Source: Clostridiales bacterium | GTDB taxonomy: Bacteria; Bacillota; Clostridia; Oscillospirales; Oscillospiraceae | DNA length: 64,000 nt | Direction of reading: 5' to 3' | Assembly: GCA_012520295.1 (NCBI GenBank) | Contig: JAAYOP010000137.1 | Location: 631-64,630, forward strand | Part shown: positions 1 to 64,000 of the stretch, in pieces | How the letters are laid out: each line of letters opens with the position of its first letter | Position numbering within the stretch: the first letter of the stretch is position 1 | Notes under the pieces: model-generated | What the model saw: the letters and a program-made list of their open reading frames with translations, nothing else | The model's database searches: none | What the model was told of the DNA's origin: nothing | Made by a program: the position numbers and the translations under genes

Positions 1-234
1 CATCGTCATCACTGATATCAAAGGAATATTCCGGTTTTACAAAAAAGGAATCTACCACCGGAAGACAGATATTTTCATCCTGGACAGACTGAAGCCATAA
101 TATCGGGTAGCTTCCCTCAAACTGCAATATGGCAAAACGCTTATACTCCTCAAGACCCGGTAATCCATCTTCGAAATATATTATTTTGTTTTCATCAATT
201 TCTACAGGGCCAAATCGATAGGTGTCAATAATCA
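1..234 (-). CDS. fliW: flagellar assembly factor FliW (C-terminal part runs off the window edge)
   Basis: Reverse-strand reading from the ATG at 234 gives MIIDTYRFGPVEIDENKIIYFEDGLPGLEEYKRFAILQFEGSYPILWLQSVQDE..., matching the FliW N-terminal pattern. It is missing from the ORF track because it is open at the edge. It lies next to flgL and the yviE-like gene, as in Bacillus. Confidence 0.8.
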
Positions 235-274
235 TAAGCGCTTCCGCCTTTCAAAACATGGTTTTAACTCACTG

Positions 275-877
275 CTAAAGTTTTGCATCTATTAATCTTC
301 CATTTGATTCCTGTGCCTCGGCATCCTCAATTATTATTTTTATATATGGCTTTTCACGCAAATAAACCTCAACAGAATGCTTTGGATCGACAATAATCTC
401 CGGCCTGCACTCGCCTTCCCATTCTATTTTAAACTTTCTGCTTGTCCATTTAATGTCAATACTGCCCTTGCTCCATACAATTTCAGGCAGTTCTTTTGGC
501 ATAAGTCCGATGTTAATCCCCTTTTGGGACTGCTTCAGACTCTTTGACCTGTATACCCCGGCTATCCTGTTTCCTTTCTGCTCTACCTTCGCCATTTGGT
601 TTCCATCGTTAACGGTTTGGCTGATATAATTATATGTTTTATCTATGGCGGTATTTCTTATTTCCCGCATCAAAGTCATAGGATCTCTAAAGCCCATCTC
701 ATTTCTTACTTTTTTCATGTTTATTTCAAATGTGGGCCTTTCAATATTTATCTCCATCTGCGGATCTTCCTGCACAATCTTCATCTTTTGTTTCGGCATT
801 TTGATGTTCAATTTGGCAGGTGTTATTTTTATACCGATTTGGGCAAACTGCTGATCTATTTTTATGCGTGAAATCAT
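275..877 (-). CDS. YviE/DUF6470-like flagellar-locus protein of unknown function
   Basis: A 200-aa ORF lies between flgL and fliW, the slot occupied by yviE in Bacillus. No catalytic motif was recognised. The family name is recalled from memory and was not verified. Confidence 0.55.
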   Translation of the reverse strand: MISRIKIDQQFAQIGIKITPAKLNIKMPKQKMKIVQEDPQMEINIERPTFEINMKKVRNEMGFRDPMTLMREIRNTAIDKTYNYISQTVNDGNQMAKVEQKGNRIAGVYRSKSLKQSQKGINIGLMPKELPEIVWSKGSIDIKWTSRKFKIEWEGECRPEIIVDPKHSVEVYLREKPYIKIIIEDAEAQESNGRLIDAKL

Positions 878-959
878 TGCACATCAACCTCTAAAACGGC
901 ATACGCCATATATATCAGGAGGTATTAATGCGAAAACTCCTGTTATTATAACAATCATA

Positions 960-1934
960 TCATCTTAAAAAGTCCATGAGAGTAGGCATTATAATATAGG
1001 CTCCTGTTGAAAGGGCGGCTTTATAAACGGATTCCGCCATCTTGTAATTCATGATGACTTCCGCCTGATCTGCATCCTCTGCATTGGACTTCATTTGTGT
1101 GTAGTTCACCTCATCCTTGTCATAGCGAAGACTCAGTATATCAAGGCGGTTGGTTCGGCCCCCTATTTCGGCGGCCAGGGCGAGCACATGGCTCTGGGCA
1201 GTCTGCAGCTTGGCGGCAATGGTGCTGATTTCATCAACGCTATGCGTTTCCTCTGTTTTCGACATGGCAACATAGAGCTCGTTGAGAAGACCATAAAGAT
1301 TTTCTCCAGCCCCGTTGTATCGTACCAATTCTATTCCGTTTAATGTGGCCTTAACTTCAGATCCGATACCCACATCAAACGTCAATACTTCATTTATTAT
1401 CTTGTCTATGACTTCAGTGTTTTCCGTGTCCGACAAATCAATGCCATTGTAGTAAAGCTTCCCGTCACTATCTGCCGTAAACGGCGGTATGTTTATCGCT
1501 CCGCCCGCTCCGGTCGTGTTGTAACCGCCAAAAACATATTTGTCACCAAAGGTGGCATTTAATGACTGAAGCAGTTGGTCTTTCAGCTGACCTATATATT
1601 TAGCAGCATTCCGTCTGTCCTCATCGCTCTCCACATCGGTTGCAACATCGATGGCGGTCTCATACGCTGATTTTATCAGTTCGTTTATATCCATTACGCC
1701 CTCTTCTGCCTGGGCCAACCAGTTTTGAGCCGTCTCAACGTTCTTTTTGTAATGATTCAGCCGGTTTAGCTTATATCTGGCCTGCTGGCTGTATATAACG
1801 CTTATGGGATCGTCACTGATATGTGCGAATTTCCGGTTTGTAGCCAGCTGGTATTGCAGCTTGTCCAGTTTATTAAGATTGTTACTGAGATTGTTTAGAA
1901 AATTGGATGTAAGCATAGAGTTTGTGACACGCAT
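960..1934 (-). CDS. flgL: flagellar hook-associated protein 3 FlgL
   Basis: A 324-aa ORF has a flagellin-type N-terminus (MRVTNSMLTSNFLNNLSNNLNKL) and a flagellin-type C-terminal helix. It lies directly downstream of flgK. Confidence 0.85.
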   Translation of the reverse strand: MRVTNSMLTSNFLNNLSNNLNKLDKLQYQLATNRKFAHISDDPISVIYSQQARYKLNRLNHYKKNVETAQNWLAQAEEGVMDINELIKSAYETAIDVATDVESDEDRRNAAKYIGQLKDQLLQSLNATFGDKYVFGGYNTTGAGGAINIPPFTADSDGKLYYNGIDLSDTENTEVIDKIINEVLTFDVGIGSEVKATLNGIELVRYNGAGENLYGLLNELYVAMSKTEETHSVDEISTIAAKLQTAQSHVLALAAEIGGRTNRLDILSLRYDKDEVNYTQMKSNAEDADQAEVIMNYKMAESVYKAALSTGAYIIMPTLMDFLR

Positions 1935-1969
1935 AAAAAGCCCTCCGTTCCTGCAAGGTTAAAGCCAGC

Positions 1970-3466
1970 CTATCTTCCAACGATGCCCATTCTGTTAATT
2001 ATTACCTCAAGGGCTTCATCCATAGCAGTTATAACTCTTGAAGCGCCGCTGTAGGCATGCTGATATTTAATAAGATTGGTCATTTCTTCATCCAGAGAAA
2101 CACCGGATACGGAAGTTCTCTGGTTATCTACAGCCAGAAGGTTTGACTTCTGATTCTCTGATTTTGTTTTACTGTGTTCAAGGGTTATTGCCACATCCAG
2201 GATTATTCCCGACATAAAGCTGTTAAACCCGCCGATATTTTTAAGATCAGATTTGTTAAGCAGTTCATATATTGCTCTTGCATTTTCCTGATTGCCCTGC
2301 TGAAGCTCGTCGCCATCTCCGACTAAATTAATTTTCTTACTGGACGCCGCTATATTAAAAACACTATTTAAAACATCATCGCTCAGCCTGATGTTTTCTG
2401 CTGTCACTTCAGCTGGCTCGTCAGGCTCGTGAAAGAAATTTACACCTGTACGAGATTCTTCTCCGCTGGCCGGGTGGGTAAATCCATTTCTGTGAATTTT
2501 GTTGACTTCCTGAACAATTGCCCGTGCCAGTATATTCAGCTGCTCCATGAAATATGGTATTCCCGGCGTGTCACTTGTAGCATTATCCCTCAGATCTAAA
2601 TGTCCTTTCAGCTCGCCTCCAAGTTTATCTGAAGAATAATCATATGCGGTACCATCTACTATAATTTTTTCCGGCAGACCGTTTTCGCCATAAGTAATAT
2701 TGAAATTATTCGCTGTAACATGGTTCACAAGCTCTGCCCCCGGAATGCCGGCCAACTCTATAATAAGCTTATTATCCTCTGTTTCATGATACTTAATATC
2801 CACAAGCCCCGACAACTCGTCAATCAGCAGATTTCTCTTGTCACGCAGATCGTTGGCCCTAAATCCGTTCATTTCATAGGCATATATTGATTTGTTTAAA
2901 CTTGCTATATTGTCGGTAATAGTGTTTATCCTGGTTATAACGGCCTCAATCGCCGTATTGTGGTTTTCCTTGAGCTCCTCAAGCCGCTTGTATATCTGAT
3001 TAAAGCTGTCGGTAAGGCTTATTGCAGCCTGCTGAACAACCGTTCTCTGCTCCTTGTCGTTTGCTTCCGTAGTCAAGGTTAAAAAGGCCTGAAACAATTT
3101 GTTTATACCCTGGGTAAGAGCGGATTCTTCAAAATCCTCAAACAGGGCTTCAACATACGTAAGGCCTGTCGTGCGAGTGGACCATTCTGAATAAAGGGTT
3201 TGTTCCGAGCGGAATTGCCTGTCGTAAAACGCCGATCGAATCTGGTCAAGAATCATCACCTTCACGCCGGCGCCCACAAGTGCATTGTCTACGGGTAAAA
3301 ACAGTCTGGAGCCGCTGAAAGGCTCATACGCTGTTTTCACAAGACGCTGGCGAGTATATCCGGGCGTATTCACGTTTGCTATATTATGTCCTGTAACATC
3401 CAGCCCTTTCTGGCTTATATTGAGCCCGGTTCGTGCGACTTCAAGACCGAAAAAAGTCGATCTCAT
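1970..3466 (-). CDS. flgK: flagellar hook-associated protein 1 FlgK
   Basis: A 498-aa ORF has the axial-protein N-terminal motif (GHNIANVNTPGYTRQ) and the C-terminal SGVSLDEEMTNLIKYQHAYSGASRVI. Confidence 0.9.
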   Translation of the reverse strand: MRSTFFGLEVARTGLNISQKGLDVTGHNIANVNTPGYTRQRLVKTAYEPFSGSRLFLPVDNALVGAGVKVMILDQIRSAFYDRQFRSEQTLYSEWSTRTTGLTYVEALFEDFEESALTQGINKLFQAFLTLTTEANDKEQRTVVQQAAISLTDSFNQIYKRLEELKENHNTAIEAVITRINTITDNIASLNKSIYAYEMNGFRANDLRDKRNLLIDELSGLVDIKYHETEDNKLIIELAGIPGAELVNHVTANNFNITYGENGLPEKIIVDGTAYDYSSDKLGGELKGHLDLRDNATSDTPGIPYFMEQLNILARAIVQEVNKIHRNGFTHPASGEESRTGVNFFHEPDEPAEVTAENIRLSDDVLNSVFNIAASSKKINLVGDGDELQQGNQENARAIYELLNKSDLKNIGGFNSFMSGIILDVAITLEHSKTKSENQKSNLLAVDNQRTSVSGVSLDEEMTNLIKYQHAYSGASRVITAMDEALEVIINRMGIVGR

Positions 3467-3532
3467 TTTTATTCATCCTTTCACCGGAAAATTTCAATTA
3501 AAATACAGTCACCACTGCGGAAATGTATCAAA

Positions 3533-4042
3533 CTACACCTGCTTATCGAAAAGACCGGCACTCTTCTTCATTTCCTTTTCCACTGCCTTTCCTTCCTCGG
3601 TGTAATAGTTGTTTAGAGGATCCTCAGAACCCACTATTACATGCAGCATGGCATCGGTATACTCAAGATGCGTCTCCAGCAGTGTTTTATTTGTTTTGTT
3701 AATCTCCTCCTGTGCCTTAAGCAGTCCGTTGAGTTCTTTTTGAAGAATCGTAAAGCGTTCCTTCAGTTTCCCGCCAGCTCTGTCTATAATAAATGACAAC
3801 GTAATCTCTTTTTCCGGAATGTTCAGGGATTTGGATAACTTCTCCTGCACGTTCTGACGCTTTTTCTCGAGTGAATTCAATTCAGACAAATATTTCAGTT
3901 CCTGCCCCACTACCTCGTTAAGCCCTTCTATATCATTTTTATAGGCCAGGTTTTTCTTTTTATAGGACAGTTCCAGTAATTGCTGCTGTATTCCCTTGAG
4001 CTTAAAAAGCAGATTATACATTTCTTCAAAATAATTATGCAA
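3533..4042 (-). CDS. flgN: FlgN-family flagellar chaperone
   Basis: A 169-aa all-helical ORF lies between flgM and flgK, the Bacillus yvyG position. Confidence 0.6.
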   Translation of the reverse strand: MHNYFEEMYNLLFKLKGIQQQLLELSYKKKNLAYKNDIEGLNEVVGQELKYLSELNSLEKKRQNVQEKLSKSLNIPEKEITLSFIIDRAGGKLKERFTILQKELNGLLKAQEEINKTNKTLLETHLEYTDAMLHVIVGSEDPLNNYYTEEGKAVEKEMKKSAGLFDKQV

Positions 4043-4111
4043 TTTCTTTCAGCTCCCGTGCAGTTAAATGTGGAAATCCGGCAATAGACCGGATTTTCCT
4101 TCCTCTTCCCT

Positions 4112-4399
4112 TCAGTTTTGGAAAAGCGACAGTATTTTCTCAGCTACGAGCTCGCCACTTATGTTATATTCTCCACGCTTTATGCGGCTTTTTATATCAT
4201 TTATTCTTACCTGCTCATTGCTTGTTTGAGCTAAAACCCTGTTTTTTATCTCATTTAGAGTATTGGAAAAGCTCTCTGCTTCCACAGACAGGGATACATA
4301 ATCGTATGCTTTGTCCGTTTTTTTCTTTTCTGTAACAGTTAATTTATTTGAACGATAATTCTGCACATAATAGCTGCTCGTTATCGAATCTATTCTCAT
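4112..4399 (-). CDS. flgM: anti-sigma-28 factor FlgM
   Basis: A small ORF has a C-terminal FlgM-like helix region (RINDIKSRIKRGEYNISGELVAEKIL). The start was moved to the MRIDSI ATG at 4399, which has an AAAGGAAA RBS. It lies upstream of flgN-flgK. Confidence 0.65.
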   Translation of the reverse strand: MRIDSITSSYYVQNYRSNKLTVTEKKKTDKAYDYVSLSVEAESFSNTLNEIKNRVLAQTSNEQVRINDIKSRIKRGEYNISGELVAEKILSLFQN

Positions 4400-4431
4400 T
4401 TCCAGATTTCCTTTCAACGGAAGAATTTTTG

Positions 4432-4848
4432 TTAATTCTCTCTCCTCTTTTTCGGTTCAATGTGCATTTTCGTTTTATCAACCCTTCCCGACAGCGGCTT
4501 TTGCTGCTTCGGAATACTGTTTAAAAGAGTATCTGAAAGATTCTTTCTGCATTTATCACACATTATTCCACTGCTAATCGGCCGACGGCAATACTGACAG
4601 ACCGAGCTGCCGTAATTGCTGTCGGATGTGGAAAGCCTGTTTTCATGAATAAGATGAATAACTATTTTTTTAGGTGTGTCGGTCCCTTCGCAAATCTCCT
4701 CAATAGTTGATTTTTCAGGGTTTTCATACAAAAAATCTCTTATCCGGACAAATGCTTCGTCTACTTCATTCATGCATTTATAACACATTTTTGTTCCAAC
4801 GCTCTGAAAGGGTTTGCTGCATATTTTGCACTGTACTATTTCCGGCAT
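4432..4848 (-). CDS. YvyF-like flagellar operon zinc-ribbon protein
   Basis: The ORF has paired CxxC motifs at both ends (CKIC...CYKC and CQYC...CDKC). It lies immediately upstream of flgM, like Bacillus yvyF. The start was set at MPEIVQC, 9 nt after GGAGGGG. Confidence 0.6.
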   Translation of the reverse strand: MPEIVQCKICSKPFQSVGTKMCYKCMNEVDEAFVRIRDFLYENPEKSTIEEICEGTDTPKKIVIHLIHENRLSTSDSNYGSSVCQYCRRPISSGIMCDKCRKNLSDTLLNSIPKQQKPLSGRVDKTKMHIEPKKRREN

Positions 4849-4900
4849 ACTACACATCCCCTCCGGCAGTATTCGTTATTTGCTTTTGAGTTATAAAACT

Positions 4901-5677
4901 CTATCTTTTCATATTATTGGCCAAGCCTTCCATTTGATCTGCTGTTGAAAGAGCGCGACCGGCCAATGAAAATGCTCTTTGTGCTCTGATAAGGCGCGTC
5001 ATTTCTTCGGCAAGATTAACATTTGAATTCTCCAGATATCCCTGTTTAACAGTGGCATCGGTTGTGGGCTCAGCCTCTCCGGATGCTTCTGTAGCTCTGA
5101 ACTTTCCGCCACCTGCCGACATAAGTCCTGATTTATTTTGAAATTTGTATATTCCAAGCTGATCGGTCATAAGCGGTGTTTCACCTGAAAAGAAAGTCAT
5201 GGTCCCCCTTTCATCCACCTCTATCTTGGTGGTACCCTCCGGAATTATCACTCTTACACCGCCTGTGTTTCTGACAAAGTTGCCGTCTGAATCTACAAGA
5301 TAACGCCGATCCCCAATCGCTGAATCATAGAGATTTCCGCCTCGCCTGTAACAGGCGTTCCCCATGGTATCCTCTAGTTCGAAAAAGGCGTCTCCTATAA
5401 TAGCAATGTCGAGATTGTTTCCCGTGGAAACCAAGCTACCTTCTGAAAAGTCTCTTGTAATAGATGAAACCATCAGTCCATGCCCCTTTTGCTGGTTACC
5501 GTCAGGAGTATAGGGCGGTCCGGGCACATTTCCCGCCGTATAAAGAGCGTCCTTAAAATCCAGCCTGGAGCCTTTAAATCCGACAGTGTTTATATTTGCT
5601 ATGTTATCGGCTATTGTATCCAGCCTTCTCTGCTGGTTTTTTAAACCGCTGGCTGCTATGTTTATTGCCTCGTACAT
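4901..5677 (-). CDS. flagellar basal-body rod protein (FlgF/FlgG family)
   Basis: The ORF has the N-terminal IADNIANINTVGFK motif and the C-terminal LENSNVNLAEEMTRLIRAQRAF axial-protein motif. The start was set at MYEAINIA, which has an AAGGA RBS. Confidence 0.8.
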   Translation of the reverse strand: MYEAINIAASGLKNQQRRLDTIADNIANINTVGFKGSRLDFKDALYTAGNVPGPPYTPDGNQQKGHGLMVSSITRDFSEGSLVSTGNNLDIAIIGDAFFELEDTMGNACYRRGGNLYDSAIGDRRYLVDSDGNFVRNTGGVRVIIPEGTTKIEVDERGTMTFFSGETPLMTDQLGIYKFQNKSGLMSAGGGKFRATEASGEAEPTTDATVKQGYLENSNVNLAEEMTRLIRAQRAFSLAGRALSTADQMEGLANNMKR

Positions 5678-5750
5678 GATACGCATCCTTTCAGTGCCCC
5701 GGAGTCCGACTTTTATAAACATTCGGTCACCTCAGGTTGATGACAAAATT

Positions 5751-5774
5751 ATAGTGTGCCGTATAGTGTGCCGT
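5751..5774. repeat. perfect 12-bp tandem duplication in the rod-gene intergenic spacer
   Basis: ATAGTGTGCCGT occurs twice back to back, at 5751-5762 and 5763-5774. Confidence 0.9.
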
Positions 5775-5785
5775 ATTATGATGTT

Positions 5786-6541
5786 TTATCTTAATCTTCC
5801 TATTTCATTTACGGCTTTCCCGTTTATTTCGTCTATCATCGTTATCATTTTCTGATTTGTTTCATATGCCCTGTACACCGTCAGCATATCAACCATCTCA
5901 CGCGCTATTTCAACATTTGAGCTCTCCAGCGCGCCTTGCATAATTGTAGAATCTTCCGCGGCTTCCACAGGCTGAGCATTTGAAGAATACAGGTTGCCCC
6001 CCTCTTTTCTCAGGGCGGTGTTATCTTGAAATGATACAAGCCTTATTCTGTCAATCAACTGGCCACCTGCAGTGACTTCGCCGTTTTCATTAACGCTGAA
6101 ATCTTCGCTCCCGACATTAATGGGTCCGGAATCCCCCAGCAAGTAATTGCCTTCCCCATCGATCAGATAGCCTTCGGAATCAAGATAAAATGCTCCGGAA
6201 CGAGTGTACCTTTCTCCTTGCGGTGTCATCATAACAAAAAAACCGTCACCCGCTATGAACAAATCCGTGCCTTTTCCGGTGCTTTCAACATTTCCAAGGG
6301 AAAAATCAGTATATACCTGATCAACCTGAGTCCCAAAATTCAATGGTCCTACCGGGTTACTTCGAACATCATTATTTGTGTCGTTTATACGCTCTATCAG
6401 CACATCATCGAAGGAATGTGATACCAGGTAATCCTTTTTATATCCGGTGGTGTCCGCATTGACAATATTATTTGTAATAGTCTCCATTTTTCTGCGTTGA
6501 AGCATCATGCCGGTACCTGCGATATAAAGACCACGAAACAT
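5786..6541 (-). CDS. flagellar basal-body rod protein (FlgG/FlgF family)
   Basis: The ORF has the motifs ITNNIVNADTTGYKK and LESSNVEIAREMVDMLTVYRAYETNQK. The start was set at MFRGLYIAGTGM, 5 nt after GGAGG. Confidence 0.8.
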   Translation of the reverse strand: MFRGLYIAGTGMMLQRRKMETITNNIVNADTTGYKKDYLVSHSFDDVLIERINDTNNDVRSNPVGPLNFGTQVDQVYTDFSLGNVESTGKGTDLFIAGDGFFVMMTPQGERYTRSGAFYLDSEGYLIDGEGNYLLGDSGPINVGSEDFSVNENGEVTAGGQLIDRIRLVSFQDNTALRKEGGNLYSSNAQPVEAAEDSTIMQGALESSNVEIAREMVDMLTVYRAYETNQKMITMIDEINGKAVNEIGRLR

Positions 6542-6705
6542 AGCCGCCTCCATCCCGCCGTTTTGTGCTTTTTGATGGGATCATCCAAAACATGCTTTTG
6601 TGAGCCCGTTTCAAAATCTTATACGGCTCAATATCTTTTGATATATTAAATATACTCAGTATATACTACGGAATTTTATGAAAAAAAATTAGCTATTTTT
6701 AGTTT

Positions 6706-7278
6706 TTAAATCAAATTTTTGTGCATGCCGATAACCAGGTCAACCTCATTTTGAGTTATGTTCAATTCCTGAGCAATCTGAGCTCTCGTCTTACCGCATC
6801 TGAATAGCCTGAGAATGGTCTCATTTCTGAGAGCCGTGGAGGAGTTGCCTGACAAATCGGAGGTGCTCTCGGATGGGGTTTCCCTGTGCGGGAAACGTTC
6901 ACTTCTTTGATAGGTCCATTCCATATCTCCCCTGTTCAGATCCTTCACAGTTTCAGGAGCCATTTCGTTTCGCTCCGGTATTTCCTCAGATAATCTCAAC
7001 CTGCTGCTGTTCTTATACACAACTCCTGCTATGGAGGAGAGCTTTTTGAGTGCTTCATCCATTTCGGACTTTGATTCGGCAGCCATATCAAAAAACTCAT
7101 CCATAGCATCCTCTACGGTCTGATATAGCTTTAATAGCTTGGCCTCCTTTTCATCAAAAAACATTTTCTGCTTTTTATATTGTGAAAAAGCTGCCCTGCA
7201 AATCAATATAATTATGCATACCAATATGAATACATAAAACGCAAATGCATAATACTCTATACCCAAAACAGCCTCCAT
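6706..7278 (-). CDS. membrane-anchored protein with C-terminal helix-turn-helix, function unknown
   Basis: A 190-aa ORF has an N-terminal hydrophobic helix (YYAFAFYVFILVCIIILI) and a C-terminal HTH-like segment (GKTRAQIAQELNITQNEVDLVIG). It is embedded in the flagellar gene string. Confidence 0.55.
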   Translation of the reverse strand: MEAVLGIEYYAFAFYVFILVCIIILICRAAFSQYKKQKMFFDEKEAKLLKLYQTVEDAMDEFFDMAAESKSEMDEALKKLSSIAGVVYKNSSRLRLSEEIPERNEMAPETVKDLNRGDMEWTYQRSERFPHRETPSESTSDLSGNSSTALRNETILRLFRCGKTRAQIAQELNITQNEVDLVIGMHKNLI

Positions 7279-7304
7279 TCCTCCGCCTCCAGACGGTATT
7301 GCCT

Positions 7305-7333
7305 ATATCCGCAACGGTAATAATCAGTTAAAA
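7305..7333 (-). promoter_or_regulatory. candidate sigma-28-like promoter in front of the late flagellar string
   Basis: The minus strand reads TTTTAAC..., with TTAA-15 nt-GCGGATAT (7 of 8 to GCCGATAT). It lies about 25 nt upstream of the ATG at 7278. Confidence 0.4.
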
Positions 7334-7413
7334 TCTTCATTTCCCAAGGCTTTATGTTTTATCAGGCCTCGAGGTAATGAATTCCCTCTAATCATCTTTT
7401 GAGTGATCAGATT

Positions 7414-7746
7414 TTATATTTTCACATCTATTTTGTGCTTTTTATTTGGATCGGGCGCTACCTTAAGCTCATCCAAAGGGTCCCCATCGTTTTTTTTCTT
7501 TTCTTTTTTTCTTCGCCTGTAATATCCAGCATTGTTTTCGCTCTTGTCTTTGTCAGGATGCAGGCGCAGGTTCTCAGTCACATTGGTCTTGGAGACCATT
7601 TGTTTCTTTTGCCTTTCAAATTCGGCAGCCTGTATATTCATATATTCCTGTGTTAGCTCGTTCTTTTTAAGCTGATTACTTGATTCTTTTGCCAATTCCG
7701 CTGTGCGTGTTACCATGAGCTGTGCATCAATACCTTTGATGGACAT
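7414..7746 (-). CDS. small Lys/Glu-rich hypothetical protein in flagellar operon
   Basis: The ATG at 7746 (MSIKGIDAQLMV) is preceded by GGAGGAGG. The protein is highly charged (RRRKKEKKKNDGD). No family was recognised. Confidence 0.45.
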   Translation of the reverse strand: MSIKGIDAQLMVTRTAELAKESSNQLKKNELTQEYMNIQAAEFERQKKQMVSKTNVTENLRLHPDKDKSENNAGYYRRRKKEKKKNDGDPLDELKVAPDPNKKHKIDVKI

Positions 7747-7899
7747 TCTTATTCCTCCTCCATAAAGCAAATCACCCAGGCAGAAAGCTGCCAATAACAA
7801 TTTTTAATCGCAATATGTCAGGGTTAGTCTTCTTAGAAACGGGAATATAATGGTCTATGTTACATCTATCAGGCTCATGCGTCTTTTTTCACTTGCTCG

Positions 7900-9681
7900 T
7901 TATTTGGACCTGGCCTCACAGGCTGTAAATATAACTTCTCCATTGTAATATTTGAATGTGGCAAAGTTTATCGGTTCTATTATTCTATACATTGCGTTAG
8001 CGATAGTTATCCTGCATCCGGCATATGCGGTGTCAAATACATGAACCTTACCAGCAGTTGCATTGCTCATATCAAATTCCAGCTCTTCCATCTCTCGGGC
8101 ATATTCTTCATAAAGCTGATTGTTTAGATATCTGTTGTTTTTTGTTGATGCCAGTATTTTATCCACATTCTCCTTAGTCATGTTTGCGGGCTTACGGCTC
8201 AGATATTGTTCAAGCTTATCCAGCTTTATGATTTCTTCCTTTAGTTTCTCTATTTCCTTTTTCAAAAAACTGTATCTTTTTCTTTTTTGCGGAACAATTC
8301 CAACCTCTATTTCAGTAATTGTATTCATAACTGATCCAATAGAGCGGGCGGTTAATTCTGATGTGACTTTTATATTGCCTCCCATGATGTTACCGCGCTT
8401 TCCTGTTACGATTATGGATCTGCCGGCTTCTATATTTGAATGGATTATTGAGTCAGCTATAACATCAAAACCGCTTATGATTGTTGCCCGCTCTATAAAC
8501 TGCGCGTTAATAGAGCCGTCCGCAACCAGCTTGCCCTTATCCATACCCTGGATGCCGCGCTTTAATTCTATATTCGAGCCACTTATAATCTCAGAACCCT
8601 CTACAACACCGTATATTGTAATCGATCCGGTTGCTTTTATGGTAAGTCCGGAAATCACATTTCCCTGTATTATAACACTTCCGTCAAAATCAATGTTTCC
8701 TACGCCCATATCGCAGTCACCTTTAACAGTATACACATTCGATACCGTCAGGCAGCCGCCTACAAATTCCACCATCCCGCTCATCTTGGCATACATTGCG
8801 GTTTTATCCTCATTGAGAATCGTATTTTTTGATCTGGGCATCAACACTTCCTTGCCTATCCGCTGTTTAAGCTCATTTCCGCTGACGGTCTTTCCCGGAG
8901 TCCCCTGGGTAGCCGGGTGACGTGTCACAAGAAGCTGTCCCTCCTTTACAGGTTCAAAAAGATCAAGGGTCCTGTAATCAACACGCCCCTTTTCATCTAC
9001 CTTAGGTGCGGCGCTCCTTGGGCCTATATTGAAATGGTATTCAAGATAACCGTCTTTCCCATCCTCAGGCATAATGGCTCTTGCGATCAGATATTTTTTT
9101 CCATACTGTTTTTCAGCAATAGCCTCTTGAAGTGCCTCTTCATCAACTCCATAGAGTATTCCGCTTTTTTTGATTTTTTCCTTAACTTCCTCGAGACTTA
9201 TTGATGGGCCGCCCTCATCCGGTGGCAAGAACCTGATATAGCCCTCCATATCTGATTGCTCCGTAAAAGCGACTATATCCTCACCCAGCAATATCTCCCC
9301 TTGCGGCGGTCCTATTTTTGCCTGACCCTCACCTGCTTCAAGGATTTTCAACATATCGGTAGTATTAAGCAGTCTTATGTTTTTTCTCTGAACATAAGAG
9401 GAAATCTCATCGCGATTAGGCTTTATACCACTTCCTCTGCTGGGATATATCTCAAGATATACGCCGTCTGGCTCATAATACAGCTTGAAAGAACTGTTGA
9501 TATTTTCAAGGGCAGCCATGCTGGTCCCTTCCATATCATAAACCAGCACAAGCCATGGGAGCACTTCATTGCCCTGACGCTTAACAATAGTGAAGAGGTT
9601 TTCTTTTTTAGTATTGAAAAACCTACAGGCTTTCTCAATCGCTTCTTCCTCGCTTGATGCGGTAAAGAATTTAACTTTCAT
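7900..9681 (-). CDS. FapA/DUF342 family protein (flagellar assembly protein A-like)
   Basis: A 593-aa ORF has a central repetitive beta-helix-like region (many G-x-I/V repeats) and a C-terminal coiled coil (EIEKLKEEIIKLDKLEQYL). It lies directly downstream of the sigma-28 gene, as in many Firmicutes. Confidence 0.65.
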   Translation of the reverse strand: MKVKFFTASSEEEAIEKACRFFNTKKENLFTIVKRQGNEVLPWLVLVYDMEGTSMAALENINSSFKLYYEPDGVYLEIYPSRGSGIKPNRDEISSYVQRKNIRLLNTTDMLKILEAGEGQAKIGPPQGEILLGEDIVAFTEQSDMEGYIRFLPPDEGGPSISLEEVKEKIKKSGILYGVDEEALQEAIAEKQYGKKYLIARAIMPEDGKDGYLEYHFNIGPRSAAPKVDEKGRVDYRTLDLFEPVKEGQLLVTRHPATQGTPGKTVSGNELKQRIGKEVLMPRSKNTILNEDKTAMYAKMSGMVEFVGGCLTVSNVYTVKGDCDMGVGNIDFDGSVIIQGNVISGLTIKATGSITIYGVVEGSEIISGSNIELKRGIQGMDKGKLVADGSINAQFIERATIISGFDVIADSIIHSNIEAGRSIIVTGKRGNIMGGNIKVTSELTARSIGSVMNTITEIEVGIVPQKRKRYSFLKKEIEKLKEEIIKLDKLEQYLSRKPANMTKENVDKILASTKNNRYLNNQLYEEYAREMEELEFDMSNATAGKVHVFDTAYAGCRITIANAMYRIIEPINFATFKYYNGEVIFTACEARSK

Positions 9682-9717
9682 TATGTCCCCCCCTGCCGAT
9701 ACTGTTCTGTTGAATAA

Positions 9718-9743
9718 ATATCGGGTAATTCCATATAAATTAA
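9718..9743 (-). promoter_or_regulatory. candidate sigma-28 promoter in front of the FapA/DUF342 gene
   Basis: The minus strand reads TTAA-14 nt-CCCGATAT. The -10 matches the GCCGATAT consensus at 7 of 8 positions. It lies between the fliA stop (9753) and the FapA start (9681). Confidence 0.5.
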
Positions 9744-9752
9744 TCCTGTTAT

Positions 9753-10523
9753 TTATATTATTTTCTGAAGTTTTGCACGCAACTTGGCAAGAACCTTTGA
9801 GTGTATTTGCGAAACCCGGGACTCAGAGACCTCCAATATTTCGGCAATATCCTTCAAAAGAAGACCTTCGTAATAATAGAGAGTTATTACCAGCCTTTCC
9901 TTTTCCGGAAGACTTTCTATCATATCCGCCAGTATTTTCTTCATTTCCTTGTTAAGAAGAGTATTTTCGGGTGTACTTTCTTCGGGAGATGAAATCTCGT
10001 TTATCGCATTTGAGGAGCTCAGTGCATCTTCAAAGTTAACAAGGTTAAACATATGGGTCTGGGAAAGAATTTTACGAACCTGAGAGACAGGCATACTGAG
10101 AGCTTCTGCCACATTCTCCTCTGTTGGTGGCTTATGATTTCTGGCCTCCAATGCTTCATATGTTTTCATTACTGCGTTTATCTTTTTCCGCAGACTGGGC
10201 GGCGCCCAGTCCTGAGATCTCATATAATCCAGTATTTCTCCGCAAATGCGAGACCCGGCATAGGTCTCAAACTTCACTCCGTGGTCGAGATTGAACTTTT
10301 CAACAGCATCGATCAAACCAATTACGCCACAATTAACCAAATCATCCTGTTCATTATAGCTGTTATACTTAGGCATCATACGCCTAACAGTCCACTTTAC
10401 AAGATATATGTAATGGAGAAGCAGCTCGTTTTTTGCCTTTAAATCACCGGTTTCCTTATAGTACCGCCAAAGCTTGTCTATATCATTCCTGGGAATATCC
10501 GTAGTTTTTGCAGCCGTTTCCAT
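9753..10523 (-). CDS. fliA: flagellar sigma factor sigma-28 (FliA/SigD/WhiG family)
   Basis: A 256-aa ORF has sigma-70 region 2 (LVNCGVIGLIDAVEKF) and a region 4 HTH (EKERLVITLYYYEGLLLKDIAEILEVSESRVSQIH). It lies at the end of the flhA-flhF-flhG string. Confidence 0.85.
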   Translation of the reverse strand: METAAKTTDIPRNDIDKLWRYYKETGDLKAKNELLLHYIYLVKWTVRRMMPKYNSYNEQDDLVNCGVIGLIDAVEKFNLDHGVKFETYAGSRICGEILDYMRSQDWAPPSLRKKINAVMKTYEALEARNHKPPTEENVAEALSMPVSQVRKILSQTHMFNLVNFEDALSSSNAINEISSPEESTPENTLLNKEMKKILADMIESLPEKERLVITLYYYEGLLLKDIAEILEVSESRVSQIHSKVLAKLRAKLQKII

Positions 10524-10561
10524 TATTCATCCCCCACCACTCACTTTTGTATGTCTTAGCT

Positions 10562-11269
10562 TCAATCGCCTTCGACCAGTCTTTTCTGTCTCAATCTTTT
10601 CTGTTCCTGTGACATAATAAACCTGTATAAATGGCTATATGTATCGTTTGACAGGTATAAGAACCTGAGCCCCACAATAAACCCCTTCTCAAAAGGTTCT
10701 GCTTCCGTTACCTGCCTTACTTCACCTATCAGTTCAATGGGTCCGGAATTCCCTTCCGGCCAATTAAGGTATATTTGCAAATTAACCCTGTCTCCCAATG
10801 AGTACTGATGTCTTGATGCTATCGCTATGCCTGTTGCGCTCAGGTTTATAGAAGACACCTGTTCGGTTTTATCTGAACCAGAAACATCCTCTGTAATGGA
10901 TTCGTTTTCTGTTTCTTCTATATTTGTAACCAAAACCTTGAGATCTATTGGAAGTCTGAATGAATCTCTGCGCTGCTGTCTCTGAGGATCAGATAAAGGC
11001 TTTAACTCCATAAGCCTTATATGCCCGTCTTTGACATAGCCGTTCATTTTAACATTAACCCTGTATCGGCCGTTTGTCCGGTAAAAGTAAAGCTGAAACC
11101 CCTGTCCCTCTTTAATGTTAACTGGCACTCCCTGATAGGTCGGTATTGAAACCAGCAAATTGCCGCTTTGAGTAATGTCCTCCAGCTTGCTGAGGTAAAC
11201 TGGCCCGGTCCCTAAATATAAATCCACCTTGTCGCCTATACTGAGCAGATTTTTATTCTTGCTTGCCAA
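10562..11269 (-). CDS. PilZ-domain flagellar brake/clutch protein (YcgR/MotI-like)
   Basis: The c-di-GMP motifs RxxxR (RQQRRDSFR) and D/NxSxxG (NLSATG) are visible. It lies between flhG and fliA. Confidence 0.75.
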   Translation of the reverse strand: MASKNKNLLSIGDKVDLYLGTGPVYLSKLEDITQSGNLLVSIPTYQGVPVNIKEGQGFQLYFYRTNGRYRVNVKMNGYVKDGHIRLMELKPLSDPQRQQRRDSFRLPIDLKVLVTNIEETENESITEDVSGSDKTEQVSSINLSATGIAIASRHQYSLGDRVNLQIYLNWPEGNSGPIELIGEVRQVTEAEPFEKGFIVGLRFLYLSNDTYSHLYRFIMSQEQKRLRQKRLVEGD

Positions 11270-11284
11270 AACTCAACCTCCTTC

Positions 11285-12148
11285 CTAATGGCCGAACATC
11301 CGTGAAAGCAATCTGGATAATCTGCCGGATGAAAGAGGCATAGCCGGCAGGTCAATCAGTGTCCGGGCAATAGCCATTAATTCACGTGCGGCCACTCCTT
11401 GCGGATGGCTTATTAATATGGGAAGCTGACGTTTTATGGATTTGGGCAGCTCCTGATCGAACATCACATATCCCAGAGCTTGTATATCAACTGCCAGATT
11501 TCGCTTTACTACTTCCCTGAAGCCTTCCGCAATACTCTCCGCTTCTTTTCTGTTATCACATTTATTCATAATAATGCGGATAGGGTGAGCCTGCTCACGA
11601 AGCACTACGGTTTTTATCAGCGCGTACGAATCAAGTACGGATGTGGGCTCAGGTGTTGCTACAATAATGGTTTCATTTGAGGACAGTAACAGCTGAACGA
11701 TATTCTCATTTATACCGGCTCCCGTATCAATAATTATAATATCCGTGGGCTCCCGGAGAACCATAATACCCTTCATAATCTCTTTTATCTGGCTCTCACT
11801 CATTCGCAAGAGCTCTGAGACTCCGGAGCCTCCCGATATAAACCTTACTCCTCCGTGACCTGTCTGGATTATCTCATAAAGCTTTTTTTCTCCTCTAATT
11901 ACATGGCTGATGTTATATTTTGAATGAATGCCGAGCATCACATCCACATTCGCAAGCCCAAAATCGGCATCGATTACAAGTACTCTCATACCCAGATTGC
12001 TCAGAGCAATGGCCAAATTAACAGATATGCTTGATTTGCCTACTCCACCCTTGCCGCTGGAAACAGAGATAATTTTCATATTGCTCTTGCTCTTTCCGAC
12101 CAGCTCTCTGAGGTTATGTGCTTGATCCCTGATAGGTTGGTTAATCAT
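11285..12148 (-). CDS. flhG: MinD/ParA-family ATPase FlhG (YlxH)
   Basis: The ORF has a deviant Walker A (SGKGGVGKS). Its start overlaps the flhF stop by 1 nt. Confidence 0.85.
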   Translation of the reverse strand: MINQPIRDQAHNLRELVGKSKSNMKIISVSSGKGGVGKSSISVNLAIALSNLGMRVLVIDADFGLANVDVMLGIHSKYNISHVIRGEKKLYEIIQTGHGGVRFISGGSGVSELLRMSESQIKEIMKGIMVLREPTDIIIIDTGAGINENIVQLLLSSNETIIVATPEPTSVLDSYALIKTVVLREQAHPIRIIMNKCDNRKEAESIAEGFREVVKRNLAVDIQALGYVMFDQELPKSIKRQLPILISHPQGVAARELMAIARTLIDLPAMPLSSGRLSRLLSRMFGH

Positions 12149-13347
12149 TATAGTGGCCTCAACAGTTGTCTCGTTATGGATAGCGTATCAATTAGCTCAA
12201 TATCGTCAGGAACATTTTGGCCTGTCGTCACATAAGCTATTGACTTTTTTGTGTAATTACAGAGGTTTAAGATCATCCCCCTGTATCTTGTCTCGTCCAA
12301 TTTTGTAATAATCAGCTTGTAGTCTTTAATATAGCTGTATGTATCGATTATTTCCTTTAAGGCGGGGAAACCTGTGGATGCGGACAAACATAAAAGGATT
12401 TCATCCGGACATGCGTTTTTAATAAGGCTTTCAATATCTTCCTTATGCTGAATATCGCCGGGGGATTTACCTGCTGTATCTATGAATATGATATCCCTGT
12501 CGCCCATTTCTTCAAGGCTTTTTCCAATCTCCGTCGGCTGATAAACTATGCCCAACGGAACATCCAGGATATCGGAATAGGTCTTAAGCTGCTCATGGGC
12601 GGCAATCCTGTATGTATCCGTATTTAGTATACCAACTTTTTTCTTCTGTTTTAAAGTGAAATTTGCCGCAAGCTTTACAATTGTTGTTGTTTTTCCAACT
12701 CCAGTAGGCCCCACGGCCAGCACTATTTTACGATTGTATCTTTTAGTCAGAATCGGAGCCGGTGAGCCCAACTCTTCCAAAATCAGGTGCTCCATGATAT
12801 CCACTGCCGAATCACTTTGCTGCCTTTTGGTTATTTGCTCCGCTTCCTTTGCAAGTATATGGGCAAGCTCCTGTCTCACCTGATTGTTAATCATATTTAT
12901 GAGAAACTCTTCAATATCATCAGGATAATCATAGGTTATATCACGCTTTATATGCGAAAAATTGTTAATAAAGCCGGTCAGCATTTTATCCAGCGTATCT
13001 ATTTTTTTGTCCAGGTTTGTAAGCTGCTCCTTGTTTATTTCAACAGCTTTTCTTATCCTGTCATCGTTTCTTTCTCCAACCGAAGGTTTGTAACCATATG
13101 AAGTGAAAGCATTTCCGCTACCGGTGCTGTCTCCCGAACCATATGTGCCGTATATTTTTTTTGCAATCGGAGTTTTAGCAGGATCATAAGCCACCATTAT
13201 TTCCTGAAGGGGTTTCTGGAATATGTAGCGAAGTCCTTTCCTGCGCACCTTTCGGCTGTTCAGTATAACCGCGTCGGAGCCCAGCTCTTTAATCACCGTA
13301 TCCATCGCTTCCTGCATATTTTTTGCGCGATACCTTTTTACAAGCAT
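12148..13347 (-). CDS. flhF: flagellar SRP-type GTPase FlhF
   Basis: The ORF has G-domain motifs GPTGVGKTTT and DTAG. It lies downstream of flhA. Confidence 0.85.
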   Translation of the reverse strand: MLVKRYRAKNMQEAMDTVIKELGSDAVILNSRKVRRKGLRYIFQKPLQEIMVAYDPAKTPIAKKIYGTYGSGDSTGSGNAFTSYGYKPSVGERNDDRIRKAVEINKEQLTNLDKKIDTLDKMLTGFINNFSHIKRDITYDYPDDIEEFLINMINNQVRQELAHILAKEAEQITKRQQSDSAVDIMEHLILEELGSPAPILTKRYNRKIVLAVGPTGVGKTTTIVKLAANFTLKQKKKVGILNTDTYRIAAHEQLKTYSDILDVPLGIVYQPTEIGKSLEEMGDRDIIFIDTAGKSPGDIQHKEDIESLIKNACPDEILLCLSASTGFPALKEIIDTYSYIKDYKLIITKLDETRYRGMILNLCNYTKKSIAYVTTGQNVPDDIELIDTLSITRQLLRPL

Positions 13348-15384
13348 TTAGAGCTTCACAACTCCTTCCGAGAATACTTCCACATTAGCTTCTATTTCAT
13401 TAAAAGATAAAACATTTAAATCCTGGGATACCTGCTCGGCTATTTTCCGAAACTGTCTTCTTACCAGGGGTGAGGTCAGTATAACAGGTATCTTTCCGGC
13501 GCCTTTCACCTTCTCAACCAGATTCCGAAGTCTTGTAAATATGGTGTTGAGCTGCGCCGGCTCAAGGGAAAGGTATGAACCATGCTCCGACTGGCGGGTG
13601 TTTTCTATAATAAGCTGCTCCAATGAAGGATCCAGGGTGATAACATGAGCCACATCGTCAGGTATAAAGCGCTTGGAAATTGCTCTTTTCAGGTTCTGCC
13701 TGACGTATTCGGTCAGAAGCTCCGTATCCTTTGTTATATTCCCATAGTCGGCCAGGCATTCTAATATTGTGGCCATATCTCTAATTGGAACATCTTCTCT
13801 GAGCAGATTTGCCAATACCTTTTGCAACTCACCCAGTGTGAACATTTTTGGTATAACTTCCTCCACAAGGGCGGGTTGGGTCTTCTCCAGATTATCTACC
13901 AGTGTTTGAACCTGTTGACGGTTGAGCAGCTCATGGGCATGCCTCTTAATTATGTGTGTCAGATGAGTGGCTATGACCGAGGGCGGGTCAATTGCAGAAT
14001 AGCCGCAAAGCTCGGCTTTCTCCCGGTCCTTCTTTGCTATCCATAAAGCAGGCTGTCCAAAAGTGGGATCCACAGTCGGAATGCCGTCTATCTCCTCAAT
14101 AACCTCGCCTGTGCTCAAAGCGAGAAGGTGATCCGCCATAACCTCTCCCTGGGCAACTTCAACACCCTTTATCTTTATGGCATATGTGTTCATGCTCCGC
14201 TGAATATTGTCATATACCCTGATAACGGGAACTATAACTCCCAGATCCAGCGCACACATGCGCCTTATCATGACAATCCTGTCAAAAAGATCTCCACCCT
14301 GTGATACATCCACCATAGGCAGGAGTCCGTATCCAAGCTCCAGCTCAATCGGATTAATCTGTATAAGTGTCGTAACGCTTTCGGGTTTCCTCTTTTCCTG
14401 AGCTGCCGCCTCGTCCTGATCCACGACTTCGGCTTCAGTGGCGCTCTTTTGGGTTTTATATGAATTGTATCCTATTATCATCAGGCAGGCAGCCAGTCCC
14501 CACATTGGCAGCGTTGGAAGCCCAGGAACCAGACTCATTGCAAAAATCAGGCCACCGCATACCATCAGTACAAAGGGATTTCCAAAAAGCTGGCCGAATA
14601 CCTCTGAACCAAAGGTGGTGTTTCTGCCCGATCTTGTAACAATAATGCCTGCAGCTGTAGAGACCAGGAGCGCCGGTATCTGGCTGACAAGACCGTCACC
14701 TATGGTTGCCAGTGTGAAGATTCTGACTATCTCCGACATCTGCTTGTCTTTCATTGTGACAAGACCGATTATAAGACCGCCCACAATATTGATAATCGTT
14801 ATCAATAGGCCAGCTATTGCTTCACCCTTGATAAACTTGCTGGCACCATCCATGGCTCCATGAAAATCAGCCTCATGCTGAATAGCTTCTCTCCGGACCC
14901 TTGCCTCGGCCTCGTCTATTAACCCGGTATTCAGATCTGCGTCAATAGCCATCTGCTTTCCTGGCATGGCATCCAAAGTAAATCTGGCTGCAACTTCGGC
15001 AACTCTCTCTGCGCCCTTGGTAATAACAATAAACTGTATTACCAGTATAATCAGGAAAATTACAATACCGACTACAGGATCTCCCCTGATTACGAAATTG
15101 CCGAAAGTTCTTATAACATTTCCGGCATCCCCTTGATTACCGAGAATAAGCCTTGTGGTTGATACATTCAATACCAGCCTGAAGAGCGTTACTATCAATA
15201 GAAAGGTGGGAAAAATTGAAAACTCAAGGGGATCCTTCGTATATAGAGCCATCAGGAGTATTATTATTGACAGGCTTATATTTATGATGAGAAGAATATC
15301 CATCATAAATGTGGGCATCGGTATGATCATTAAAAGTACTATGGCCAGTAATGCTATTGCAAATGATACATCCGATAATTTCAT
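13348..15384 (-). CDS. flhA: flagellar export gate protein FlhA
   Basis: A 678-aa ORF has a polytopic N-terminus and a conserved cytoplasmic domain, including the FHIPEP-type loop RVAEVAARFTLDAMPGKQMAIDADL. Confidence 0.95.
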   Translation of the reverse strand: MKLSDVSFAIALLAIVLLMIIPMPTFMMDILLIINISLSIIILLMALYTKDPLEFSIFPTFLLIVTLFRLVLNVSTTRLILGNQGDAGNVIRTFGNFVIRGDPVVGIVIFLIILVIQFIVITKGAERVAEVAARFTLDAMPGKQMAIDADLNTGLIDEAEARVRREAIQHEADFHGAMDGASKFIKGEAIAGLLITIINIVGGLIIGLVTMKDKQMSEIVRIFTLATIGDGLVSQIPALLVSTAAGIIVTRSGRNTTFGSEVFGQLFGNPFVLMVCGGLIFAMSLVPGLPTLPMWGLAACLMIIGYNSYKTQKSATEAEVVDQDEAAAQEKRKPESVTTLIQINPIELELGYGLLPMVDVSQGGDLFDRIVMIRRMCALDLGVIVPVIRVYDNIQRSMNTYAIKIKGVEVAQGEVMADHLLALSTGEVIEEIDGIPTVDPTFGQPALWIAKKDREKAELCGYSAIDPPSVIATHLTHIIKRHAHELLNRQQVQTLVDNLEKTQPALVEEVIPKMFTLGELQKVLANLLREDVPIRDMATILECLADYGNITKDTELLTEYVRQNLKRAISKRFIPDDVAHVITLDPSLEQLIIENTRQSEHGSYLSLEPAQLNTIFTRLRNLVEKVKGAGKIPVILTSPLVRRQFRKIAEQVSQDLNVLSFNEIEANVEVFSEGVVKL

Positions 15385-16469
15385 CTGCTGCCTTCTCTCC
15401 TAAGGTTTTTTCTTCTGTAGACATAGACCAGTATATCCGCTACAGCCTGGTAAAACTCAACCGGTATCTCGTCATCTATCTCACAAAGATTATACAGTGC
15501 CTGGGCCAGGGGCTTGTTTTCGACTATTTCAATTTTGTTCTCTCGCGCCACTTCTTTTATTTTCCGGGCAAGATAGTCCAGACCCTTGGCTATTACTATC
15601 GGAGCGTTGTCAACTCCCTCTTCATACTTGAGTGCTATTGCATAGTGCGTAGGGTTTGTTATTACCACATCAGCCGACGGTACTCTTTCCATCATACGCA
15701 TCGCACTCATCTGTCTTTGCTTCTGTCTGATCCTGCTTTTTATCTGCGGATCCCCTTCCAGAAGCTTGTATTCATCCTTGACTTCCTGCTTTGTCATCAT
15801 CAGCTCTTTTTCATACTTCCACCATTGATACAGATAGTCAAATGCGGCTATAATGCCCAGCACTATACTCATCTTCAGTGCAATGGACAGGGCAATATCC
15901 ATAATCTCCAGGAAAGCTCCATATACATCCATTCCCAGGAAATGTGTAAACTTTGTTATGAGTTTTGTGTACTCAGTATACAATACATACCCCAGGAGGG
16001 AGATTTTAAGCAGCGATTTCAGGAGCTCTACCAGGGTTCTCAGCGAAAATATTCTTTTAAACCCTTTTATGGGACTTATTCTCTCAAGCTTTGGCTGAAG
16101 GGTTTTAGTGGTGAAAAGAAAACCTGTCTGTCCAATGTTTGATATAAGTCCTGCCAGCATGGCAATTCCCAATATGGGCAAAAGAATTGTTGCCATACTG
16201 AGCACGGCTTTTCTAAAAAGCTCCACAACCATCCTGATAGAAATCTCATGATTTGTTGCATCCATTGCAGAGGGTCCCAGGAAATCGGTAAATATGCCCG
16301 TCAGCTGGTTTGTGTACCTGGGCCATATTATAAGCATCAGCCCCAGCATCACAATGGCACCAAAAGCCGTGTTAACCTCTGTGCTTTTTAAAACCTGTCC
16401 CTGTTCGCGAGCATCTTTTCTCTTTTTTGCTGTCGCTTTTTCAGTCTTGTTGTCCGTGTGACTACTCAC
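15381..16469 (-). CDS. flhB: flagellar export switch protein FlhB
   Basis: A 362-aa ORF has the NPTH autocleavage motif (VITNPTHYAIAL). It overlaps the fliR and flhA boundaries. Confidence 0.95.
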   Translation of the reverse strand: MSSHTDNKTEKATAKKRKDAREQGQVLKSTEVNTAFGAIVMLGLMLIIWPRYTNQLTGIFTDFLGPSAMDATNHEISIRMVVELFRKAVLSMATILLPILGIAMLAGLISNIGQTGFLFTTKTLQPKLERISPIKGFKRIFSLRTLVELLKSLLKISLLGYVLYTEYTKLITKFTHFLGMDVYGAFLEIMDIALSIALKMSIVLGIIAAFDYLYQWWKYEKELMMTKQEVKDEYKLLEGDPQIKSRIRQKQRQMSAMRMMERVPSADVVITNPTHYAIALKYEEGVDNAPIVIAKGLDYLARKIKEVARENKIEIVENKPLAQALYNLCEIDDEIPVEFYQAVADILVYVYRRKNLRREGSR

Positions 16470-17257
16470 GCTGAAGCCACAAATGTACTAAACATTTTTT
16501 CTATCCCCATAAATAATTCTTCAAATATCCCGCCAGTGAAGTTGATATAAACAGGAATTATGAAAAACATTACTATCAATCCAACAAGCAATTTCGCCGG
16601 TATGCCGATTACAAACATATTAATCTGCGGAACTGTTCTTATAAGGGCCCCAAATCCTATTTCTATGATAAGTGCCGAGGCTATTACCGGAAGAGCCACC
16701 ATAACTCCCAGAAGAAATGACATCGAAAATATCTCCAAGGCAACCATGCCTATATTGGGTGAGAATACGAGATTGCCAACTGGAAGTTTGTCGGCTGCAA
16801 TATATACTATCTGCACGAGTCTGTAATGACCGTTAACCGCAAAAAACACAATCAGCATAATTAGATTTAGCAAATTCCCCATCATCGGTATCTGCGTATT
16901 GTTTTGGGGATCATAGACATTCACAATACCGAAGCCTATCTGCATGTCAATAAGCTGACCGGCTACGAAATTTAACGCGAAAAATATATTGGTCACGAAA
17001 GCGAGTGCTATACCTATCAGTAGCTCGGATATACATATCAGTGCAAATTCAAGCAGAGAATTGTATTCAAGCTGAGCAGATGGAGGGAGTAATACAAACA
17101 ATAAGTATCCCAGAGCAGCTGAGAGCCCGATTTTGACTTTTGTCGGTACCTGCGTTCTTCCAAAAACCGGAGAGGTAAATACGAGCCCACCCACCCTGAA
17201 AAGAACAAGCACAAAGTAATCGGTATTTGAAAATATCAGACTTACTGCTTCGCTCAT
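16466..17257 (-). CDS. fliR: flagellar export gate protein FliR
   Basis: A 263-aa polytopic membrane ORF lies between fliQ and flhB. Confidence 0.9.
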   Translation of the reverse strand: MSEAVSLIFSNTDYFVLVLFRVGGLVFTSPVFGRTQVPTKVKIGLSAALGYLLFVLLPPSAQLEYNSLLEFALICISELLIGIALAFVTNIFFALNFVAGQLIDMQIGFGIVNVYDPQNNTQIPMMGNLLNLIMLIVFFAVNGHYRLVQIVYIAADKLPVGNLVFSPNIGMVALEIFSMSFLLGVMVALPVIASALIIEIGFGALIRTVPQINMFVIGIPAKLLVGLIVMFFIIPVYINFTGGIFEELFMGIEKMFSTFVASA

Positions 17258-17523
17258 GATATATATGTATTTACAGATTCAAAAAGCCTGTATGTAAAAC
17301 CACTAATCGTATTTATTATAAAGCTTGCCGATATAAGAAAGGTCAGCAAAACCGCAACAATTTTCGGAACGTAAGCCAGGGTTTGTTCGTGAATCTGAGT
17401 GGTTGCCTGAAATATCGATACTATAAGGCCAACGACAATTGCGGCTATCAGTACAGGGGCAACCGAGATAATGGTTGTGTATACCGCTTCCTGAAGAATC
17501 GATATTATTTCAGTCTGGGACAT
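17254..17523 (-). CDS. fliQ: flagellar export gate protein FliQ
   Basis: The ORF encodes about 89 aa with two TM helices. The start was set at MSQTEII, 7 nt after GGGAGG. Confidence 0.9.
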   Translation of the reverse strand: MSQTEIISILQEAVYTTIISVAPVLIAAIVVGLIVSIFQATTQIHEQTLAYVPKIVAVLLTFLISASFIINTISGFTYRLFESVNTYIS

Positions 17524-17591
17524 TGCAATGCCTCCCAAATATATACTTTAAAAGGAACTTCCCATAATATAAAAATGCCGGCGCTGTGCCG

Positions 17592-18335
17592 CTATCCGAA
17601 GCTTTGCACAAGAGTGCCAATTACAAGTTGCCAGCCATCCACGATAATAAACAGCAGGACCTTAAAGGGCAGTGAAATCATGGCCGGCGGCAGCATCATC
17701 ATACCCATAGCCATAAGCGTGCTTGCCACAACCATATCAATTATTATAAAAGGTATGTATATGAAAAAGCCAATCATAAAGGCTCTTTTTATTTCACTTA
17801 GTAAAAACGCAGGTATAAGGATACGATTCGGAGATTCTTCCGGGGCTTCCAGCTCCTCACCGGACATATTAACGAAAAACGCAAGCTCTGACTTGCCGGT
17901 CTGCCTGAGCATGAACATTCTTGTGGGCTCCATAGCCCGTTCAAAAAACTCATCCTGAGTTATCTCTTCCCTGGTGTATGGCTTATATGCATTTTCGTAT
18001 ACATCGGAAAACACAGGTCCCATTACAAACATGGTAAGAAAGAGAGCTAACCCGATTATTACCTGATTAGGTGGTGTCTGCTGCATTCCCAGAGCGTTTC
18101 TAATAAAAGCCAGCACAATAACAATTCGGGTAAACCCTGTCAGCATCACGATAATCGAGGGAAGAAGAGTTAAAACGGTCAGCAATATGATAATATCGAC
18201 CGTTTCGGTATTATCTCCAAAAATCGTTTTTGTTAGCTCCTCAATGGTCCCGGCCGCACTCGCCGTCATTCCGGTAAAAAGCGCCACGCACACAACTATC
18301 ATTACAATGAGGAGAATTTTCTTCCTTTTGATCAT
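17592..18335 (-). CDS. fliP: flagellar export gate protein FliP
   Basis: A 247-aa ORF has a signal-like N-terminus and conserved FliP segments (LTGFTRIVIVLAFIRNALG, FLLSEIKRAFMIGF). Confidence 0.95.
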   Translation of the reverse strand: MIKRKKILLIVMIVVCVALFTGMTASAAGTIEELTKTIFGDNTETVDIIILLTVLTLLPSIIVMLTGFTRIVIVLAFIRNALGMQQTPPNQVIIGLALFLTMFVMGPVFSDVYENAYKPYTREEITQDEFFERAMEPTRMFMLRQTGKSELAFFVNMSGEELEAPEESPNRILIPAFLLSEIKRAFMIGFFIYIPFIIIDMVVASTLMAMGMMMLPPAMISLPFKVLLFIIVDGWQLVIGTLVQSFG

Positions 18336-18865
18336 AGATAATTCTCCTCATTATTCTCTTGATCCGACATATTGGTACTCGACAATCTGCTTTGTATTCT
18401 TTTATATACAAGCTCCAAATTGTCAACCTCCCCGGAAGCCTGACGTGACTGCTCGGCCTGTTTTCGCTGCGACTGTTTATATCCCTCATGCTTATCTTTG
18501 TTACCCTTAATCGAGGAATAAGCATTCCACAGACTTTTTTGAAGCATTCCTTGCGGTTCATACCGGGAAGGAGCAGAGTCACTTTTTCCCGAAACCGATG
18601 CCGTCTCCAATTCTGCGATATCAAACTTTTCCAGAAGTGTCGCACTCTGTCCGGTAATAACTACAAAGTATACCTTATCCTTTATTCCGATAAGGTATAT
18701 GCTTTTATCCTTTGATAAAGAAAACCTATCAATCAGTTTGATCATCCGACCGGAGCGGCCTGATCTCATCTTGCCGGTCTTGGTGGCCAGAAAATATGTA
18801 GAATAATAAGCACCGGCTATTACCAGCACTGATGCCAGTATAAAAACAGCGATCCGGCCGTTCAT
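18332..18865 (-). CDS. fliO: FliO/FliZ flagellar export protein with extended charged C-terminus
   Basis: The ORF has a single N-terminal TM helix and a FliO-like core (IKLIDRFSLSKDKSIYLIGIKDKVYFVVITGQSATLLEKF). It overlaps the fliP start. Confidence 0.7.
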   Translation of the reverse strand: MNGRIAVFILASVLVIAGAYYSTYFLATKTGKMRSGRSGRMIKLIDRFSLSKDKSIYLIGIKDKVYFVVITGQSATLLEKFDIAELETASVSGKSDSAPSRYEPQGMLQKSLWNAYSSIKGNKDKHEGYKQSQRKQAEQSRQASGEVDNLELVYKRIQSRLSSTNMSDQENNEENYL

Positions 18866-18919
18866 TTTTATCTCCTTTGTTTTGTTGTCTATTTGCTTAT
18901 AGGAACCCCATAATGACAG

Positions 18920-19231
18920 CTATACCTGCATATTCATTATTTCCTTATAAGCGTCCAATACTTTGTTTCGAAGCTGTATAGCCAGATTTAGGGTTATTTC
19001 AGCCTTTTGGGCATCCAACATCAGCTTTGATAGGTCTTCTGCCTGTCCTGATAACAGTTCAAGGGTCGAGGCTTTATCGGCTGCATCCATTTCCGATGCA
19101 GTGTCCATAGCGTTGTTCAGAAAATCTGAAAAACTCTCAAATACTGTCTCCCTCGGCTTAGAAGCTGCGGCCGATTCTGACAACTGATCAAGGAAGCTGG
19201 CGGAAACAGGATTTATATTCATTTTAGTCAT
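18920..19231 (-). CDS. fliE: flagellar hook-basal body complex protein FliE
   Basis: A 103-aa ORF follows flgC. It has the C-terminal FliE helix (ITLNLAIQLRNKVLDAYKEIMNMQ). Confidence 0.85.
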   Translation of the reverse strand: MTKMNINPVSASFLDQLSESAAASKPRETVFESFSDFLNNAMDTASEMDAADKASTLELLSGQAEDLSKLMLDAQKAEITLNLAIQLRNKVLDAYKEIMNMQV

Positions 19232-19270
19232 CCCCTTGTAATTACTTCAGTCTGCTCTTTGTTTTATGTG

Positions 19271-19708
19271 TTACTTGCCTATTTCAAGCGTCTTTAAGGC
19301 CATATCCTTGAATGTGTTGAGAGCTGTAATATTAGCCTCATATGCGCGGTATGCCGACATCATGTCGACCATTTCCTGAACTACTTCCACATTAGGCAAT
19401 TCCACATAGCCCTCCTCATTGGCATCCGGGTGCGATGGATCGTAATCCAATTTAAACGGAGAATCATCCTCTCCTATCGCTGTAACCCGAACTCCTCCGC
19501 CTACTCTCCGGGCTTTGTTCATGTAGGAGGCAAATGAACGGTTGTCAGGCTCTATTTGCTGGAATACCACATACCTTCTTCTGTAAGGCTGCCCATTGGC
19601 GGTTCTGGTGGTGTTCACATTCGCCATGTTTTGGGCAATCACATCCATGCGAAGCCTCAGGGCCGTCAGAGCCGAGCCATTAATACTCATAGAATCTAAA
19701 AATGACAT
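19271..19708 (-). CDS. flgC: flagellar basal-body rod protein FlgC
   Basis: The ORF has the motifs SINGSALTALRLRMDVIAQNMANVNTTRT and VELPNVEVVQEMVDMMSAYRAYEANI. The start was taken at MSFLDS (19708). An upstream in-frame ATG at 19738 lacks an RBS. Confidence 0.85.
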   Translation of the reverse strand: MSFLDSMSINGSALTALRLRMDVIAQNMANVNTTRTANGQPYRRRYVVFQQIEPDNRSFASYMNKARRVGGGVRVTAIGEDDSPFKLDYDPSHPDANEEGYVELPNVEVVQEMVDMMSAYRAYEANITALNTFKDMALKTLEIGK

Positions 19709-19749
19709 ATCCACCATCCTTTTCTTCGCATACATCATATCAGCGCAAA

Positions 19750-20172
19750 CTATCTGCTTCCTTCGCTTATAGCCATCCTTATTCTCGACAATTCGCTGTT
19801 GAGCTTATATAGCAGAGCGTTGTGCTGGATGCTGTTTTGTGCAAGCTTAACATTTTCTGATTCCACATCAACATTATTGCCATCCATTCGCATGGACGTT
19901 TTTTTGTTTTCAACTATTTTGGGTTCCAGGGTATTTAAGCTGCCTCTTCCTACTTGAATATGCTTATCCCTTGTCCTTTTTCCTGTGAAACCACTGCCTT
20001 CCAGCGCGCTTTTGAACAGCGTTTCAAACTTTACATCGGATGATTTGAACCCTGGTGTCTCAGAATTGGCCAAATTATTGCGAATAACCGTATTTCTAAG
20101 CCAGGCTGCCTCCATACCTTTTTGCAAAAGATCCGTCGATGCAAAAAGCCTTTCCCACATAACGCGCATCAC
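19750..20172 (-). CDS. flgB: flagellar basal-body rod protein FlgB
   Basis: A 140-aa ORF has the motif VIRNNLANSETPGFKS. It is the first gene of the operon and has a sigma-A type promoter upstream. Confidence 0.85.
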   Translation of the reverse strand: MMRVMWERLFASTDLLQKGMEAAWLRNTVIRNNLANSETPGFKSSDVKFETLFKSALEGSGFTGKRTRDKHIQVGRGSLNTLEPKIVENKKTSMRMDGNNVDVESENVKLAQNSIQHNALLYKLNSELSRIRMAISEGSR

Positions 20173-20302
20173 CTCCCGGCAATTTTTCAGGTTCCATCCT
20201 GTTTTTTCTTAATTAATAAAATACTTCAAATTTCGGGTCTTGAAAACCTATATTTCGGCAATATTCATCAATTTCACTCTTATTAGCCGTATATTCAACA
20301 AA

Positions 20303-20331
20303 ATTATACCATGGTAGGGTAATAAAGTCTA
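20303..20331 (-). promoter_or_regulatory. candidate sigma-A promoter of the flgB operon
   Basis: The minus strand reads TAGACT-17 nt-TATAAT with an extended TGg upstream of the -10. The promoter lies about 125 nt upstream of the flgB start. Confidence 0.5.
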
Positions 20332-20421
20332 CACTTTTTATATGTAAGTAAAATATTGTAAACTTAATGTTAAATGTTCAAATATGAACACTGTGTTAAA
20401 TTTGTACTTGTTTTTATTTTA

Positions 20422-20455
20422 CAAAAAAGGAGCAGAACGAACTCTGCTCCTTTTT
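20422..20455 (-). terminator. intrinsic terminator after etfA
   Basis: The hairpin is GGAGCAGA-loop-TCTGCTCC. It has a T-run on the minus strand and an A-run on the other side. It lies 45 nt after the etfA stop. Confidence 0.75.
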
Positions 20456-20497
20456 CCATAATTCAACAAACTAAAATGCTTTAATTCAGCGATATTA

Positions 20498-21676
20498 TTA
20501 ATCAAGTGCTTCCATGATAGCGGGAATAACCTTGAACAGATCTCCCACGATGCCATAGTCAGCTACCTCAAATATGGGTGCACTCTCATTTTTGTTTATT
20601 GCTACAATATATCCTGAGTTTTGCATTCCGGCAAGATGCTGGATAGCACCGGAAATACCACAAGCTATATACAGCTTCGGCTTTACCGTTGTTCCTGTCT
20701 GGCCGACCTGATAGCTGTGGTCTATCCATCCCGCATCTACGCAGGCACGGCTGGAAGCAATTGTTCCACCCAGCTTGTCCGCCAGCTTTTTAAGCACCTC
20801 AAAGCCTTCTGGTCCGCCGACTCCGCGTCCGCCAGCCACAATTATATCGGCATCGGTAAGAGATACAATCTCGCCCACACTCTTAACAACCTCAAGTACG
20901 TTCTGGCGTATTTCATCTTCCTTGAACTTTACTTTCAGGTTTATAAGCTCACCGCGGCGTCCGGGCTGGCGCTCAGCCTTTTCCATTACCCCGGGCCTTA
21001 CCGTAGACATCTGGGGACGATGGCCGGGACATACAATCGTGGCCATCAAGTTCCCACCAAAGGCCGGACGGGTCTGCATAAGCTTTTTATCCTCCGGATC
21101 TATATCCAGCTTTGTACAGTCGGCCGTGAGGCCGGTGCCGCACTTTACCGCTATACTGGGTCCAAGGTCACGTCCTATATGGGTTGCTCCCATGAGCACA
21201 ATTTCCGGCTTGTATTTGAGAATTGCCTGATATATGACCTTTGTATATCCGTCCGAGGTATAGGTCGCCAGTTCAGGTGAATTGGCATAATAAACTTTGT
21301 CAGCCCCATATTCGAACAGCTCGTCCACAAGGTTGTCCACCTTGTCACCACAGAGAATTGCACTCAACTCACATCCGATTTGTTCGGCCAGCTTTTTTCC
21401 TTCACCAAGAAGCTCTATGGAAACATTCATCAACTCTCCGCGTCTCTGCTCTGCAAAAACCCAAACTCCGCGATAGAGACTTATATCCACATTGCTCATG
21501 GATGTTGCGGTCTTTTCAATAGCATCAAACGGACACACATCCACACAAACTCCGCAATTTGTACAGTTTGGGCCAATCACGGCAATTTTGTTTTCCAGTG
21601 TTATTGCTTCAAAGGGACATTCTTTGACACATAAATTACAACCCTTACACTTTTCCGCCTTGACAGTTACAGCCAT
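20498..21676 (-). CDS. etfA: electron transfer flavoprotein alpha subunit with N-terminal 2x[4Fe-4S] ferredoxin domain
   Basis: A 392-aa ORF has two CxxCxxCxxxCP motifs at the N-terminus ([24 protein letters not shown]). A canonical EtfA/FixB FAD domain follows. Confidence 0.9.
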
Positions 21677-21698
21677 TTCTCTTCACATCCTTCCCCTA

Positions 21699-22490
21699 TC
21701 AAATTACATGCTTTTCTCTGAGCTTATTGACAAGAGCCGTCGCCATTTCCGTGACGGTACCACTGAGCATCTCGCCCTTGCCCTTTGGTTCTGGAGTGAA
21801 GCTTCGCATCACCTGGGTCGGGGACGCTTGTAGTCCGCATTCGCTGGGGTCCAGGCAAACGTCGTTTTCATTCCAAACCGTTATATAGTTTCCTTCGTAA
21901 GCATCAAGAATTCTGCCAATGTTCATGTATCTGGGCTCATTGAGTTCTTTTACGGCAGTCAATAAGCAGGGAAGAGGAACTTCAATTACTTCATAACCGT
22001 CCTCCAGCTGACGCTCAACAACTATCGATTTATCCTTCAGCTCACGAATTTTCCTCACATATGTAACAAAAGGAATTTCAAGTCTCTGAGCGACCTGCGG
22101 ACCCACCTGAGCCGTGTCGCCGTCTATAGCCTGACGTCCCGCAAAAATCAGATCATAGTCGCCTATCTTCTTTATTCCCTCGGCAATGGTCGTCGAGGTT
22201 GCACAGGTATCGGCTCCTCCGAAGGCACGGCTGGAAAGCAGATATGCGTGATCGGCACCCATGGCGATACACTCCTTGAGCATATATTCTGCCTGGGGAG
22301 GACCCATTGATATTACGTTTACTGTTGTTCCCGGCTTTTCATCCTTGATTGCAAGGGCTGCTTCCAAAGCGTTTGCGTCATCGGGATTCAATATGGAAGG
22401 TACACCTTCGCGAATCAGGGTCCCCTTTACCGGATCTATCTTGACTTCAGTGGTATCCGGAACCTGTTTTGCACATACAATTATTTTCAT
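21699..22490 (-). CDS. etfB: electron transfer flavoprotein beta subunit
   Basis: A 263-aa ORF has a typical EtfB N-terminus (MKIIVCAKQVPDTTEVKIDP). It lies upstream of etfA. Confidence 0.9.
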   Translation of the reverse strand: MKIIVCAKQVPDTTEVKIDPVKGTLIREGVPSILNPDDANALEAALAIKDEKPGTTVNVISMGPPQAEYMLKECIAMGADHAYLLSSRAFGGADTCATSTTIAEGIKKIGDYDLIFAGRQAIDGDTAQVGPQVAQRLEIPFVTYVRKIRELKDKSIVVERQLEDGYEVIEVPLPCLLTAVKELNEPRYMNIGRILDAYEGNYITVWNENDVCLDPSECGLQASPTQVMRSFTPEPKGKGEMLSGTVTEMATALVNKLREKHVI

Positions 22491-22516
22491 ATTCTTCTCT
22501 TTCTCTCCTCTCCTGC

Positions 22517-23656
22517 TTACTTCAGCAAATTGTTAGCTATGATCATCTGCTGAATCTGAGAAGTTCCTTCAAAGATGGAATTTATACGGGCATCACGATA
22601 AAGGCGCTCAATTCTGTAATCCTTTATATAGCCGTAGCCGCCGTGGATCTGAAGAGCTTTATATGCAACCCTGTTGCACATTTCGGAGGCATAGTACTTA
22701 GCCATAGAGCAGTACATACTTGCCTTTCTGTCTCCTTTGTCCTTCATAACGGCTCCATTGTAAAGGAGCTCTCTTGCCGCCTGCAGCTCGGTGGCCATAT
22801 CGGCTATCATAAAGCTGATGGCTTGGAAATCCGCTAATCTTCTGCCGAACTGCTTGCGTTCCTTAGCATACTTTATCGCCTCATCAAGGCAGGCTTGTCC
22901 AACTCCCACAGACTGAGCGGCAACACCAAGGCGCCCATAGTCAAGGGTCTTCATGGCATTGGTAAAGCCTTTGTTTTCCTCTCCGAGCAGGTTGTCCTTA
23001 TGTACCCGAACATCCTCAAAAATAATGTCGCTGGTAGGACACCCTATGATTCCCATCTTATCCTCATTCTTTCCGAAGGATATTCCAGGCAGATCCATAT
23101 CTACGATAAATGTTGATATCCCGCGGGATCCCTTTGTCACATCGGTCTTTGCGAATACTATCGCAAAATCCGAGATAGGTGCGGCCGTAATAAAGGTCTT
23201 GCGTCCGTTGAGCACATAGTAGTCCCCGTCACGAACCGCGGTAGTAGCTACGGCGCCTGCGTCGGACCCTGCGCCGGGCTCCGTGAGAGCAAAGCACGGG
23301 TATTTTTCACCTCTTGCAACAGGAGCCAGATATTTTTCCAGCTGTTCCTGGGTACCGGCCAACAGAAGAGGGCCGCTTCCAAGGGAGTTTGCTCCACTGA
23401 CATAAATCGATGTGACCATGCTGACTCTGGCAATCTCTTCGATGACTATTACATATGCCAGTGTATCTGCTCCCTGACCATCCAACTCCTTGGGAACCTT
23501 GATGCCGAACAGGCCGTTTTTCCTAATCTTCTCAAGGAGTTCCTCAGGGAATTCACCTGTCTGATCAATTTGATCCTGCATCTCAGAGGGAATCTCTTTT
23601 TCAGCAAACTCTCTGGCAAGTTTTCTGATTAATTCATACTTTTCCGAGAAAATCAT
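22517..23656 (-). CDS. acyl-CoA dehydrogenase family enoyl-CoA reductase
   Basis: The ORF shows the acyl-CoA dehydrogenase fold, ending in the C-terminal YEGTSQIQ-type motif (FEGTSQIQQMII). The start was set at MIFSEKYELIRKLAREFAEKEI. It is adjacent to etfBA. Confidence 0.85.
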   Translation of the reverse strand: MIFSEKYELIRKLAREFAEKEIPSEMQDQIDQTGEFPEELLEKIRKNGLFGIKVPKELDGQGADTLAYVIVIEEIARVSMVTSIYVSGANSLGSGPLLLAGTQEQLEKYLAPVARGEKYPCFALTEPGAGSDAGAVATTAVRDGDYYVLNGRKTFITAAPISDFAIVFAKTDVTKGSRGISTFIVDMDLPGISFGKNEDKMGIIGCPTSDIIFEDVRVHKDNLLGEENKGFTNAMKTLDYGRLGVAAQSVGVGQACLDEAIKYAKERKQFGRRLADFQAISFMIADMATELQAARELLYNGAVMKDKGDRKASMYCSMAKYYASEMCNRVAYKALQIHGGYGYIKDYRIERLYRDARINSIFEGTSQIQQMIIANNLLK

Positions 23657-23714
23657 AATTGTGTTTTTGTCTCCTTTCCGATTTTCTGCCGTCATAGGGC
23701 CGGCAGAACGAGCC

Positions 23715-24947
23715 CTATGGTTTTTTGTTGATTACTATCTTGCCGGCTTCAAGAAGCTCATCAATTTCACTGCGGGAATAACCCAACTCCATCAGAACAT
23801 CATCTGTATGTTCTCCGAGATAAGGGGCTTTATTCAGCTCTGGTAAACCAGCTTCCTCAAAGTGAACAGGATTTCTCACGAGAATACGCTTTCCGGTAAC
23901 AAACTCATCTTCGGCAAAGCAGTCGTCTGCCCATGCCTGCTCATCCTCCAGCACTTCCTTCCATACCTGCGCTATGGCATGAGGAATATCGGCTTTTGTC
24001 AGGCGTTCGCAAATATCCTTTGCGTCCAGCTCTTTAAATCGCTCACATATGGCATCATACAGCAGCGGGCGGTTATCCCCGTCCAAAAGATGCTCCATTG
24101 TGTCAAATCTGGGATCGGAAAGCCAGCATTCCATATCCAAAGCTTTTGCGAAATCTGGGAATTGGAGATCGTATACGGGCATACACATCTGGATAAAACG
24201 CCCGTCCCTTGTCTCATAACAGCAGTTTAACGGATTTGGGCTTTCTCTTTTAGAAATCGGATAGGACAGCATATCATACTGCGCGGTCTGTATCATCGTG
24301 CCCTGCATAAAGATGGCTGTTCCCAGCAGACTGACAGATATTTTTTCTCCCTTTCCGGTTCTTTGCGCCTGATATAGAGCCGCACAAATACCTGCGGCAA
24401 GACACATACCAACCTGGTGGTCTCCTATGCTGGGTACAAGGTTCATGGGTTCTGTTCCCTTTTCATAGAGACTGCCCAGCATACCGGAGCGGGCCCAGAA
24501 GGCGGTGTAGTCATATCCGGGAAGATCCTTGTCAGGTCCCTTTTCTCCATATCCTGTTATGGAGCCATAAATCAGTTTCGGGAACTTTTTCTTCAGGGTC
24601 TCATAATCAAGCCCCATCCTCTCAAGAGCCTTCGGTCGCCAATTGGTTATAAAAACATCCGCTTCGGAAACTAGCTTCATGAACGCTTCAAAGCATTTTG
24701 GGTCTTTAAGGTTCATTGCGATAGCTCTTTTATTGCCGTTCTCAAGTTCAAAAGTGACATTCTCAGCCATTCCCAGCTCAGGTCTTCCCTCGGCCATAGG
24801 TGCATGTCGCGTCCCGTCACCGCTCAGGCTTTCTACTTTTATAACGTCCGCGCCCTGGTCGGCAAGAAATCTCGCACATGCAGGGGCTGCTATGAAAGTT
24901 GCCAGCTCTACAACTTTGACTCCGTCTAAAGCTCTGCCTTTGTTCAT
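23715..24947 (-). CDS. family III CoA-transferase (CaiB/BaiF/FldA-like)
   Basis: A 410-aa ORF has the family-III N-terminus (LDGVKVVELATFIAAPACARFLADQGADVIKVE). Confidence 0.85.
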   Translation of the reverse strand: MNKGRALDGVKVVELATFIAAPACARFLADQGADVIKVESLSGDGTRHAPMAEGRPELGMAENVTFELENGNKRAIAMNLKDPKCFEAFMKLVSEADVFITNWRPKALERMGLDYETLKKKFPKLIYGSITGYGEKGPDKDLPGYDYTAFWARSGMLGSLYEKGTEPMNLVPSIGDHQVGMCLAAGICAALYQAQRTGKGEKISVSLLGTAIFMQGTMIQTAQYDMLSYPISKRESPNPLNCCYETRDGRFIQMCMPVYDLQFPDFAKALDMECWLSDPRFDTMEHLLDGDNRPLLYDAICERFKELDAKDICERLTKADIPHAIAQVWKEVLEDEQAWADDCFAEDEFVTGKRILVRNPVHFEEAGLPELNKAPYLGEHTDDVLMELGYSRSEIDELLEAGKIVINKKP

Positions 24948-25175
24948 TCTTTTGCTCCTTTCATTAATTCAAAAAACATTCAACGAATCTAAAACGCATT
25001 ATGGGCATGGTTTATACGTTCCTGGTCCGGTTTTTTCGACAGACAATTGAATACACACAATACAGAGATATTATCACAGCCTGCCCATATGTTCAATGTA
25101 TATTTCTAACGGTATTTCGATATGTTTCCCAATATAATTCCGGCACTATACCGAACCTGTTCAGTTTTATGTCCT

Positions 25176-25210
25176 GCAAAACCATGTGCTTGGTCGTCAC
25201 ATGGTTTTGC
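25176..25210 (-). terminator. 13-bp perfect hairpin just after the thiolase stop (no clear U-tract)
   Basis: GCAAAACCATGTG-9 nt-CACATGGTTTTGC lies 13 nt beyond the stop at 25223. It could be a terminator or an RNA-stability element. Confidence 0.35.
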
Positions 25211-25222
25211 TATACAAATCTT

Positions 25223-26404
25223 TTATACCTTCTCCCAGATTGTAGCCACACCCATGCCCCCGCCTATGCACAGTGTCGCAAGACCGAATTTTACATTGTC
25301 GCGCTTTTCCATTTCGTGAACAAGGGTTACGATAATGCGGGCTCCGGAAGCTCCCACAGGATGTCCCAGGGCAATCGCTCCGCCGTTTACATTGACCTTT
25401 TCCATGTCAAATCCCAAATCACGGGCAACGGCTATGCTCTGGGCGGCAAAAGCCTCATTGGCCTCTATAAGGTCCATGTCCTCTATTTTCATATTGCATT
25501 TATTAAGGGCATCGCGGGTGGCGGCAACGGGACCTACACCCATTATCTTCGGATCCACGCCTCCTTGGCCCCACGATACCAGCTTTGCAATCGGTTTTAA
25601 TCCATATTTTTTAACAGCGTCTTCGGAAGCAAGAATTATTGCCGCAGCACCGTCATTAATTCCGGAAGCGTTGCCCGCCGTGACTCTTCCGCCATCGGGC
25701 TTGAAGGCTGGTCTGAGACCTTTTAGAGCCTCTGCACTGGTGTTACGCGGGTGCTCATCAACCTCAAAGTTGACTATCTGTTTTTTAACCTTTACGGGAA
25801 CGGGAATAATCTCATCTTTAAAACGTCCTGAGGCAATAGCGGCAGCTGCTTTTTCCTGGGATTTCAGGGCAAACGCGTCCTGTTCTTCCCTTGTAATCTC
25901 CCATTTGTCACAGATATTTTCGGCCGTTATTCCCATGTGGTAATTGTTAAACACATCCCACAGGCCGTCGTTTACCATGGTATCAACCATTGTCGTATTA
26001 CCCATACGGGCACCGAAACGGGCAGTGTTTACCGCATAGGGAGCAGCCGACATGTTTTCCGTTCCGCCGGCAAGAACAACCTCCGCGTCCCCCGCCCTTA
26101 TAGCCCGGGCAGCTTCGATAACGCTCTTCATGCCGGAGCCGCAAACCATGCCAACCGTATAAGCGGGAACTTCAACCGGAATTCCTGCTTTTACAGCTAC
26201 CTGCCGGGCAACGTTTTGCCCAAGTCCCGCCGTCAGTATACATCCGAACATGACCTCGTCAATGTTTTCGGGCTTCAGCCCAGCCCGTTCAATCGCAGCT
26301 TTTGCTACAATAGCTCCCAGCTCCGGCGCCGGCGTATCCTTCAGGGAACCTCCAAAAGTGCCAATGGCAGTCCTGCACGAGCTTACTAAATAAATGTCCT
26401 TCAT
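25223..26404 (-). CDS. acetyl-CoA C-acetyltransferase (thiolase II)
   Basis: A 393-aa ORF has the active-site Cys context (VCGSGMKS) and C-terminal thiolase signatures ([29 protein letters not shown]). Confidence 0.9.
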
Positions 26405-26767
26405 AGCTAACCTCCGAAATTATTATTATCTTAAAAAACTCCGTAACGCTTGTCTGATGACAGACATCACAGTAACAGACACCAGGCCCGGGGAAGGTGC
26501 ACCCGGCATTATGTAAACTTTAAAACGCGTTCAGTTTTCAATAACAAAAGTATATACCCATCTTTAATAAAAATCAACACATTGGGCAATTCTTTTGATT
26601 TTTTTATAAGTACAAATCTTTCCGGTGTATGGTGTATAATATTATCAAATCCGGACAACAGGAGTAGCTTGAATGAAGCTCGTTATCGTGATATACTCTG
26701 AAAACCGGATGTGTTCAAGCCCATAAGGCTTTTCACAAAAAACAACTCGTTCGGAGGCGGATATATA

Positions 26768-27346
26768 ATGAACACAGCCGTTATTCTGGCAGGCGGAAAG
26801 AGCCGCCGTATGGGAAGGGACAAACTCAAGCTTCCCTTTCGCGGTAAAACACTGCTTGAGGCTGCCGTAGAGCGATTTTCCAGGAACTTTGATAATGTTT
26901 ATGTCAGTGTAGCAGACACCAACAAATATCCTTATGTAAATGCCCGAAAAATCGAGGATATTTACAAGGGCTGCGGTCCTTTGGCTGGCCTTCATGCGAC
27001 CCTGAAGCAAACCGATGACGAGGGTGTTTTTCTCGTGGCTGCAGATTTGCCCTTTTCAGACCCTATGGCTGCCAAAAAAATCATCCAGTTGGCAGGCGAA
27101 CATGACGCCGCCATGCTACTCGATGAACAGGGGCGCTATGAGCCCTTATTTGCCTATTACAAAAAAAGCATTCTTCCGGCAATCGAGACGCTTTTAGAAA
27201 ACGGAGAATATAGAATGATAAGAGCGCTGGAAACCTTCTCTTTAAGAAAGCTTACAAAGGAGGATCTGGGCAGCTTCTGGAATGACAATCTGCTGCTCAA
27301 TATAAACCTGGTTGATGACTATAAAAAGCTGATGGAAAAACAATAG
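26768..27346 (+). CDS. mobA: molybdenum cofactor guanylyltransferase MobA
   Basis: The ORF has the N-terminal motif MNTAVILAGGKSRRMGRDK. The start at 26768 is preceded by GGAGGCGG. Confidence 0.8.
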   Translation: MNTAVILAGGKSRRMGRDKLKLPFRGKTLLEAAVERFSRNFDNVYVSVADTNKYPYVNARKIEDIYKGCGPLAGLHATLKQTDDEGVFLVAADLPFSDPMAAKKIIQLAGEHDAAMLLDEQGRYEPLFAYYKKSILPAIETLLENGEYRMIRALETFSLRKLTKEDLGSFWNDNLLLNINLVDDYKKLMEKQ

Positions 27347-27507
27347 CCAACAGGTTATATCCTTTATTCCTCCGGAGAGGCTAATGCCGAAAACGTAATG
27401 GTATTACAAAACTCCTTGAACTTTGGTTTTCATAGTGATAGTATAATTGTATTATTAAGCCTCCGGCAGGAAGCTGCTTTAAATTTTAAAGAAAAGGAAA
27501 TGATGAT

Positions 27508-27870
27508 ATGAGCTACAAAATCACAAGAAAAAATGAAGCCTATAAATATGAGGCAAAGGGTCATTTTGACGTCCGCACAACCAGACTTCACGATCCACAG
27601 GATGTCAACAACGGCGTCATCACTATGGGACTGAGTCATTTTCTCCCGGGCGGCGGCTGTGAATACGGCTCAAACCTTCATGAAACCATTTACTACATAA
27701 TAGAGGGCCAGATGTATCTTGAGTGTGAACTGGACACTCCCGACGAGGTTAAGACCACACTCTATGCCGGGGATTCCTTCCACTGCGGCCCCGGAACGAA
27801 AAAATCCGTTGTGAACACCGGCACCACCTCATGCCAGATGCTGGTTGTACTGGTAAAATCCCAGCAATAA
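27508..27870 (+). CDS. small cupin-domain protein
   Basis: A 120-aa ORF has cupin-like beta-barrel motifs (GGGCEYGSNLHETIYYIIEGQMYLE ... GDSFHCGPGTKKSVVNTG). Its function is unknown. Confidence 0.6.
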   Translation: MSYKITRKNEAYKYEAKGHFDVRTTRLHDPQDVNNGVITMGLSHFLPGGGCEYGSNLHETIYYIIEGQMYLECELDTPDEVKTTLYAGDSFHCGPGTKKSVVNTGTTSCQMLVVLVKSQQ

Positions 27871-27928
27871 ACAACTGACATGTTCATATTTCTAATTTGT
27901 AAATATGATTTATGAATATTCTTTATAA

Positions 27929-27953
27929 CAGGCAGACCAGGCAGGTCTGCCTG
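27929..27953. terminator. 10-bp perfect hairpin between the convergent cupin and LysR genes
   Basis: The hairpin is CAGGCAGACC-AGGCA-GGTCTGCCTG. The flanking U-tracts are weak. Confidence 0.5.
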
Positions 27954-27969
27954 AAGCATATTTCCTGTC

Positions 27970-28860
27970 TTAAAACAGCTCTTTTACAACCTCCAGAAAG
28001 AGCCGAGCAGCCGGATTTGTTATTTTTCTGTGCCAGGCAATTACATATGTACGCAGGGTATCATCTCCGGGGATGCGTGTGAAGGAAACGTTTTCGGAAT
28101 AGAATACTCGGGAAAGAGCCTCCGGAATTATGGAAATACCAAGCCCTGCGCCCACAGACAAGAGCACTGCCTCCGCCCGGTCATACTGACAAGTTACATT
28201 TGGTTTATATCCGCGGGCCTCGCATACTTTCGCTATTTCATTATAGAGCGCCGGGCCGTCCGTTTCGGAGACGGCTATGAACCGCTCACCCCCCAGTTTT
28301 GAAAAGTCCAGCGGCTTGCCTGCCATGGGATGATTCTTAGGAAAAGCTACACAAAGGTGGTCGGTATTTGATATAATATAGTCAAAGGTCTCTCCGGCAG
28401 GAACCATTTCCAGCACTGCGAAATGGACGTCATATTTCGCTTCATTCATCGCAATTACCTGGCTTCGTCCGGAGGTGAAGTTTATATCCACAGTAATATC
28501 CGGATATTTTGATGAAAAGGCCGACAGACATTTTGACAAAACCGCACTGGAAGTAGTAAGCGCCGCAATCGATACATGGCCCTTCCACCCTTCCTCCATC
28601 TGTCTGATTTGAAAAGCGGCTTTCTCGGCTATTTCTATCATTTCCACTGCATAGGGAAGGAAGTTATTGCCTGCGTCCGTAAGGGTTACGCTTCGTCTGT
28701 TGCGTATAAAGAGCTTACTTCCAAGATATTTTTCAAGCTCGCCTATGCGATGGCTTATAGCAGGCTGTGTTAACCCGTTTCTTCTTGCCGCCTCAGAAAA
28801 GTTGAGAGTTTGCGCCACCGAAACAAAATACTTCAATTGATTTATATCCATAATATTCAC
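27970..28860 (-). CDS. LysR-family transcriptional regulator
   Basis: A 296-aa ORF has the N-terminal LysR HTH (MDINQLKYFVSVAQTLNFSEAARRNGLTQPAISHRIGELE). It is divergent from the first Mo-enzyme operon. Confidence 0.9.
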   Translation of the reverse strand: MNIMDINQLKYFVSVAQTLNFSEAARRNGLTQPAISHRIGELEKYLGSKLFIRNRRSVTLTDAGNNFLPYAVEMIEIAEKAAFQIRQMEEGWKGHVSIAALTTSSAVLSKCLSAFSSKYPDITVDINFTSGRSQVIAMNEAKYDVHFAVLEMVPAGETFDYIISNTDHLCVAFPKNHPMAGKPLDFSKLGGERFIAVSETDGPALYNEIAKVCEARGYKPNVTCQYDRAEAVLLSVGAGLGISIIPEALSRVFYSENVSFTRIPGDDTLRTYVIAWHRKITNPAARLFLEVVKELF

Positions 28861-28962
28861 ATCACCTCCGTGGTAGCTTTTGTCAAACAGACATATTGTT
28901 ATATCATTAGCTATATATGGATAGTATACATACAGGTCTTCTGATACTATTATGCAAAATAA

Positions 28963-28983
28963 TTTCTATTACGTCAATAGAAA
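28963..28983. promoter_or_regulatory. candidate LysR operator (interrupted dyad containing T-N11-A)
   Basis: TTTCTATT-ACGTC-AATAGAAA has perfect 8-bp arms. It is centred about 25 bp upstream of the -35 of the divergent operon promoter. Confidence 0.5.
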
Positions 28984-28997
28984 ATTTTATTAAGGCG

Positions 28998-29026
28998 TTG
29001 ACATGTATATAAAAATAAGTTATCAT
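28998..29026 (+). promoter_or_regulatory. candidate sigma-A promoter of the first transhydroxylase-like operon
   Basis: The sequence reads TTGACA-17 nt-TATCAT. It lies about 90 nt upstream of the ATG at 29119. Confidence 0.55.
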
Positions 29027-29118
29027 GTGATATGAAATAGTTATTATAAGTGAATGTAGAAGATATTGATTTTCCGGTGTCAATTTCATTTTAAAATCGG
29101 AAACGGGAGGTATATATA

Positions 29119-31845
29119 ATGGGTGTAAAGTTCAAACCTGATGTCCAAAACATAGTGAGCTACAGCCTAATGGGGCCAGAGAGTGGCGGCCCTTGTCTTG
29201 TCGAATCTACAGACGGCAAAATAACAAGAATAAGACCTTACGCATATGACATGGAGTACATCAAAGAAAACTGCAATCCATGGAAGATGGAAGCCAGAGG
29301 CAAGGTGTTTGAAGCCCCCAACCGGGCCACAATTACTCCCTTTGGTCTTGGCTACAAGTACAGGGTCTATTCGCCAAACCGGGTCAAATATCCCCTCAAG
29401 CGGGTGGACTGGGATCCAAAGGGTGAACGCAACCCACAAAACAGAGGTAAATCCGGCTATGTGCGTATCTCCTGGGATGAAGCGGCACAGATAGCCGCCG
29501 ATGAGCTGAAAAGGATTAAAGAAACCTATGGTCCGGAAGCCGTGCTCTGCCAGTCGGACATGCACGGCGAGGGCAAGAATATCGCCCCAAGCCACGGCTG
29601 TCCGAACCGGCTTTTGGCTTTGATGGGCGGCTATACTACCCAAATGCGGAATATGGATAGCTGGGAAGGCTGGTTTTGGGGAGCAAAGCATGTTTGGGGC
29701 TGCGAGCCTGTAGGTGAGATGATGCCCATGACGAACTTATACCCCGATATAGCTAAACATGCCGATTTGCTGCTTTTCTGGGGCTGCGACCCTGAAACGA
29801 CTCCCCTGGGTGTTGTCAGCCATATGCCCAGTCGACTGTGCTATTGGTTAACCGAAATAGGTTTAAAAAGCATTTATATCTGCCCGGATCTCAATTACGG
29901 TGCTGCCGTACATGCCGACAAATGGATACCTATCCTTCCCAATACCGACGTTGCCCTGCAGCTTGCAATCGCGTATATCTGGATTACCGAGGACACCTAT
30001 GATAAAGAGTATATAGATACCCACGCATATGGATTTGATAAGTTTGAGGATTATGTACTGGGCCGTGAGGATGGTATACCCAAGACACCTGAATGGGCTT
30101 CTGAGAAATGCGGTGTCCCCGAGTGGACAATCAAGGCTCTCGCCCGGGACTGGGCAAAAAAGACCGCCAGCATTTTGCACGGAAACGGTGGCCCCTACAT
30201 TCGCGGCCCCTACTCCACCGAACCCGCCCGGCTCGAGGTGATGCTGCTGGGAATGCGTGGCCTCGGAAAACCCGGCGTACACCAGGCAAAAATGATAGAA
30301 TGGAATATGTGGAACAAGGATTATCCCGTTCCCTATCAGGGGCAGTTTGTACCTCAGATGCCTCATATTTGCGATGCTTTGCGTACTGTGGACGGGGACG
30401 TGGGCCCGGAAATAAACTTAAGAAGGTTTTTGCTGACTCCTGAACAGGAGAAGCGCGCGCCTGAGCTCAAGGAGCTGTTCAAGCAGTTGCCGGCGCCCCT
30501 TCAATTCATTCCCCGCACCCTTATACACAAAGCCATATTGGACGGCCATGCGGAATGGTATGGACTGCAGTGCTTCAGCTCCAGCCAGATACCCGACGAG
30601 AATAATTACCGCAAGCCCACAACGGAATACCAGTTTGAAAAGATGGTATATCCCAGGCCCGGGCTATCGAGAATTCACATGATGTGGACCGATGCCCCGT
30701 GCAATGTTACATGCTGGAACAACGGGAATCTGCAAATCAAGGCAATGAGAAGTCCGGAGATTGAGTGCATAATTGCCCAGCACCCATGGCTTGAAAACGA
30801 CTGCTATTTTGCAGACCTTATATTCCCCGTTGCCACAAAGCACGAAATGATAGACATAGGAAACGATTTGAGCAGCGGCGGATATACCTCCGTCTATCTC
30901 ACAGGTAAGTGCTGCGAACCTATCGGCGAGTCTCTTTCCGACTTTGACGTGTGCGCAAAGGTTGCCGAAAAGTTGGGCAAGGAGTACTACGATGCCTATA
31001 CAGGAAACCTTTCTGATGAGGAAAAGGTGAGATTTTTCTACAAAGCAACCGGCTGTGAGGAGTATATGACCTGGGAAGAGTTCCAGGAGAGGAAAATATT
31101 TATCGTACCCTGCAAGCCAGACGCCCAGGAGCTTCCCGCCGGTCTGTATAATTTCTATAAAGACCCTGAAAATAACCCGCTTTCAACCCCTACCGGGCTG
31201 CTGGAATACTCGTCAACAGCGTTGGAAAAGCACTTTCCTGACGATCCTGAGCGGCCTCCGGTACCAAAGTGGATTGAAAAAAGCGAATCCCACGACGAGA
31301 GACTGTCAAGCGAACGTACAAATAAATATCCGTTGCTGTGTATGTCCAATCACGGAAGATGGCGCATGCATGCCCAGTGTGACGACATAGTCCCAAACCG
31401 CGAGGTTGAGACCATGAAAATACGCGCAAAGGACGGCTACCAGTATGAACCTCTGTGGCTGCATACCAGCGAAGCCGAAAAGCGTGGTATTAAGCACGGT
31501 GACATCGTTAAAGTTTTTAATGAACGTGGAACTGTGCTCTGCGGGGCCTATGTGACCGAGCGGCTTATACCAAACACCTGTTATGTGGACCACGGATCTC
31601 GGCTCGACCCCATCGTTCCCGGGGAATTGGACCGGGGTGGCTGCATAAATTCAATCACTCCCACCTCAATGACATCAAAAAAAGCTACCGGTATGGCCGT
31701 CAGCGGCTTTCTTGTGGAGGTTGCCAAGGTTACCGACGAGGAGATGGAGAGATGGAAGAGAGATTATCCTGAAGCCTTTGCCCGCAAGATTGACGAAGCC
31801 GCAGGCGTTTGTCTTGAAGGCTGGCTGATAAGCGATGACTGCTGA
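29119..31845 (+). CDS. molybdopterin (bis-MGD) oxidoreductase large subunit, divergent pyrogallol hydroxytransferase (AthL)-like paralog 1
   Basis: A 908-aa ORF belongs to the DMSO-reductase superfamily. It has no twin-arginine signal and no N-terminal Cys cluster. It shares AthL-type blocks with paralog 2 (ITRIRPY, NPQNRGKSGYVRISWDEA, DSWEGWFWG, TYDKEYI, GIPKTPEWA, MRGLGKPG, DRGGCIN). A strong GGGAGG RBS precedes it. Confidence 0.6.
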   Translation: MGVKFKPDVQNIVSYSLMGPESGGPCLVESTDGKITRIRPYAYDMEYIKENCNPWKMEARGKVFEAPNRATITPFGLGYKYRVYSPNRVKYPLKRVDWDPKGERNPQNRGKSGYVRISWDEAAQIAADELKRIKETYGPEAVLCQSDMHGEGKNIAPSHGCPNRLLALMGGYTTQMRNMDSWEGWFWGAKHVWGCEPVGEMMPMTNLYPDIAKHADLLLFWGCDPETTPLGVVSHMPSRLCYWLTEIGLKSIYICPDLNYGAAVHADKWIPILPNTDVALQLAIAYIWITEDTYDKEYIDTHAYGFDKFEDYVLGREDGIPKTPEWASEKCGVPEWTIKALARDWAKKTASILHGNGGPYIRGPYSTEPARLEVMLLGMRGLGKPGVHQAKMIEWNMWNKDYPVPYQGQFVPQMPHICDALRTVDGDVGPEINLRRFLLTPEQEKRAPELKELFKQLPAPLQFIPRTLIHKAILDGHAEWYGLQCFSSSQIPDENNYRKPTTEYQFEKMVYPRPGLSRIHMMWTDAPCNVTCWNNGNLQIKAMRSPEIECIIAQHPWLENDCYFADLIFPVATKHEMIDIGNDLSSGGYTSVYLTGKCCEPIGESLSDFDVCAKVAEKLGKEYYDAYTGNLSDEEKVRFFYKATGCEEYMTWEEFQERKIFIVPCKPDAQELPAGLYNFYKDPENNPLSTPTGLLEYSSTALEKHFPDDPERPPVPKWIEKSESHDERLSSERTNKYPLLCMSNHGRWRMHAQCDDIVPNREVETMKIRAKDGYQYEPLWLHTSEAEKRGIKHGDIVKVFNERGTVLCGAYVTERLIPNTCYVDHGSRLDPIVPGELDRGGCINSITPTSMTSKKATGMAVSGFLVEVAKVTDEEMERWKRDYPEAFARKIDEAAGVCLEGWLISDDC

Positions 31846-31871
31846 ATACTAAAACGAGAGAGGAGCAGCTT

Positions 31872-32687
31872 ATGTCAAAAGCACTTGTGATTGATGTAGC
31901 TCGCTGCAGCGGCTGCTATAACTGTCAGCTGGCCTGCAAGGACGAGCATGTCGGAAACGATTGGACTCCATATGCAAAACCGCAGCCTCAAATCGGACAG
32001 TTCTGGATCAAGGTCCATGAGAATGTCTGCGGAACAATTCCAAAGGTAAGAATACATTATATACCCAAGCTCTGTAATCACTGCAGAAAAGCTCCCTGCC
32101 TTGAAGCCTGTGAGCACAATGCGATATATCGCAGGGACGATGGATTTATTATCATTAACCCTGAGAAATGCACAGGCTGCAAAGCCTGTCAGGAGGCCTG
32201 TGAATATGACGCGATCTTCTACAATGAAGAGCTGAAAATTGCACAAAAATGTACAGGCTGTGCCCATCTGCTGGATCATGGCTATGAACTCCCGCGCTGC
32301 GTGGAGGCATGTCCTACAGACGCGATGAAATACGGGGAGGAAGAGGATTTAAAAGACTGGATTGAGGGTGCAACGGTAATGATACCCGAAACAGGCTGCC
32401 ATCCGAGAGTGTATTACAGAAACATACCCGGCAAATTCATAGCCGGTACCGTATACGACCCCATTGAGAAAGAGGTCATTATCGGCGCAAAATGCATCCT
32501 CAACTCTGGAGGCAAGGTTTGGCAGGTTAATACAGACGAATACGGAGATTTTTGGTTCGAGGACCTTCCCGTCGGTCTGTTTGACCTGGTAATCTCCGCC
32601 CCGGGATTTGAATATAAGGGCTTTTACAATCTTAAAACATCAAAGGATCTGAATTTGGGCGATATACCATTGGAAAGAGCAAAATAA
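31872..32687 (+). CDS. Fe-S small subunit (BthL-like) of paralog 1, with C-terminal Ig/carboxypeptidase-regulatory-like domain
   Basis: A 271-aa ORF has four Cys groups of 4Fe-4S type (CSGCYNCQLAC, CNHCRKAPC, CTGCKACQEAC, CTGCAHL...CVEAC). A beta-rich tail follows (GTVYDPIEKEVIIGAKCIL...GDFWFEDLPVG). Confidence 0.65.
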   Translation: MSKALVIDVARCSGCYNCQLACKDEHVGNDWTPYAKPQPQIGQFWIKVHENVCGTIPKVRIHYIPKLCNHCRKAPCLEACEHNAIYRRDDGFIIINPEKCTGCKACQEACEYDAIFYNEELKIAQKCTGCAHLLDHGYELPRCVEACPTDAMKYGEEEDLKDWIEGATVMIPETGCHPRVYYRNIPGKFIAGTVYDPIEKEVIIGAKCILNSGGKVWQVNTDEYGDFWFEDLPVGLFDLVISAPGFEYKGFYNLKTSKDLNLGDIPLERAK

Positions 32688-32693
32688 ACCCAC

Positions 32694-32721
32694 GGGGAAA
32701 CCATTTGCAAATGGTTTCCCC
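32694..32721 (+). terminator. strong hairpin after the first operon
   Basis: GGGGAAACCATTT-GC-AAATGGTTTCCCC is a perfect 13-bp inverted repeat 7 nt after the stop. The downstream U-tract is weak. Confidence 0.55.
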
Positions 32722-32896
32722 GATGTATTTGACACGGCGTTGCAATTGGCTTCTATTTCTTGGAAATATGGGCTGAAGTTAGTGGTAAATATGCAGAAAT
32801 TATGTATATATTGTTTTTGACTATGAACATGTTTTCTGATATACTGAATTGCAGACACAAAACAGCAATATCATCGGTAAAATAACCTTCGTACCC

Positions 32897-32927
32897 TTGA
32901 CATTGGAACAGTTCCATGGTTTATAAT
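32897..32927 (+). promoter_or_regulatory. MerR-type promoter (19-bp spacer with central dyad) of the second transhydroxylase operon
   Basis: The sequence reads TTGACA-19 nt-TATAAT. The spacer contains the dyad TTGGAAC-A-GTTCCAT. A 36-bp stretch (32894-32929) is 31/36 identical to 39710-39745. Confidence 0.6.
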
Positions 32928-32950
32928 AACAAAGTTATATCAGGTTACAT

Positions 32951-32976
32951 AAAACAGCCGCTCGTCGGCTGTTTCT
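32951..32976 (+). promoter_or_regulatory. terminator-like hairpin inside the 5' leader of the second transhydroxylase operon
   Basis: AAAACAGCCG-CTCGT-CGGCTGTTTCT lies between the MerR-type promoter and the RBS at 33014. Confidence 0.4.
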
Positions 32977-33028
32977 GATGACATTGCTGTATCTGTATAA
33001 TAAATTTAAAATATAGGAGGCTTTGTAT

Positions 33029-35596
33029 ATGGCTGAGAGAATCACCTATAGCATTTGTGTCGGTGGTCCGATTGCCGTTCACACCGAAAACGGTGTTATA
33101 AGGCGTATCAGACCTCTGATATTCGATGAGTCCGATCCGAAGCCATGGACCATCAAGGCTCGCGGCCGGGAATTCAGTCCGCCGAAACAGACGACGGTAT
33201 CACTGGTAGCTCTGCAGGAAAAGGACAGGACCTATGCGTACGATCGTCTGAAGTATCCCATGATTCGTGAGGACTTTGTCGAAACTCCCGACGGTAAAAA
33301 CCGAAATACGGAAAACCGCGGTAAGTCCGGTTACCGTCGCGCAACCTGGGATGAAGCACTGGATCTCATAACCCGCGAGATAAAAAGAATCCAGAAAACC
33401 TACGGTCAGGAAGGTGTTACCGCCTTGACAAGCTCCCACCACTCCTGGGGACTGGTGGGCTACAAGCTGAGCGCCTTTAAGAGGTTTTTTAACATGTTGG
33501 GCTATACCCGGGTAATCGATAACCCCGACTCCTGGGAAGGCTTCCACTGGGGCGCTACTCACACGTATGGCTACTGGTGGCGTTTGGGAGGGCCGGAGCC
33601 CTTTGATCTGCTTGAGGATGCTCTTCAAAATGTGGAAACAATGATAATGTGGTCTCACGACCCTGACACCACAAGAGGCGGCTATGCCGCAAACGAAAGC
33701 GCTATCTGGCGCCACTGGATGAAAGAGCTTGGAATACAGTTTATCTACATAGATCCGTTTAATAACTTCTCCAGTGTTAAAAACGGCGATAAGTGGATTG
33801 GTCCGAGAATGGGCACAGATGCGGCTCTGGCCGAAGCCATTGCGTATGTTTGGCTTACGGAAGGCACTTATGATAAGGAGTACATTGAAAAGCACGCTCA
33901 CAGGTTTGACGAGTGGGCAGATCACATCCTCGGCAAGGGAATTGACCGCACACCCAAAACACCCAAATGGGCGGAAGAGATCACCGGTGTTAAGGCGGCC
34001 GACATAAAGGCTATAGCCCGCCGCTGGGCCTCCACAAAAACAATGGGCGGTTCCGGAATGCGCGGCGGCTTCGGCGGCGTATGCCGTACTGTCGGAGGAG
34101 CCGATTTTTCACGCATTCTTGTATTGCTGTTTGCCATGCAGGGCATGGGCAAGCCCGGAAGAAATATGTGGACCGGCACAACCGGCGCTCCAATGGACTA
34201 TAATTTCTGGTTCGGCGGATATGCTGATCCTAAGTCCACCATTGCAGGTGCTCCCATTGCCGACTATACTCCGGAAAACCCGGTTAAACAGGTGCTTTAC
34301 CGCACAAACCTTCCGGATGCTATACTCGATGGCCACTATGAGTGGTATGGCGAAGGCTTCTGTGGCGGCTCTCTGGAAGAGCAGTTTACAGAGCATGTAT
34401 ATCCTTTGCCCGGCTACAACAGAGTTCATATGCTCTATCGTTACGGCGGCTCTTTCTTTGGCACCATGCTTGATACCAACAAGTGGGCAAAAATGTATAA
34501 GAGCCCCGAGCTTGAGTTCGTTGTAAATCAGGATATTTACTTTAACCCCGAAGCTCGCTTTGCAGATGTTATTCTGCCCGCCTGCACAAACCTCGAGCGC
34601 TATGACATCGGCGAGTTTTGTAATTCCGGTAACTCCGGTTACCAGAGCCATAGCCAGACCGGAAACAACTGGCAGGTCGTTGTGTTCCAGGATAAGGCCA
34701 TTGAGCCTCTGTGGGAGTCCCGCTCCGATTACTGGATTTTCTCGCAGCTGGCCGAACGCCTTGGCTTCGGTGAGAAGTATACCGAAGGACGCGATGAGCT
34801 GGCATGGTGCAAGCGTTTTTGGCAATTTAGTGATTTGAGTAAGAGAATCAGCTGGGAAGACTTTATGAAGAAGGGCTATTATGTAGCCGGTGTGCCCGAA
34901 AACTGGGAGCGCCACTATGGCTTCAGATGGTTTGCCGAAGGTTATCCCTGCGACACTCCAAACCATAAGCCTTTCCAGGAAGAAGGCAAGCTGGGTACGC
35001 TCACAGGCAAATTTGAGTTCGTTTCTGAGAGCCTACTCAAATACGCACCCGATGACGAGATTCGTACTCCCATTGCTTTCTACAAACACAGCTGGGAAGG
35101 ACACAAGTCCCTGCTTATCAAACGCTTCCCCTACGCTCTTATATCCCCTCACCCACGCTTTGACTATCATACCCACTACCAGCAGCACTGCATGTGGCTC
35201 TGGGAGATACCGCAGAACCGCAAGGTTGTCAACGGTAACCCCTATCAGGTTCTTCGCATCAATCCGAAAGTTGCAGAGGAAAAAGGCATCAAGGAAGGCG
35301 ACATTGTGCGTATGTACAATGACCGGGGATCCGTTCTCGGTGTTGCCCATATCACAAATCGCGTAAAGCCGGAAACAGTCCATATGTATGCTTCCTCAGG
35401 TATATATAACCCCGTAGTTTACGGTGAGATTTCAACTGACAAGGGCGGTTGCACAAATCTGCTCACACCGAGCCAGCTTATGGGCCGCAAGGCTCCCGGA
35501 ATGGTCCCGAATACAACGCTAGTTGATATCGAGAAATATGATGTTCCTGAGGAGTATGGTCAGGGATTTGAAAAAATATTAGAGGAGGTTAAATAA
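33029..35596 (+). CDS. athL: pyrogallol-phloroglucinol transhydroxylase large subunit-like Mo-bisMGD enzyme (paralog 2)
   Basis: The ORF encodes about 855 aa from the ATG at 33029 (AGGAGG 9 nt upstream). It has no Tat signal and no FS0 Cys motif. Extended blocks match my recollection of Pelobacter AthL (TSSHHSWGLVGY, NPDSWEGFHWG, PFDLLEDAL, TYDKEYIEKHAHRFDEWADHILGK, MQGMGKPGRNMW, ILPACTNLERYDIGEF, YNDRGSVLGVAH). The identity is from memory and no search was run. Confidence 0.7.
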   Translation: MAERITYSICVGGPIAVHTENGVIRRIRPLIFDESDPKPWTIKARGREFSPPKQTTVSLVALQEKDRTYAYDRLKYPMIREDFVETPDGKNRNTENRGKSGYRRATWDEALDLITREIKRIQKTYGQEGVTALTSSHHSWGLVGYKLSAFKRFFNMLGYTRVIDNPDSWEGFHWGATHTYGYWWRLGGPEPFDLLEDALQNVETMIMWSHDPDTTRGGYAANESAIWRHWMKELGIQFIYIDPFNNFSSVKNGDKWIGPRMGTDAALAEAIAYVWLTEGTYDKEYIEKHAHRFDEWADHILGKGIDRTPKTPKWAEEITGVKAADIKAIARRWASTKTMGGSGMRGGFGGVCRTVGGADFSRILVLLFAMQGMGKPGRNMWTGTTGAPMDYNFWFGGYADPKSTIAGAPIADYTPENPVKQVLYRTNLPDAILDGHYEWYGEGFCGGSLEEQFTEHVYPLPGYNRVHMLYRYGGSFFGTMLDTNKWAKMYKSPELEFVVNQDIYFNPEARFADVILPACTNLERYDIGEFCNSGNSGYQSHSQTGNNWQVVVFQDKAIEPLWESRSDYWIFSQLAERLGFGEKYTEGRDELAWCKRFWQFSDLSKRISWEDFMKKGYYVAGVPENWERHYGFRWFAEGYPCDTPNHKPFQEEGKLGTLTGKFEFVSESLLKYAPDDEIRTPIAFYKHSWEGHKSLLIKRFPYALISPHPRFDYHTHYQQHCMWLWEIPQNRKVVNGNPYQVLRINPKVAEEKGIKEGDIVRMYNDRGSVLGVAHITNRVKPETVHMYASSGIYNPVVYGEISTDKGGCTNLLTPSQLMGRKAPGMVPNTTLVDIEKYDVPEEYGQGFEKILEEVK

Positions 35597-35597
35597 C

Positions 35598-36434
35598 GTG
35601 AGATATGGTATAGCTATCGATACCGCCCGCTGCATGGCTTGCTACAACTGTTTCATGGCCTGCAAAGATGAGCACTGCGGTCATGCCTCCAAACTGTCCG
35701 CCCCCCAGCCCCATACGGGCCAGTTCTGGATGAACATAATCGAATGGGAACGCGGCGACAGACCTGGCAACATCAAAGTTGCAACTGTACCCACTCCCTG
35801 CTCACACTGCCAGGACCCGTCTTGCATGAAAGTGGCTAAAAACGGAGCCGTCTATAAAAGAGATGACGGTATAGTAATAATAGACCCAGAAAAATCAAAA
35901 GGCCAGAAAGCTATTGCCGACGCATGTCCCATAGGTGCAGCCTTCTGGAATGAGGAGCTTCAAATAGCTCAAAAGTGCACAATGTGCGCGGAGCTGCTTG
36001 ATGAAGGCTATAAAATGCCCCGCTGCGTGGAATCTTGTCCAAATCAGGCGTTGATTTTCGGTGATTTGGACGATCCCAACAGCGAAATATCCAAAAAAAT
36101 CGCTGCCGGCAAGGTAACACCTCTAAAGGGACTCGAGGGAATTGAAACAAACGTAGTACATCTGAATATACCCAGCGTCTTTCTTGCCGGTACAGTTTAT
36201 CTGCCGGATGATGAAGTGGCAATTGGCGCCAGTGTAACTCTGACCTGCAAGGAAACCGGCTCGGTATTCAAAACAGAGACGAATTGGGCCGGGGACTGGG
36301 AAGCAGAGGACCTGGAAAAGGACAAGGAGTTCGACATAGTCATTGAAATGGACGGTTACAAGCCGGTTAAGCTGTCTGCCAAAACCGACACGGATCATTT
36401 TGTTGACGAAACATTGCTTGAACCCGCAAAATAG
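35598..36434 (+). CDS. bthL: transhydroxylase small Fe-S subunit-like protein (paralog 2)
   Basis: A 278-aa ORF starts at GTG 2 nt after the alpha stop. It has ferredoxin-type Cys groups (CMACYNCFMAC, CSHCQDPSC, CTMCAEL...CVESC) and a C-terminal beta domain (GTVYLPDDEVAIGASVTL). Confidence 0.7.
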   Translation: MRYGIAIDTARCMACYNCFMACKDEHCGHASKLSAPQPHTGQFWMNIIEWERGDRPGNIKVATVPTPCSHCQDPSCMKVAKNGAVYKRDDGIVIIDPEKSKGQKAIADACPIGAAFWNEELQIAQKCTMCAELLDEGYKMPRCVESCPNQALIFGDLDDPNSEISKKIAAGKVTPLKGLEGIETNVVHLNIPSVFLAGTVYLPDDEVAIGASVTLTCKETGSVFKTETNWAGDWEAEDLEKDKEFDIVIEMDGYKPVKLSAKTDTDHFVDETLLEPAK

Positions 36435-36443
36435 AATCTTTTT

Positions 36444-36472
36444 GTCTCTGCGGGATAATATCCCGCAGAGAC
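36444..36472 (+). terminator. perfect 13-bp hairpin after bthL-like gene (no U-tract)
   Basis: GTCTCTGCGGGAT-AAT-ATCCCGCAGAGAC lies 10 nt after the stop. It is either an intercistronic structure or a weak terminator. Confidence 0.4.
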
Positions 36473-36634
36473 AATCTGACATTTGGATAATCAAAGTATC
36501 ACTGGGCACGACACAGAACCGGAGCCCGGATATCTGCGTGCCGCATGCTTTAACCTGCGGCAGTTGTGCGCAAAAGTATTTTATTGGAATTTGTAACATA
36601 CAGAAAAATGTTGCGCAGAATGGAGTAAATAAGA

Positions 36635-37834
36635 ATGCGTGATGTAGTAATAGTAGAAGCATGTCGTACCGCAGTTGGCAAAATTGGCGGTACTCTTAAG
36701 GATATTCCTGCCGAGGAGCTTGCCCGCGTTGTCGTTCAAGGCATACTCGACAGAAGTAAAATTGACCCCAAGGATATAAACGAAGTTATGATGGGCCACT
36801 GCCGTCAAACTTCCGATAATCCAAATATTGCCCGAATAGTTGCCCTGCGGTGCGGGATTCCCGAAGAGGTGCCCGCCAAGACCATTATGCGCCAGTGCGC
36901 TTCGGCTATGACTGCCGTAGTGGATGGCGTCATGAGCATACAGGTAGAGGACAATGACGTGGTATTAGCCGGAGGGACAGAGAGCATGTCCACTGCCGTC
37001 TTTTATATCCGCGGCGCCCGCTACGGACTGGGCACAGGCAATACAACTCTGGTAGACTCACTCACGGAAGGGCAGTTCCAGAGCCAGCCTCAGGAGATAT
37101 ACGGATCTTATAATATGGGTGTGACCGCCGATAACGTTGCTGCCAAATTAAACATTTCCCGCGAAGACGCCGATGCTTTTGCCCTTCAGAGCCAGCTTCG
37201 CGCCGCCAAGGCAATCAAAGAAGGTAAATTCAAGGATGAAATCGTACCCGTTATAGTCCCGCAGAGGAAAAAGGATCCCATCGTTTTCGATACTGATGAA
37301 TTCCCGAGAGAAACCAGCATGGAGAAGCTTGCAAAACTAAAGCCTGCTTTTACAAAAGACGGTATAACAACTGCGGGTAATTCCTCCGGCAGAAATGACG
37401 GCGCTTCCGCACTCCTTATAATGTCTGCCGACAAGGCAAAGGAGCTGGGACTCAAGCCCCTTGCGAGATTTGTCAGCTATGCCACAACCGGCCTGGACCC
37501 GCGCATAATGGGCTTAGGCCCTGTTGAAGCCACTAAGAAGGCGCTGAAAAGAGCAAATCTGACCCTTGATGACATAGAGCTTATAGAGCTCAACGAAGCT
37601 TTTGCCGCCCAGTCCATCGGTTGTATCCGTGAGCTCGGCATTGAAGACAAAATGGATATTATAAATGTCAATGGCGGAGCTATCGCCCTTGGTCATCCTG
37701 TCGGCTCCTCCGGTTGCCGAATAATAGTGACCCTTCTCAATGAGATGCGTCGCAGGGGTAATAAATACGGTTTGGCGACTCTCTGTGTTGCCGGCGGTAT
37801 GGGGCAGGCCGTAATTATTGAAGCACTGTATTAA
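36635..37834 (+). CDS. acetyl-CoA C-acetyltransferase (thiolase), second copy
   Basis: A 399-aa ORF has thiolase signatures ([29 protein letters not shown]). Confidence 0.9.
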
Positions 37835-37860
37835 AAAATAATACATAATTACAAATTTTA

Positions 37861-37869
37861 TGATATAAT
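37861..37869 (+). promoter_or_regulatory. extended -10 element (TGaTATAAT) upstream of the SDR gene
   Basis: TGATATAAT lies about 72 nt upstream of the ATG at 37941. No good -35 element is present. Confidence 0.35.
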
Positions 37870-37940
37870 ATAACATGTCTTTGTTTTTGGTGCTAAAATA
37901 GAGTTCAAGGACAACGCTTTAATGGAAGGACGGAGAAGAA

Positions 37941-38738
37941 ATGAAACTTTTTGATCTCACCGGAAAAACCGCAGTTGTAGTAGGCGGAGCCGGAGGTCTT
38001 GGACAGTCTATTGCTCAGGGTTTGGCCGAAGCCGGAGCAAAGGTGTTGATTTCCAGCCGTAAGGAAGAATCTCTGAAGAGAGCTCAGGAAGAAATAAAGG
38101 CCGCCTGCGGCAAGGATGTTTTTTGCTACGCCGCAGACGCTACTGATGAAGACCAGGTAATAAGCCTCCTCAATGCCGCGATTGAAAAGATGGGGAAAAT
38201 TCAAGTTCTGGTCAACGCACAAGGTTTCAACAAAAAACAGGATGCACTGGATTTTGATATCAGCGTGTTTCGACAGATGCTGGATGCCAATGTCACCAGC
38301 TTTATGATTACAGCTAAGCATTTCGGCCGTCACTTTAAGGAAAACGGTTACGGAAAAATCATCAACCTCTCCTCTGTCCGCGGAAAAATTGCAACCAAGG
38401 GAACAGGTAATGCCGGCTATTGTTCCACAAAGGGCGCCGTTGATATGCTGACCAAGCAGCTGGCCTCAGAATACGGCCAGTATGGGATAACAGTCAATGC
38501 CATAGGCCCGAATATCACAGCGACTCCCATGATGATCCCGGTATTTGAAAAGCGTGCGGCGGAAGCCGGGGTTGACGTGGATACATATCTTAAGCAACAG
38601 GGCGCTGGTAATCCGATGAGAAGGATGGGGATGCCCGAGGATATCGTAGGTACCGCCATCTTCCTTGCATCACCTGCTTCAGACTTTATGACCGGCAACA
38701 TTCTCTATCCTGACGGTGGGCTAACCGCTATAGGTTGA
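37941..38738 (+). CDS. short-chain dehydrogenase/reductase, candidate NADPH phloroglucinol reductase
   Basis: A 265-aa classical SDR has the motif GGAGGLG and the catalytic S...YxxxK (YCSTK). The function is assigned from the neighbouring cyclase, dehydrogenase and BKACE genes. Confidence 0.6.
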   Translation: MKLFDLTGKTAVVVGGAGGLGQSIAQGLAEAGAKVLISSRKEESLKRAQEEIKAACGKDVFCYAADATDEDQVISLLNAAIEKMGKIQVLVNAQGFNKKQDALDFDISVFRQMLDANVTSFMITAKHFGRHFKENGYGKIINLSSVRGKIATKGTGNAGYCSTKGAVDMLTKQLASEYGQYGITVNAIGPNITATPMMIPVFEKRAAEAGVDVDTYLKQQGAGNPMRRMGMPEDIVGTAIFLASPASDFMTGNILYPDGGLTAIG

Positions 38739-38751
38739 TTAAACAAAAGGA

Positions 38752-38791
38752 AAAGGGTGGCTCACAAAAAAGAGACACCCTTTCTTTTTTT
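38752..38791. terminator. bidirectional terminator between the SDR and MerR genes
   Basis: AAAGGGTG...CACCCTTT is followed by TCTTTTTTT. An A-run lies on the other side. Confidence 0.6.
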
Positions 38792-38802
38792 AACACACAT
38801 AT

Positions 38803-39615
38803 TTATATACTCTCCTCAATGGGAAGCCATACTTCAAAATATCCCGTTACCTTATTGTCTTCTACGACGCTGCACGCCAGATTGCCAAAAGCGCAGTCCG
38901 AGATGACGTAATTATTCTCTTTCGCGTATTCCATCATATAATCCAGATGTCGTGCGGTAAACCTGTCCTTACCTATGCTTTTAAAGGCCGAATGAATGCA
39001 AAGCCGAGAGGGCATGTGTTTTACGGGAGGGCTTATATCGACATCGAATTCCTTTACATACCTCATACTCAGCGAAAATCCCCAGGAATAGTCGTCCCCT
39101 TCACCGAGAAGATCTTCTTCGGATATTTCGAAGTACCGCTTAGTAAACGGCATATATTTCAGCCATTTCCTTGACAGAAGCTGAAGCTCAGAATCATTGT
39201 CATATTTCTTGTTGTATCTGTTTAAGTATCTGACAAATTCCGCACTGCGCCTTATGTCGCACTTCCCGATATATTTTTTAATATTTACAAGACTTTCATA
39301 GTATTTTCTTATGCGCTGCAGTAAAAGCTCTTGGTATCGGATATTCTTCGTAATCTCTTCGCTTTTTTCCCTCAAATCGTCCATCAGCATTTCATATGTG
39401 CTCGCTGAGACAATCTGTGCCACATGGTCAATTCCAAATCCGAAATTTTTAAACCAGAGGCAATCAATCAGAAAATTAATATCCCAAGTATCATAATATC
39501 TATAGTTATTAGAGGGATCCTTTTCCGGTGATACTACGCCTTTTTCTTCATAATAACGGATTAGATCGGGCGATATTCCAAGGATTCTAGCCACATCACC
39601 AATCTTATACTTCAT
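38803..39615 (-). CDS. MerR-family regulator with C-terminal GyrI-like effector-binding domain (BmrR-type architecture)
   Basis: The ORF has the N-terminal MerR HTH (MKYKIGDVARILGISPDLIRYYEEKGVVSPEKDPSNNYRYY), then a coiled-coil linker and a C-terminal domain of about 150 aa ending in GYFEVWLPIE. GGAGGG lies 8 nt upstream of the start. Confidence 0.8.
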   Translation of the reverse strand: MKYKIGDVARILGISPDLIRYYEEKGVVSPEKDPSNNYRYYDTWDINFLIDCLWFKNFGFGIDHVAQIVSASTYEMLMDDLREKSEEITKNIRYQELLLQRIRKYYESLVNIKKYIGKCDIRRSAEFVRYLNRYNKKYDNDSELQLLSRKWLKYMPFTKRYFEISEEDLLGEGDDYSWGFSLSMRYVKEFDVDISPPVKHMPSRLCIHSAFKSIGKDRFTARHLDYMMEYAKENNYVISDCAFGNLACSVVEDNKVTGYFEVWLPIEESI

Positions 39616-39664
39616 AGTTAGAACCCTCCTACAGAATAAACTACATTATTAACTTATTTAGTAT

Positions 39665-39692
39665 ATTATAACTGATTTTTAAGGATTGTCCA
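39665..39692 (-). promoter_or_regulatory. candidate promoter of the MerR-family gene
   Basis: The minus strand reads TGGACA-16 nt-TATAAT. It is back to back with the cyclase operon promoter. Confidence 0.4.
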
Positions 39693-39712
39693 TTGAAAGT
39701 TGTGAGATTCCC

Positions 39713-39743
39713 TTGACTTTGGAACGGTGCCAAGGTTTAGAAT
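39713..39743 (+). promoter_or_regulatory. MerR-type promoter (19-bp spacer with dyad) of the phloroglucinol-pathway operon
   Basis: The sequence reads TTGACT-19 nt-TAGAAT. The spacer contains TTGGAAC-G-GTGCCAA. It is divergent from the MerR-family gene and is a near copy of 32894-32929. Confidence 0.6.
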
Positions 39744-39800
39744 AATATTGCCATTACTTTTAATTTAATTTTATTATTTTATATAAGGAGGATTTATAAA

Positions 39801-40688
39801 ATGGCCTATATGCCACTCGACAAAAGCAAATTATATCTTGACAGGACAAAGATGACAAAGATATATGATCTTAGTCAGCCTTGGGGCGTTGACACTCCCC
39901 TGTGGCCGTTTCCGGGAGCCCGGCAGGATCTGGTATTTCCCCGCGGACAGTATCTGGGACGTTTCCACAAGAGAACTATGACCTATACTGGCACCCTTCA
40001 CGCCGGTACTCATATGGATGCCCCCAATCATGTCCTTCATGAGGAAGAAGTCGATCGCGAGCGAAATGGCTATACCTTTGCCGAGATTCCCCTGGAATAT
40101 ACCATAGGAACAGGTGTAATTCTCGACATGCGCCATTTGAGAGATGAATTCGAAGCAAAATGGAAAACAGGCTTCGAACCTGATCTCTGGTACGAGCTCA
40201 AGCCTGAGGATTTTGAAAAGGCATGCCAGAAGGACGGCCTGGAAATACGCGAGTATGACTGGGTTGTGGTAAATACCGGTTTCCATCATTACTGGAGAAA
40301 AAACAACGACAAGTACTATAATTATTATCCGGGCATGGGCCCCGAGGTTGCCAAGTGGCTTATTCACGAAAAGCGTATAAAGGGTATTGCCGGAACATGG
40401 GGCGCAACAGATGCTCCCCTGTGGCACGCTCCCCTTTCTGAGCAGATGCCATGGCTCGATAAAGCCTACAGAAAGGCAACAGGAAGAGATCCCGATGTGG
40501 ATTTCCCCGACTACGAACCCTGTCACCGTCTTTTCATGCAACACGGAGTTTGCACTGTTGAAAATGCCGGTGGCAATATTGACGAGGTTACCGGAAAGCG
40601 CATGATAATCAGCGCTACCCCGTTCCGCTGCGAGATGGCCGACGGTGGATTCGTCAGACTGGTGGCTTGGGAAGAAGGTTCTTTCTAA
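39801..40688 (+). CDS. cyclase-family metal hydrolase, candidate dihydrophloroglucinol cyclohydrolase
   Basis: A 295-aa ORF has the cyclase/kynurenine-formamidase metal motif HxGTHxDxPxH (HAGTHMDAPNH). A strong AAGGAGG RBS precedes it. Confidence 0.6.
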   Translation: MAYMPLDKSKLYLDRTKMTKIYDLSQPWGVDTPLWPFPGARQDLVFPRGQYLGRFHKRTMTYTGTLHAGTHMDAPNHVLHEEEVDRERNGYTFAEIPLEYTIGTGVILDMRHLRDEFEAKWKTGFEPDLWYELKPEDFEKACQKDGLEIREYDWVVVNTGFHHYWRKNNDKYYNYYPGMGPEVAKWLIHEKRIKGIAGTWGATDAPLWHAPLSEQMPWLDKAYRKATGRDPDVDFPDYEPCHRLFMQHGVCTVENAGGNIDEVTGKRMIISATPFRCEMADGGFVRLVAWEEGSF

Positions 40689-40720
40689 ATAATCGATTTT
40701 ATTCGCAGTAATACAAACAA

Positions 40721-40758
40721 GCACATAATGACCAGATAAATATTTGGTCATTATGTGC
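40721..40758 (+). promoter_or_regulatory. 14-bp perfect intercistronic hairpin
   Basis: GCACATAATGACCA-10 nt-TGGTCATTATGTGC lies between the cyclase and dehydrogenase genes. It has no U-tract. Confidence 0.4.
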
Positions 40759-40789
40759 CTTGAAATCAGTAAAGGGACTGGTCATAATA

Positions 40790-41752
40790 ATGTTAACGCT
40801 TAATGATATCAAAAAAATCGCGGTTCTGGGTGCCGGAACCATGGGGCCCGGTATCGCCCAGATTTTTGCCATGGGCGGTTATGATGTTACAATGTGGACC
40901 CGCAGCGAGGCAACTCGTAATAAAGCCAGGGAAACCCTCCACAAAAGTCTGGAGACCTTTGCCGAAGAGGATCTTTTAGCTAAAAACCGGATAGAGGATG
41001 TGTTCGGCAGGGTTAGCTTCGCCCCCACGGTAGAGGAGGCTGTGGATGGCGCGGACTTTATAATGGAAACCATTGTTGAGAATAAGGACGCAAAAACAGA
41101 GCTGTTCAAGCAGTTGGATGCATGCATAGGAAATGATTGTATATTAGCGTCCAATACCTCCGGACTCAACATTTTTGAGCTCATTCCCAAACACAGACTG
41201 CCCCAGATGGTCATTGCCCACTGGTATTCTCCGCCGCAGCTTATTCCTTTGGTTGAGGTAGTTAAAAGCGAGCAGGCCCCCGAAGAATATGCAGCGATAA
41301 CGGTGGAGCTTTTAGAGAAGTGCGGTAAAACCCCTGTTCTGATGAAAAAATTTATCAGAGGATATATAGCCAACCGCTTGCAGATGTGTCTCAATCAGGA
41401 GGTTTTCTATCTTCTTGACAATGGCTATTGCACTCCTGAAGATATAGATAAGGCCGTCAAGTCCAGCTTTATACCCAGAGCAGTAGTGCTCGGTCTATGC
41501 AAACGCGCCGATTTCGGCGGCCTTGATATGACAGCCAATAATTTCAAAAATAAGAGCTATCAGCTTCCACCGCCTGTGGATATGCCCAAGACCCTGGCAG
41601 AACATATAGAAAAAGGAGAGCTTGGTCTAAAAACCGGCAAGGGTTTCTATGATTATACGGGAGTCGACAAGCAGGCCCTGCTGGCAAAACGCGACAAGCA
41701 ACTGTTTGAAGTATTTAAATTAGCTAATAAATTCATGGAAGATCCCGTCTAA
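40790..41752 (+). CDS. 3-hydroxyacyl-CoA dehydrogenase-family NAD enzyme, candidate (S)-3-hydroxy-5-oxohexanoate dehydrogenase
   Basis: The ORF has a Rossmann N-terminus (KKIAVLGAGTMGPGIAQIFAMGGYDV) and an Hbd-like C-terminal domain. The start was set at MLTLNDIKK. An upstream TTG at 40760 is possible. Confidence 0.6.
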   Translation: MLTLNDIKKIAVLGAGTMGPGIAQIFAMGGYDVTMWTRSEATRNKARETLHKSLETFAEEDLLAKNRIEDVFGRVSFAPTVEEAVDGADFIMETIVENKDAKTELFKQLDACIGNDCILASNTSGLNIFELIPKHRLPQMVIAHWYSPPQLIPLVEVVKSEQAPEEYAAITVELLEKCGKTPVLMKKFIRGYIANRLQMCLNQEVFYLLDNGYCTPEDIDKAVKSSFIPRAVVLGLCKRADFGGLDMTANNFKNKSYQLPPPVDMPKTLAEHIEKGELGLKTGKGFYDYTGVDKQALLAKRDKQLFEVFKLANKFMEDPV

Positions 41753-41788
41753 ATAAAATATTACGATATATGAAAGGAGTAGAGCATC

Positions 41789-42703
41789 GTGGCCAAGTCC
41801 AATAAGATAATTATACAGTGCGCCCTTTGCGGTGCAGGAACAAAAAAAGAACAGGCTCCTACCGTTCCCTATACACCTGAGGAGATTGCCGAGCAAATTG
41901 TAGAAGTTGCGAAGGCAGGTGCTTCCATCGCCCATATCCATGTACGTGAGGATAAGATGGTAGACGGTAAGATGCAGATTGGCTATAAGTCCATGAGCCT
42001 TGAGAAATTTACCGAAGCCGTCGAACTCACTCGGAAAGCCTGTAAGGAAGCCGGGGTTGACATAATCATCAACCTTACCACCTCAGGAGGCGAGTATGAA
42101 GATTACAAGCGCCTACAGCATCTGGGCGCCCTGAGGCCTGAAATGTGTTCTTTTGACCCCAACACCCTTAATTGGGCCAACAGCTATATCTTTGAAAATA
42201 GCCCCCGCTTTCTCAACCTGCTGAGCCAGGAAGTTGTAAAATATGATATTAAGCCTGAATTTGAAATATTTGATACGGGGCATATAGACAGTGCTATGCA
42301 TTATGTGAATAAGTGGAATATTCCCAAGCCTCCCCATCTCCAGTTTATAATGGGTGTAGGCGGCTCTATGCCCGGCACCGCCGAAAATCTCGCTTTTATG
42401 GTAAGCAAGCTTCCGGAGGGAGCCACCTGGTCGGTTTCCGGCATCGGAAGAACCCACTTACCCATGATGCTGGCAGGCCTTGCCTTGGGATGTGACGGTC
42501 TGCGTGTCGGCCTTGAGGACAATATATACTATTCCAAGGGCGTTGTTGCCACCAATCTTCAGCTGGTAGAGCGCGCTGTAGAGCTGGCAAAACTGGCCGG
42601 CCGTGAAATTGCCACTGCCGACGAGGCCAGAGAGATACTTGGCATTACGCGCAACTGCCTGCGCGATGAGAAGACATATGAGCCCACATTTAAGGCCGAA
42701 TAA
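41789..42703 (+). CDS. BKACE (beta-keto acid cleavage enzyme, DUF849) family protein, candidate triacetate acetoacetate-lyase
   Basis: A 304-aa ORF starts at GTG after AGGAG. It has the BKACE N-terminal signature (IIIQCALCGAGTKKEQAPTVPYTPEEIAEQIVEVAKAGASIAHIHVRED). Confidence 0.65.
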   Translation: MAKSNKIIIQCALCGAGTKKEQAPTVPYTPEEIAEQIVEVAKAGASIAHIHVREDKMVDGKMQIGYKSMSLEKFTEAVELTRKACKEAGVDIIINLTTSGGEYEDYKRLQHLGALRPEMCSFDPNTLNWANSYIFENSPRFLNLLSQEVVKYDIKPEFEIFDTGHIDSAMHYVNKWNIPKPPHLQFIMGVGGSMPGTAENLAFMVSKLPEGATWSVSGIGRTHLPMMLAGLALGCDGLRVGLEDNIYYSKGVVATNLQLVERAVELAKLAGREIATADEAREILGITRNCLRDEKTYEPTFKAE

Positions 42704-42812
42704 TATAACTCATGTATTATAAAAAATAATAAAAAGTAAAATACTAAAGAACCACAGGTTTATCGGAGTTTCCCGCTGACCGGTGGTTATAAGAAAGGAA
42801 TATAGTTATAAT

Positions 42813-43487
42813 ATGGCAAAAAGCAAGGTTGTTTCAATTGACGAAGCCATGGAAAAGATCCACAGTGGACAAACACTCATGGTTCCTGGTTTTGTCAACT
42901 GCGGCGTACCACAAACGCTTATCGCCGCCATACTCGAACGTGGATACACTGATTTAAACATCATATCCAACAATACCAGCGTAAAGGGTAAAGGTATCGG
43001 AAAGCTTGTCCACGCAAACCGTATAAAGCATATTACCTGCTCTCATATAGGCAATAACACTGAAACAGTGGAAAAGGTTGTGGCCGGCGAAATCAATGTT
43101 ACATTCGTTCCCCAGGGTACCCTGTGTGAGAGAATTAGAGCGGGCGGTGCCGGTATTGGCGGAATCCTTACTCCCACCGGTCTCGGAACCCCGGTTGAAG
43201 AAGGTAAGCAGGTAATTGAGATAAACGGAAAGAAATATCTTTTGGAACTCCCTCTTCGGGCAGATGTAGCTATTATACACGCCTATAAGGCGGACAAGAT
43301 AGGTAACTGCATATATCACAGAACTGCCCGAAACTTCAATCAGATTATGGCCACAGCGGCTGATTTCGTTATCGTCGAAGCTGAAGAAATTGTTGAAGTC
43401 GGCGAGTTGGACCCCGATATTATAGTCACACCAGGATGTCTTGTTGATATGGTTGTGCAGGCCAGATTGGAGGATAGAGATGAATAG
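42813..43487 (+). CDS. atoD: 3-oxoacid/acetoacetate CoA-transferase subunit A
   Basis: The ORF shows family-I CoA-transferase A subunit features (MAKSKVVSIDEAMEKIHSGQTLMVPGF, VPQGTLCERIRAGGAGIGG). Confidence 0.85.
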   Translation: MAKSKVVSIDEAMEKIHSGQTLMVPGFVNCGVPQTLIAAILERGYTDLNIISNNTSVKGKGIGKLVHANRIKHITCSHIGNNTETVEKVVAGEINVTFVPQGTLCERIRAGGAGIGGILTPTGLGTPVEEGKQVIEINGKKYLLELPLRADVAIIHAYKADKIGNCIYHRTARNFNQIMATAADFVIVEAEEIVEVGELDPDIIVTPGCLVDMVVQARLEDRDE

Positions 43488-44133
43488 CAGAGAATTTATA
43501 GCAAAGAGAACTGCCAAGTTTTTTAATGATGGCGACCTTGTAAATCTGGGGATAGGCATGCCCACCTTGTGCCTGAATTATCTGCCTGAGGATGTTGATA
43601 TCTGGATTCAGTCGGAAAACGGAGTAATCGGCCTTGATGGAACCCCCAAAGAAGGAGAATATGCAGATCCCGATATAGTTGACGCTTCCGGATCAATCTC
43701 AACCATGCGGGTCGGCGGATGCTGCTTTGACAGCTTTACGTCCTTCGGCTTAATTCGCGGAGGACATGTCAATGTTACCGTTCTGGGCGCCTATGAAGTC
43801 GACCAGGAGGGTAATCTGGCAAACTGGAGTGTTCCGGGAAAAACTGTTGCCGGAATGGGCGGCGCAATGGATCTTGTATCTGGAGCACAGCTTGTCATTG
43901 TAATGACAATGCACTGTGATAAATACGGGAATCCGAAAATATTAAAAAAGTGTACACTGCCCTTAACGGCGGTAAACGAAGTAGACTATATCGTTACTGA
44001 GCTCTGCGTCCTACACCATACGGAGGAAGGTCTTGTACTGGAAGAGCTTGCCCCGGGTGTTACCGTTGAGGAAGTAGTTTCTAAAACCGATGCTGAGCTT
44101 ATAATACCGGAGAAAATCGGAAGTATGGAATAA
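43480..44133 (+). CDS. atoA: 3-oxoacid/acetoacetate CoA-transferase subunit B
   Basis: The ORF begins MNSREFIAKRTAKFFNDGDLVNLGIGMPT and contains the SENG active-site Glu motif (IQSENGVIG). It overlaps the subunit A stop by 8 nt. Confidence 0.85.
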   Translation: MNSREFIAKRTAKFFNDGDLVNLGIGMPTLCLNYLPEDVDIWIQSENGVIGLDGTPKEGEYADPDIVDASGSISTMRVGGCCFDSFTSFGLIRGGHVNVTVLGAYEVDQEGNLANWSVPGKTVAGMGGAMDLVSGAQLVIVMTMHCDKYGNPKILKKCTLPLTAVNEVDYIVTELCVLHHTEEGLVLEELAPGVTVEEVVSKTDAELIIPEKIGSME

Positions 44134-44365
44134 TCCTCCACTTCCATAATATCCCGCCCTATTAAGCGGGTATCAATGCAATAACAGCAAAAGCATAAGC
44201 TTTTGCATCCAATCCTATTCCTTTAATAAAAATAACTATTTGCCAAGCACCGAATCGGGTTCTTTTACGTGGTTAACTGAATATGCCTGAGGGCAAAATA
44301 GCCGGAACTCGACTCGACTTGTTCAATCACATCTTATTGTAAATATATATCAGGAGAGATATGAA

Positions 44366-45901
44366 TTGTCAGTTCAGTTGATTGTCATCTTGGTTTATTT
44401 TGCCCTTACGGTTTTAATAGGGGTTTTGTCATCCAAGAAATCTAAAACTTCAGATTCCTTTCACGGGGCTGCTATGGGCATATTCGCCATAGTGGCCGCT
44501 TCTGCCGGAGAATGGCTTGGAGGCACAGCCACTACGGGGGTATCCGAATACGGTTTTGACTACGGTCTGTCAGGGGCCTGGTATACGATTTCCAACGGCA
44601 TTGGAATAATGTTTTTGGCCTTACTGTTTGCCAAGCTCTATCGAAGCCTGAATACCGTAACAGTGCCTGGAATAATCGAGAAATTTTTCGGAGTTAAGGC
44701 CAGAACGGTTTCAAGTATATTGCTTACAATCGTTATGCTGGCTGTCGGACTCTCTCAGATGATTGCCGCAGGCAAGCTGGGCCAGTCCCTTCTGGGCTTT
44801 CCGTTTGCACCAACAGTTATAGTTTTTGCAATAATTTTTATTGTTTATACCCTGGCAGGCGGTATGAATGCAGTGTCTTCAACAAACAAAATGCACCTGT
44901 TTGTTATGTACGGCGGTGTAATTCTGGCCCTTATCTTTGCTGTTCTGAAGATTGGCGGTTTTGATGCAATATTTAAGGGTCTGGACGGAGCAAATATGTC
45001 CAACGAAACTAAAGAGGCTTTACTGTCCGCCGGTAAATCTATGGAAAGCATTAAGGAAATGGAGAGTGTGAGCGCGGACAGATATTTCAATATGTTCACA
45101 ATCGGAATGCCCAAGGTCTCATCCTGGATAATTGCGTCCTTGCTGGGAGCCTGCACCGCTCAAGCCGGTATCCAGCCTGTGCTGGCCGCCAAAGACGTGC
45201 CAACCGCGAAAAAAGCCTGTATTATTACAGCCCTTGTCGCCGCTCCCTTTGGTCTTTTTACAGCTTTTCTTGGAATGTCGGCAAAAGCAATGTTTAACAC
45301 TGGAACAATGCTCTATGACAAGTCGGACGCTCTCCTTAACGGAAAGTCCGCTCTTCCGACACTGATGATGAATATACATAGCGATCCCACAGTAAACGGT
45401 ATCATCGGCGGCCTGGTTCTGGCTTCCATACTTGCCGCCATATTATCCACCGTATCTCCAATTATTCTTTCAGCAGGCACAATGATAACAAAAGACCTCT
45501 ATCAGCGTGTATTAAAAACCGATGCCACCGATGCACAGGTTCTCAGAATGTCACGCATTACTACGGCTTTGTCCGGTGTGGTGTGCATGCTGGGTGCCTT
45601 ACTGCTTGTTCAGGCAAGTGCGGTGCTTGATATTGTATACGCGGCTTATTCCCTGCGCGGTGCGCTTTTTATAGTAGTATTGCTTGGTATCTACTGGAAG
45701 CGCGCCTCCGAAAAGGGCGCCTGCTGGAGTATGGTGCTGACCGGCGTTGTGGCAATCCTGTGGAAGGTCACACAAATGGTAACTGGCCATTATCCAATTT
45801 CGAATTTTATCACCGAAACATATGCAGCGGTAATAATAGCATTTATCGCAACTGTAGCCTTTAGTTTTATATTCCCAAAGAAAAAAATAGAGCAGGGTTA
45901 A
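44366..45901 (+). CDS. sodium:solute symporter (SSS) family transporter
   Basis: A 511-aa polytopic ORF starts at TTG 7 nt after AGGAGA. It is the last gene of the pathway string. Confidence 0.8.
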   Translation: MSVQLIVILVYFALTVLIGVLSSKKSKTSDSFHGAAMGIFAIVAASAGEWLGGTATTGVSEYGFDYGLSGAWYTISNGIGIMFLALLFAKLYRSLNTVTVPGIIEKFFGVKARTVSSILLTIVMLAVGLSQMIAAGKLGQSLLGFPFAPTVIVFAIIFIVYTLAGGMNAVSSTNKMHLFVMYGGVILALIFAVLKIGGFDAIFKGLDGANMSNETKEALLSAGKSMESIKEMESVSADRYFNMFTIGMPKVSSWIIASLLGACTAQAGIQPVLAAKDVPTAKKACIITALVAAPFGLFTAFLGMSAKAMFNTGTMLYDKSDALLNGKSALPTLMMNIHSDPTVNGIIGGLVLASILAAILSTVSPIILSAGTMITKDLYQRVLKTDATDAQVLRMSRITTALSGVVCMLGALLLVQASAVLDIVYAAYSLRGALFIVVLLGIYWKRASEKGACWSMVLTGVVAILWKVTQMVTGHYPISNFITETYAAVIIAFIATVAFSFIFPKKKIEQG

Positions 45902-45911
45902 ATGTTAAGTC

Positions 45912-45955
45912 AGCCCCGATTTGAGCCTGAGCTCAAATCGGGGCTTTCTGTCTTT
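45912..45955 (+). terminator. intrinsic terminator after the symporter
   Basis: AGCCCCGATTTGAGC-CTGA-GCTCAAATCGGGGCT is a 15-bp perfect stem. T-rich sequence follows it. Confidence 0.8.
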
Positions 45956-46044
45956 ATTTACAGGAACACAGACTTATAATCCGGCCATCTTATATAACTT
46001 GCAGAGGACATATGAATAAATAATAAATTATGGTAATTATGGCA

Positions 46045-46073
46045 TTGAAAAATTCCGCTCGTGTATGTATAAT
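46045..46073 (+). promoter_or_regulatory. candidate sigma-A promoter of mobB
   Basis: The sequence reads TTGAAA-17 nt-TATAAT. It lies about 55 nt upstream of the mobB ATG. Confidence 0.5.
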
Positions 46074-46128
46074 AGCATTTACTTAAATCACCATGTGCCG
46101 ATGAAATTCCGGCCAGTTGAGGATATGA

Positions 46129-46638
46129 ATGAATGCAACTATACCTATATATTCATTTGTCGCTTTTTCCGGAACCGGGAAAACAACGCTTCTGGAAAAA
46201 CTCATTCCCGAACTAAAAGCAAGGGGCTTACGCGTAGCCGTTATAAAACACGATGCCCATGACTTCAATATAGACCATGAGGGCAAGGACAGTTGGCGGA
46301 TGACTCAGGCGGGAGCCGATGTAACGGTAATCGTATCTGGTAAAAAAGCCGCCATAATGGAAAACCGTCCAACATCCGTGGAGGATCTGATAGAAAAGAT
46401 TACAGATGTGGATATACTCTTGACGGAGGGATATAAGCACGGCGGGTGGAAGAAAATCTGCATATACAGACAGGCCTCCGGAAAACCGCTGGCCATTGAG
46501 CCGGAAAAATGCTTCGCCATCATGTCCGATGTACCCCTTGATGTAAAAACCCTTTGCCTCGACATTGACGATATTTCGGGCTTGGCCAAACTTATCATCG
46601 AAGACGCACAAAAAAGCAGGAGGAAGGAAGATGATTAA
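46129..46638 (+). CDS. mobB: molybdopterin-guanine dinucleotide biosynthesis adaptor MobB
   Basis: A 169-aa ORF has a P-loop (FSGTGKTTLLEKL) and the motif VAVIKHDAHDF. Confidence 0.8.
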   Translation: MNATIPIYSFVAFSGTGKTTLLEKLIPELKARGLRVAVIKHDAHDFNIDHEGKDSWRMTQAGADVTVIVSGKKAAIMENRPTSVEDLIEKITDVDILLTEGYKHGGWKKICIYRQASGKPLAIEPEKCFAIMSDVPLDVKTLCLDIDDISGLAKLIIEDAQKSRRKEDD

Positions 46639-47053
46639 GCCGGGTCTTGAGGGCTATGCCGAAACCACAGTAACTAAATCCAATACCGCCATTGCAGCCG
46701 GTTCGGGCACGTTGGAGGTCTTTGCCACTCCGTATATGGCAGCTCTTATGGAAAAAGCCGCCTGCCAATCTTTAGCTCCCTATCTTGAAAGCGGCCAAAG
46801 CTCTGTCGGTACCGGGCTTAATATAAGCCACACCTCCGCCACCCCTATTGGAATGAAGGTTTGGGCAAAGAGTACCGTATCAGCCATAGAGGGAAGAAAA
46901 ATATCCTTTGAGGTAGTCGCATACGATGAAAAGGGCCCTGTTGGCAGCGGCACCCATGAACGCTATATAGTCGCCTCGGAAAGGTTCATGGAAAAATGCC
47001 AATTAGAAGTAAACCGGGTTATAAATAAAGCTGACCACCCGCATAGCGGGTGA
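46631..47053 (+). CDS. hotdog-fold thioesterase family protein
   Basis: The ORF encodes about 140 aa from the ATG at 46631, overlapping the mobB end. Its pattern resembles small acyl-CoA thioesterases (GTGLNISHTSATPIG ... GSGTHERYIV). Confidence 0.55.
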   Translation: MIKPGLEGYAETTVTKSNTAIAAGSGTLEVFATPYMAALMEKAACQSLAPYLESGQSSVGTGLNISHTSATPIGMKVWAKSTVSAIEGRKISFEVVAYDEKGPVGSGTHERYIVASERFMEKCQLEVNRVINKADHPHSG

Positions 47054-47061
47054 TTTTATTT
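47036..47061 (+). terminator. terminator overlapping the thioesterase stop
   Basis: CACCCGC-ATA-GCGGGTG is followed by ATTTTATTT. Confidence 0.55.
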
Positions 47062-47186
47062 AAAGCCTGCTGATAAATTGTACAGTGGATATTATTTAAC
47101 ACTTATCCATGAACAGGCTTAAACAGCCCCACCGGCTCCCCGCTGTGCTGACGCCTATCTTGTAAACTATAATGCGAGGAATAACC

Positions 47187-50147
47187 ATGCTGACGCTAAA
47201 AGACATTAACAAAATTTATAAAACAGGTAGCTTGACACAGGTTGCTTTAAGAGATATCAGTGTTAGCTTCAGGAAAAGCGAGTTTGTTTCAATTCTTGGA
47301 CACAGTGGGTCGGGAAAAACCACCTTGCTGAACATTATCGGTGGCCTGGACCAGTATACAAGCGGAGACCTTATTATAAACGGGAAAAGCACAAAGGAAT
47401 ATAACGACAATGACTGGGACACATACCGGAATCATTCCGTAGGTTTTGTATTTCAAAACTACAATCTTATTCCGCACCAGAGCGTATTGTCCAATGTTGA
47501 ACTGGCGCTCACTCTCTCCGGTGTCTCCAAAACGGAGCGCCGCAGGAGAGCAAAGGAAGCTCTTGAAAGAGTGGGTCTTGCCGACCAGATTAGCAAAAAG
47601 CCAAACCAGATATCCGGCGGCCAGATGCAGAGAGTGGCAATTGCCCGCGCCCTGGTAAACAACCCGGACATACTGCTCGCCGATGAACCGACAGGCGCAC
47701 TGGATTCTGAAACAAGTATTCAGATAATGGAGATACTGAAAGAGATCTCTCGTGACAGGCTTGTAATAATGGTAACCCACAACTCTGACATCGCTGAAAA
47801 ATATTCCTCAAGGATTGTACGCCTGTCCGACGGTCGAATAACAGATGATTCTGACCCATATCAGGGAGATACTCTCCCGCCTGCGGAGAAAAAGGCGCAG
47901 AAAAAGCAAAGAAGTACCGGAGATAAGAAAAAACCCTCCATGTCCTTTACTACGGCACTTGCGCTGTCACTAAACAATCTTATGACAAAAAAGTGGCGAA
48001 CCTTTCTTACCAGCTTTGCCGGAAGTATCGGTATTATCGGTATCGCACTTATACTATCCGTCTCGACCGGCGTTCAATATTATATAGACCGGGTTCAGGA
48101 GGACACCCTGTCCAGTTATCCCGTCATTATCGAAGCGGAATCCGTTGACCTGACTTCCCTTCTTGAATCCATCGGCAACGCCAGAAGAAAGAGCGATGAG
48201 AAAAAACACGAGCTTGACGCTGTTTACGAAAACGCGGTTATGTATGAGATGTTCAACTCCTTGAATTCAGCCCAGGTCAACGAAAACAATCTGACAAGGT
48301 TTAAAGACTTTCTTGAAACAAACGAAGAGATTCAAAGCTATCTTAGCGCAATCCAATACTCCTATGACATTGATTTCAATATCTACACCAAAAATGAAGA
48401 GGGCAGCATTGTAAATCCGGATATATATGAGCTGTTTAAAAACAGCAGCGGCATGGACATGTCGGATTCCTCAAGATTCAGCTTTTTTTCAGGCTTTAAG
48501 ATATGGGAGGAAATGCTCTCAGGAAAAGACGGCGAGATAATTAATGAGACACTAAAGTCCCAGTATGAGGTTATAGCAGGACAGTGGCCTTCTTCATATG
48601 ATGAAATCGTTCTTGTGGTAGATGAAAACAATGAGGTTAGCGACCTTATTCTATACTCCCTTGGACTTAAATCCTATGAAGAAATGTATGATATCATGCT
48701 AAAGACTCAACGGGGCGAGCATATTGATACCAGCAATCCGCGCTCCTGGACCTATGATGAGATACTGAGCATGACCTTCAAACTCATACTCAATTTCGAG
48801 CACTATCAAAAAAATACCGATGGGACTTATACGGACCTTTCCACAACGGAAACCGGTGTTGAATACCTTTTTGGCAATGACACAATAGGAACCACCTTGA
48901 AGATTTCAGGAATAATTAGGGCAAACGATGACGCTGTTTCATCCATGATGCACGGTTCCATTGGATATACAAAAGCACTTACGGAGTATGTTATGGATAG
49001 AATCCGTGACTCTGAGATAATTCAAAAGCAGCTTGAAGACAGGCATACAGACATAATATCAGGGCTCCTCTTTGAAGCTGCGAATACCCGGACGCCCTCC
49101 GACGATGAAAAAATTACTAAAATAAAAGATTACATTTCATCCCTGTCCGTAGATGAAAAGGCTTCATTATATACACAAATCGAATCCACCCCCACAGAGG
49201 AATATATCGAGAAAGCCGTATCTGAGCAGCTGTCTTCAATCGACAGGGCACAGCTTGAAAGTCTTATGATAAAATCTTATGCAGAACGTATGGGAATAAC
49301 CGACACATCTTCTGTTGAGGCCTATATTGAGTCTATGGATGACGACGCCCTGTATGCGGTGGCGGCCCAGGGTTTGCGCGAGGCTATATCGCTATCCTAC
49401 ACAGAACAGGCACTGGCCAGACTGGCATCCATCAGTAATGAAGCCCTGGCAGATATGCTGGAAAATGCGGCATATTCCCGTGAAAAATATATCTCTCTTT
49501 ATGATATGTATATGCCTTCCGAGGTTTCACAAAGCACATATGAGGAAAACCTGAAGCTTTTAGGCTATGCAAGTGAAGACAGTCCATCCTCAATCAGCCT
49601 GTTTGCCACAACCTTTAAAGACAAGGACGAAATTGCAAGGCTGATAACCGAATATAACAGGACAGTGGATGAGGAGGATGCCATCTCTTATACGGATTAT
49701 GTGGCTCTGCTCATGTCCTCTGTAACAACAATAATAAACGCCATATCATATGTCCTCATCGCCTTCGTTGCCATTTCACTGGTTGTTTCTTCAATTATGA
49801 TTGGTATCATAACCTATATATCCGTACTTGAAAGAACAAAGGAAATTGGAATTCTCCGTTCCATAGGCGCATCAAAGAAGGATATAGCCAGAGTTTTCAA
49901 CGCGGAAACCATTATCGTAGGCTTCGGAGCGGGCCTAATAGGCATCGGCTTTACACTGCTGTTACTTCTTCCCATTAACCTTATATTACACAATCTGACC
50001 GGTATCAATATTTTAAGTGCCAGGCTTCCTGTTAACGGCGCAATAGTCCTGATAATCATCAGCATAATTCTTACCTTCATAGCCGGACTTATCCCCTCCG
50101 GTATAGCAGCAAAGAAAAATCCTGTGGAGGCGCTGCGAGTAGAGTAA
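47187..50147 (+). CDS. fused ABC transporter ATPase + FtsX/MacB-type permease with ~545-aa extracytoplasmic domain
   Basis: The N-terminal ABC domain has a Walker A (GHSGSGKTT), a signature motif (ISGGQMQR) and a Walker B (ILLADEPT). TM1 lies near aa 275-300. A long soluble region follows, then a C-terminal FtsX module (ERTKEIGILRSIGASKKDI plus 3 TM helices). Confidence 0.85.
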   Translation: MLTLKDINKIYKTGSLTQVALRDISVSFRKSEFVSILGHSGSGKTTLLNIIGGLDQYTSGDLIINGKSTKEYNDNDWDTYRNHSVGFVFQNYNLIPHQSVLSNVELALTLSGVSKTERRRRAKEALERVGLADQISKKPNQISGGQMQRVAIARALVNNPDILLADEPTGALDSETSIQIMEILKEISRDRLVIMVTHNSDIAEKYSSRIVRLSDGRITDDSDPYQGDTLPPAEKKAQKKQRSTGDKKKPSMSFTTALALSLNNLMTKKWRTFLTSFAGSIGIIGIALILSVSTGVQYYIDRVQEDTLSSYPVIIEAESVDLTSLLESIGNARRKSDEKKHELDAVYENAVMYEMFNSLNSAQVNENNLTRFKDFLETNEEIQSYLSAIQYSYDIDFNIYTKNEEGSIVNPDIYELFKNSSGMDMSDSSRFSFFSGFKIWEEMLSGKDGEIINETLKSQYEVIAGQWPSSYDEIVLVVDENNEVSDLILYSLGLKSYEEMYDIMLKTQRGEHIDTSNPRSWTYDEILSMTFKLILNFEHYQKNTDGTYTDLSTTETGVEYLFGNDTIGTTLKISGIIRANDDAVSSMMHGSIGYTKALTEYVMDRIRDSEIIQKQLEDRHTDIISGLLFEAANTRTPSDDEKITKIKDYISSLSVDEKASLYTQIESTPTEEYIEKAVSEQLSSIDRAQLESLMIKSYAERMGITDTSSVEAYIESMDDDALYAVAAQGLREAISLSYTEQALARLASISNEALADMLENAAYSREKYISLYDMYMPSEVSQSTYEENLKLLGYASEDSPSSISLFATTFKDKDEIARLITEYNRTVDEEDAISYTDYVALLMSSVTTIINAISYVLIAFVAISLVVSSIMIGIITYISVLERTKEIGILRSIGASKKDIARVFNAETIIVGFGAGLIGIGFTLLLLLPINLILHNLTGINILSARLPVNGAIVLIIISIILTFIAGLIPSGIAAKKNPVEALRVE

Positions 50148-50166
50148 TATATTTATATGTCCGATA

Positions 50167-50214
50167 AAACAGGCTGCGGAAAGCAAAGTCAACGCTTTTC
50201 CACAGCCTGTTTTT
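50167..50214 (+). terminator. intrinsic terminator after the ABC transporter gene
   Basis: AAACAGGCTGCGGAAAGC pairs with GCTTTTCCACAGCCTGTTT. The stem has one bulge and one mismatch and runs into TTTT. Confidence 0.75.
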
Positions 50215-50396
50215 ATGCAGCCGAAATTGATAATATCTATATATATTATTTTATTTCCGGTAAAGAATATAATTAATGCCTGCTTGCAGCGCAATGAGTT
50301 TACAGCGTTTATCCGCAAATCCATTCCATCTGAAGCAAATTTGTTTCGCAAAATCCATTTGTTCAGTGGACATTAATTATCAGATAATTACAGGAG

Positions 50397-51944
50397 TTGA
50401 TTATTCTCGTGGAAAGCAGCACTGTTTCATATTGGAATCTCACCGGAGCGAAAAGCCCATACCCTCGTCTTGAAAACAACTTGGAGACGGATATCCTGAT
50501 TATTGGCAGCGGAATTACCGGCATTACATGTGCATACTGTCTGACACAAAAGGGTCTTAGACCTACAGTCATTGAAGCGGGCGGTCTTTGCGACGGTACC
50601 ACCGGCAATACAACAGGCAAAATTACTATCCAGCACGACATTATATACAGTAAAATCATGGAAAAGCACGGCAGGGATTATGCCTGGCAATACTGCACAT
50701 CCCAGAGCGAGGCATTGGAATTTGTCAAGCAAACGGTAAAAAATGAATCCATTAACTGCCAATTATATGATAATACCGCTTATGTTTATGCATCCATGGA
50801 AAGGGATCTTGAGCTTATTAAAAAGGAATTTGAAGCAGCAAAAGAACTGGGCATCGACTGTGAGTTTATAGATAAGCCGGAATTTCCTCCCCAAAACTTC
50901 GGAATGCTGGCTTTTAAAAACCAGGCAGTATTTCACAGTGTAAGATATGTGGATTCCCTTGCAAAAATCGCAGCTTCCAGAGGTGCCGAAATATATACAA
51001 ATACCAAGGCCTATAAGATTTCCAACGGGGAAACAATAACAGTACACTGCGATAATAACATAGAGATAAAAACTAAACATCTGGTTATGGCAACACAGTA
51101 TCCTATTTATGACGGGCCCAACCTGTTCTACACGCGTCTTTTCCCAAAACGAACCTACGGAGTTGCAGTAAAAGCAAAAAGAGACTGGCCTGAAGGCAGC
51201 TATGTAAACGCCAGCGGGAGAACCCGATCAATCAGGACTCATGTGGAGAAGGGTCAAAAGGTTCTGATTGTTGTGGGAGACGGGCATCTTACGGGCAGAA
51301 GCGATGTAAATATGGACGAGCATCTGACAAATCTTATAGAATTCTCTGAACGCATTGCGGGAGTAGAACAGATTTATGCCAAATGGTCGGCACAGGACTA
51401 TGACACTCCGGATCAAATACCGTATATCGGACGTATATCGGACAAATCAAACATATATGTAGCCTCCGGATTCAGAAAATGGGGATTATCCAATGGAACC
51501 CTGTCCGGAATTCTGATATCTGAGCTTATAAAAGACGGAAATTGCCGTTATGAAGAGCTCTATTCAAGGAAGAGAGCCGACTATTCAAGCTCCCTGGGCA
51601 AAACAATCAAAGAGGTAGGCTTGTCTGTCTATGAGCTGATAAAATCTAAGCTGGAGGGCACTGAGAGTATACTGGACTTAAAGCAGGGGGAGGGCCGGGT
51701 AATAAGCTTCGAAGGTAAAAAAGCGGGCATATATCGGGACTATGACGATTCTGTTATTATACTGGATATAACCTGCACCCATATGGGGACCGAGCTAAAT
51801 TTCAATTCGGCGGAGAAAACCTGGGACTGTCCCGCTCACGGAGGCAGGTATAATATTGAGGGAAGGCTGTTGGAGGGTCCTCCAAAGCACAATCTAAAAG
51901 TTCTTTATAAAGGACAGTTTTCGGACCTTCATACGACCAATTAA
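50397..51944 (+). CDS. FAD-dependent oxidoreductase fused to a C-terminal Rieske [2Fe-2S] domain (YhfW-like)
   Basis: The ORF has an FAD dinucleotide fold (DILIIGSGITGITCAY) and the Rieske motifs CTHMG...CPAHGG. The exact start is uncertain (TTG at 50397 or GTG at 50409). Confidence 0.75.
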   Translation: MIILVESSTVSYWNLTGAKSPYPRLENNLETDILIIGSGITGITCAYCLTQKGLRPTVIEAGGLCDGTTGNTTGKITIQHDIIYSKIMEKHGRDYAWQYCTSQSEALEFVKQTVKNESINCQLYDNTAYVYASMERDLELIKKEFEAAKELGIDCEFIDKPEFPPQNFGMLAFKNQAVFHSVRYVDSLAKIAASRGAEIYTNTKAYKISNGETITVHCDNNIEIKTKHLVMATQYPIYDGPNLFYTRLFPKRTYGVAVKAKRDWPEGSYVNASGRTRSIRTHVEKGQKVLIVVGDGHLTGRSDVNMDEHLTNLIEFSERIAGVEQIYAKWSAQDYDTPDQIPYIGRISDKSNIYVASGFRKWGLSNGTLSGILISELIKDGNCRYEELYSRKRADYSSSLGKTIKEVGLSVYELIKSKLEGTESILDLKQGEGRVISFEGKKAGIYRDYDDSVIILDITCTHMGTELNFNSAEKTWDCPAHGGRYNIEGRLLEGPPKHNLKVLYKGQFSDLHTTN

Positions 51945-51982
51945 TTTCTACTGCACAAACGGGTTCCGAGAAACGCATTTGA

Positions 51983-52037
51983 AAAAAGAGCAAATTTGCT
52001 CTTTTTAACGGGCAAAACAGGTTTATTTTGCCCGTTT
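51983..52037 (+). terminator. two tandem hairpin terminators after the FAD/Rieske gene
   Basis: The first element is a perfect 24-nt palindrome, AAAAAGAGCAAATTTGCTCTTTTT. The second is ACGGGCAAAA-8 nt-TTTTGCCCGT followed by TT. Confidence 0.6.
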
Positions 52038-52127
52038 CAGATACATTATTGATTGACTGCCTGAATGGTTTGTGGTCCCACGCCGTAAATCTTGGACACT
52101 GCAAACAGGCATATCTGCTTTTTAACC

Positions 52128-52177
52128 GAAAAAAGCCGCAGCCTTTTTGTCTGCAAAAAGGAACTTGCGGCTTTTTA
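52128..52177 (-). terminator. terminator of the prs-like gene
   Basis: On the minus strand AAAAAGCCGCA...TGCGGCTTTTTT lies 16 nt after the stop. An inner hairpin is also present. Confidence 0.65.
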
Positions 52178-52192
52178 TTATATTTTTCTATG

Positions 52193-53323
52193 TCAGCGCC
52201 CTGCCAGCAGAGCTTTTATTTTTTCATGGGGATCGAGAAGGGCGCTTACACTGACCTGGTGGTTTATTGCTGCAATAATATAGGCTATGTATTTACTGCA
52301 GTCTACCTCATAAAACCACTGCCTGCTTTTAAGAGCATCGGTTCTGTATGTTAAATTTGTTCCAAATACGCCGGTAATTATACCGTTTTCATATGCTTTG
52401 TCAAATTCATCCAGACCGTTTGTAAACAATGCGTAGGTGGCGCATACAAAAATTTTATCGGCCTTCCTCTTTTTAAGTTCATAGGCTATATCCAGAGAGG
52501 ATTCCCCCGAGGATATAATATCATCTGCTATAAATATTGTTTTGCCTGTCACATCGTCACCCAAGTATTCGTGGGCAACTATGGGATTGCGACCATTTAC
52601 AACGCGGGAATAGTCTCTGCGCTTATAAAACATTCCCAAATTTACTTCCAGAACAGAGGAATAGTACATGTTACGGTGCATCGCGCCTTCGTCGGGACTC
52701 ACCACCATGAAATGATCCCTGTCCAGCTTTATGTCGGGAAAATAACGTAACAGGGCTTTCAGAACCTGGTAATGGGGCATAATGTTGTCGAAGCCCAGCA
52801 ATGGGATAGCATTCTGAACCCTGGCATCATGCGCATCGAATGTAACAACATTTGAAACACCCATTGTCTTTAGCTCCTGCAGCGCACAGGCACAATCAAG
52901 ACTCTCTCGGTAGTTTCTGCGGTGCTGGCGGCTGCCATATAAAAGCGGCATAATAACCGTCATGCTGTGTGCCTTTCCGCTAGAAGCCTGGATAAGTCTT
53001 TTCAGATCCTGAAAATGATCATCGGGACTCATGCAGTTCTGATACCCGAAGATGTTATATTTACAGTTATAATTTCCCACATCCACAAGAAAGTACAAGT
53101 CCATGCCTCTTATGGTTTCCCTTATTATTCCCTTCCCGTCACCGGATGAAAAACGTGGACATTCGCATTCTATTAAAAACGTATCTTTCTCTTCAGGTCC
53201 GCCTTTTGCCCAGGATACCAGGTATTGATCAATTTTTTCGCCTAATTCCCTTGCGCCCTCTGTCACAACCAAGCCCAGTCTGGGGAATTTATTCCCTGTA
53301 TGAAAAATCATCTCTTTTTCCAT
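52193..53323 (-). CDS. ribose-phosphate pyrophosphokinase-family protein (long, 376 aa)
   Basis: The ORF shows a phosphoribosyltransferase fold with a PRPP-binding loop (IFIADDIISSGESS) and a Prs-like N-domain. It is longer than a canonical Prs of about 315 aa. Confidence 0.6.
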   Translation of the reverse strand: MEKEMIFHTGNKFPRLGLVVTEGARELGEKIDQYLVSWAKGGPEEKDTFLIECECPRFSSGDGKGIIRETIRGMDLYFLVDVGNYNCKYNIFGYQNCMSPDDHFQDLKRLIQASSGKAHSMTVIMPLLYGSRQHRRNYRESLDCACALQELKTMGVSNVVTFDAHDARVQNAIPLLGFDNIMPHYQVLKALLRYFPDIKLDRDHFMVVSPDEGAMHRNMYYSSVLEVNLGMFYKRRDYSRVVNGRNPIVAHEYLGDDVTGKTIFIADDIISSGESSLDIAYELKKRKADKIFVCATYALFTNGLDEFDKAYENGIITGVFGTNLTYRTDALKSRQWFYEVDCSKYIAYIIAAINHQVSVSALLDPHEKIKALLAGR

Positions 53324-53524
53324 TTTCCTGCCATATTCCTCTCTGTTTTATCTGGTCCGATACCGGATTATGATATCGCCCTATACATCATATCACAAAG
53401 TCGGTATAAATAAATACTTGCCTGACCCTATTATAATTTCTTCAATATAAAATAATGTACCCGGCGCTGTTTGTCAAATGAAATATTTATTTTTAGCGCT
53501 CAGTATTTTTATGTCTTCAAGATA

Positions 53525-53552
53525 TTGAAGTCTTTTAAAAAAATGTTATAAT
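53525..53552 (+). promoter_or_regulatory. candidate sigma-A promoter of ilvE with extended -10
   Basis: The sequence reads TTGAAG-16 nt-TATAAT, with TGt immediately upstream of the -10. Confidence 0.5.
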
Positions 53553-53620
53553 AAATATTTATAGTACATTTTTGACTAAAATTTAAACTATAGATAGTTG
53601 AACGCGGAAAGGATGATAAA

Positions 53621-54685
53621 ATGGAAAAGATAATGATTGAGCTTACTAAAAACCCGAAGAATAAACCCGATTCCAAAAATTTAGGATTTGGCAAATATTT
53701 TTCCGACCATATGTTTGTTATGGATTATGACACCGGTAAGGGCTGGCATAATCCAAGAATTGTCCCATACGGCCCCTTCAGCATTGAACCCTCGGCAATG
53801 GTTCTTCATTATGCCCAGGAGATTTTTGAAGGCCTGAAGGCATACCGGCGCGCAGATGGAAGGGTTCAGCTTTTCAGGCCCTGGGACAATATACGAAGAA
53901 TGAACAATTCTGCCGAGCGCCTGAGTATCCCAAAGGTTGACGAGGAGCTGGTTCTCGAAGCCATGAAGCAGCTGGTCAGAATCGATATAGACTGGGTGCC
54001 CTCAGATCCGGAAACCTCTCTCTATATCCGCCCCTTTATTTTCGCAAATGAACCCCATGTGGGAGTCCACTCTTCAAATAAATATATATTTTGCATTATA
54101 ACCTCACCCGTCGGAGCTTATTATCCCGAGGGCATGAATCCCGTTAAAATTTTTGTGGAAAGCCGCGATGTACGCACGGTCAGGGGCGGAACAGGCAGCG
54201 CAAAAACCGGCGGCAACTACGCTGCTACTCTCAGAGCGGGCGAGGAGGCAGGTAAAAGGGGTTTTTCTCAGGTACTGTGGCTTGACGGCATACACAGAAA
54301 ATATATTGAAGAAGTAGGCAGTATGAATGTATGGTTTAAAATAAACGGCAAGATAATAACTCCGCCTCTGGAGGGTACTATTCTTCCGGGTATTACAAGG
54401 GCATCCTGTATAGACATATTAAACCACTGGGGAATACCGATTTCAGAGCGTCTTATTACCATAGATGAACTGATAGAATCTGCCCATAAAGGTCTGCTTG
54501 AAGAAGCCTGGGGCAGCGGGACAGCTGCCGTTATCTCACCCATAGGCGAAATATTCTACAAGGATGAAAGGTTTATTGTCAATGAAGGTAAAACCGGTCC
54601 CTTAACCGGAAAGCTTTATGATTATCTAACCGCCATACAGTGGGGAAAGACAGAAGACCCCTTCAGCTGGACTGTTATACTTTGA
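53621..54685 (+). CDS. ilvE: branched-chain amino acid aminotransferase
   Basis: A 354-aa ORF shows class IV aminotransferase features (LHYAQEIFEGLKAYR, GTGSAKTGGNYAA). Confidence 0.9.
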   Translation: MEKIMIELTKNPKNKPDSKNLGFGKYFSDHMFVMDYDTGKGWHNPRIVPYGPFSIEPSAMVLHYAQEIFEGLKAYRRADGRVQLFRPWDNIRRMNNSAERLSIPKVDEELVLEAMKQLVRIDIDWVPSDPETSLYIRPFIFANEPHVGVHSSNKYIFCIITSPVGAYYPEGMNPVKIFVESRDVRTVRGGTGSAKTGGNYAATLRAGEEAGKRGFSQVLWLDGIHRKYIEEVGSMNVWFKINGKIITPPLEGTILPGITRASCIDILNHWGIPISERLITIDELIESAHKGLLEEAWGSGTAAVISPIGEIFYKDERFIVNEGKTGPLTGKLYDYLTAIQWGKTEDPFSWTVIL

Positions 54686-54768
54686 TTTTTACTTACGGTC
54701 ACATTTCTGCGTTTAACAAACCTATAACTTAATCTTGCCGGCACACAACGGCGGAATGGACGGAAGAT

Positions 54769-56076
54769 ATGTATCATATATACAACCTTAAGGCAGAGAC
54801 CATGCCTGTGGAAAAGCTCAGAGAGCTTCAAAGCAAAAGACTTGCCGATACAGTCAGACGGGTTTACGATAATGTGCCCTTCTACAGAAAAAAAATTGAT
54901 GATGCGGGAATCTCTCCGGCGGACATAAGGTCCATTGAGGACCTGAACAAACTCCCTTTTACGGTAAAACAGGATTTGAGAGACAACTATCCTTACGGAC
55001 TGTTTGCCGTTCCTATGGAAGAAATCGTGCGTATTCACGCGTCTTCAGGAACTACCGGGAAGCAAACTGTCGTAGGATACACAAAAAACGATATCCGGCT
55101 CTGGGGAGAGGTCATGGCCAGAACTCTCGGTGCAGGGGGTATTACAAAAAAGGACATCGGACATATCAGCTATGGCTACGGGCTTTTTACCGGAGGTCTT
55201 GGCGGTCATATCGGTTCTGAGACAATAGGATGCGCGACAATACCGGCCTCAACGGGCAACACACAGCGCCAGGTTACAATACTACAGGATTTTAAGCCCA
55301 CATTCATATTATGCACCCCGTCTTACGCACTGACTATAGCAGAATACATTGAAGACAATAACATCCCCCTGGACAATCTCAGCCTGAAATGCGGCTTTTT
55401 CGGAGCAGAGCCCTGGACCGAGAGTATGCGGGCGGAATTGGAGCGAAAACTAAATTTAAAAGCATACGATATTTATGGTCTGTCTGAAATAATCGGACCC
55501 GGTGTAGGCTATGAATGCCAGGAACAAAATGGCTTGCATATCGCGGAAGATCACTTCTATTTGGAGATCATAGATCCGGATACAGGCAAGCAGATGCCCG
55601 ATGGTCAACCGGGTGAAATAGTGTTTACCTGTTTAACAAAGGAAGCTCTCCCCCTTATAAGATACCGCACCCGGGATGTGGGATATAAGCTTCCCGGTCT
55701 GTGCGCATGCGGACGCACCTGTGTTCGTATGTCAAAGCCTTCCGGAAGGACGGACGACATGCTCATTATAAGAGGCGTGAATGTATTCCCATCTCAAATT
55801 GAAACCGTATTAATGGAAATGGGAGGACTTGCTCCCCACTACCAACTGGTAGTCGAGAGGGAAGGTACTCTTGACAGACTTACTGTCCTTGTTGAATTGA
55901 CAGAAGAGAATTTTACAAGTGAAATAAGACGTTTAGAAGAAATAAACAGAAAGATCCGAAGTGAAATTGAATCTGTTCTTGGCATTTCAGTGAAGGTAAA
56001 GCTCGTTTCCCCAAAATCCATTGAGCGATTTGAAGGAAAAGCCGTAAGAGTAGTTGACAAGAGAAACCTGAAATAA
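54769..56076 (+). CDS. paaK: phenylacetate-CoA ligase family adenylating enzyme
   Basis: A 435-aa ORF has the AMP-binding motif SSGTTGK and PaaK-like N- and C-terminal domains. Confidence 0.8.
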
Positions 56077-56093
56077 CAATAAGGAGAATTTAC

Positions 56094-56513
56094 ATGTTTT
56101 TAAAGCAGCTTTCAATTTTTGTGGAAAATCGCCTGGGAGCGATTGCCGAGGCAACTGAGGTTTTGGCCGCAAACAATATTAACATCAGAGCTTTAACAAC
56201 CGCCGATACAACAGATTTCGGAATTTTACGCCTTATTGTTGATAAACCGGAGCTGGCGGCTAAAAAGCTGAGAGAGAATTCTATTATTGTCAATGTCTCA
56301 AATGTAATAGGTATAAAACTGGATGATACTCCCGGCAGTTTCCATAAGGTATTAAAAATACTGTCTGAATCCGGCATTGCCGTTGAATACAGTTATGCCT
56401 TCGTATCACCCTTTGCGGGAAGTGCCAATATCATTCTGCGGGTTCAGGACGAACATACTGCTTTAAGGGTACTTACTGACAATAATATTAAATTTATTGA
56501 AGAAGTAAATTAA
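56094..56513 (+). CDS. ACT domain-containing protein
   Basis: A 139-aa ORF has a tandem ACT-like pattern (LSIFVENRLGAIAEATEVLAANNINI). It lies downstream of paaK, a common pairing in anaerobes. Confidence 0.7.
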   Translation: MFLKQLSIFVENRLGAIAEATEVLAANNINIRALTTADTTDFGILRLIVDKPELAAKKLRENSIIVNVSNVIGIKLDDTPGSFHKVLKILSESGIAVEYSYAFVSPFAGSANIILRVQDEHTALRVLTDNNIKFIEEVN

Positions 56514-56525
56514 AACTGTTTAAAA

Positions 56526-56570
56526 AGACAGGGTAATGGTATGAAGCTCTTACCCTGTCTTCTCTTTTCT
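56526..56570 (+). terminator. intrinsic terminator after the ACT-domain gene
   Basis: AGACAGGGTAA-13 nt-TTACCCTGTCT is followed by a T-rich tract. Confidence 0.75.
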
Positions 56571-56639
56571 GCTATTCTCCATAGAGTTTTTTGGCCTTTC
56601 TTTCCGCAGCTTTACCATAGGGTGAAATTTGCAAAAACA

Positions 56640-56668
56640 TTGATAATTTAATGGTTTTTTGGTATAAT
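56640..56668 (+). promoter_or_regulatory. candidate dnaA promoter
   Basis: The sequence reads TTGATA-17 nt-TATAAT with an extended TGg. It lies about 50 nt upstream of the TTG start of dnaA. Confidence 0.6.
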
Positions 56669-56718
56669 TACATAGTTATTATAGCGATTTATTATCGGTA
56701 TGAAGGGACTGATATTTA

Positions 56719-58032
56719 TTGAACTCCGCTACCGATTTATGGACCTGTATTCTCCAGACACTGGAAAAAGATCTGACACCGACGGCAATCAAAACATGGT
56801 TTGACAACTGCCAGGTCGTTGATATAAAAGACAATGTTCTCGTTATATATACGCCTACCAGTTTTAGACGCGATATTATAGTTTCAAGATATGCAGATAA
56901 GATTAAAGGGGCTCTTTTCGATATTTTCAGTGGTGAGTTTGACCTTGTTGTCTTATGTGAAAATGAGCTTGAAGAATATAATAACACCAATGAAAATGCG
57001 CATGTTGCCAACCCTATGGACGGCTCCCAGTTTACCTTCGAGCGTTTTATAGTGGGTGCTTCCAACAGATATGCCCATGCCGCGGCAATGGCTGTTGCTG
57101 AAAGTCCTGCCACTTCATACAATCCACTATTCATATATGGGAACTCCGGCCTTGGTAAGACTCATCTCCTATATGCCATTGGCCATGCTATCAGAAAATC
57201 GTATCCCTCATATCGAATAGTATACGCAAAGGGCGATGACTTTACAAACGAGCTTATCTCTGCCATACAAACCGGTAAAAATATTGAATTCAGGGAAAAA
57301 TACAGACAAGCCGATCTTTTGCTTATGGACGACATTCAGTTCATAGCCGGTAAAGTACAGACGCAGGAGGAATTTTTTCATACCTTCAATACGCTTTACG
57401 AAGCCGGAAAACAGATTGTCCTGACCTCCGACAGACCGCCAATGGAAATGCTGAGACTTGAAGACAGGCTTAAATCCCGCTTTGAAGGAAGTCTTATTGC
57501 AGACATTCAACCTCCAGATTATGAGACGAGAGTTGCCATTGTGAAAAATAAGGCCGAGAGGATGGGAATCATCCTTCCTGATAAGATTTCACATTATATT
57601 GCAGAAAACATCACTGCAAATATCAGACAAATCGAAGGTACTGTCAAAAAAATAATGGCATACCGCGATCTACTTGATAACAGTGAAATCAACCTTGAGC
57701 TTGTTGAGAAGATTACAAAGGACATAATCAGGAACGAAAGAGAATTTACTCCTGAAACGATTATTGAAAAGACTGCAAACTATTATTCTGTCACTTCAGA
57801 TGAGATAGTCGGAAAAAGCAGAGCCAGAAACATTGCCCTTGCCAGACAGGTTTCAATGTATCTGATGCGTAAGCTGACCAGTCTGTCCCTGGCGGATATC
57901 GGAGTGCATCACGGTAACAAAGACCATTCTACCGTCATGCACGCGATACGCAAAATTGAGGGCTTAATATCTAAATCTCCGGAGTTTGCAGACACCATAC
58001 GGGACATATCTTCAAACATAACAAACAGATAG
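56719..58032 (+). CDS. dnaA: chromosomal replication initiator protein DnaA
   Basis: A 437-aa ORF starts at TTG. It has the AAA+ Walker A (GNSGLGKTHL), Walker B (LLMDDIQF) and the C-terminal DNA-binding signature (HGNKDHSTVMHA). Confidence 0.95.
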   Translation: MNSATDLWTCILQTLEKDLTPTAIKTWFDNCQVVDIKDNVLVIYTPTSFRRDIIVSRYADKIKGALFDIFSGEFDLVVLCENELEEYNNTNENAHVANPMDGSQFTFERFIVGASNRYAHAAAMAVAESPATSYNPLFIYGNSGLGKTHLLYAIGHAIRKSYPSYRIVYAKGDDFTNELISAIQTGKNIEFREKYRQADLLLMDDIQFIAGKVQTQEEFFHTFNTLYEAGKQIVLTSDRPPMEMLRLEDRLKSRFEGSLIADIQPPDYETRVAIVKNKAERMGIILPDKISHYIAENITANIRQIEGTVKKIMAYRDLLDNSEINLELVEKITKDIIRNEREFTPETIIEKTANYYSVTSDEIVGKSRARNIALARQVSMYLMRKLTSLSLADIGVHHGNKDHSTVMHAIRKIEGLISKSPEFADTIRDISSNITNR

Positions 58033-58329
58033 AATTGTCCACATATTTACCAACATATTATTATATCGTCTGTTAATATCTATTATACTCTGTAATATCC
58101 TCATTTTCTTTGTTTTTATCCACATTCTTTTAAACGTCACAAAATCACTGATTTATTATCAAAAATATAGTTTTCCACATTATTTTTTATCTACGACTAA
58201 AACTGCTAAATATATTATTATATTCTCTATATACTTGTTTTATACGTAAATTACTATTTTTCAAAATAAATCGGCGTACCGCTCACCGAAAAAGCGGCAC
58301 CCTGAGGTAAGCTTTTTAGCCGAAGGGTT
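58033..58329. other. candidate oriC segment (dnaA-dnaN spacer): three same-orientation DnaA boxes plus an AT-rich tract
   Basis: The boxes are TTGTCCACA (58035-58043), TTATCCACA (58116-58124, perfect consensus) and TTTTCCACA (58171-58179). A very AT-rich stretch follows at about 58180-58270. Confidence 0.6.
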
Positions 58330-58341
58330 ATGGAGAAGATT

Positions 58342-59463
58342 ATGATAAAATTTTCTTGCGAAAAAGCTATTTTGCTGTCCGGTATATCGACCGCATCAAT
58401 CACTGTAGCTACAAAAAGCACAATTCCGGTTTTAGAAGGCCTGTTACTTGAGGCTGACGAAAACCTGAAAATATCCGGGTATAATTTAAAAACAGGTATC
58501 AGAACCTCCGTAGAGGCAGACATTCATGAAAAGGGCAGCATAGTTTTAAATGCCAGATTGCTGATTGACATTGTTCGCAAAATGCCAGACGACATTATCA
58601 CAGTCTCAGCAGATTCAAACTACATGGTAAGGCTTGTCTGCGGTATGAGTTCCTTTGAAATAATAGGAACACCTGCAGACGATTATCCCGAGCTTCCAAT
58701 GGTTGATCTTCAAAAATCGCTTACCATACCGGAAGGCACCTTAAAATCAATAATATCAGAAACTATTTTTGCAGTCAGCGACAATGAAATAAAGCCAATC
58801 CATACAGGAAGCCTTTTTGAGGTCGAAGACGGTTATTTGACTGTAGTATCGCTGGACGGGTTCAGGCTTGCTCTAAGACGAGAGAAGCTGGAAGAATCTG
58901 AGCTCACGGACACCAGCTTTGTTGTACCCGGCTCTGCCCTCTCTGAAGTACAAAAGATTGTGACAGACAGTGATGATCCGGTTAAAATAACTCTAGGAAC
59001 AAGACACATTCTTTTTAATATCGGCAATACCGAACTCATATCAAGACGCCTCGAGGGAGAGTTTCTGGACTATAAAAAAGCTATACAAATTGAAAGCAAA
59101 TATTCAATTCAAGCGGAAAGAAAAAGCCTGATAGAATCCGTCGAGAGGGTTTCCCTTATTATCAATGAGAAAGTAAAAAGCCCCATAAGGTGCAGATTTG
59201 AAGAAAATCTGTTAAAAATCCAGACGATTTCGACGTTGGGCAAGGCAAGTGATGAATGCAAGGTCATAGGCGACGGCGAAAATCTTGAAATCGGATTTAA
59301 CAACAGATACGTTTTGGAAACATTAAAGGCTACTCCGGCAGACACCGTGATTTTAAAGCTCAACTCTGCAAATAACCCTTGCCTGATTTTACCCTCTGAT
59401 GGCAGCGATAAATTCTTATATATGATTCTTCCGGTAAGAATAAAATCGGAAACGGATTATTAG
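58342..59463 (+). CDS. dnaN: DNA polymerase III beta sliding clamp
   Basis: The ORF follows dnaA. It begins MIKFSCEKAILLSGI after a GGAGAAG RBS and has a beta-clamp three-domain length. Confidence 0.95.
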   Translation: MIKFSCEKAILLSGISTASITVATKSTIPVLEGLLLEADENLKISGYNLKTGIRTSVEADIHEKGSIVLNARLLIDIVRKMPDDIITVSADSNYMVRLVCGMSSFEIIGTPADDYPELPMVDLQKSLTIPEGTLKSIISETIFAVSDNEIKPIHTGSLFEVEDGYLTVVSLDGFRLALRREKLEESELTDTSFVVPGSALSEVQKIVTDSDDPVKITLGTRHILFNIGNTELISRRLEGEFLDYKKAIQIESKYSIQAERKSLIESVERVSLIINEKVKSPIRCRFEENLLKIQTISTLGKASDECKVIGDGENLEIGFNNRYVLETLKATPADTVILKLNSANNPCLILPSDGSDKFLYMILPVRIKSETDY

Positions 59464-59464
59464 T

Positions 59465-59680
59465 ATGGAGAAAATTGTAAAAATTACTACAGACTATATT
59501 AAGCTGGACTCATTATTAAAGTTCGCAGGCATCGCAGAAACCGGCGGCGATGCGAAAAGGCTCATACGTGACGGAAGGGTTTATGTAAACGAAGAGATAT
59601 GCACAATGCGCGGAAAGAAAATTGTACCCGGCGACACAGTCAGGTTTGGGGACATTATCTTTACCGTCGGTTATGAATGA
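59465..59680 (+). CDS. yaaA: S4-domain RNA-binding protein YaaA
   Basis: A 71-aa ORF lies between dnaN and recF, the conserved Firmicutes position. Confidence 0.8.
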   Translation: MEKIVKITTDYIKLDSLLKFAGIAETGGDAKRLIRDGRVYVNEEICTMRGKKIVPGDTVRFGDIIFTVGYE

Positions 59681-60786
59681 TGCTTATAAAAAATATTGAA
59701 CTAAAAGGGTTCAGGAACTATCAGGAAGCCAAGGCGCAGTTCGGAGAAGGAATTAACCTTATCGCAGGCAGCAATGCTCAGGGTAAGACAAACCTGCTGG
59801 AGGCCATATATTTTCTTACGGGAGCAAAATCCTTCAGGACACGCAGGGACAGCGAGCTTATAGGGTTTAAAGAGGAGCATGCTTCTGTAATATCCGATTT
59901 CTTTTCAAGGGGAAGAGAACAAAGACTGGAGATATATCTGAAAAGAAAAGGAAGAAAGCGGATCGTATTAAACGGCGTAAAAAAGAAGAGTGCCGCCGAT
60001 ATTGCCGGCTGCATCTGTGCAATCCTGTTTTGCCCCAGCGATCTTGAGATAGTAAGAGGTCCGGCATCTGAGAGAAGGAAATTTATCGACTCGGCTATAT
60101 GTCAGTTAAGACCAAAATATGTGTCGTGCCTAAGTGAGTTTAACCGTCTGTATGAGCATAAGGTCAGGATACTTCGTGACTTTAAGGAAAAGCCGGGTCT
60201 TTTAAAGGTCCTGGATGACTTCAATATGAGATTGGCCAAAACGGGAGCAGAGCTTATCTACTACAGGGCATCCTGGTGCGGCAAACTGTCGGTATATGCC
60301 TCAAAAATTCACCGGGAAATATCAGGCTGCGGTGAAGAACTGGAGATTATATACAAATCTTATGGTATTTCAGGGGAAAATCAATCCGTGAAACCTTCAG
60401 AAATATACTCGCTCCTGATGGAGCACCAGAAAGAGCACAGACAGGCCGAGATAGACTCCGGGATGTGTTTATCCGGTGCTCAAAAGGATGATCTGATTAT
60501 TAACATAAATAGCCGGCCGGCAAAAGGATATGCATCCCAGGGACAGATAAGGACCAGCGCTCTTTCCTTGAAGCTTGCCGAACGTGAAATAAGTTTCCGG
60601 GACATGGGGGAATACCCCATTTTGCTGCTTGACGATGTTTTAAGTGAGCTTGATCCTCAAAGACAGGAGTTCGTCCTCAATAAAATATCCGGAGGTCAGG
60701 TGTTCATAAGCTGTTGTGATGGTGAAGAAATAGAAAAGAAGACAGGCGGCAGGATATATAAAATCGTTGCAGGTCGCTTCATATAA
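59677..60786 (+). CDS. recF: DNA replication and repair protein RecF
   Basis: A 369-aa ORF has a Walker A (GSNAQGKTNLLEA), an SMC-type signature (LSGAQKDDL) and a Walker B (ILLLDDVLSELD). Confidence 0.95.
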   Translation: MMLIKNIELKGFRNYQEAKAQFGEGINLIAGSNAQGKTNLLEAIYFLTGAKSFRTRRDSELIGFKEEHASVISDFFSRGREQRLEIYLKRKGRKRIVLNGVKKKSAADIAGCICAILFCPSDLEIVRGPASERRKFIDSAICQLRPKYVSCLSEFNRLYEHKVRILRDFKEKPGLLKVLDDFNMRLAKTGAELIYYRASWCGKLSVYASKIHREISGCGEELEIIYKSYGISGENQSVKPSEIYSLLMEHQKEHRQAEIDSGMCLSGAQKDDLIININSRPAKGYASQGQIRTSALSLKLAEREISFRDMGEYPILLLDDVLSELDPQRQEFVLNKISGGQVFISCCDGEEIEKKTGGRIYKIVAGRFI

Positions 60787-60833
60787 AAACGGGCATTATA
60801 TCAGATTCGGCAGCATAGAAGAGGGTGAAAGAA

Positions 60834-61097
60834 ATGTACCTTTATCTTGGTCAGGATGTAGTTGTAAATAAAAAGAATATAGTCGGCATATTTGATATGG
60901 ACAACACCACAACATCATACATTACAAGGGATTTTTTAGCCAAGGCCGAAAAGAACGGTCAGGTTATAGATATTAGTGGTGACCTTCCAAAAGTGTTTGC
61001 AGTATGTGAAAACAAGGGAAAGAATTTGGTATACCTGTCCCAGCTGTCCACTGCAACACTTCTGAAAAGATGGGAAAACGGAAGAATTGAGCAATAG
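60834..61097 (+). CDS. remB: DUF370/RemB(YaaB)-like small protein
   Basis: The ORF encodes about 87 aa (MYLYLGQDVVVNKKNIVGIFDMDN). It lies between recF and gyrB, as in Bacillus. Confidence 0.7.
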   Translation: MYLYLGQDVVVNKKNIVGIFDMDNTTTSYITRDFLAKAEKNGQVIDISGDLPKVFAVCENKGKNLVYLSQLSTATLLKRWENGRIEQ

Positions 61098-61127
61098 ATA
61101 TTAATGATAGTATTTCTTTCAAAATGA

Positions 61128-63074
<1,947 letters not shown>

Positions 63075-63130
63075 GCTATGTAACTGCTTTCCGCCGGACG
63101 GAAAACAGAATTAAAGGGCGGTTGTTTTAA

Positions 63131-64000
63131 ATGAGTAAAAAAGATAATAATTACGATATTTCTTACCCCGACCAGACAATAATCGAAGTAGAGCTGGAAA
63201 AGGAAATGAAAAAGTCCTACATTGACTATGCAATGTCGGTTATTGTCGGTCGTGCACTACCGGACGTCAGGGACGGACTTAAGCCTGTTCACAGGCGTAT
63301 AATATACACCATGTATGAAGACGGGCTTGGAAGCGACAAGCCCTACAGAAAGTCTGCCACAACAGTCGGTGCCGTTCTGGGAAACTATCACCCACACGGC
63401 GATTCATCGGTATACGATGCCCTGGTACGTCTTGCTCAGGATTTTTCTTTAAGATACCCTCTGATAGACGGTAAGGGTAACTTTGGCTCGATAGACGGTC
63501 ATCCACCTGCTGCATACAGGTATACTGAGGCAAGACTGGCCAAGATAGCAAACGAAATGCTTCGGGATATAGGAAAGGAAACCGTCGAATTTATTCCGAA
63601 TTTTGATGAAAGAAAAAAAGAACCTCATGTTCTGCCGTCACGCTTTCCTAATTTGCTGGTAAACGGCTCCTCGGGAATTGCCGTGGGGATGGCAACAAAT
63701 ATTCCTCCCCACAATATGACAGAGGTAATAAACGCCACTATCTGTGTTATCCGGAATTCAGACGCAGAACTGGAAGACATAATGGAACACATGAAGGGGC
63801 CGGATTTCCCTACAGGCGGAATAATTATGGGAAGAGCCGGAATAAGAGCTGCCTACGCAACAGGAAAAGGCAGAATAAAGTTGCGCGCAAAAGCGGAAAT
63901 TGAAGAATATTCCCAGGGCCGCAACAGGATTATAGTCACCGAAATACCATATCAGGTCAACAAATCAAATCTGATAAAGAACATAGCCGATCAGGTAAGA
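63131..64000 (+). CDS. gyrA: DNA gyrase subunit A (N-terminal 290 codons; continues beyond the window)
   Basis: The frame is open from the ATG at 63131 to the window edge. It encodes ...[30 protein letters not shown]...[20 protein letters not shown]...[10 protein letters not shown]. It is missing from the ORF track because no stop lies in the window. Confidence 0.95.

Follow-up and report, generated by a model that had tools for sequence, protein, structure and literature searches.

Two described systems lie closest to the locus analysed here. In the first, the transhydroxylase PaTH converts pyrogallol to phloroglucinol with 1,2,3,5-tetrahydroxybenzene as co-substrate. The enzyme of Pelobacter acidigallici is the heterodimer AthL/BthL (PgtL, PDB 4v4c), in which, as reportedly described by Messerschmidt and colleagues in 2004, the Mo ligand Ser175 is flanked by Asp174 and Trp176 and accompanied by His144. 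The second is the phloroglucinol degradation cluster of C. scatologenes, which comprises PGR, DPGC, TfD, and TAL (Zhou et al., mBio 2023; PMC10470551). The window analysed here, a stretch of 64,000 nucleotides, carries a chromosomal gene cluster from an uncultured anaerobe common in biogas reactors, and this cluster most likely ferments plant-derived trihydroxybenzenes to acetyl-CoA. With a probability of about 60%, the locus encodes a variant ("type 2") of the pyrogallol/phloroglucinol-to-acetyl-CoA pathway. On sequence comparison, no enzyme groups with the known pyrogallol/phloroglucinol enzymes; each falls in an uncharacterised subfamily that is sister to them.

Gene order and proposed route

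Gene families were assigned by Pfam and NCBIfam profile matches, and all features lie on the forward strand unless stated otherwise. The cluster is bracketed upstream by a gene for a MobA-like molybdenum cofactor guanylyltransferase (26711-27346; PF12804, 124.8 bits), whose top NCBIfam matches are MobA models, every one under its cut-off, and downstream by mobB (46129-46638; TIGR00176, 146.5 bits, above cut-off). The true start of mobA may be an in-frame codon near 26768. Following mobA are a gene for a small cupin of 120 aa (27508-27870; Cupin_2, 32.9 bits) and a reverse-strand LysR-family regulator gene (27970-28860; HTH_1 and LysR_substrate) that is divergent from athL1, with a palindrome at 28958-28988 in the intergenic region beside lysR. 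Two pairs of Mo-enzyme genes come next. AthL1 (29119-31845), a bis-MGD Mo large subunit of the RhL/PgtL family, and AthL2 (33023-35596), a transhydroxylase-like Mo large subunit, both match PF21423, Molybdopterin, and Molydop_binding, and their respective Fe-S small subunit partners, BthL1 (31872-32687) and BthL2 (35598-36434), both match Fer4_11 and CarboxypepD_reg. The pairs are separated by a perfect 15+15 nt palindrome that resembles an intrinsic terminator (32693-32722; strand unassigned).

Downstream of athL2/bthL2 lie genes for an acetyl-CoA C-acetyltransferase (thiolase; 36635-37834; TIGR01930, 471 bits, above cut-off) and an SDR proposed to act as an NADPH-dependent dearomatising reductase (37941-38738; adh_short_C2). 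A MerR-family regulator gene on the reverse strand (38803-39615; MerR_1) is divergent from an operon that begins with a DPGC-like "type 2" cyclase-family metal hydrolase of 295 aa (39801-40688; PF04199). This operon continues with a 3-hydroxyacid/acyl dehydrogenase analogous to TfD (40760-41752; 3HCDH_N and 3HCDH), a BKACE beta-keto acid cleavage enzyme analogous to TAL (41789-42703; PF05853, 295 bits), and 3-oxoacid CoA-transferase A (42783-43487; TIGR02429, 235 bits) and B (43441-44133; TIGR02428, 286 bits), both above cut-off. It closes with a sodium:solute symporter (SSS/SSF; 44366-45901; PF00474, 175.9 bits; TIGR00813, 187 bits), a candidate phenol uptake system, and ends at a strong terminator-like hairpin with a 15-pair stem and a T-rich tail (45912-45945). 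The likely start of the dehydrogenase gene is near 40790, and the gene caller yields a protein of 320 aa. These matches agree with the gene families, the mobA/mobB brackets, and the two regulators named in an earlier sequence-only reading of the same DNA. Its statement that the window contains no gallate decarboxylase or phloretin hydrolase also holds, since tblastn with UbiD, LpdD, UbiX, and DAPG-hydrolase proteins from related loci finds no match in the window.

We infer the following substrates, products, and order of steps for the type 2 pathway. A phenol such as pyrogallol would enter the cell, possibly via the SSS symporter, and the cytoplasmic Mo-bisMGD enzyme AthL2/BthL2 would shift a hydroxyl group to form phloroglucinol. 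The SDR would then reduce the ring with NAD(P)H, and the DPGC-like metal hydrolase would open it to 3-hydroxy-5-oxohexanoate, which the 3HCDH-type dehydrogenase would oxidise to 3,5-dioxohexanoate. With acetyl-CoA, BKACE would cleave this product to acetoacetate and acetoacetyl-CoA, from which CoA-transferase A/B and thiolase would produce acetyl-CoA. AthL1/BthL1 may contribute a further step, such as acting on another benzenetriol isomer or making the tetrahydroxybenzene co-substrate. MobA and MobB would provide the guanine dinucleotide cofactor, while LysR is predicted to control the athL1 operon and MerR the cyclase operon.

The molybdenum enzymes AthL1 and AthL2

Both large subunits exceed the cut-off of 27 bits for PF21423 (AhtL-like_1st), AthL1 with 42.3 bits and AthL2 with 63 bits. 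Their top PDB match is 4v4c_A (781 bits for AthL2 and 463 bits for AthL1), and DMSO/TMAO reductase structures score at most 251 bits against them. Likewise, the small subunits match 4v4c_B best, BthL1 with 172.6 bits (runner-up PDB structure, 109 bits) and BthL2 with 165 bits. The large-subunit N-termini (MGVKFKPDVQ..., MYMAERITYS...) contain no Tat twin-arginine (RR) motif and no CxxC motif such as would mark an FS0 cluster. The sequence-only reading had stated that its proposal would fail if the Mo subunits best matched other DMSO-reductase clades, such as Tat-exported reductases; the 4v4c matches together with the N-termini show that neither enzyme is a Tat-exported reductase. They also bear on an explanation that can hardly be credited, in which the locus consists of unrelated adjacent genes, namely respiratory S-oxide/N-oxide/polysulfide-type reductases beside a lysine-fermentation-like BKACE, dehydrogenase, CoA-transferase, and thiolase. 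The best NCBIfam matches of the large subunits (BisC, DmsA, and TorA) and of BKACE (Kce) point in this direction, but all of them are sub-threshold, with scores far under the curated cut-offs. Moreover, the AthL-specific N-terminal domain is present, and there is neither a Tat signal nor a membrane anchor gene.

AthL2 is 44% and AthL1 34% identical to PaAthL. AthL2 keeps H144, Y152, D174, S175, W176, Y404, and Y560, with the substitutions R153K, W354F, and C557S, such that its active-site signature reads HYKDSWFYSY as opposed to HYRDSWWYCY in the canonical clade. AthL1 keeps H144, D174, S175, and W176, but Y152, R153, W354, and Y404 are lost. The four residues kept in AthL1 are invariant in AthL1, AthL2, and all 36 aligned family members. 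Of the substrate-pocket residues Tyr152, Arg153, Trp354, Tyr404, and Tyr560, AthL2 thus has three unchanged and two replaced. The PaAthL orthologue clade, defined by 61-96% identity to PaAthL, sits in other kinds of loci; by identity and active-site signature, neither AthL1 nor AthL2 lies inside it, and each forms a separate clade with its own fixed signature. Judged by these residues, the active site of the AthL1 clade is remodelled, and AthL1 probably carries out a different hydroxyl-transfer or hydroxylation step. The earlier assignment of both pairs as AthL/BthL-like is upheld at the level of the family, and AthL2 keeps the catalytic residues, but orthology is not supported: both proteins fall outside the clade, and AthL1 lacks Tyr404.

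The cupin encoded upstream shares 65% identity with its counterpart in locus L090, where the cupin gene immediately precedes a P. acidigallici-type athL. It recurs in loci L002, L006-8, L036, L044, L047, L056, L063, L082, and L096, and can be regarded as a conserved partner of transhydroxylase loci.

Proposed lower-pathway enzymes and their recurrence across genomes

The cyclase shares 29% identity with CsDPGC and 27% with FpDPGC. It was examined for the DPGC signature, in which Trp20 and Tyr22 replace the Ile and Leu of isatin hydrolase and the Mn ligands are kept. At this signature the cyclase carries W35-P-F37, with Phe instead of Tyr, and H67/H71/D73/H77, EPCH, and VEN are present. The ligand segment reads HAGTHMDAPNH, and the motifs common to the cyclase and CsDPGC are D-x-P-x-W-P-[YF], HxGTHxDAPxH, EPCH, and VENxGG. 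An extended insert is found in the cyclase and DPGC but is absent from isatin hydrolase. A set of 1.84 billion representative proteins contains only 597 that match the cyclase, and a C. scatologenes-type DPGC cluster ranks among roughly the top 40 of them. The dehydrogenase shares 33% identity with CsTfD and 31% with both FpTfD and C. butyricum Hbd; it has the TfD-like S-F-x-x-R segment, which Hbd lacks.

BKACE falls short of the cut-offs set for all NCBIfam BKACE equivalogs. At the position where Kce uses Glu to bind the 5-amino group, the window BKACE and all type 2 BKACEs have Gly. Since an amino substrate requires this Glu, its absence is counted in favor of a lower-pathway role, and it argues against the lysine-fermentation component of the unrelated-genes explanation. 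The TAL signature examined is Trp16 in place of Kce Glu14; in the alignment, Trp16 of CsTAL is not present in the window BKACE, and the canonical-type BKACE of L096 has Met at this position. For the SDR, the best PDB match is 1vl8 ("gluconate 5-dehydrogenase"; 162 bits), while 5g4k, presumably the phloroglucinol reductase (PGR) structure, scores 130 bits. The SDR has S-R-K after strand β2, where the feature compared is the TR(S/N) NADPH motif of PGR. It is proposed to be an analogue, not an orthologue, of phloroglucinol reductase.

As a test of its proposal, the sequence-only reading had asked for specific similarity between these proteins and phloroglucinol enzymes already characterised. Such similarity is found at the level of families and motifs, but not in the low cyclase identities, the TfD identity that Hbd nearly equals, the SDR that is nearer to 1vl8, or the BKACE with Gly rather than Trp16. 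This low specific similarity indicates that the locus is a divergent version of the pathway and not an assembly of known enzymes. A literal interpretation, in which the genes encode the characterised enzymes themselves, draws on the occurrence of the same Pfam families in the expected combination. It is very unlikely and is contradicted by the clade analysis, as the true orthologue clades contain different proteins. These include the PaAthL-type enzymes and, in L096, a DPGC and a TfD that share 85% and 50% identity with CsDPGC and CsTfD, respectively, whereas the window proteins reach only 44% (AthL2), 34% (AthL1), 29% (cyclase), and 33% (dehydrogenase) with the respective characterised enzymes. 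In addition, the type 2 cyclase family is absent from the published DPGC survey, whose list contains no protein of 294-301 aa, the size range of window-type cyclases. The earlier claim of a pyrogallol to phloroglucinol to acetyl-CoA route therefore keeps the support of family assignments, pathway logic, and the link to Moco, but loses identity with the known enzymes (29-44%).

A cyclase search returned 260 matching genome species, and neighbourhoods were counted in the best 80, which come from several phyla and have cyclases 80-92% identical to that of the window. Beside the cyclase in these 80 are genes for the 3HCDH-type dehydrogenase (61/80), BKACE (40/80), the SDR (40/80), MerR at the same position (36/80), CoA-transferase A/B (33/80), and thiolase (23/80), and the arrangement of SDR, cyclase, 3HCDH, and BKACE is kept in 23/80. 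A Mo enzyme accompanies the cyclase in 27/80 loci, or 16/33 among those with full flanks; mobA adjoins the cluster in 9/80 and mobB lies downstream in 14/80. Both L034 and L035 encode LysR orthologues (73-74% identity). In L002 the module is followed by Pta and Ack, and in L030 and L063 by matching ORF clusters. Because dozens of genomes have the same partner genes around the orthologous cyclase, their co-localisation is not due to chance. The linkage of Mo enzyme and cyclase module across phyla, along with the lack of a lysine aminomutase-type ORF among the recurrent neighbours, speaks further against unrelated genes.

Sporobacter termitidis DSM 10068, whose growth is restricted to methoxylated aromatics and which cleaves the rings of these compounds (PMC4585845), has a type 2 cluster with an AthL2-type gene (L018) and does not appear in the published DPGC list. 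Papillibacter has both cyclase types, and Sporomusa species have one or the other. Genome GCA_942492735.1 encodes a canonical transhydroxylase adjoining a phloretin-hydrolase gene as well as a type 2 cluster that includes AthL1-type and AthL2-type genes of its own, which argues for some functional divergence. Transhydroxylases of the type 2 clades are in every case paired with a lower pathway of the same type, and for the sole canonical transhydroxylase found with a lower pathway, the partner is of the C. scatologenes type. As no mixed arrangement of upper and lower modules occurs among the loci compared, the type 2 and canonical systems could pass on a different intermediate. Conversely, AthL1-type genes with the cupin also occur at canonical transhydroxylase loci, in L090 and, together with a C. 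scatologenes-type lower pathway, in L096, and thus tie the two systems together. SSF genes also flank the canonical loci L094 and L097.

The main alternative, possible though somewhat unlikely, is that the locus encodes a paralogous route for some other hydroxylated aromatic, such as a further benzenetriol, a benzenetetrol, or an analogue with ring substituents, in which the same enzyme families carry out the same reaction types on a different intermediate. The co-variation of upper and lower modules and the presence of both systems in one genome are consistent with this, as are the assignment of all components to distinct subfamilies with 29-44% identity to characterised enzymes, the systematic differences at positions 153, 354, and 557 in AthL2 and an intermediate clade, and the sulfate-reducer loci, in which SDR and cyclase alone are the minimal conserved unit. 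However, obtaining three C2 units from phloroglucinol would need a 3-hydroxyacid dehydrogenase, beta-keto acid cleavage, an acetoacetate CoA-transferase, a thiolase, and often Pta/Ack, which is the downstream set observed. By our derivation, hydrolysis of reduced hydroxyhydroquinone would instead give 2-hydroxy- or 4-hydroxy-5-oxohexanoate, products that are neither 3-hydroxy acids nor beta-keto acids. The conserved catalytic residues of AthL2, and the AthL1-type genes and cupin held in common with canonical pyrogallol/phloroglucinol loci, likewise favor the type 2 pyrogallol/phloroglucinol pathway.

Comparison with described systems

The type 2 locus resembles the C. scatologenes cluster in having the same four protein families along with a thiolase, an acetoacetate CoA-transferase, a transporter, and a regulator. 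The likeness extends to the DPGC-type W-P-aromatic motif, the metal ligands, the TfD-like segment, and a BKACE without the amino-binding Glu. It differs in the low identities to DPGC (29%) and TfD (33%), in an SDR nearest to 1vl8-type enzymes, in Gly at the TAL Trp16 position, and in the length of the cyclase (295 aa, compared with 310-337 aa for DPGC). Unlike the C. scatologenes cluster, it is also physically joined to genes resembling those of Mo transhydroxylases and to mobA and mobB.

With AthL/BthL of P. acidigallici, the window proteins share the heterodimer gene pair, the AthL-specific N-terminal domain, the bis-MGD fold, and an Fe-S small subunit with a C-terminal Ig-like domain. The Mo ligand Ser175, Asp174, and His144 are found in both AthL1 and AthL2, and the enzymes are predicted to be cytoplasmic, with no Tat signal. 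However, the window large subunits stand outside the orthologue clade of 61-96% identity, and canonical transhydroxylase loci have UbiD/LpdD/UbiX gallate decarboxylase genes and a flavodoxin-like gene, which the window lacks. Likened by description, resorcinol hydroxylase (RhLS) and 3,5-dihydroxybenzoate hydroxylase (DbhLS) also belong to the Ser-coordinated Mo-bisMGD RhL/PgtL family and act on phenol rings, although they operate in nitrate-reducing bacteria and feed electrons into respiration. These hydroxylases may serve as a model for AthL1 should its reaction be a hydroxylation with water instead of a hydroxyl transfer.

Gene content and surroundings of the cluster

The sequence-only reading had assigned 26768-46638 to a complete fermentation route from pyrogallol through phloroglucinol to acetyl-CoA. 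Its observations held, every element that it named being found where it had placed it in the ORF listing and in Pfam and NCBIfam scans, whereas its interpretation stands only in part. The plus strand carries a MobA-like transferase (26711-27346), a 120-aa cupin missing from that reading (27508-27870), a first AthL/BthL-like pair (29119-31845 and 31872-32687), a second pair (33023-35596 and 35598-36434), a thiolase (36635-37834), an SDR (37941-38738), a cyclase-family protein with the motif HAGTHMDAPNH (39801-40688), a 3-hydroxyacyl dehydrogenase (40760-41752), a BKACE (41789-42703), CoA-transferase A/B (42783-44133), an SSF symporter (44366-45901), and MobB (46129-46638). A LysR regulator (27970-28860) and a MerR regulator (38803-39615) lie on the minus strand. 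Strong terminator-like hairpins 3′ of bthL1 (32693-32722) and 3′ of the symporter (45912-45945), together with the divergent regulators, suggest three operons. Scanning the regulator-promoter regions for inverted repeats yielded weak candidates only, and an Rfam scan of the window returned no RNA family at gathering score. None of the pathway enzymes has a specific model in NCBIfam, where all equivalog matches were below cut-off. As had been noted for gallate decarboxylase and phloretin hydrolase, no UbiD/LpdD/UbiX or DAPG-hydrolase homologues occur within the window. Several recurrent ORF clusters without Pfam matches were rejected as overlapping or antisense ORF-calling artefacts, including a 306-aa antisense ORF over the cyclase gene (39831-40751, minus strand), whose equivalents in relatives likewise have no Pfam match.

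To the left of the cluster lie flagellar export genes and a block encoding Etf, acyl-CoA dehydrogenase, CoA-transferase III, and thiolase; to the right lie a thioesterase, a MacB-like ABC transporter, and dnaA-dnaN-recF-gyrB (56719-63074). These flanking genes indicate that the window is chromosomal and close to the replication origin. Gene strand and GC skew switch at about 26.5 kb, which is the cluster's left edge and some 30 kb from the dnaA region; the cluster and the flank to its right therefore run in the same orientation as the dnaA side. The minus-strand block directly upstream of mobA (20498-26404) comprises EtfA with an N-terminal double [4Fe-4S] domain, EtfB, the acyl-CoA dehydrogenase, the family III CoA-transferase, and a second thiolase. 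It may serve electron-bifurcating enoyl-CoA reduction, for instance in butyrate formation or in a manner like caffeyl-CoA reductase; no Hbd or crotonase gene is present. An FlK-like (fluoroacetyl-CoA-type) hotdog thioesterase (46565-47053) overlaps the end of mobB and is followed by a fused MacB-like ABC ATPase/permease (47172-50147), neither being conserved beside the cluster in other genomes. At 50397-51944 lies a 515-aa fusion of an FAD-dependent oxidoreductase (DAO) domain with a C-terminal Rieske [2Fe-2S] domain. Proteins identical to those of the window were found on biogas-fermenter metagenome contigs.

Molybdenum enzymes and the small cupin

Both large subunits, AthL1 and AthL2, contain the AthL-specific first domain (Pfam) and match the Pelobacter acidigallici transhydroxylase structure best (463 bits for AthL1, 781 bits for AthL2), with DMSO/TMAO reductases at 251 bits or less; BthL is the best match of both small subunits in the PDB. 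An identity as Tat-exported reductases, which the sequence-only reading had named as a case against its proposal, does not apply, since neither AthL1 nor AthL2 has a twin-arginine leader and both are closest to the transhydroxylase. Identity to the P. acidigallici large subunit (PaAthL) is 44% for AthL2 and 34% for AthL1. With PaAthL as query, a large clade at 61-96% identity was recovered, set in other gene contexts than that of the window.

An alignment of 36 family members resolved four clades, each with a fixed active-site signature at PaAthL positions 144/152/153/174/175/176/354/404/557/560: HYRDSWWY[CN]Y in the canonical (P. acidigallici-type) clade, HYKDSWEY[GAS]Y in an intermediate clade, HYKDSWFYSY in the AthL2 clade, and H[PA][SAC]DSWG[MVIL]S[FY] in the AthL1 clade. 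Catalytic roles have reportedly been assigned to residues of the transhydroxylase pocket. The Mo-ligand Ser is kept with its Asp and His neighbours in all four clades, and AthL2 also keeps the three Tyr; AthL1 has lost Tyr404, Tyr152, Arg153, and Trp354. The AthL1-type clade comprises the window gene (29119-31845), L096:16064-18661, and genes in 13 other loci. They usually stand alongside a second AthL from another clade and adjoin canonical lower pathways and those of the window-type divergent cluster, here called type 2, alike.

A cupin of 111-120 aa accompanies transhydroxylase-like genes of every clade, with copies at window 27508-27870, L090:9098-9442, L096:5527-5874, and L002:13672-14007, and in L044, L036, L047, L063, and L082. 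In L090 a cupin gene immediately precedes the P. acidigallici-type athL, and its product shares 65% identity with the window copy. The family falls into two subgroups, and the classical His ligands are not kept. A PDB sequence search with the cupin gave no match, and its single-sequence AlphaFold model was unusable (pLDDT 35).

Lower-pathway enzymes and conservation of the module

Comparison was made with the characterised phloroglucinol pathway of Clostridium scatologenes (PMC10470551). The query sequences of its cyclohydrolase and dehydrogenase (CsDPGC, CsTfD), and of a second characterised set (FpDPGC, FpTfD), were machine-read from the supplement text of that paper and contain some OCR errors. 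Against these imperfect queries, the window cyclase is 29% identical to CsDPGC and 27% to FpDPGC, and the dehydrogenase is 33% identical to CsTfD and 31% to FpTfD, no closer than to Hbd of C. butyricum (31%). The best solved relative of the SDR is 1vl8 ("gluconate 5-dehydrogenase") at 162 bits, with 5g4k, which we take to be phloroglucinol reductase (PGR), at 130 bits; the SDR from a related locus gives the same pattern. The BKACE has Gly where the C. scatologenes enzyme (CsTAL) has Trp16, the position of Glu14 in Kce, and the amino-binding Glu is present in no BKACE of the loci compared. No DPGC, TfD, or TAL is among the solved structures in the PDB, where isatin hydrolase is nearest to the cyclase (25 bits). 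The specific similarity to characterised phloroglucinol enzymes that had been expected is thus missing at the level of whole proteins (27-33% for DPGC and TfD), but several diagnostic features are common to both. In the window cyclase, a DPGC-type D-x-P-x-W-P-aromatic motif replaces the Ile/Leu of isatin hydrolase, no metal ligand is missing, EPCH and VENxGG are both retained, and the insert specific to DPGC is there in part. The dehydrogenase has a TfD-like S-F-x-x-R segment that is missing from Hbd. When 1.84 billion representative proteins were searched exhaustively, only 597 matched the cyclase, with the DPGC cluster of the C. scatologenes type in about fortieth place, so that the two cyclase types form adjacent branches within a single small clade. 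No protein of the window-type length (294-301 aa) is on the published DPGC list.

A total of 260 genome species have a window-type cyclase. Among the best 80 of these 260, at 80-92% identity, are members of Papillibacter, Sporobacter, other Oscillospiraceae, Peptococcaceae, Desulfobacteraceae, Desulfatiglans, Spirochaetia, Synergistaceae, and Sporomusa silvacetica. Such identity across phyla, together with a G+C content of 0.45-0.51 in the cluster (26000-46000) against 0.39-0.45 on the flagellar and dnaA sides, fits horizontal transfer as the means by which the module spread. Partner genes lying no more than 10 kb from the cyclase were counted in these best 80 loci: hcdh is found in 61, bkace and sdr in 40 each, merR in 36, ctfAB in 33, AthL/BthL-like genes in 27 (16 when only the 33 loci with complete flanks are considered), thl in 23, mobB in 14, mobA in nine, and the cupin in eight. 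In the loci compared, every AthL gene adjoining a window-type cyclase falls into the AthL1, AthL2, or intermediate clade, and none is canonical. L001, the nearest relative, shows the same gene order as the cluster except that the athL1 pair is inverted. Pta and Ack genes follow the module in L002, with matching ORF clusters in L030 and L063, which fits fermentation to acetate. Sporobacter termitidis DSM 10068, which is absent from the published DPGC list, has a type 2 cluster that includes an AthL2-type gene (L018); the organism is described as able to grow on nothing but methoxylated aromatics, which it O-demethylates and whose rings it cleaves (PMC4585845).

At a probability of roughly 60%, we read the cluster as a divergent type 2 route, in which pyrogallol or another benzenetriol would enter, pass through phloroglucinol, and end as acetyl-CoA; the second Mo enzyme in it probably has a new specificity. 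No paper on this variant cluster was found in the literature.

Relation to canonical systems

Locus L096 combines a canonical transhydroxylase (81% identical to PaAthL) and a C. scatologenes-type lower pathway (85% identity to the C. scatologenes DPGC and 50% to its TfD) with the cupin and an AthL1-type pair, the latter 51% identical to that of the window. Together with the cupin of L090, this indicates that AthL1-type enzymes and the cupin serve both systems alike, which argues that both draw on the same pool of compounds. The pyrogallol-phloroglucinol transhydroxylase requires a co-substrate, tetrahydroxybenzene. Since AthL1-type enzymes lack the catalytic Tyr404 and also stand beside canonical systems, an undescribed Mo-dependent hydroxyl transfer or hydroxylation is proposed for them, candidate reactions being hydroxyhydroquinone isomerisation and the making of tetrahydroxybenzene. 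The wider proposal, that the window represents a second, evolutionarily separate benzenetriol fermentation system in at least 260 genome species, with two new transhydroxylase clades, this new AthL1-type reaction, and the small cupin as a new accessory component, is put forward tentatively.

One genome (GCA_942492735.1) holds both a canonical transhydroxylase (L092) and a type 2 cluster (L021), so complete redundancy of the paralogues is improbable. The upper and lower modules vary together without mixing, no window-type cyclase standing beside a C. scatologenes-type SDR or DPGC among the loci compared; Papillibacter has both cyclase types, and Sporomusa species have one or the other. These patterns would suit a paralogous, parallel route for another hydroxylated aromatic, the main rival reading, which we nevertheless consider less likely: by our own derivation, reduced hydroxyhydroquinone would yield 2-hydroxy- or 4-hydroxy-5-oxohexanoate on hydrolysis, products ill-suited to a 3-hydroxyacid dehydrogenase and beta-keto acid cleavage, whereas every downstream enzyme fits phloroglucinol.

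Tannins, flavonoids, and syringyl lignin units are funnelled through phloroglucinol when they are broken down anaerobically. To our knowledge, surveys of gut, peat, and digester microbiomes for phloroglucinol capacity take as their reference one transhydroxylase model and the enzymes of C. scatologenes. If type 2 is a working phloroglucinol or benzenetriol pathway, such polyphenol-degradation surveys overlook a large share of degraders, including Oscillospiraceae, Peptococcaceae, Desulfobacterota, Spirochaetes, and Synergistaceae. For questions around hydroxyl-transfer enzymes, the module offers named gene candidates for the extra hydroxyl-transfer steps of Pelobacter physiology and for the source of the tetrahydroxybenzene co-substrate, and it flags the unstudied cupin that travels with transhydroxylase genes.

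Canonical athL/bthL genes lie beside UbiD-type genes for gallate decarboxylase in L090, L094/L095, and L097, with LpdD and UbiX in L090 and L094/L095, near a phloretin-hydrolase gene in L092, and alone in Parasporobacterium (L093). A conserved flavodoxin_2/FMN_red gene is found in L090 and L094/L095, TRAP or SSF transporters in L094/L095 and L097, and mobA, moeA, and mobB additionally in L097; no lower pathway lies within 10 kb of the P. acidigallici athL locus (L090). In contrast to these loci, the window-type cluster carries neither their decarboxylase nor their flavodoxin genes. The cluster is neither a copy of known enzymes nor categorically new.

Follow-up and report, generated by a model that had tools for sequence, protein, structure and literature searches.

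The window analysed here, a stretch of 64,000 nucleotides, carries two adjoining molybdenum enzymes of the same two-subunit design, and it was asked whether the first pair (alpha1/beta1) duplicates the second (alpha2/beta2), a candidate pyrogallol-phloroglucinol transhydroxylase, or acts on a different compound. All four open reading frames of the alpha1 region (cupin, LysR, alpha1 and beta1) were re-found at the positions given by the first-pass annotation, and the features drawn upon are as follows.

26711-27346, plus strand: MobA-like NTP transferase for MGD cofactor synthesis (Pfam NTP_transf_3)
27508-27870, plus strand: monocupin of 120 aa, adjoining the LysR gene (Pfam Cupin_2)
27970-28860, minus strand: LysR-type regulator, divergent from alpha1 (HTH_1 and LysR_substrate domains; synteny)
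28967-28979, unstranded: candidate LysR box TATTACGTCAATA (T-N11-A; dyad, recurrence in other loci)
28998-29026, plus strand: predicted sigma-70-type promoter TTGACA-17-TATCAT of alpha1-beta1 (11/12 consensus positions)
29119-31845, plus strand: alpha1, predicted catalytic Mo-bisMGD subunit of an AthL-like clade, 908 aa (ORF, Pfam, PDB sequence search, AF2 model, residue map, phylogeny)
31872-32687, plus strand: beta1, ferredoxin subunit, 271 aa (ORF, Pfam, alignment to BthL 4v4c_B)
32693-32722, plus strand: GC-rich hairpin with a 13-bp stem, 6 nt past the beta1 stop codon (sequence read)
32897-32927, plus strand: predicted promoter of the AthL-type pair, MerR-type, TTGACA-19-TATAAT, spacer dyad GGAACAGTTCC (sequence read)
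33029-36434, plus strand: alpha2/beta2, candidate AthL/BthL-type pyrogallol-phloroglucinol transhydroxylase (AthL match, residue columns, beta Cys)
38803-39615: MerR gene

Both pairs had been described as sharing the architecture of AthL/BthL, and Pfam searches bore this out, with alpha1 and beta1 intact. AhtL-like_1st, Molybdopterin and Molydop_binding domains were found in both alphas, and Fer4_11 together with the expected C-terminal Ig-like domain (CarboxypepD_reg) in both betas, at 39.4 bits (over the cut-off) for beta1 and 28.5 bits (under the cut-off, E = 2e-6) for beta2. Neither alpha gave a Molybdop_Fe4S4 or TAT_signal match in the Pfam search, and direct reading of the two N-termini found no RR motif or Cys cluster, in agreement with the earlier view that both lack a Tat signal and an FS0 motif. 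The best sequence and structural match of alpha1 was to the pyrogallol-phloroglucinol transhydroxylase AthL/BthL (PgtL/PgtS) of Pelobacter acidigallici (PDB 4V4C), with 463 bits to 4v4c_A in a PDB sequence search and, for an AF2 model with a pLDDT of 92.3, a best Foldseek match to the same chain at TM 0.83/0.87; alpha1 shares both its fold and its N-terminal domain with AthL. Like AthL/BthL, alpha1/beta1 comprises two subunits, is predicted to be cytoplasmic without Tat signal or FS0 cluster, and combines an AhtL-like N-terminal domain, a Ser Mo ligand and neighbouring Asp, His and Trp in alpha1 with a ferredoxin bearing a C-terminal Ig-like barrel in beta1. Identity to AthL/BthL, however, is only about 32-38%, and the two fall in separate clades.

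A residue map against AthL showed differences in the pocket. The predicted Mo ligand Ser181 is kept in alpha1 together with Asp180, His149 and Trp182, and the corresponding AthL residues (S175, D174, H144, W176) are conserved across 115 alpha1-clade sequences. In contrast, AthL H145, W147, Y152, R153 and Y404 are replaced in the clade by G, G, P, S/A/C and I/F/C and in alpha1 itself by Gly, Gly, Pro, Ser and Ile, the Tyr404 column sitting in a remodelled loop where the alignment could be a few residues off. The clade motif reads D147-M-H-G-E-G-K153. His144, Asp174, Tyr404 and Arg153, all present at those numbers in the AthL sequence, presumably have the active-site roles described by Messerschmidt et al. 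2004. The motifs quoted by the first-pass annotation were confirmed, QSDMHGEGKNIAPSHG of alpha1 aligning with TSSHHSWGLVGY of alpha2, and its insertions of about 50 aa were recovered in sum (about 46 aa, grouped around the rebuilt Tyr404 loop) but proved to be split into several short clade-specific insertions (388-395, 411-414, 428-437, 444-455, 493-503); a C-terminal extension absent from AthL occupies 875-908. The pocket of alpha1 differs from that of AthL, and simple redundancy is therefore unlikely.

The clearest mechanistic difference from BthL and beta2, missed by the first-pass annotation, lies in beta1, whose 16 Cys form four CxxCxxCxxxC groups and thus four predicted [4Fe-4S] clusters. 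Equivalents of beta1 C80, C100, C103 and C106 are absent from BthL (4v4c_B) in the alignment, as they are from beta2, and the BthL crystal structure presumably contains three [4Fe-4S] clusters. All 16 Cys were kept in 36 of 46 beta1-type orthologues (78%) versus none of 18 beta2-type subunits; the fourth cluster was lost in the remaining 10 of 46, and it is therefore not essential across the whole clade. The additional Cys count against a self-contained transhydroxylase. However, we know of no role for AthL's own three clusters, so clusters alone are no proof of net redox chemistry.

Pairwise alignment gave identities of 33% between the alphas and 42% between the betas, as strong a divergence as the first-pass annotation had supposed. 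In an NJ tree of the alphas (100 bootstraps, covering AthL, alpha1-type, alpha2-type and Tat-bearing sequences), alpha1 did not cluster with AthL: the alpha1 clade, the AthL plus alpha2 clade, and the grouping of alpha1 with Tat-bearing representatives each received 100% bootstrap. The earlier description of alpha1 as a diverged paralog of alpha2 thus gave way to that of a separate deep lineage, by which a drifted copy of alpha2 was ruled out. The closest relatives beyond its own clade, mostly Tat-exported judging by sequence, are uncharacterised AthL-like proteins (P0242-P0273) that are 41-52% identical to alpha1. They have in common with it a four-cluster beta, the extended C-terminus and a D-x-H-G-E-x-K-like motif (e.g. 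P0246), the betas of two such relatives also keeping the fourth-cluster Cys. Unlike alpha1, they carry a twin-arginine signal, in many cases with a long linker rich in Thr and Val behind it, and would therefore act outside the cytoplasm. The P0242 cluster takes its NCBI name from Nitrososphaeria archaea. The literature search found no characterisation of the alpha1 clade, and on this tree of AthL-type, alpha1-type and Tat-bearing sequences alpha1/beta1 can be placed in a subfamily of its own, widespread and as yet uncharacterised, within the PgtL/RhL (AthL-like) part of the DMSO-reductase superfamily. Beside a normal pyrogallol-to-phloroglucinol enzyme there would thus stand an intact, widely conserved Mo enzyme of a separate, unstudied branch of the AthL family. 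Given the rebuilt active site, the extra iron-sulfur cluster and the separate branch, alpha1/beta1 probably acts on some other plant phenol in bacteria of the gut and rumen.

The alpha1 clade was confirmed in at least 592 stretches from species-representative genomes, mainly Oscillospiraceae MAGs, and its homologues formed at least 120 clusters of 64-100% identity. Among the 21 alpha1 loci flanked by 8 kb or more on each side, 10 contained an AthL-type gene and phloroglucinol-pathway genes and about half had no phenol-pathway gene nearby, while only 6 of 23 AthL-type loci held an alpha1-type gene; the tie to phloroglucinol metabolism is therefore frequent but not obligatory. In Sporobacter and Papillibacter MAGs, 2-3 alpha1-type paralogs with differing pocket residues lie in arrays beside AthL-type genes. 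Molybdenum supply is encoded nearby in orthologous loci (MobA, ModABC, a molybdate-type regulator), with a MobA homologue just upstream of the alpha1-type gene in 6-9 other loci. No conserved neighbouring gene for an electron-transfer partner was seen among the alpha1-beta1 loci compared.

The promoter and divergent LysR gene attributed to the pair were likewise recovered, with LysR synteny and a T-N11-A box in at least five other loci. A LysR orthologue lies directly upstream and divergent in several of them, including the stand-alone locus L001, and the LysR protein is the likely regulator of alpha1. The candidate box has its centre some 25 bp upstream of the -35 hexamer and lies within a longer dyad (28958-28988); its core TAT(T/C)ACGTCAATA is found again between the LysR and alpha1 genes of L038, L001, L007 and L037 and is degenerate in L005, and the TTGACA/TATCAT hexamers and 17-nt spacing are identical in L038, L001 and L005. 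The hairpin at 32693-32722 probably ends the transcription unit, although the T-tract after it is weak on the plus strand. Alpha1-beta1 is thus predicted to be transcribed as a separate unit, for which the LysR gene, the T-N11-A box and the promoter are all conserved. The MerR-type promoter ascribed to alpha2 was also borne out, its 19-nt spacer holding the dyad (GGAAC-A-GTTCC) and a MerR gene being present. The most likely alpha2 start is the ATG at 33029, as before; alpha2 scores 781 bits against AthL, with both the SSHHxWG motif and Tyr404 retained, and beta2 is a three-cluster beta.

The reading tentatively preferred, at somewhat less than even chances, is that alpha1/beta1 is a functional cytoplasmic bis-MGD enzyme under LysR control that carries out net (de)hydroxylation of a phenol via beta1 and is linked to the phloroglucinol pathway. 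A phenolic hydroxyl of the substrate would bind at Mo, as in AthL, but would not be handed to a bound tetrahydroxybenzene cosubstrate; instead, alpha1 would catalyse a net two-electron reaction on a polyhydroxylated aromatic, either its hydroxylation or, as is likelier for a fermenter, its reductive dehydroxylation, while the four [4Fe-4S] clusters in beta1 would relay the electrons from or to a soluble carrier, for instance ferredoxin. Its product (or substrate) would feed into (or from) the AthL-type enzyme and phloroglucinol pathway encoded next door, a supply to that pathway that may hold often across the clade, and the LysR protein would turn the operon on in response to the phenol used by alpha1.

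Chemistry of this kind has precedents. RhLS of Azoarcus anaerobius and DbhLS of Thauera aromatica AR-1 belong to the Ser-coordinated PgtL/RhL family and hydroxylate phenols in a water-dependent reaction that involves net electron transfer (PMC10100899). The comparison with alpha1 follows their description in the literature rather than sequence, and the hosts of these resorcinol and 3,5-dihydroxybenzoate hydroxylases are nitrate-reducing Betaproteobacteria with high-potential acceptors, whereas those of alpha1 are fermentative Clostridia. The Thauera pathway is also under LysR control (DbdR). The catechol dehydroxylases that gut Coriobacteriia make are Tat-exported and respiratory, unlike the cytoplasmic alpha1 with its AthL-type N-terminal domain and beta subunit. 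These enzymes (Dadh, Hcdh, Cadh, Cldh and others) use a bis-MGD cofactor to strip a phenolic hydroxyl reductively from diet-derived polyphenols and, like alpha1, form paralog families inside single genomes (PMC7028382, PMC11887054). They group with acetylene hydratase, apart from AthL (PMC7028382); alpha1 matched acetylene hydratase with only 42 bits in the PDB sequence search.

It is also possible, if rather unlikely, that alpha1/beta1 is a true transhydroxylase, as the first-pass annotation suggested, transferring a hydroxyl between molecules of another substrate pair without net redox change; hydroxyhydroquinone with tetrahydroxybenzenes (cf. Pelobacter massiliensis), gallate or substituted pyrogallols would be candidates. 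The fold, N-terminal domain and Ser/Asp/His core are those of AthL, AthL-type and phloroglucinol genes are often adjacent, some clade members have a BthL-like beta with three clusters only, and the multi-paralog arrays recall multi-step transhydroxylation, sequential reactions of which Brune et al. reportedly described in P. massiliensis in 1992. That we know of no genes assigned to the P. massiliensis transhydroxylases also counts in its favour. However, all five AthL residues from His145 to Tyr404 listed above are replaced, the fourth cluster is kept in most beta1-type subunits and in the Tat-clade relatives, and export of the nearest relatives is more in keeping with redox enzymes than with isomerase-like enzymes of the cytoplasm.

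That alpha1 is no phenol enzyme at all but a soluble reductase acting on oxo-compounds such as S- or N-oxides seems improbable. Automatic annotations do name TMAO reductase or S/N-oxide reductase-like proteins, the best structural and sequence matches after AthL were DorA, TorA and MtsZ, half of the loci have no phenol context, and a reductase would suit a four-cluster beta. Yet TIGR00509 (bisC_fam) scored 331.8 against a cut-off of 1017.55, all equivalog models being far below threshold, and alpha1-type genes are strongly enriched beside otherwise rare phloroglucinol genes. Moreover, we know of no AhtL N-terminal domain or BthL-type Ig-like beta in DorA, TorA or BisC, while alpha1/beta1 has both. 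A redundant isoenzyme converting pyrogallol to phloroglucinol, to which the adjoining AthL-type pair of the same architecture might point, is very improbable in view of the low identity to alpha2, the fully supported separate clade, the clade-wide replacement of substrate-side residues, the pair's own regulator and promoter, and its occurrence by itself in half of the loci with long flanks. That the copy is decaying or silent, a view for which nothing but the divergence from alpha2 speaks, can hardly be credited given full-length open reading frames, an identical protein in a second, independent assembly, 75% mean column identity with hundreds of invariant positions among 16 orthologues, a conserved promoter and LysR box, and a dN of 0.10-0.13 far under a saturated dS, which points to purifying selection on the clade and agrees with the earlier view that alpha1 is no pseudogene.

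The cupin, by contrast, did not hold its proposed place as a partner of alpha1. Its fold resembles TM1459, which is uninformative on function, and its homologues number at least 485. In L088 and L089, phloroglucinol clusters without any Mo enzyme, a cupin of the same family sits between the genes for PGR and 3HCDH; in L086 one adjoins cyclase-3HCDH-BKACE, and the family accompanies alpha1 only in loci that also contain a phloroglucinol cluster. Judged by these neighbourhoods, the cupin belongs with the phloroglucinol pathway and not specifically with alpha1.

Re-reading of the coordinates placed every ORF exactly where the first-pass annotation had put it, with the AthL-like Mo enzyme pair under study (alpha1/beta1) lying upstream of an AthL/BthL-type pair (alpha2/beta2), AthL/BthL being PgtL/PgtS, the Pelobacter acidigallici enzyme known as pyrogallol-phloroglucinol transhydroxylase. 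The features of the region are as follows.

26711-27346: MobA, upstream of alpha1
27508-27870, + strand: cupin ORF, 120 aa
27970-28860, - strand: LysR-type regulator ORF, 296 aa
28998-29026: alpha1 promoter, TTGACA-17-TATCAT
29119-31845, + strand: alpha1 ORF, 908 aa
31872-32687, + strand: beta1 ORF, 271 aa
32693-32722: hairpin with a 13-bp stem, 3' of beta1
32897-32927: alpha2 promoter, TTGACA-19-TATAAT, with the dyad GGAAC-A-GTTCC within the 19-nt spacer
33023/33029-35596: alpha2 ORF
35598-36434: beta2 ORF
36635-37834: thiolase, phloroglucinol pathway neighbour
37941-38738: SDR, likely phloroglucinol reductase (PGR)
38803-39615, - strand: MerR regulator
39801-40688: cyclase, phloroglucinol pathway neighbour
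40760-41752: 3-hydroxyacyl dehydrogenase (3HCDH)
41789-42703: BKACE
42783-44133: CoA transferase
further downstream of the CoA transferase: SSF transporter and MobB

The genes around both pairs correspond to the anaerobic phloroglucinol pathway as in Clostridium scatologenes (PMC10470551). The two pairs form separate transcription units, each with its own promoter, and the MerR-type promoter that had been claimed for alpha2 was recovered in the layout at 32897-32927, together with the MerR gene at 38803-39615. An Rfam scan of 26300-33100 gave no riboswitch or other RNA element. Alpha2, a single ORF in the window, is broken into two genes, of 498 and 376 aa, in one homologous locus (L004 6393-8959; ENA ERZ2648110, coverage about 2.9x), probably through an assembly frameshift.

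According to Pfam, both alphas are composed of AhtL-like N-terminal, Molybdopterin and Molydop_binding domains, with no Fe4S4 or Tat match in either, and both betas combine a Fer4_11 ferredoxin domain with a C-terminal CarboxypepD_reg (Ig-like) domain; identity is 33% between the alphas and 42% between the betas. Alpha1 belongs to the DMSO-reductase (Mo/W-bisPGD, MopB) superfamily (PF00384, E = 1.2e-18; PF01568, E = 7.7e-15) and, within it, to the Ser-coordinated PgtL/RhL (AthL-like) branch (PF21423, 42.3 bits where the cut-off is 27), RhL being resorcinol hydroxylase of Azoarcus anaerobius. Its N-terminus lacks a Cys motif, and the AhtL-like domain stands in place of the FS0 cluster domain. 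The top structural match of its AF2 model (pLDDT 92.3, pTM 0.92) was AthL (TM 0.83/0.87), with MtsZ, DorA and TorA at about 0.73. Bit scores to AthL (PDB 4V4C chain A) were 781 for alpha2 and 463 for alpha1; alpha2 is an ordinary AthL-type enzyme, and alpha1 is something else.

Membership of the S-/N-oxide reductases (BisC/TorA/DorA) was rejected for alpha1 on a TIGR00509 score of 331.8 bits, where the cut-off is 1017.55, all scores to the TorA and DmsA equivalog models also falling far under their cut-offs. The catechol dehydroxylases of Coriobacteriia form a clade beside acetylene hydratase and carry a Tat signal, whereas alpha1 has neither attribute, its bit scores being 42 for acetylene hydratase (2e7z) and 463 for AthL, and this type was likewise rejected. 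Closer to hand is the pyrogallol-phloroglucinol transhydroxylase itself (EC 1.97.1.2), which converts pyrogallol to phloroglucinol with 1,2,3,5-tetrahydroxybenzene as cosubstrate. Despite the shared fold, phylogeny, pocket residues and beta cluster count all disagree with the assignment of alpha1/beta1 to the AthL/BthL type.

As regards phylogeny, a search of 1.84 billion cluster representatives (E < 1e-30) returned 651 relatives, and a neighbour-joining tree of 83 sequences was built, with bona fide S/N-oxide reductases as the root and 100 bootstraps. Bootstrap support of 100% was obtained for the alpha1 clade, for a clade of AthL, alpha2 and their relatives that excludes alpha1, and for the grouping of alpha1 with Tat-bearing representatives. 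The nearest proteins outside the alpha1 clade are 41-52% identical to alpha1, closer than AthL, and most of them carry twin-arginine signals followed by Thr/Val-rich linkers; of ten relatives looked up, one (cluster P0242) bore an NCBI name from Nitrososphaeria archaea. The first-pass annotation had regarded tight clustering with AthL and conservation of all substrate-contacting residues as a sign of simple redundancy; the separate, fully supported clade and the replaced substrate-side residues make such redundancy unlikely, and, as judged from the tree, alpha1 is a separate lineage and not a drifted duplicate of alpha2. The relatives also include a large uncharacterised radiation of AthL-like proteins (P0243-P0272) with twin-arginine signals and long Thr/Val-rich linkers, whose partners are BthL-like betas with an Ig-like domain (loci L090-L092); P0242 is a related cluster without a clear Tat signal.

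The pocket was compared in an alignment of rebuilt AthL residues 6-869 with 115 alpha1-clade, 62 alpha2-clade and 57 third-group proteins, the last being an AthL-like group 53-60% identical to alpha2. The AthL sequence was taken from a printed alignment, in which His144, Asp174, Tyr404 and Arg153 were confirmed present at those numbers; these four are reported to have active-site roles (Messerschmidt et al. 2004), with SSHHxWG, Tyr152, Arg/Lys153 and Tyr404 making up the substrate/cosubstrate pocket.

Table. Pocket residues by AthL numbering, in the AthL clades and in the alpha1 clade.
AthL residue; AthL clades; alpha1 clade (numbered residues are those of alpha1 in the window)
Ser175 (Mo ligand), Asp174, His144, Trp176; kept; S181, D180, H149, W182 in 115, 114, 115 and 114 of 115
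His145; H; G (G150)
Met146; S/N; E
Trp147; W; G (G152)
Gly148; G; K
Tyr152; Y; P (P157)
Arg153; K; S/A/C (S158)
Tyr404; Y; I/F/C (I417)

Around the Mo ligand, N178-M-D180-S181-W182-E-G of alpha1 matches N172-P-D174-S175-W176-E-G of AthL and is essentially invariant (S in 115/115, D and W each in 114/115). On the substrate side, H145, Y152, K/R153 and Y404 are kept by all 119 AthL-clade sequences, whereas in the alpha1 clade an invariant S-D-M-H-G-E-G-K replaces the AthL motif SSHHxWG. Clade-specific insertions at 388-395, 411-414, 428-437, 444-455 and 493-503 place about 46 residues around the Tyr404 loop of AthL, and a C-terminal extension (875-908) is conserved in the alpha1 clade.

The beta subunits share the Ig-like domain but differ in their clusters: beta1 has 16 Cys arranged as four CxxCxxCxxxC groups, against 12 cluster Cys in BthL and beta2, and those missing from BthL are exactly the equivalents of beta1 C80, C100, C103 and C106. 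The BthL crystal structure holds three [4Fe-4S] clusters. All 16 Cys are kept by 36 of 46 beta1-type partners and by none of 18 beta2-type partners; they are also kept by the partners of two Tat-clade relatives (L091, L092) and not by that of a 58%-identical AthL-like protein (L085). In the four-cluster ferredoxin subunits of the superfamily (FdnH, NarH, DmsB), group III supplies its first three Cys and group II its last Cys to the distal cluster, from which electrons pass to the next partner. As beta1 keeps the distal-cluster Cys, a complete predicted electron wire to its surface appears, by analogy, to be present.

The ORF at 27970-28860 was confirmed as a LysR-type regulator (PF00126, E = 9.9e-23; PF03466, E = 1.4e-28). 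Its orthologue lies directly upstream of, and divergent from, alpha1-type genes in several other loci, and in one of these (L001) it stands beside an alpha1-type gene without phloroglucinol genes. A candidate T-N11-A LysR box, TATTACGTCAATA, is found at 28967-28979 inside a dyad (28958-28988), about 20-25 bp upstream of the conserved TTGACA-17-TAT(C/T)AT promoter. The exact 17-nt dyad pattern matches only the window's own contig; what recurs is the shorter core TAT(T/C)ACGTCAATA, common to the orthologous LysR-alpha1 intergenic regions. The own LysR regulator and promoter proposed at first pass thus recur, with the box, in orthologous loci, and the combination of synteny, box and promoter makes LysR control of alpha1 well supported at the level of sequence.

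The cupin fared differently. It had been taken for a partner of alpha1, but its family (at least 485 proteins) occurs in phloroglucinol clusters without any Mo enzyme, between the PGR and 3HCDH genes in two loci (L088 and L089, both 7001-7360), and it adjoins cyclase-3HCDH-BKACE in another (L086, 7001-7366). Among alpha1 loci, it is present only where a phloroglucinol cluster is also present. Judged by this gene context, the cupin is an accessory of the phloroglucinol pathway, and its family may be a pathway component not yet assigned; it goes unmentioned in the pathway-defining paper (PMC10470551). A PDB sequence search with the cupin gave nothing informative (best E = 0.76), and Foldseek with its AF2 model returned only generic monocupins such as TM1459.

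The alpha1 clade comprises at least 120 clusters at 90% identity, whose members are 64-100% identical and annotated in generic terms only, and at least 592 stretches confirmed to carry it come from a collection holding one genome per species. The best 80 of these loci come almost all from Oscillospiraceae, Sporobacter or Papillibacter MAGs, with record names indicating rumen, deer, yak, sheep, termite, human gut and digester samples. In comparison with orthologues of 83-86% identity, alpha1 had a dN of 0.10-0.13 with dS saturated, which gives no dN/dS ratio and makes the conclusion qualitative: by this comparison alpha1 is an intact gene under strong selection.

Of the alpha1 loci, 21 have flanks of 8 kb or more in both directions; 10 of these contain an AthL-type gene, and the same 10 have at least one phloroglucinol-pathway gene (at least three in 9 of them); the other 11 have neither. 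In arrays of Sporobacter/Papillibacter MAGs (L015/L003 7105-19400; L013; L009; L012), two or three paralogs of the alpha1 type, sharing 60-82% identity with alpha1, come after an AthL-type gene, with thiolase, PGR and MerR genes adjoining; the paralogs differ in the pocket, with M, E or Q before Asp180 and H-I, N-F or M-R at the Tyr404 position. The neighbours of stand-alone alpha1 loci offered no clue to the substrate, being a heterogeneous set of MFS, SSF and MATE transporters, ModABC, a molybdate-type regulator or MobA, a generic SDR with only 26% identity to PGR, and a pair of small ORFs without Pfam match. The possibility that alpha1 is an obligate partner of AthL, priming it with cosubstrate, was weakened by a count in AthL-type metagenome loci: among the 23 that extend 4 kb or more upstream, only 6 have an alpha1-type neighbour. 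This makes alpha1 an accessory module and not an obligate partner, and its association with phloroglucinol catabolism is frequent, not obligatory. Elsewhere in the genome of the stand-alone locus L001 (OW818679.1), locus L085 holds an 833-aa AthL-like gene, 58% identical to alpha2, with a three-cluster beta; the flanking genes encode TRAP (DctPQM) and SSF transporters and a PucR-type regulator, flanks that hint at a carboxylated aromatic substrate for a third AthL-like clade.

Alpha1/beta1 is thus an AthL-like Mo enzyme from a clade of its own, intact, under selection and linked to a LysR gene, in which the Mo-Ser/Asp/His core is conserved, the substrate side is replaced and the beta is four-cluster, as predicted from its Cys. 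The main rival for its function is that of the first-pass annotation, a genuine transhydroxylase for other hydroxybenzenes; the retained core would suit this reading, and the replaced pocket and additional beta cluster set the pair apart from the known transhydroxylase. From these same features we infer a phenol-binding enzyme, in which a phenolic hydroxyl would still be bound at Mo and a hydroxylation or dehydroxylation with a net exchange of two electrons, which would travel via beta1, would take the place of the self-contained hydroxyl transfer of AthL. The reductive direction seems more plausible on general thermodynamic grounds, because the host would be a fermentative Clostridium without high-potential acceptors. 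Candidate reactions would be hydroxyl removal from pyrogallol, a tetrahydroxybenzene, hydroxyhydroquinone or gallate, including the step from pyrogallol to resorcinol; resorcinol has been reported in the urine of cattle given gallic or tannic acid in their feed (PMC9118128).

A broader and rather improbable proposition is that the alpha1 clade represents a new enzyme class of Clostridia, cytoplasmic and linked to ferredoxin, that dehydroxylates or hydroxylates phenols and might include the missing pyrogallol-to-resorcinol enzyme or an enzyme making or consuming the AthL-type cosubstrate 1,2,3,5-tetrahydroxybenzene, the in vivo origin of which has, to our knowledge, never been explained. Were this true, the alpha1-type paralog arrays would be a Firmicutes counterpart of the Coriobacteriia catechol-dehydroxylase families.

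Among the major pools of plant carbon are tannins and flavonoids, which anaerobes break down by channelling them into phloroglucinol. No work on the alpha1 clade was found in the literature searched, in which only AthL, RhL, the Coriobacteriia catechol dehydroxylases and Ucd turned up. The family members characterised there are PgtL/AthL and RhL (PMC10100899; PMC7028382), and the reactions are two, those of pyrogallol transhydroxylase and of the resorcinol/dihydroxybenzoate hydroxylases; DbhL, of the 3,5-dihydroxybenzoate hydroxylase of Thauera aromatica AR-1, appears there in a reference title only. In a 2026 review of gut Mo dehydroxylases (PMC13515148), the enzymes listed are limited to the catechol dehydroxylases of Coriobacteriia and to Ucd, which is of the xanthine-dehydrogenase type. 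The alpha1 clade is a good enzyme-discovery lead, not a new kind of system. Knowing its substrate would close a gap in the anaerobic catabolism of polyphenols, make the gene usable as a marker of that step in metagenomes from rumen and gut, and could reveal how the same Mo-Ser scaffold can serve either hydroxyl transfer or net redox (de)hydroxylation; a simple way to look for the inducer is through the conserved LysR box.

Other observations were made in the window. The cumulative GC skew has its minimum at about 26-28 kb, and gene orientation flips at about 26000-29000, from the - strand below to the + strand above; dnaA, dnaN, recF and gyrB lie at 56719-63074, about 30 kb away, so the switch point and dnaA are not adjacent. 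A butyrate-type module on the - strand (20498-26404) encodes thiolase, family III CoA-transferase, acyl-CoA dehydrogenase, EtfB and EtfA, the last with an N-terminal 2x[4Fe-4S] ferredoxin domain, and could be a low-potential electron source or sink near the Mo enzymes. Downstream of the phloroglucinol cluster, an ORF resembling fluoroacetyl-CoA thioesterase (FlK, PF22636) at 46565-47053 overlaps the end of mobB.
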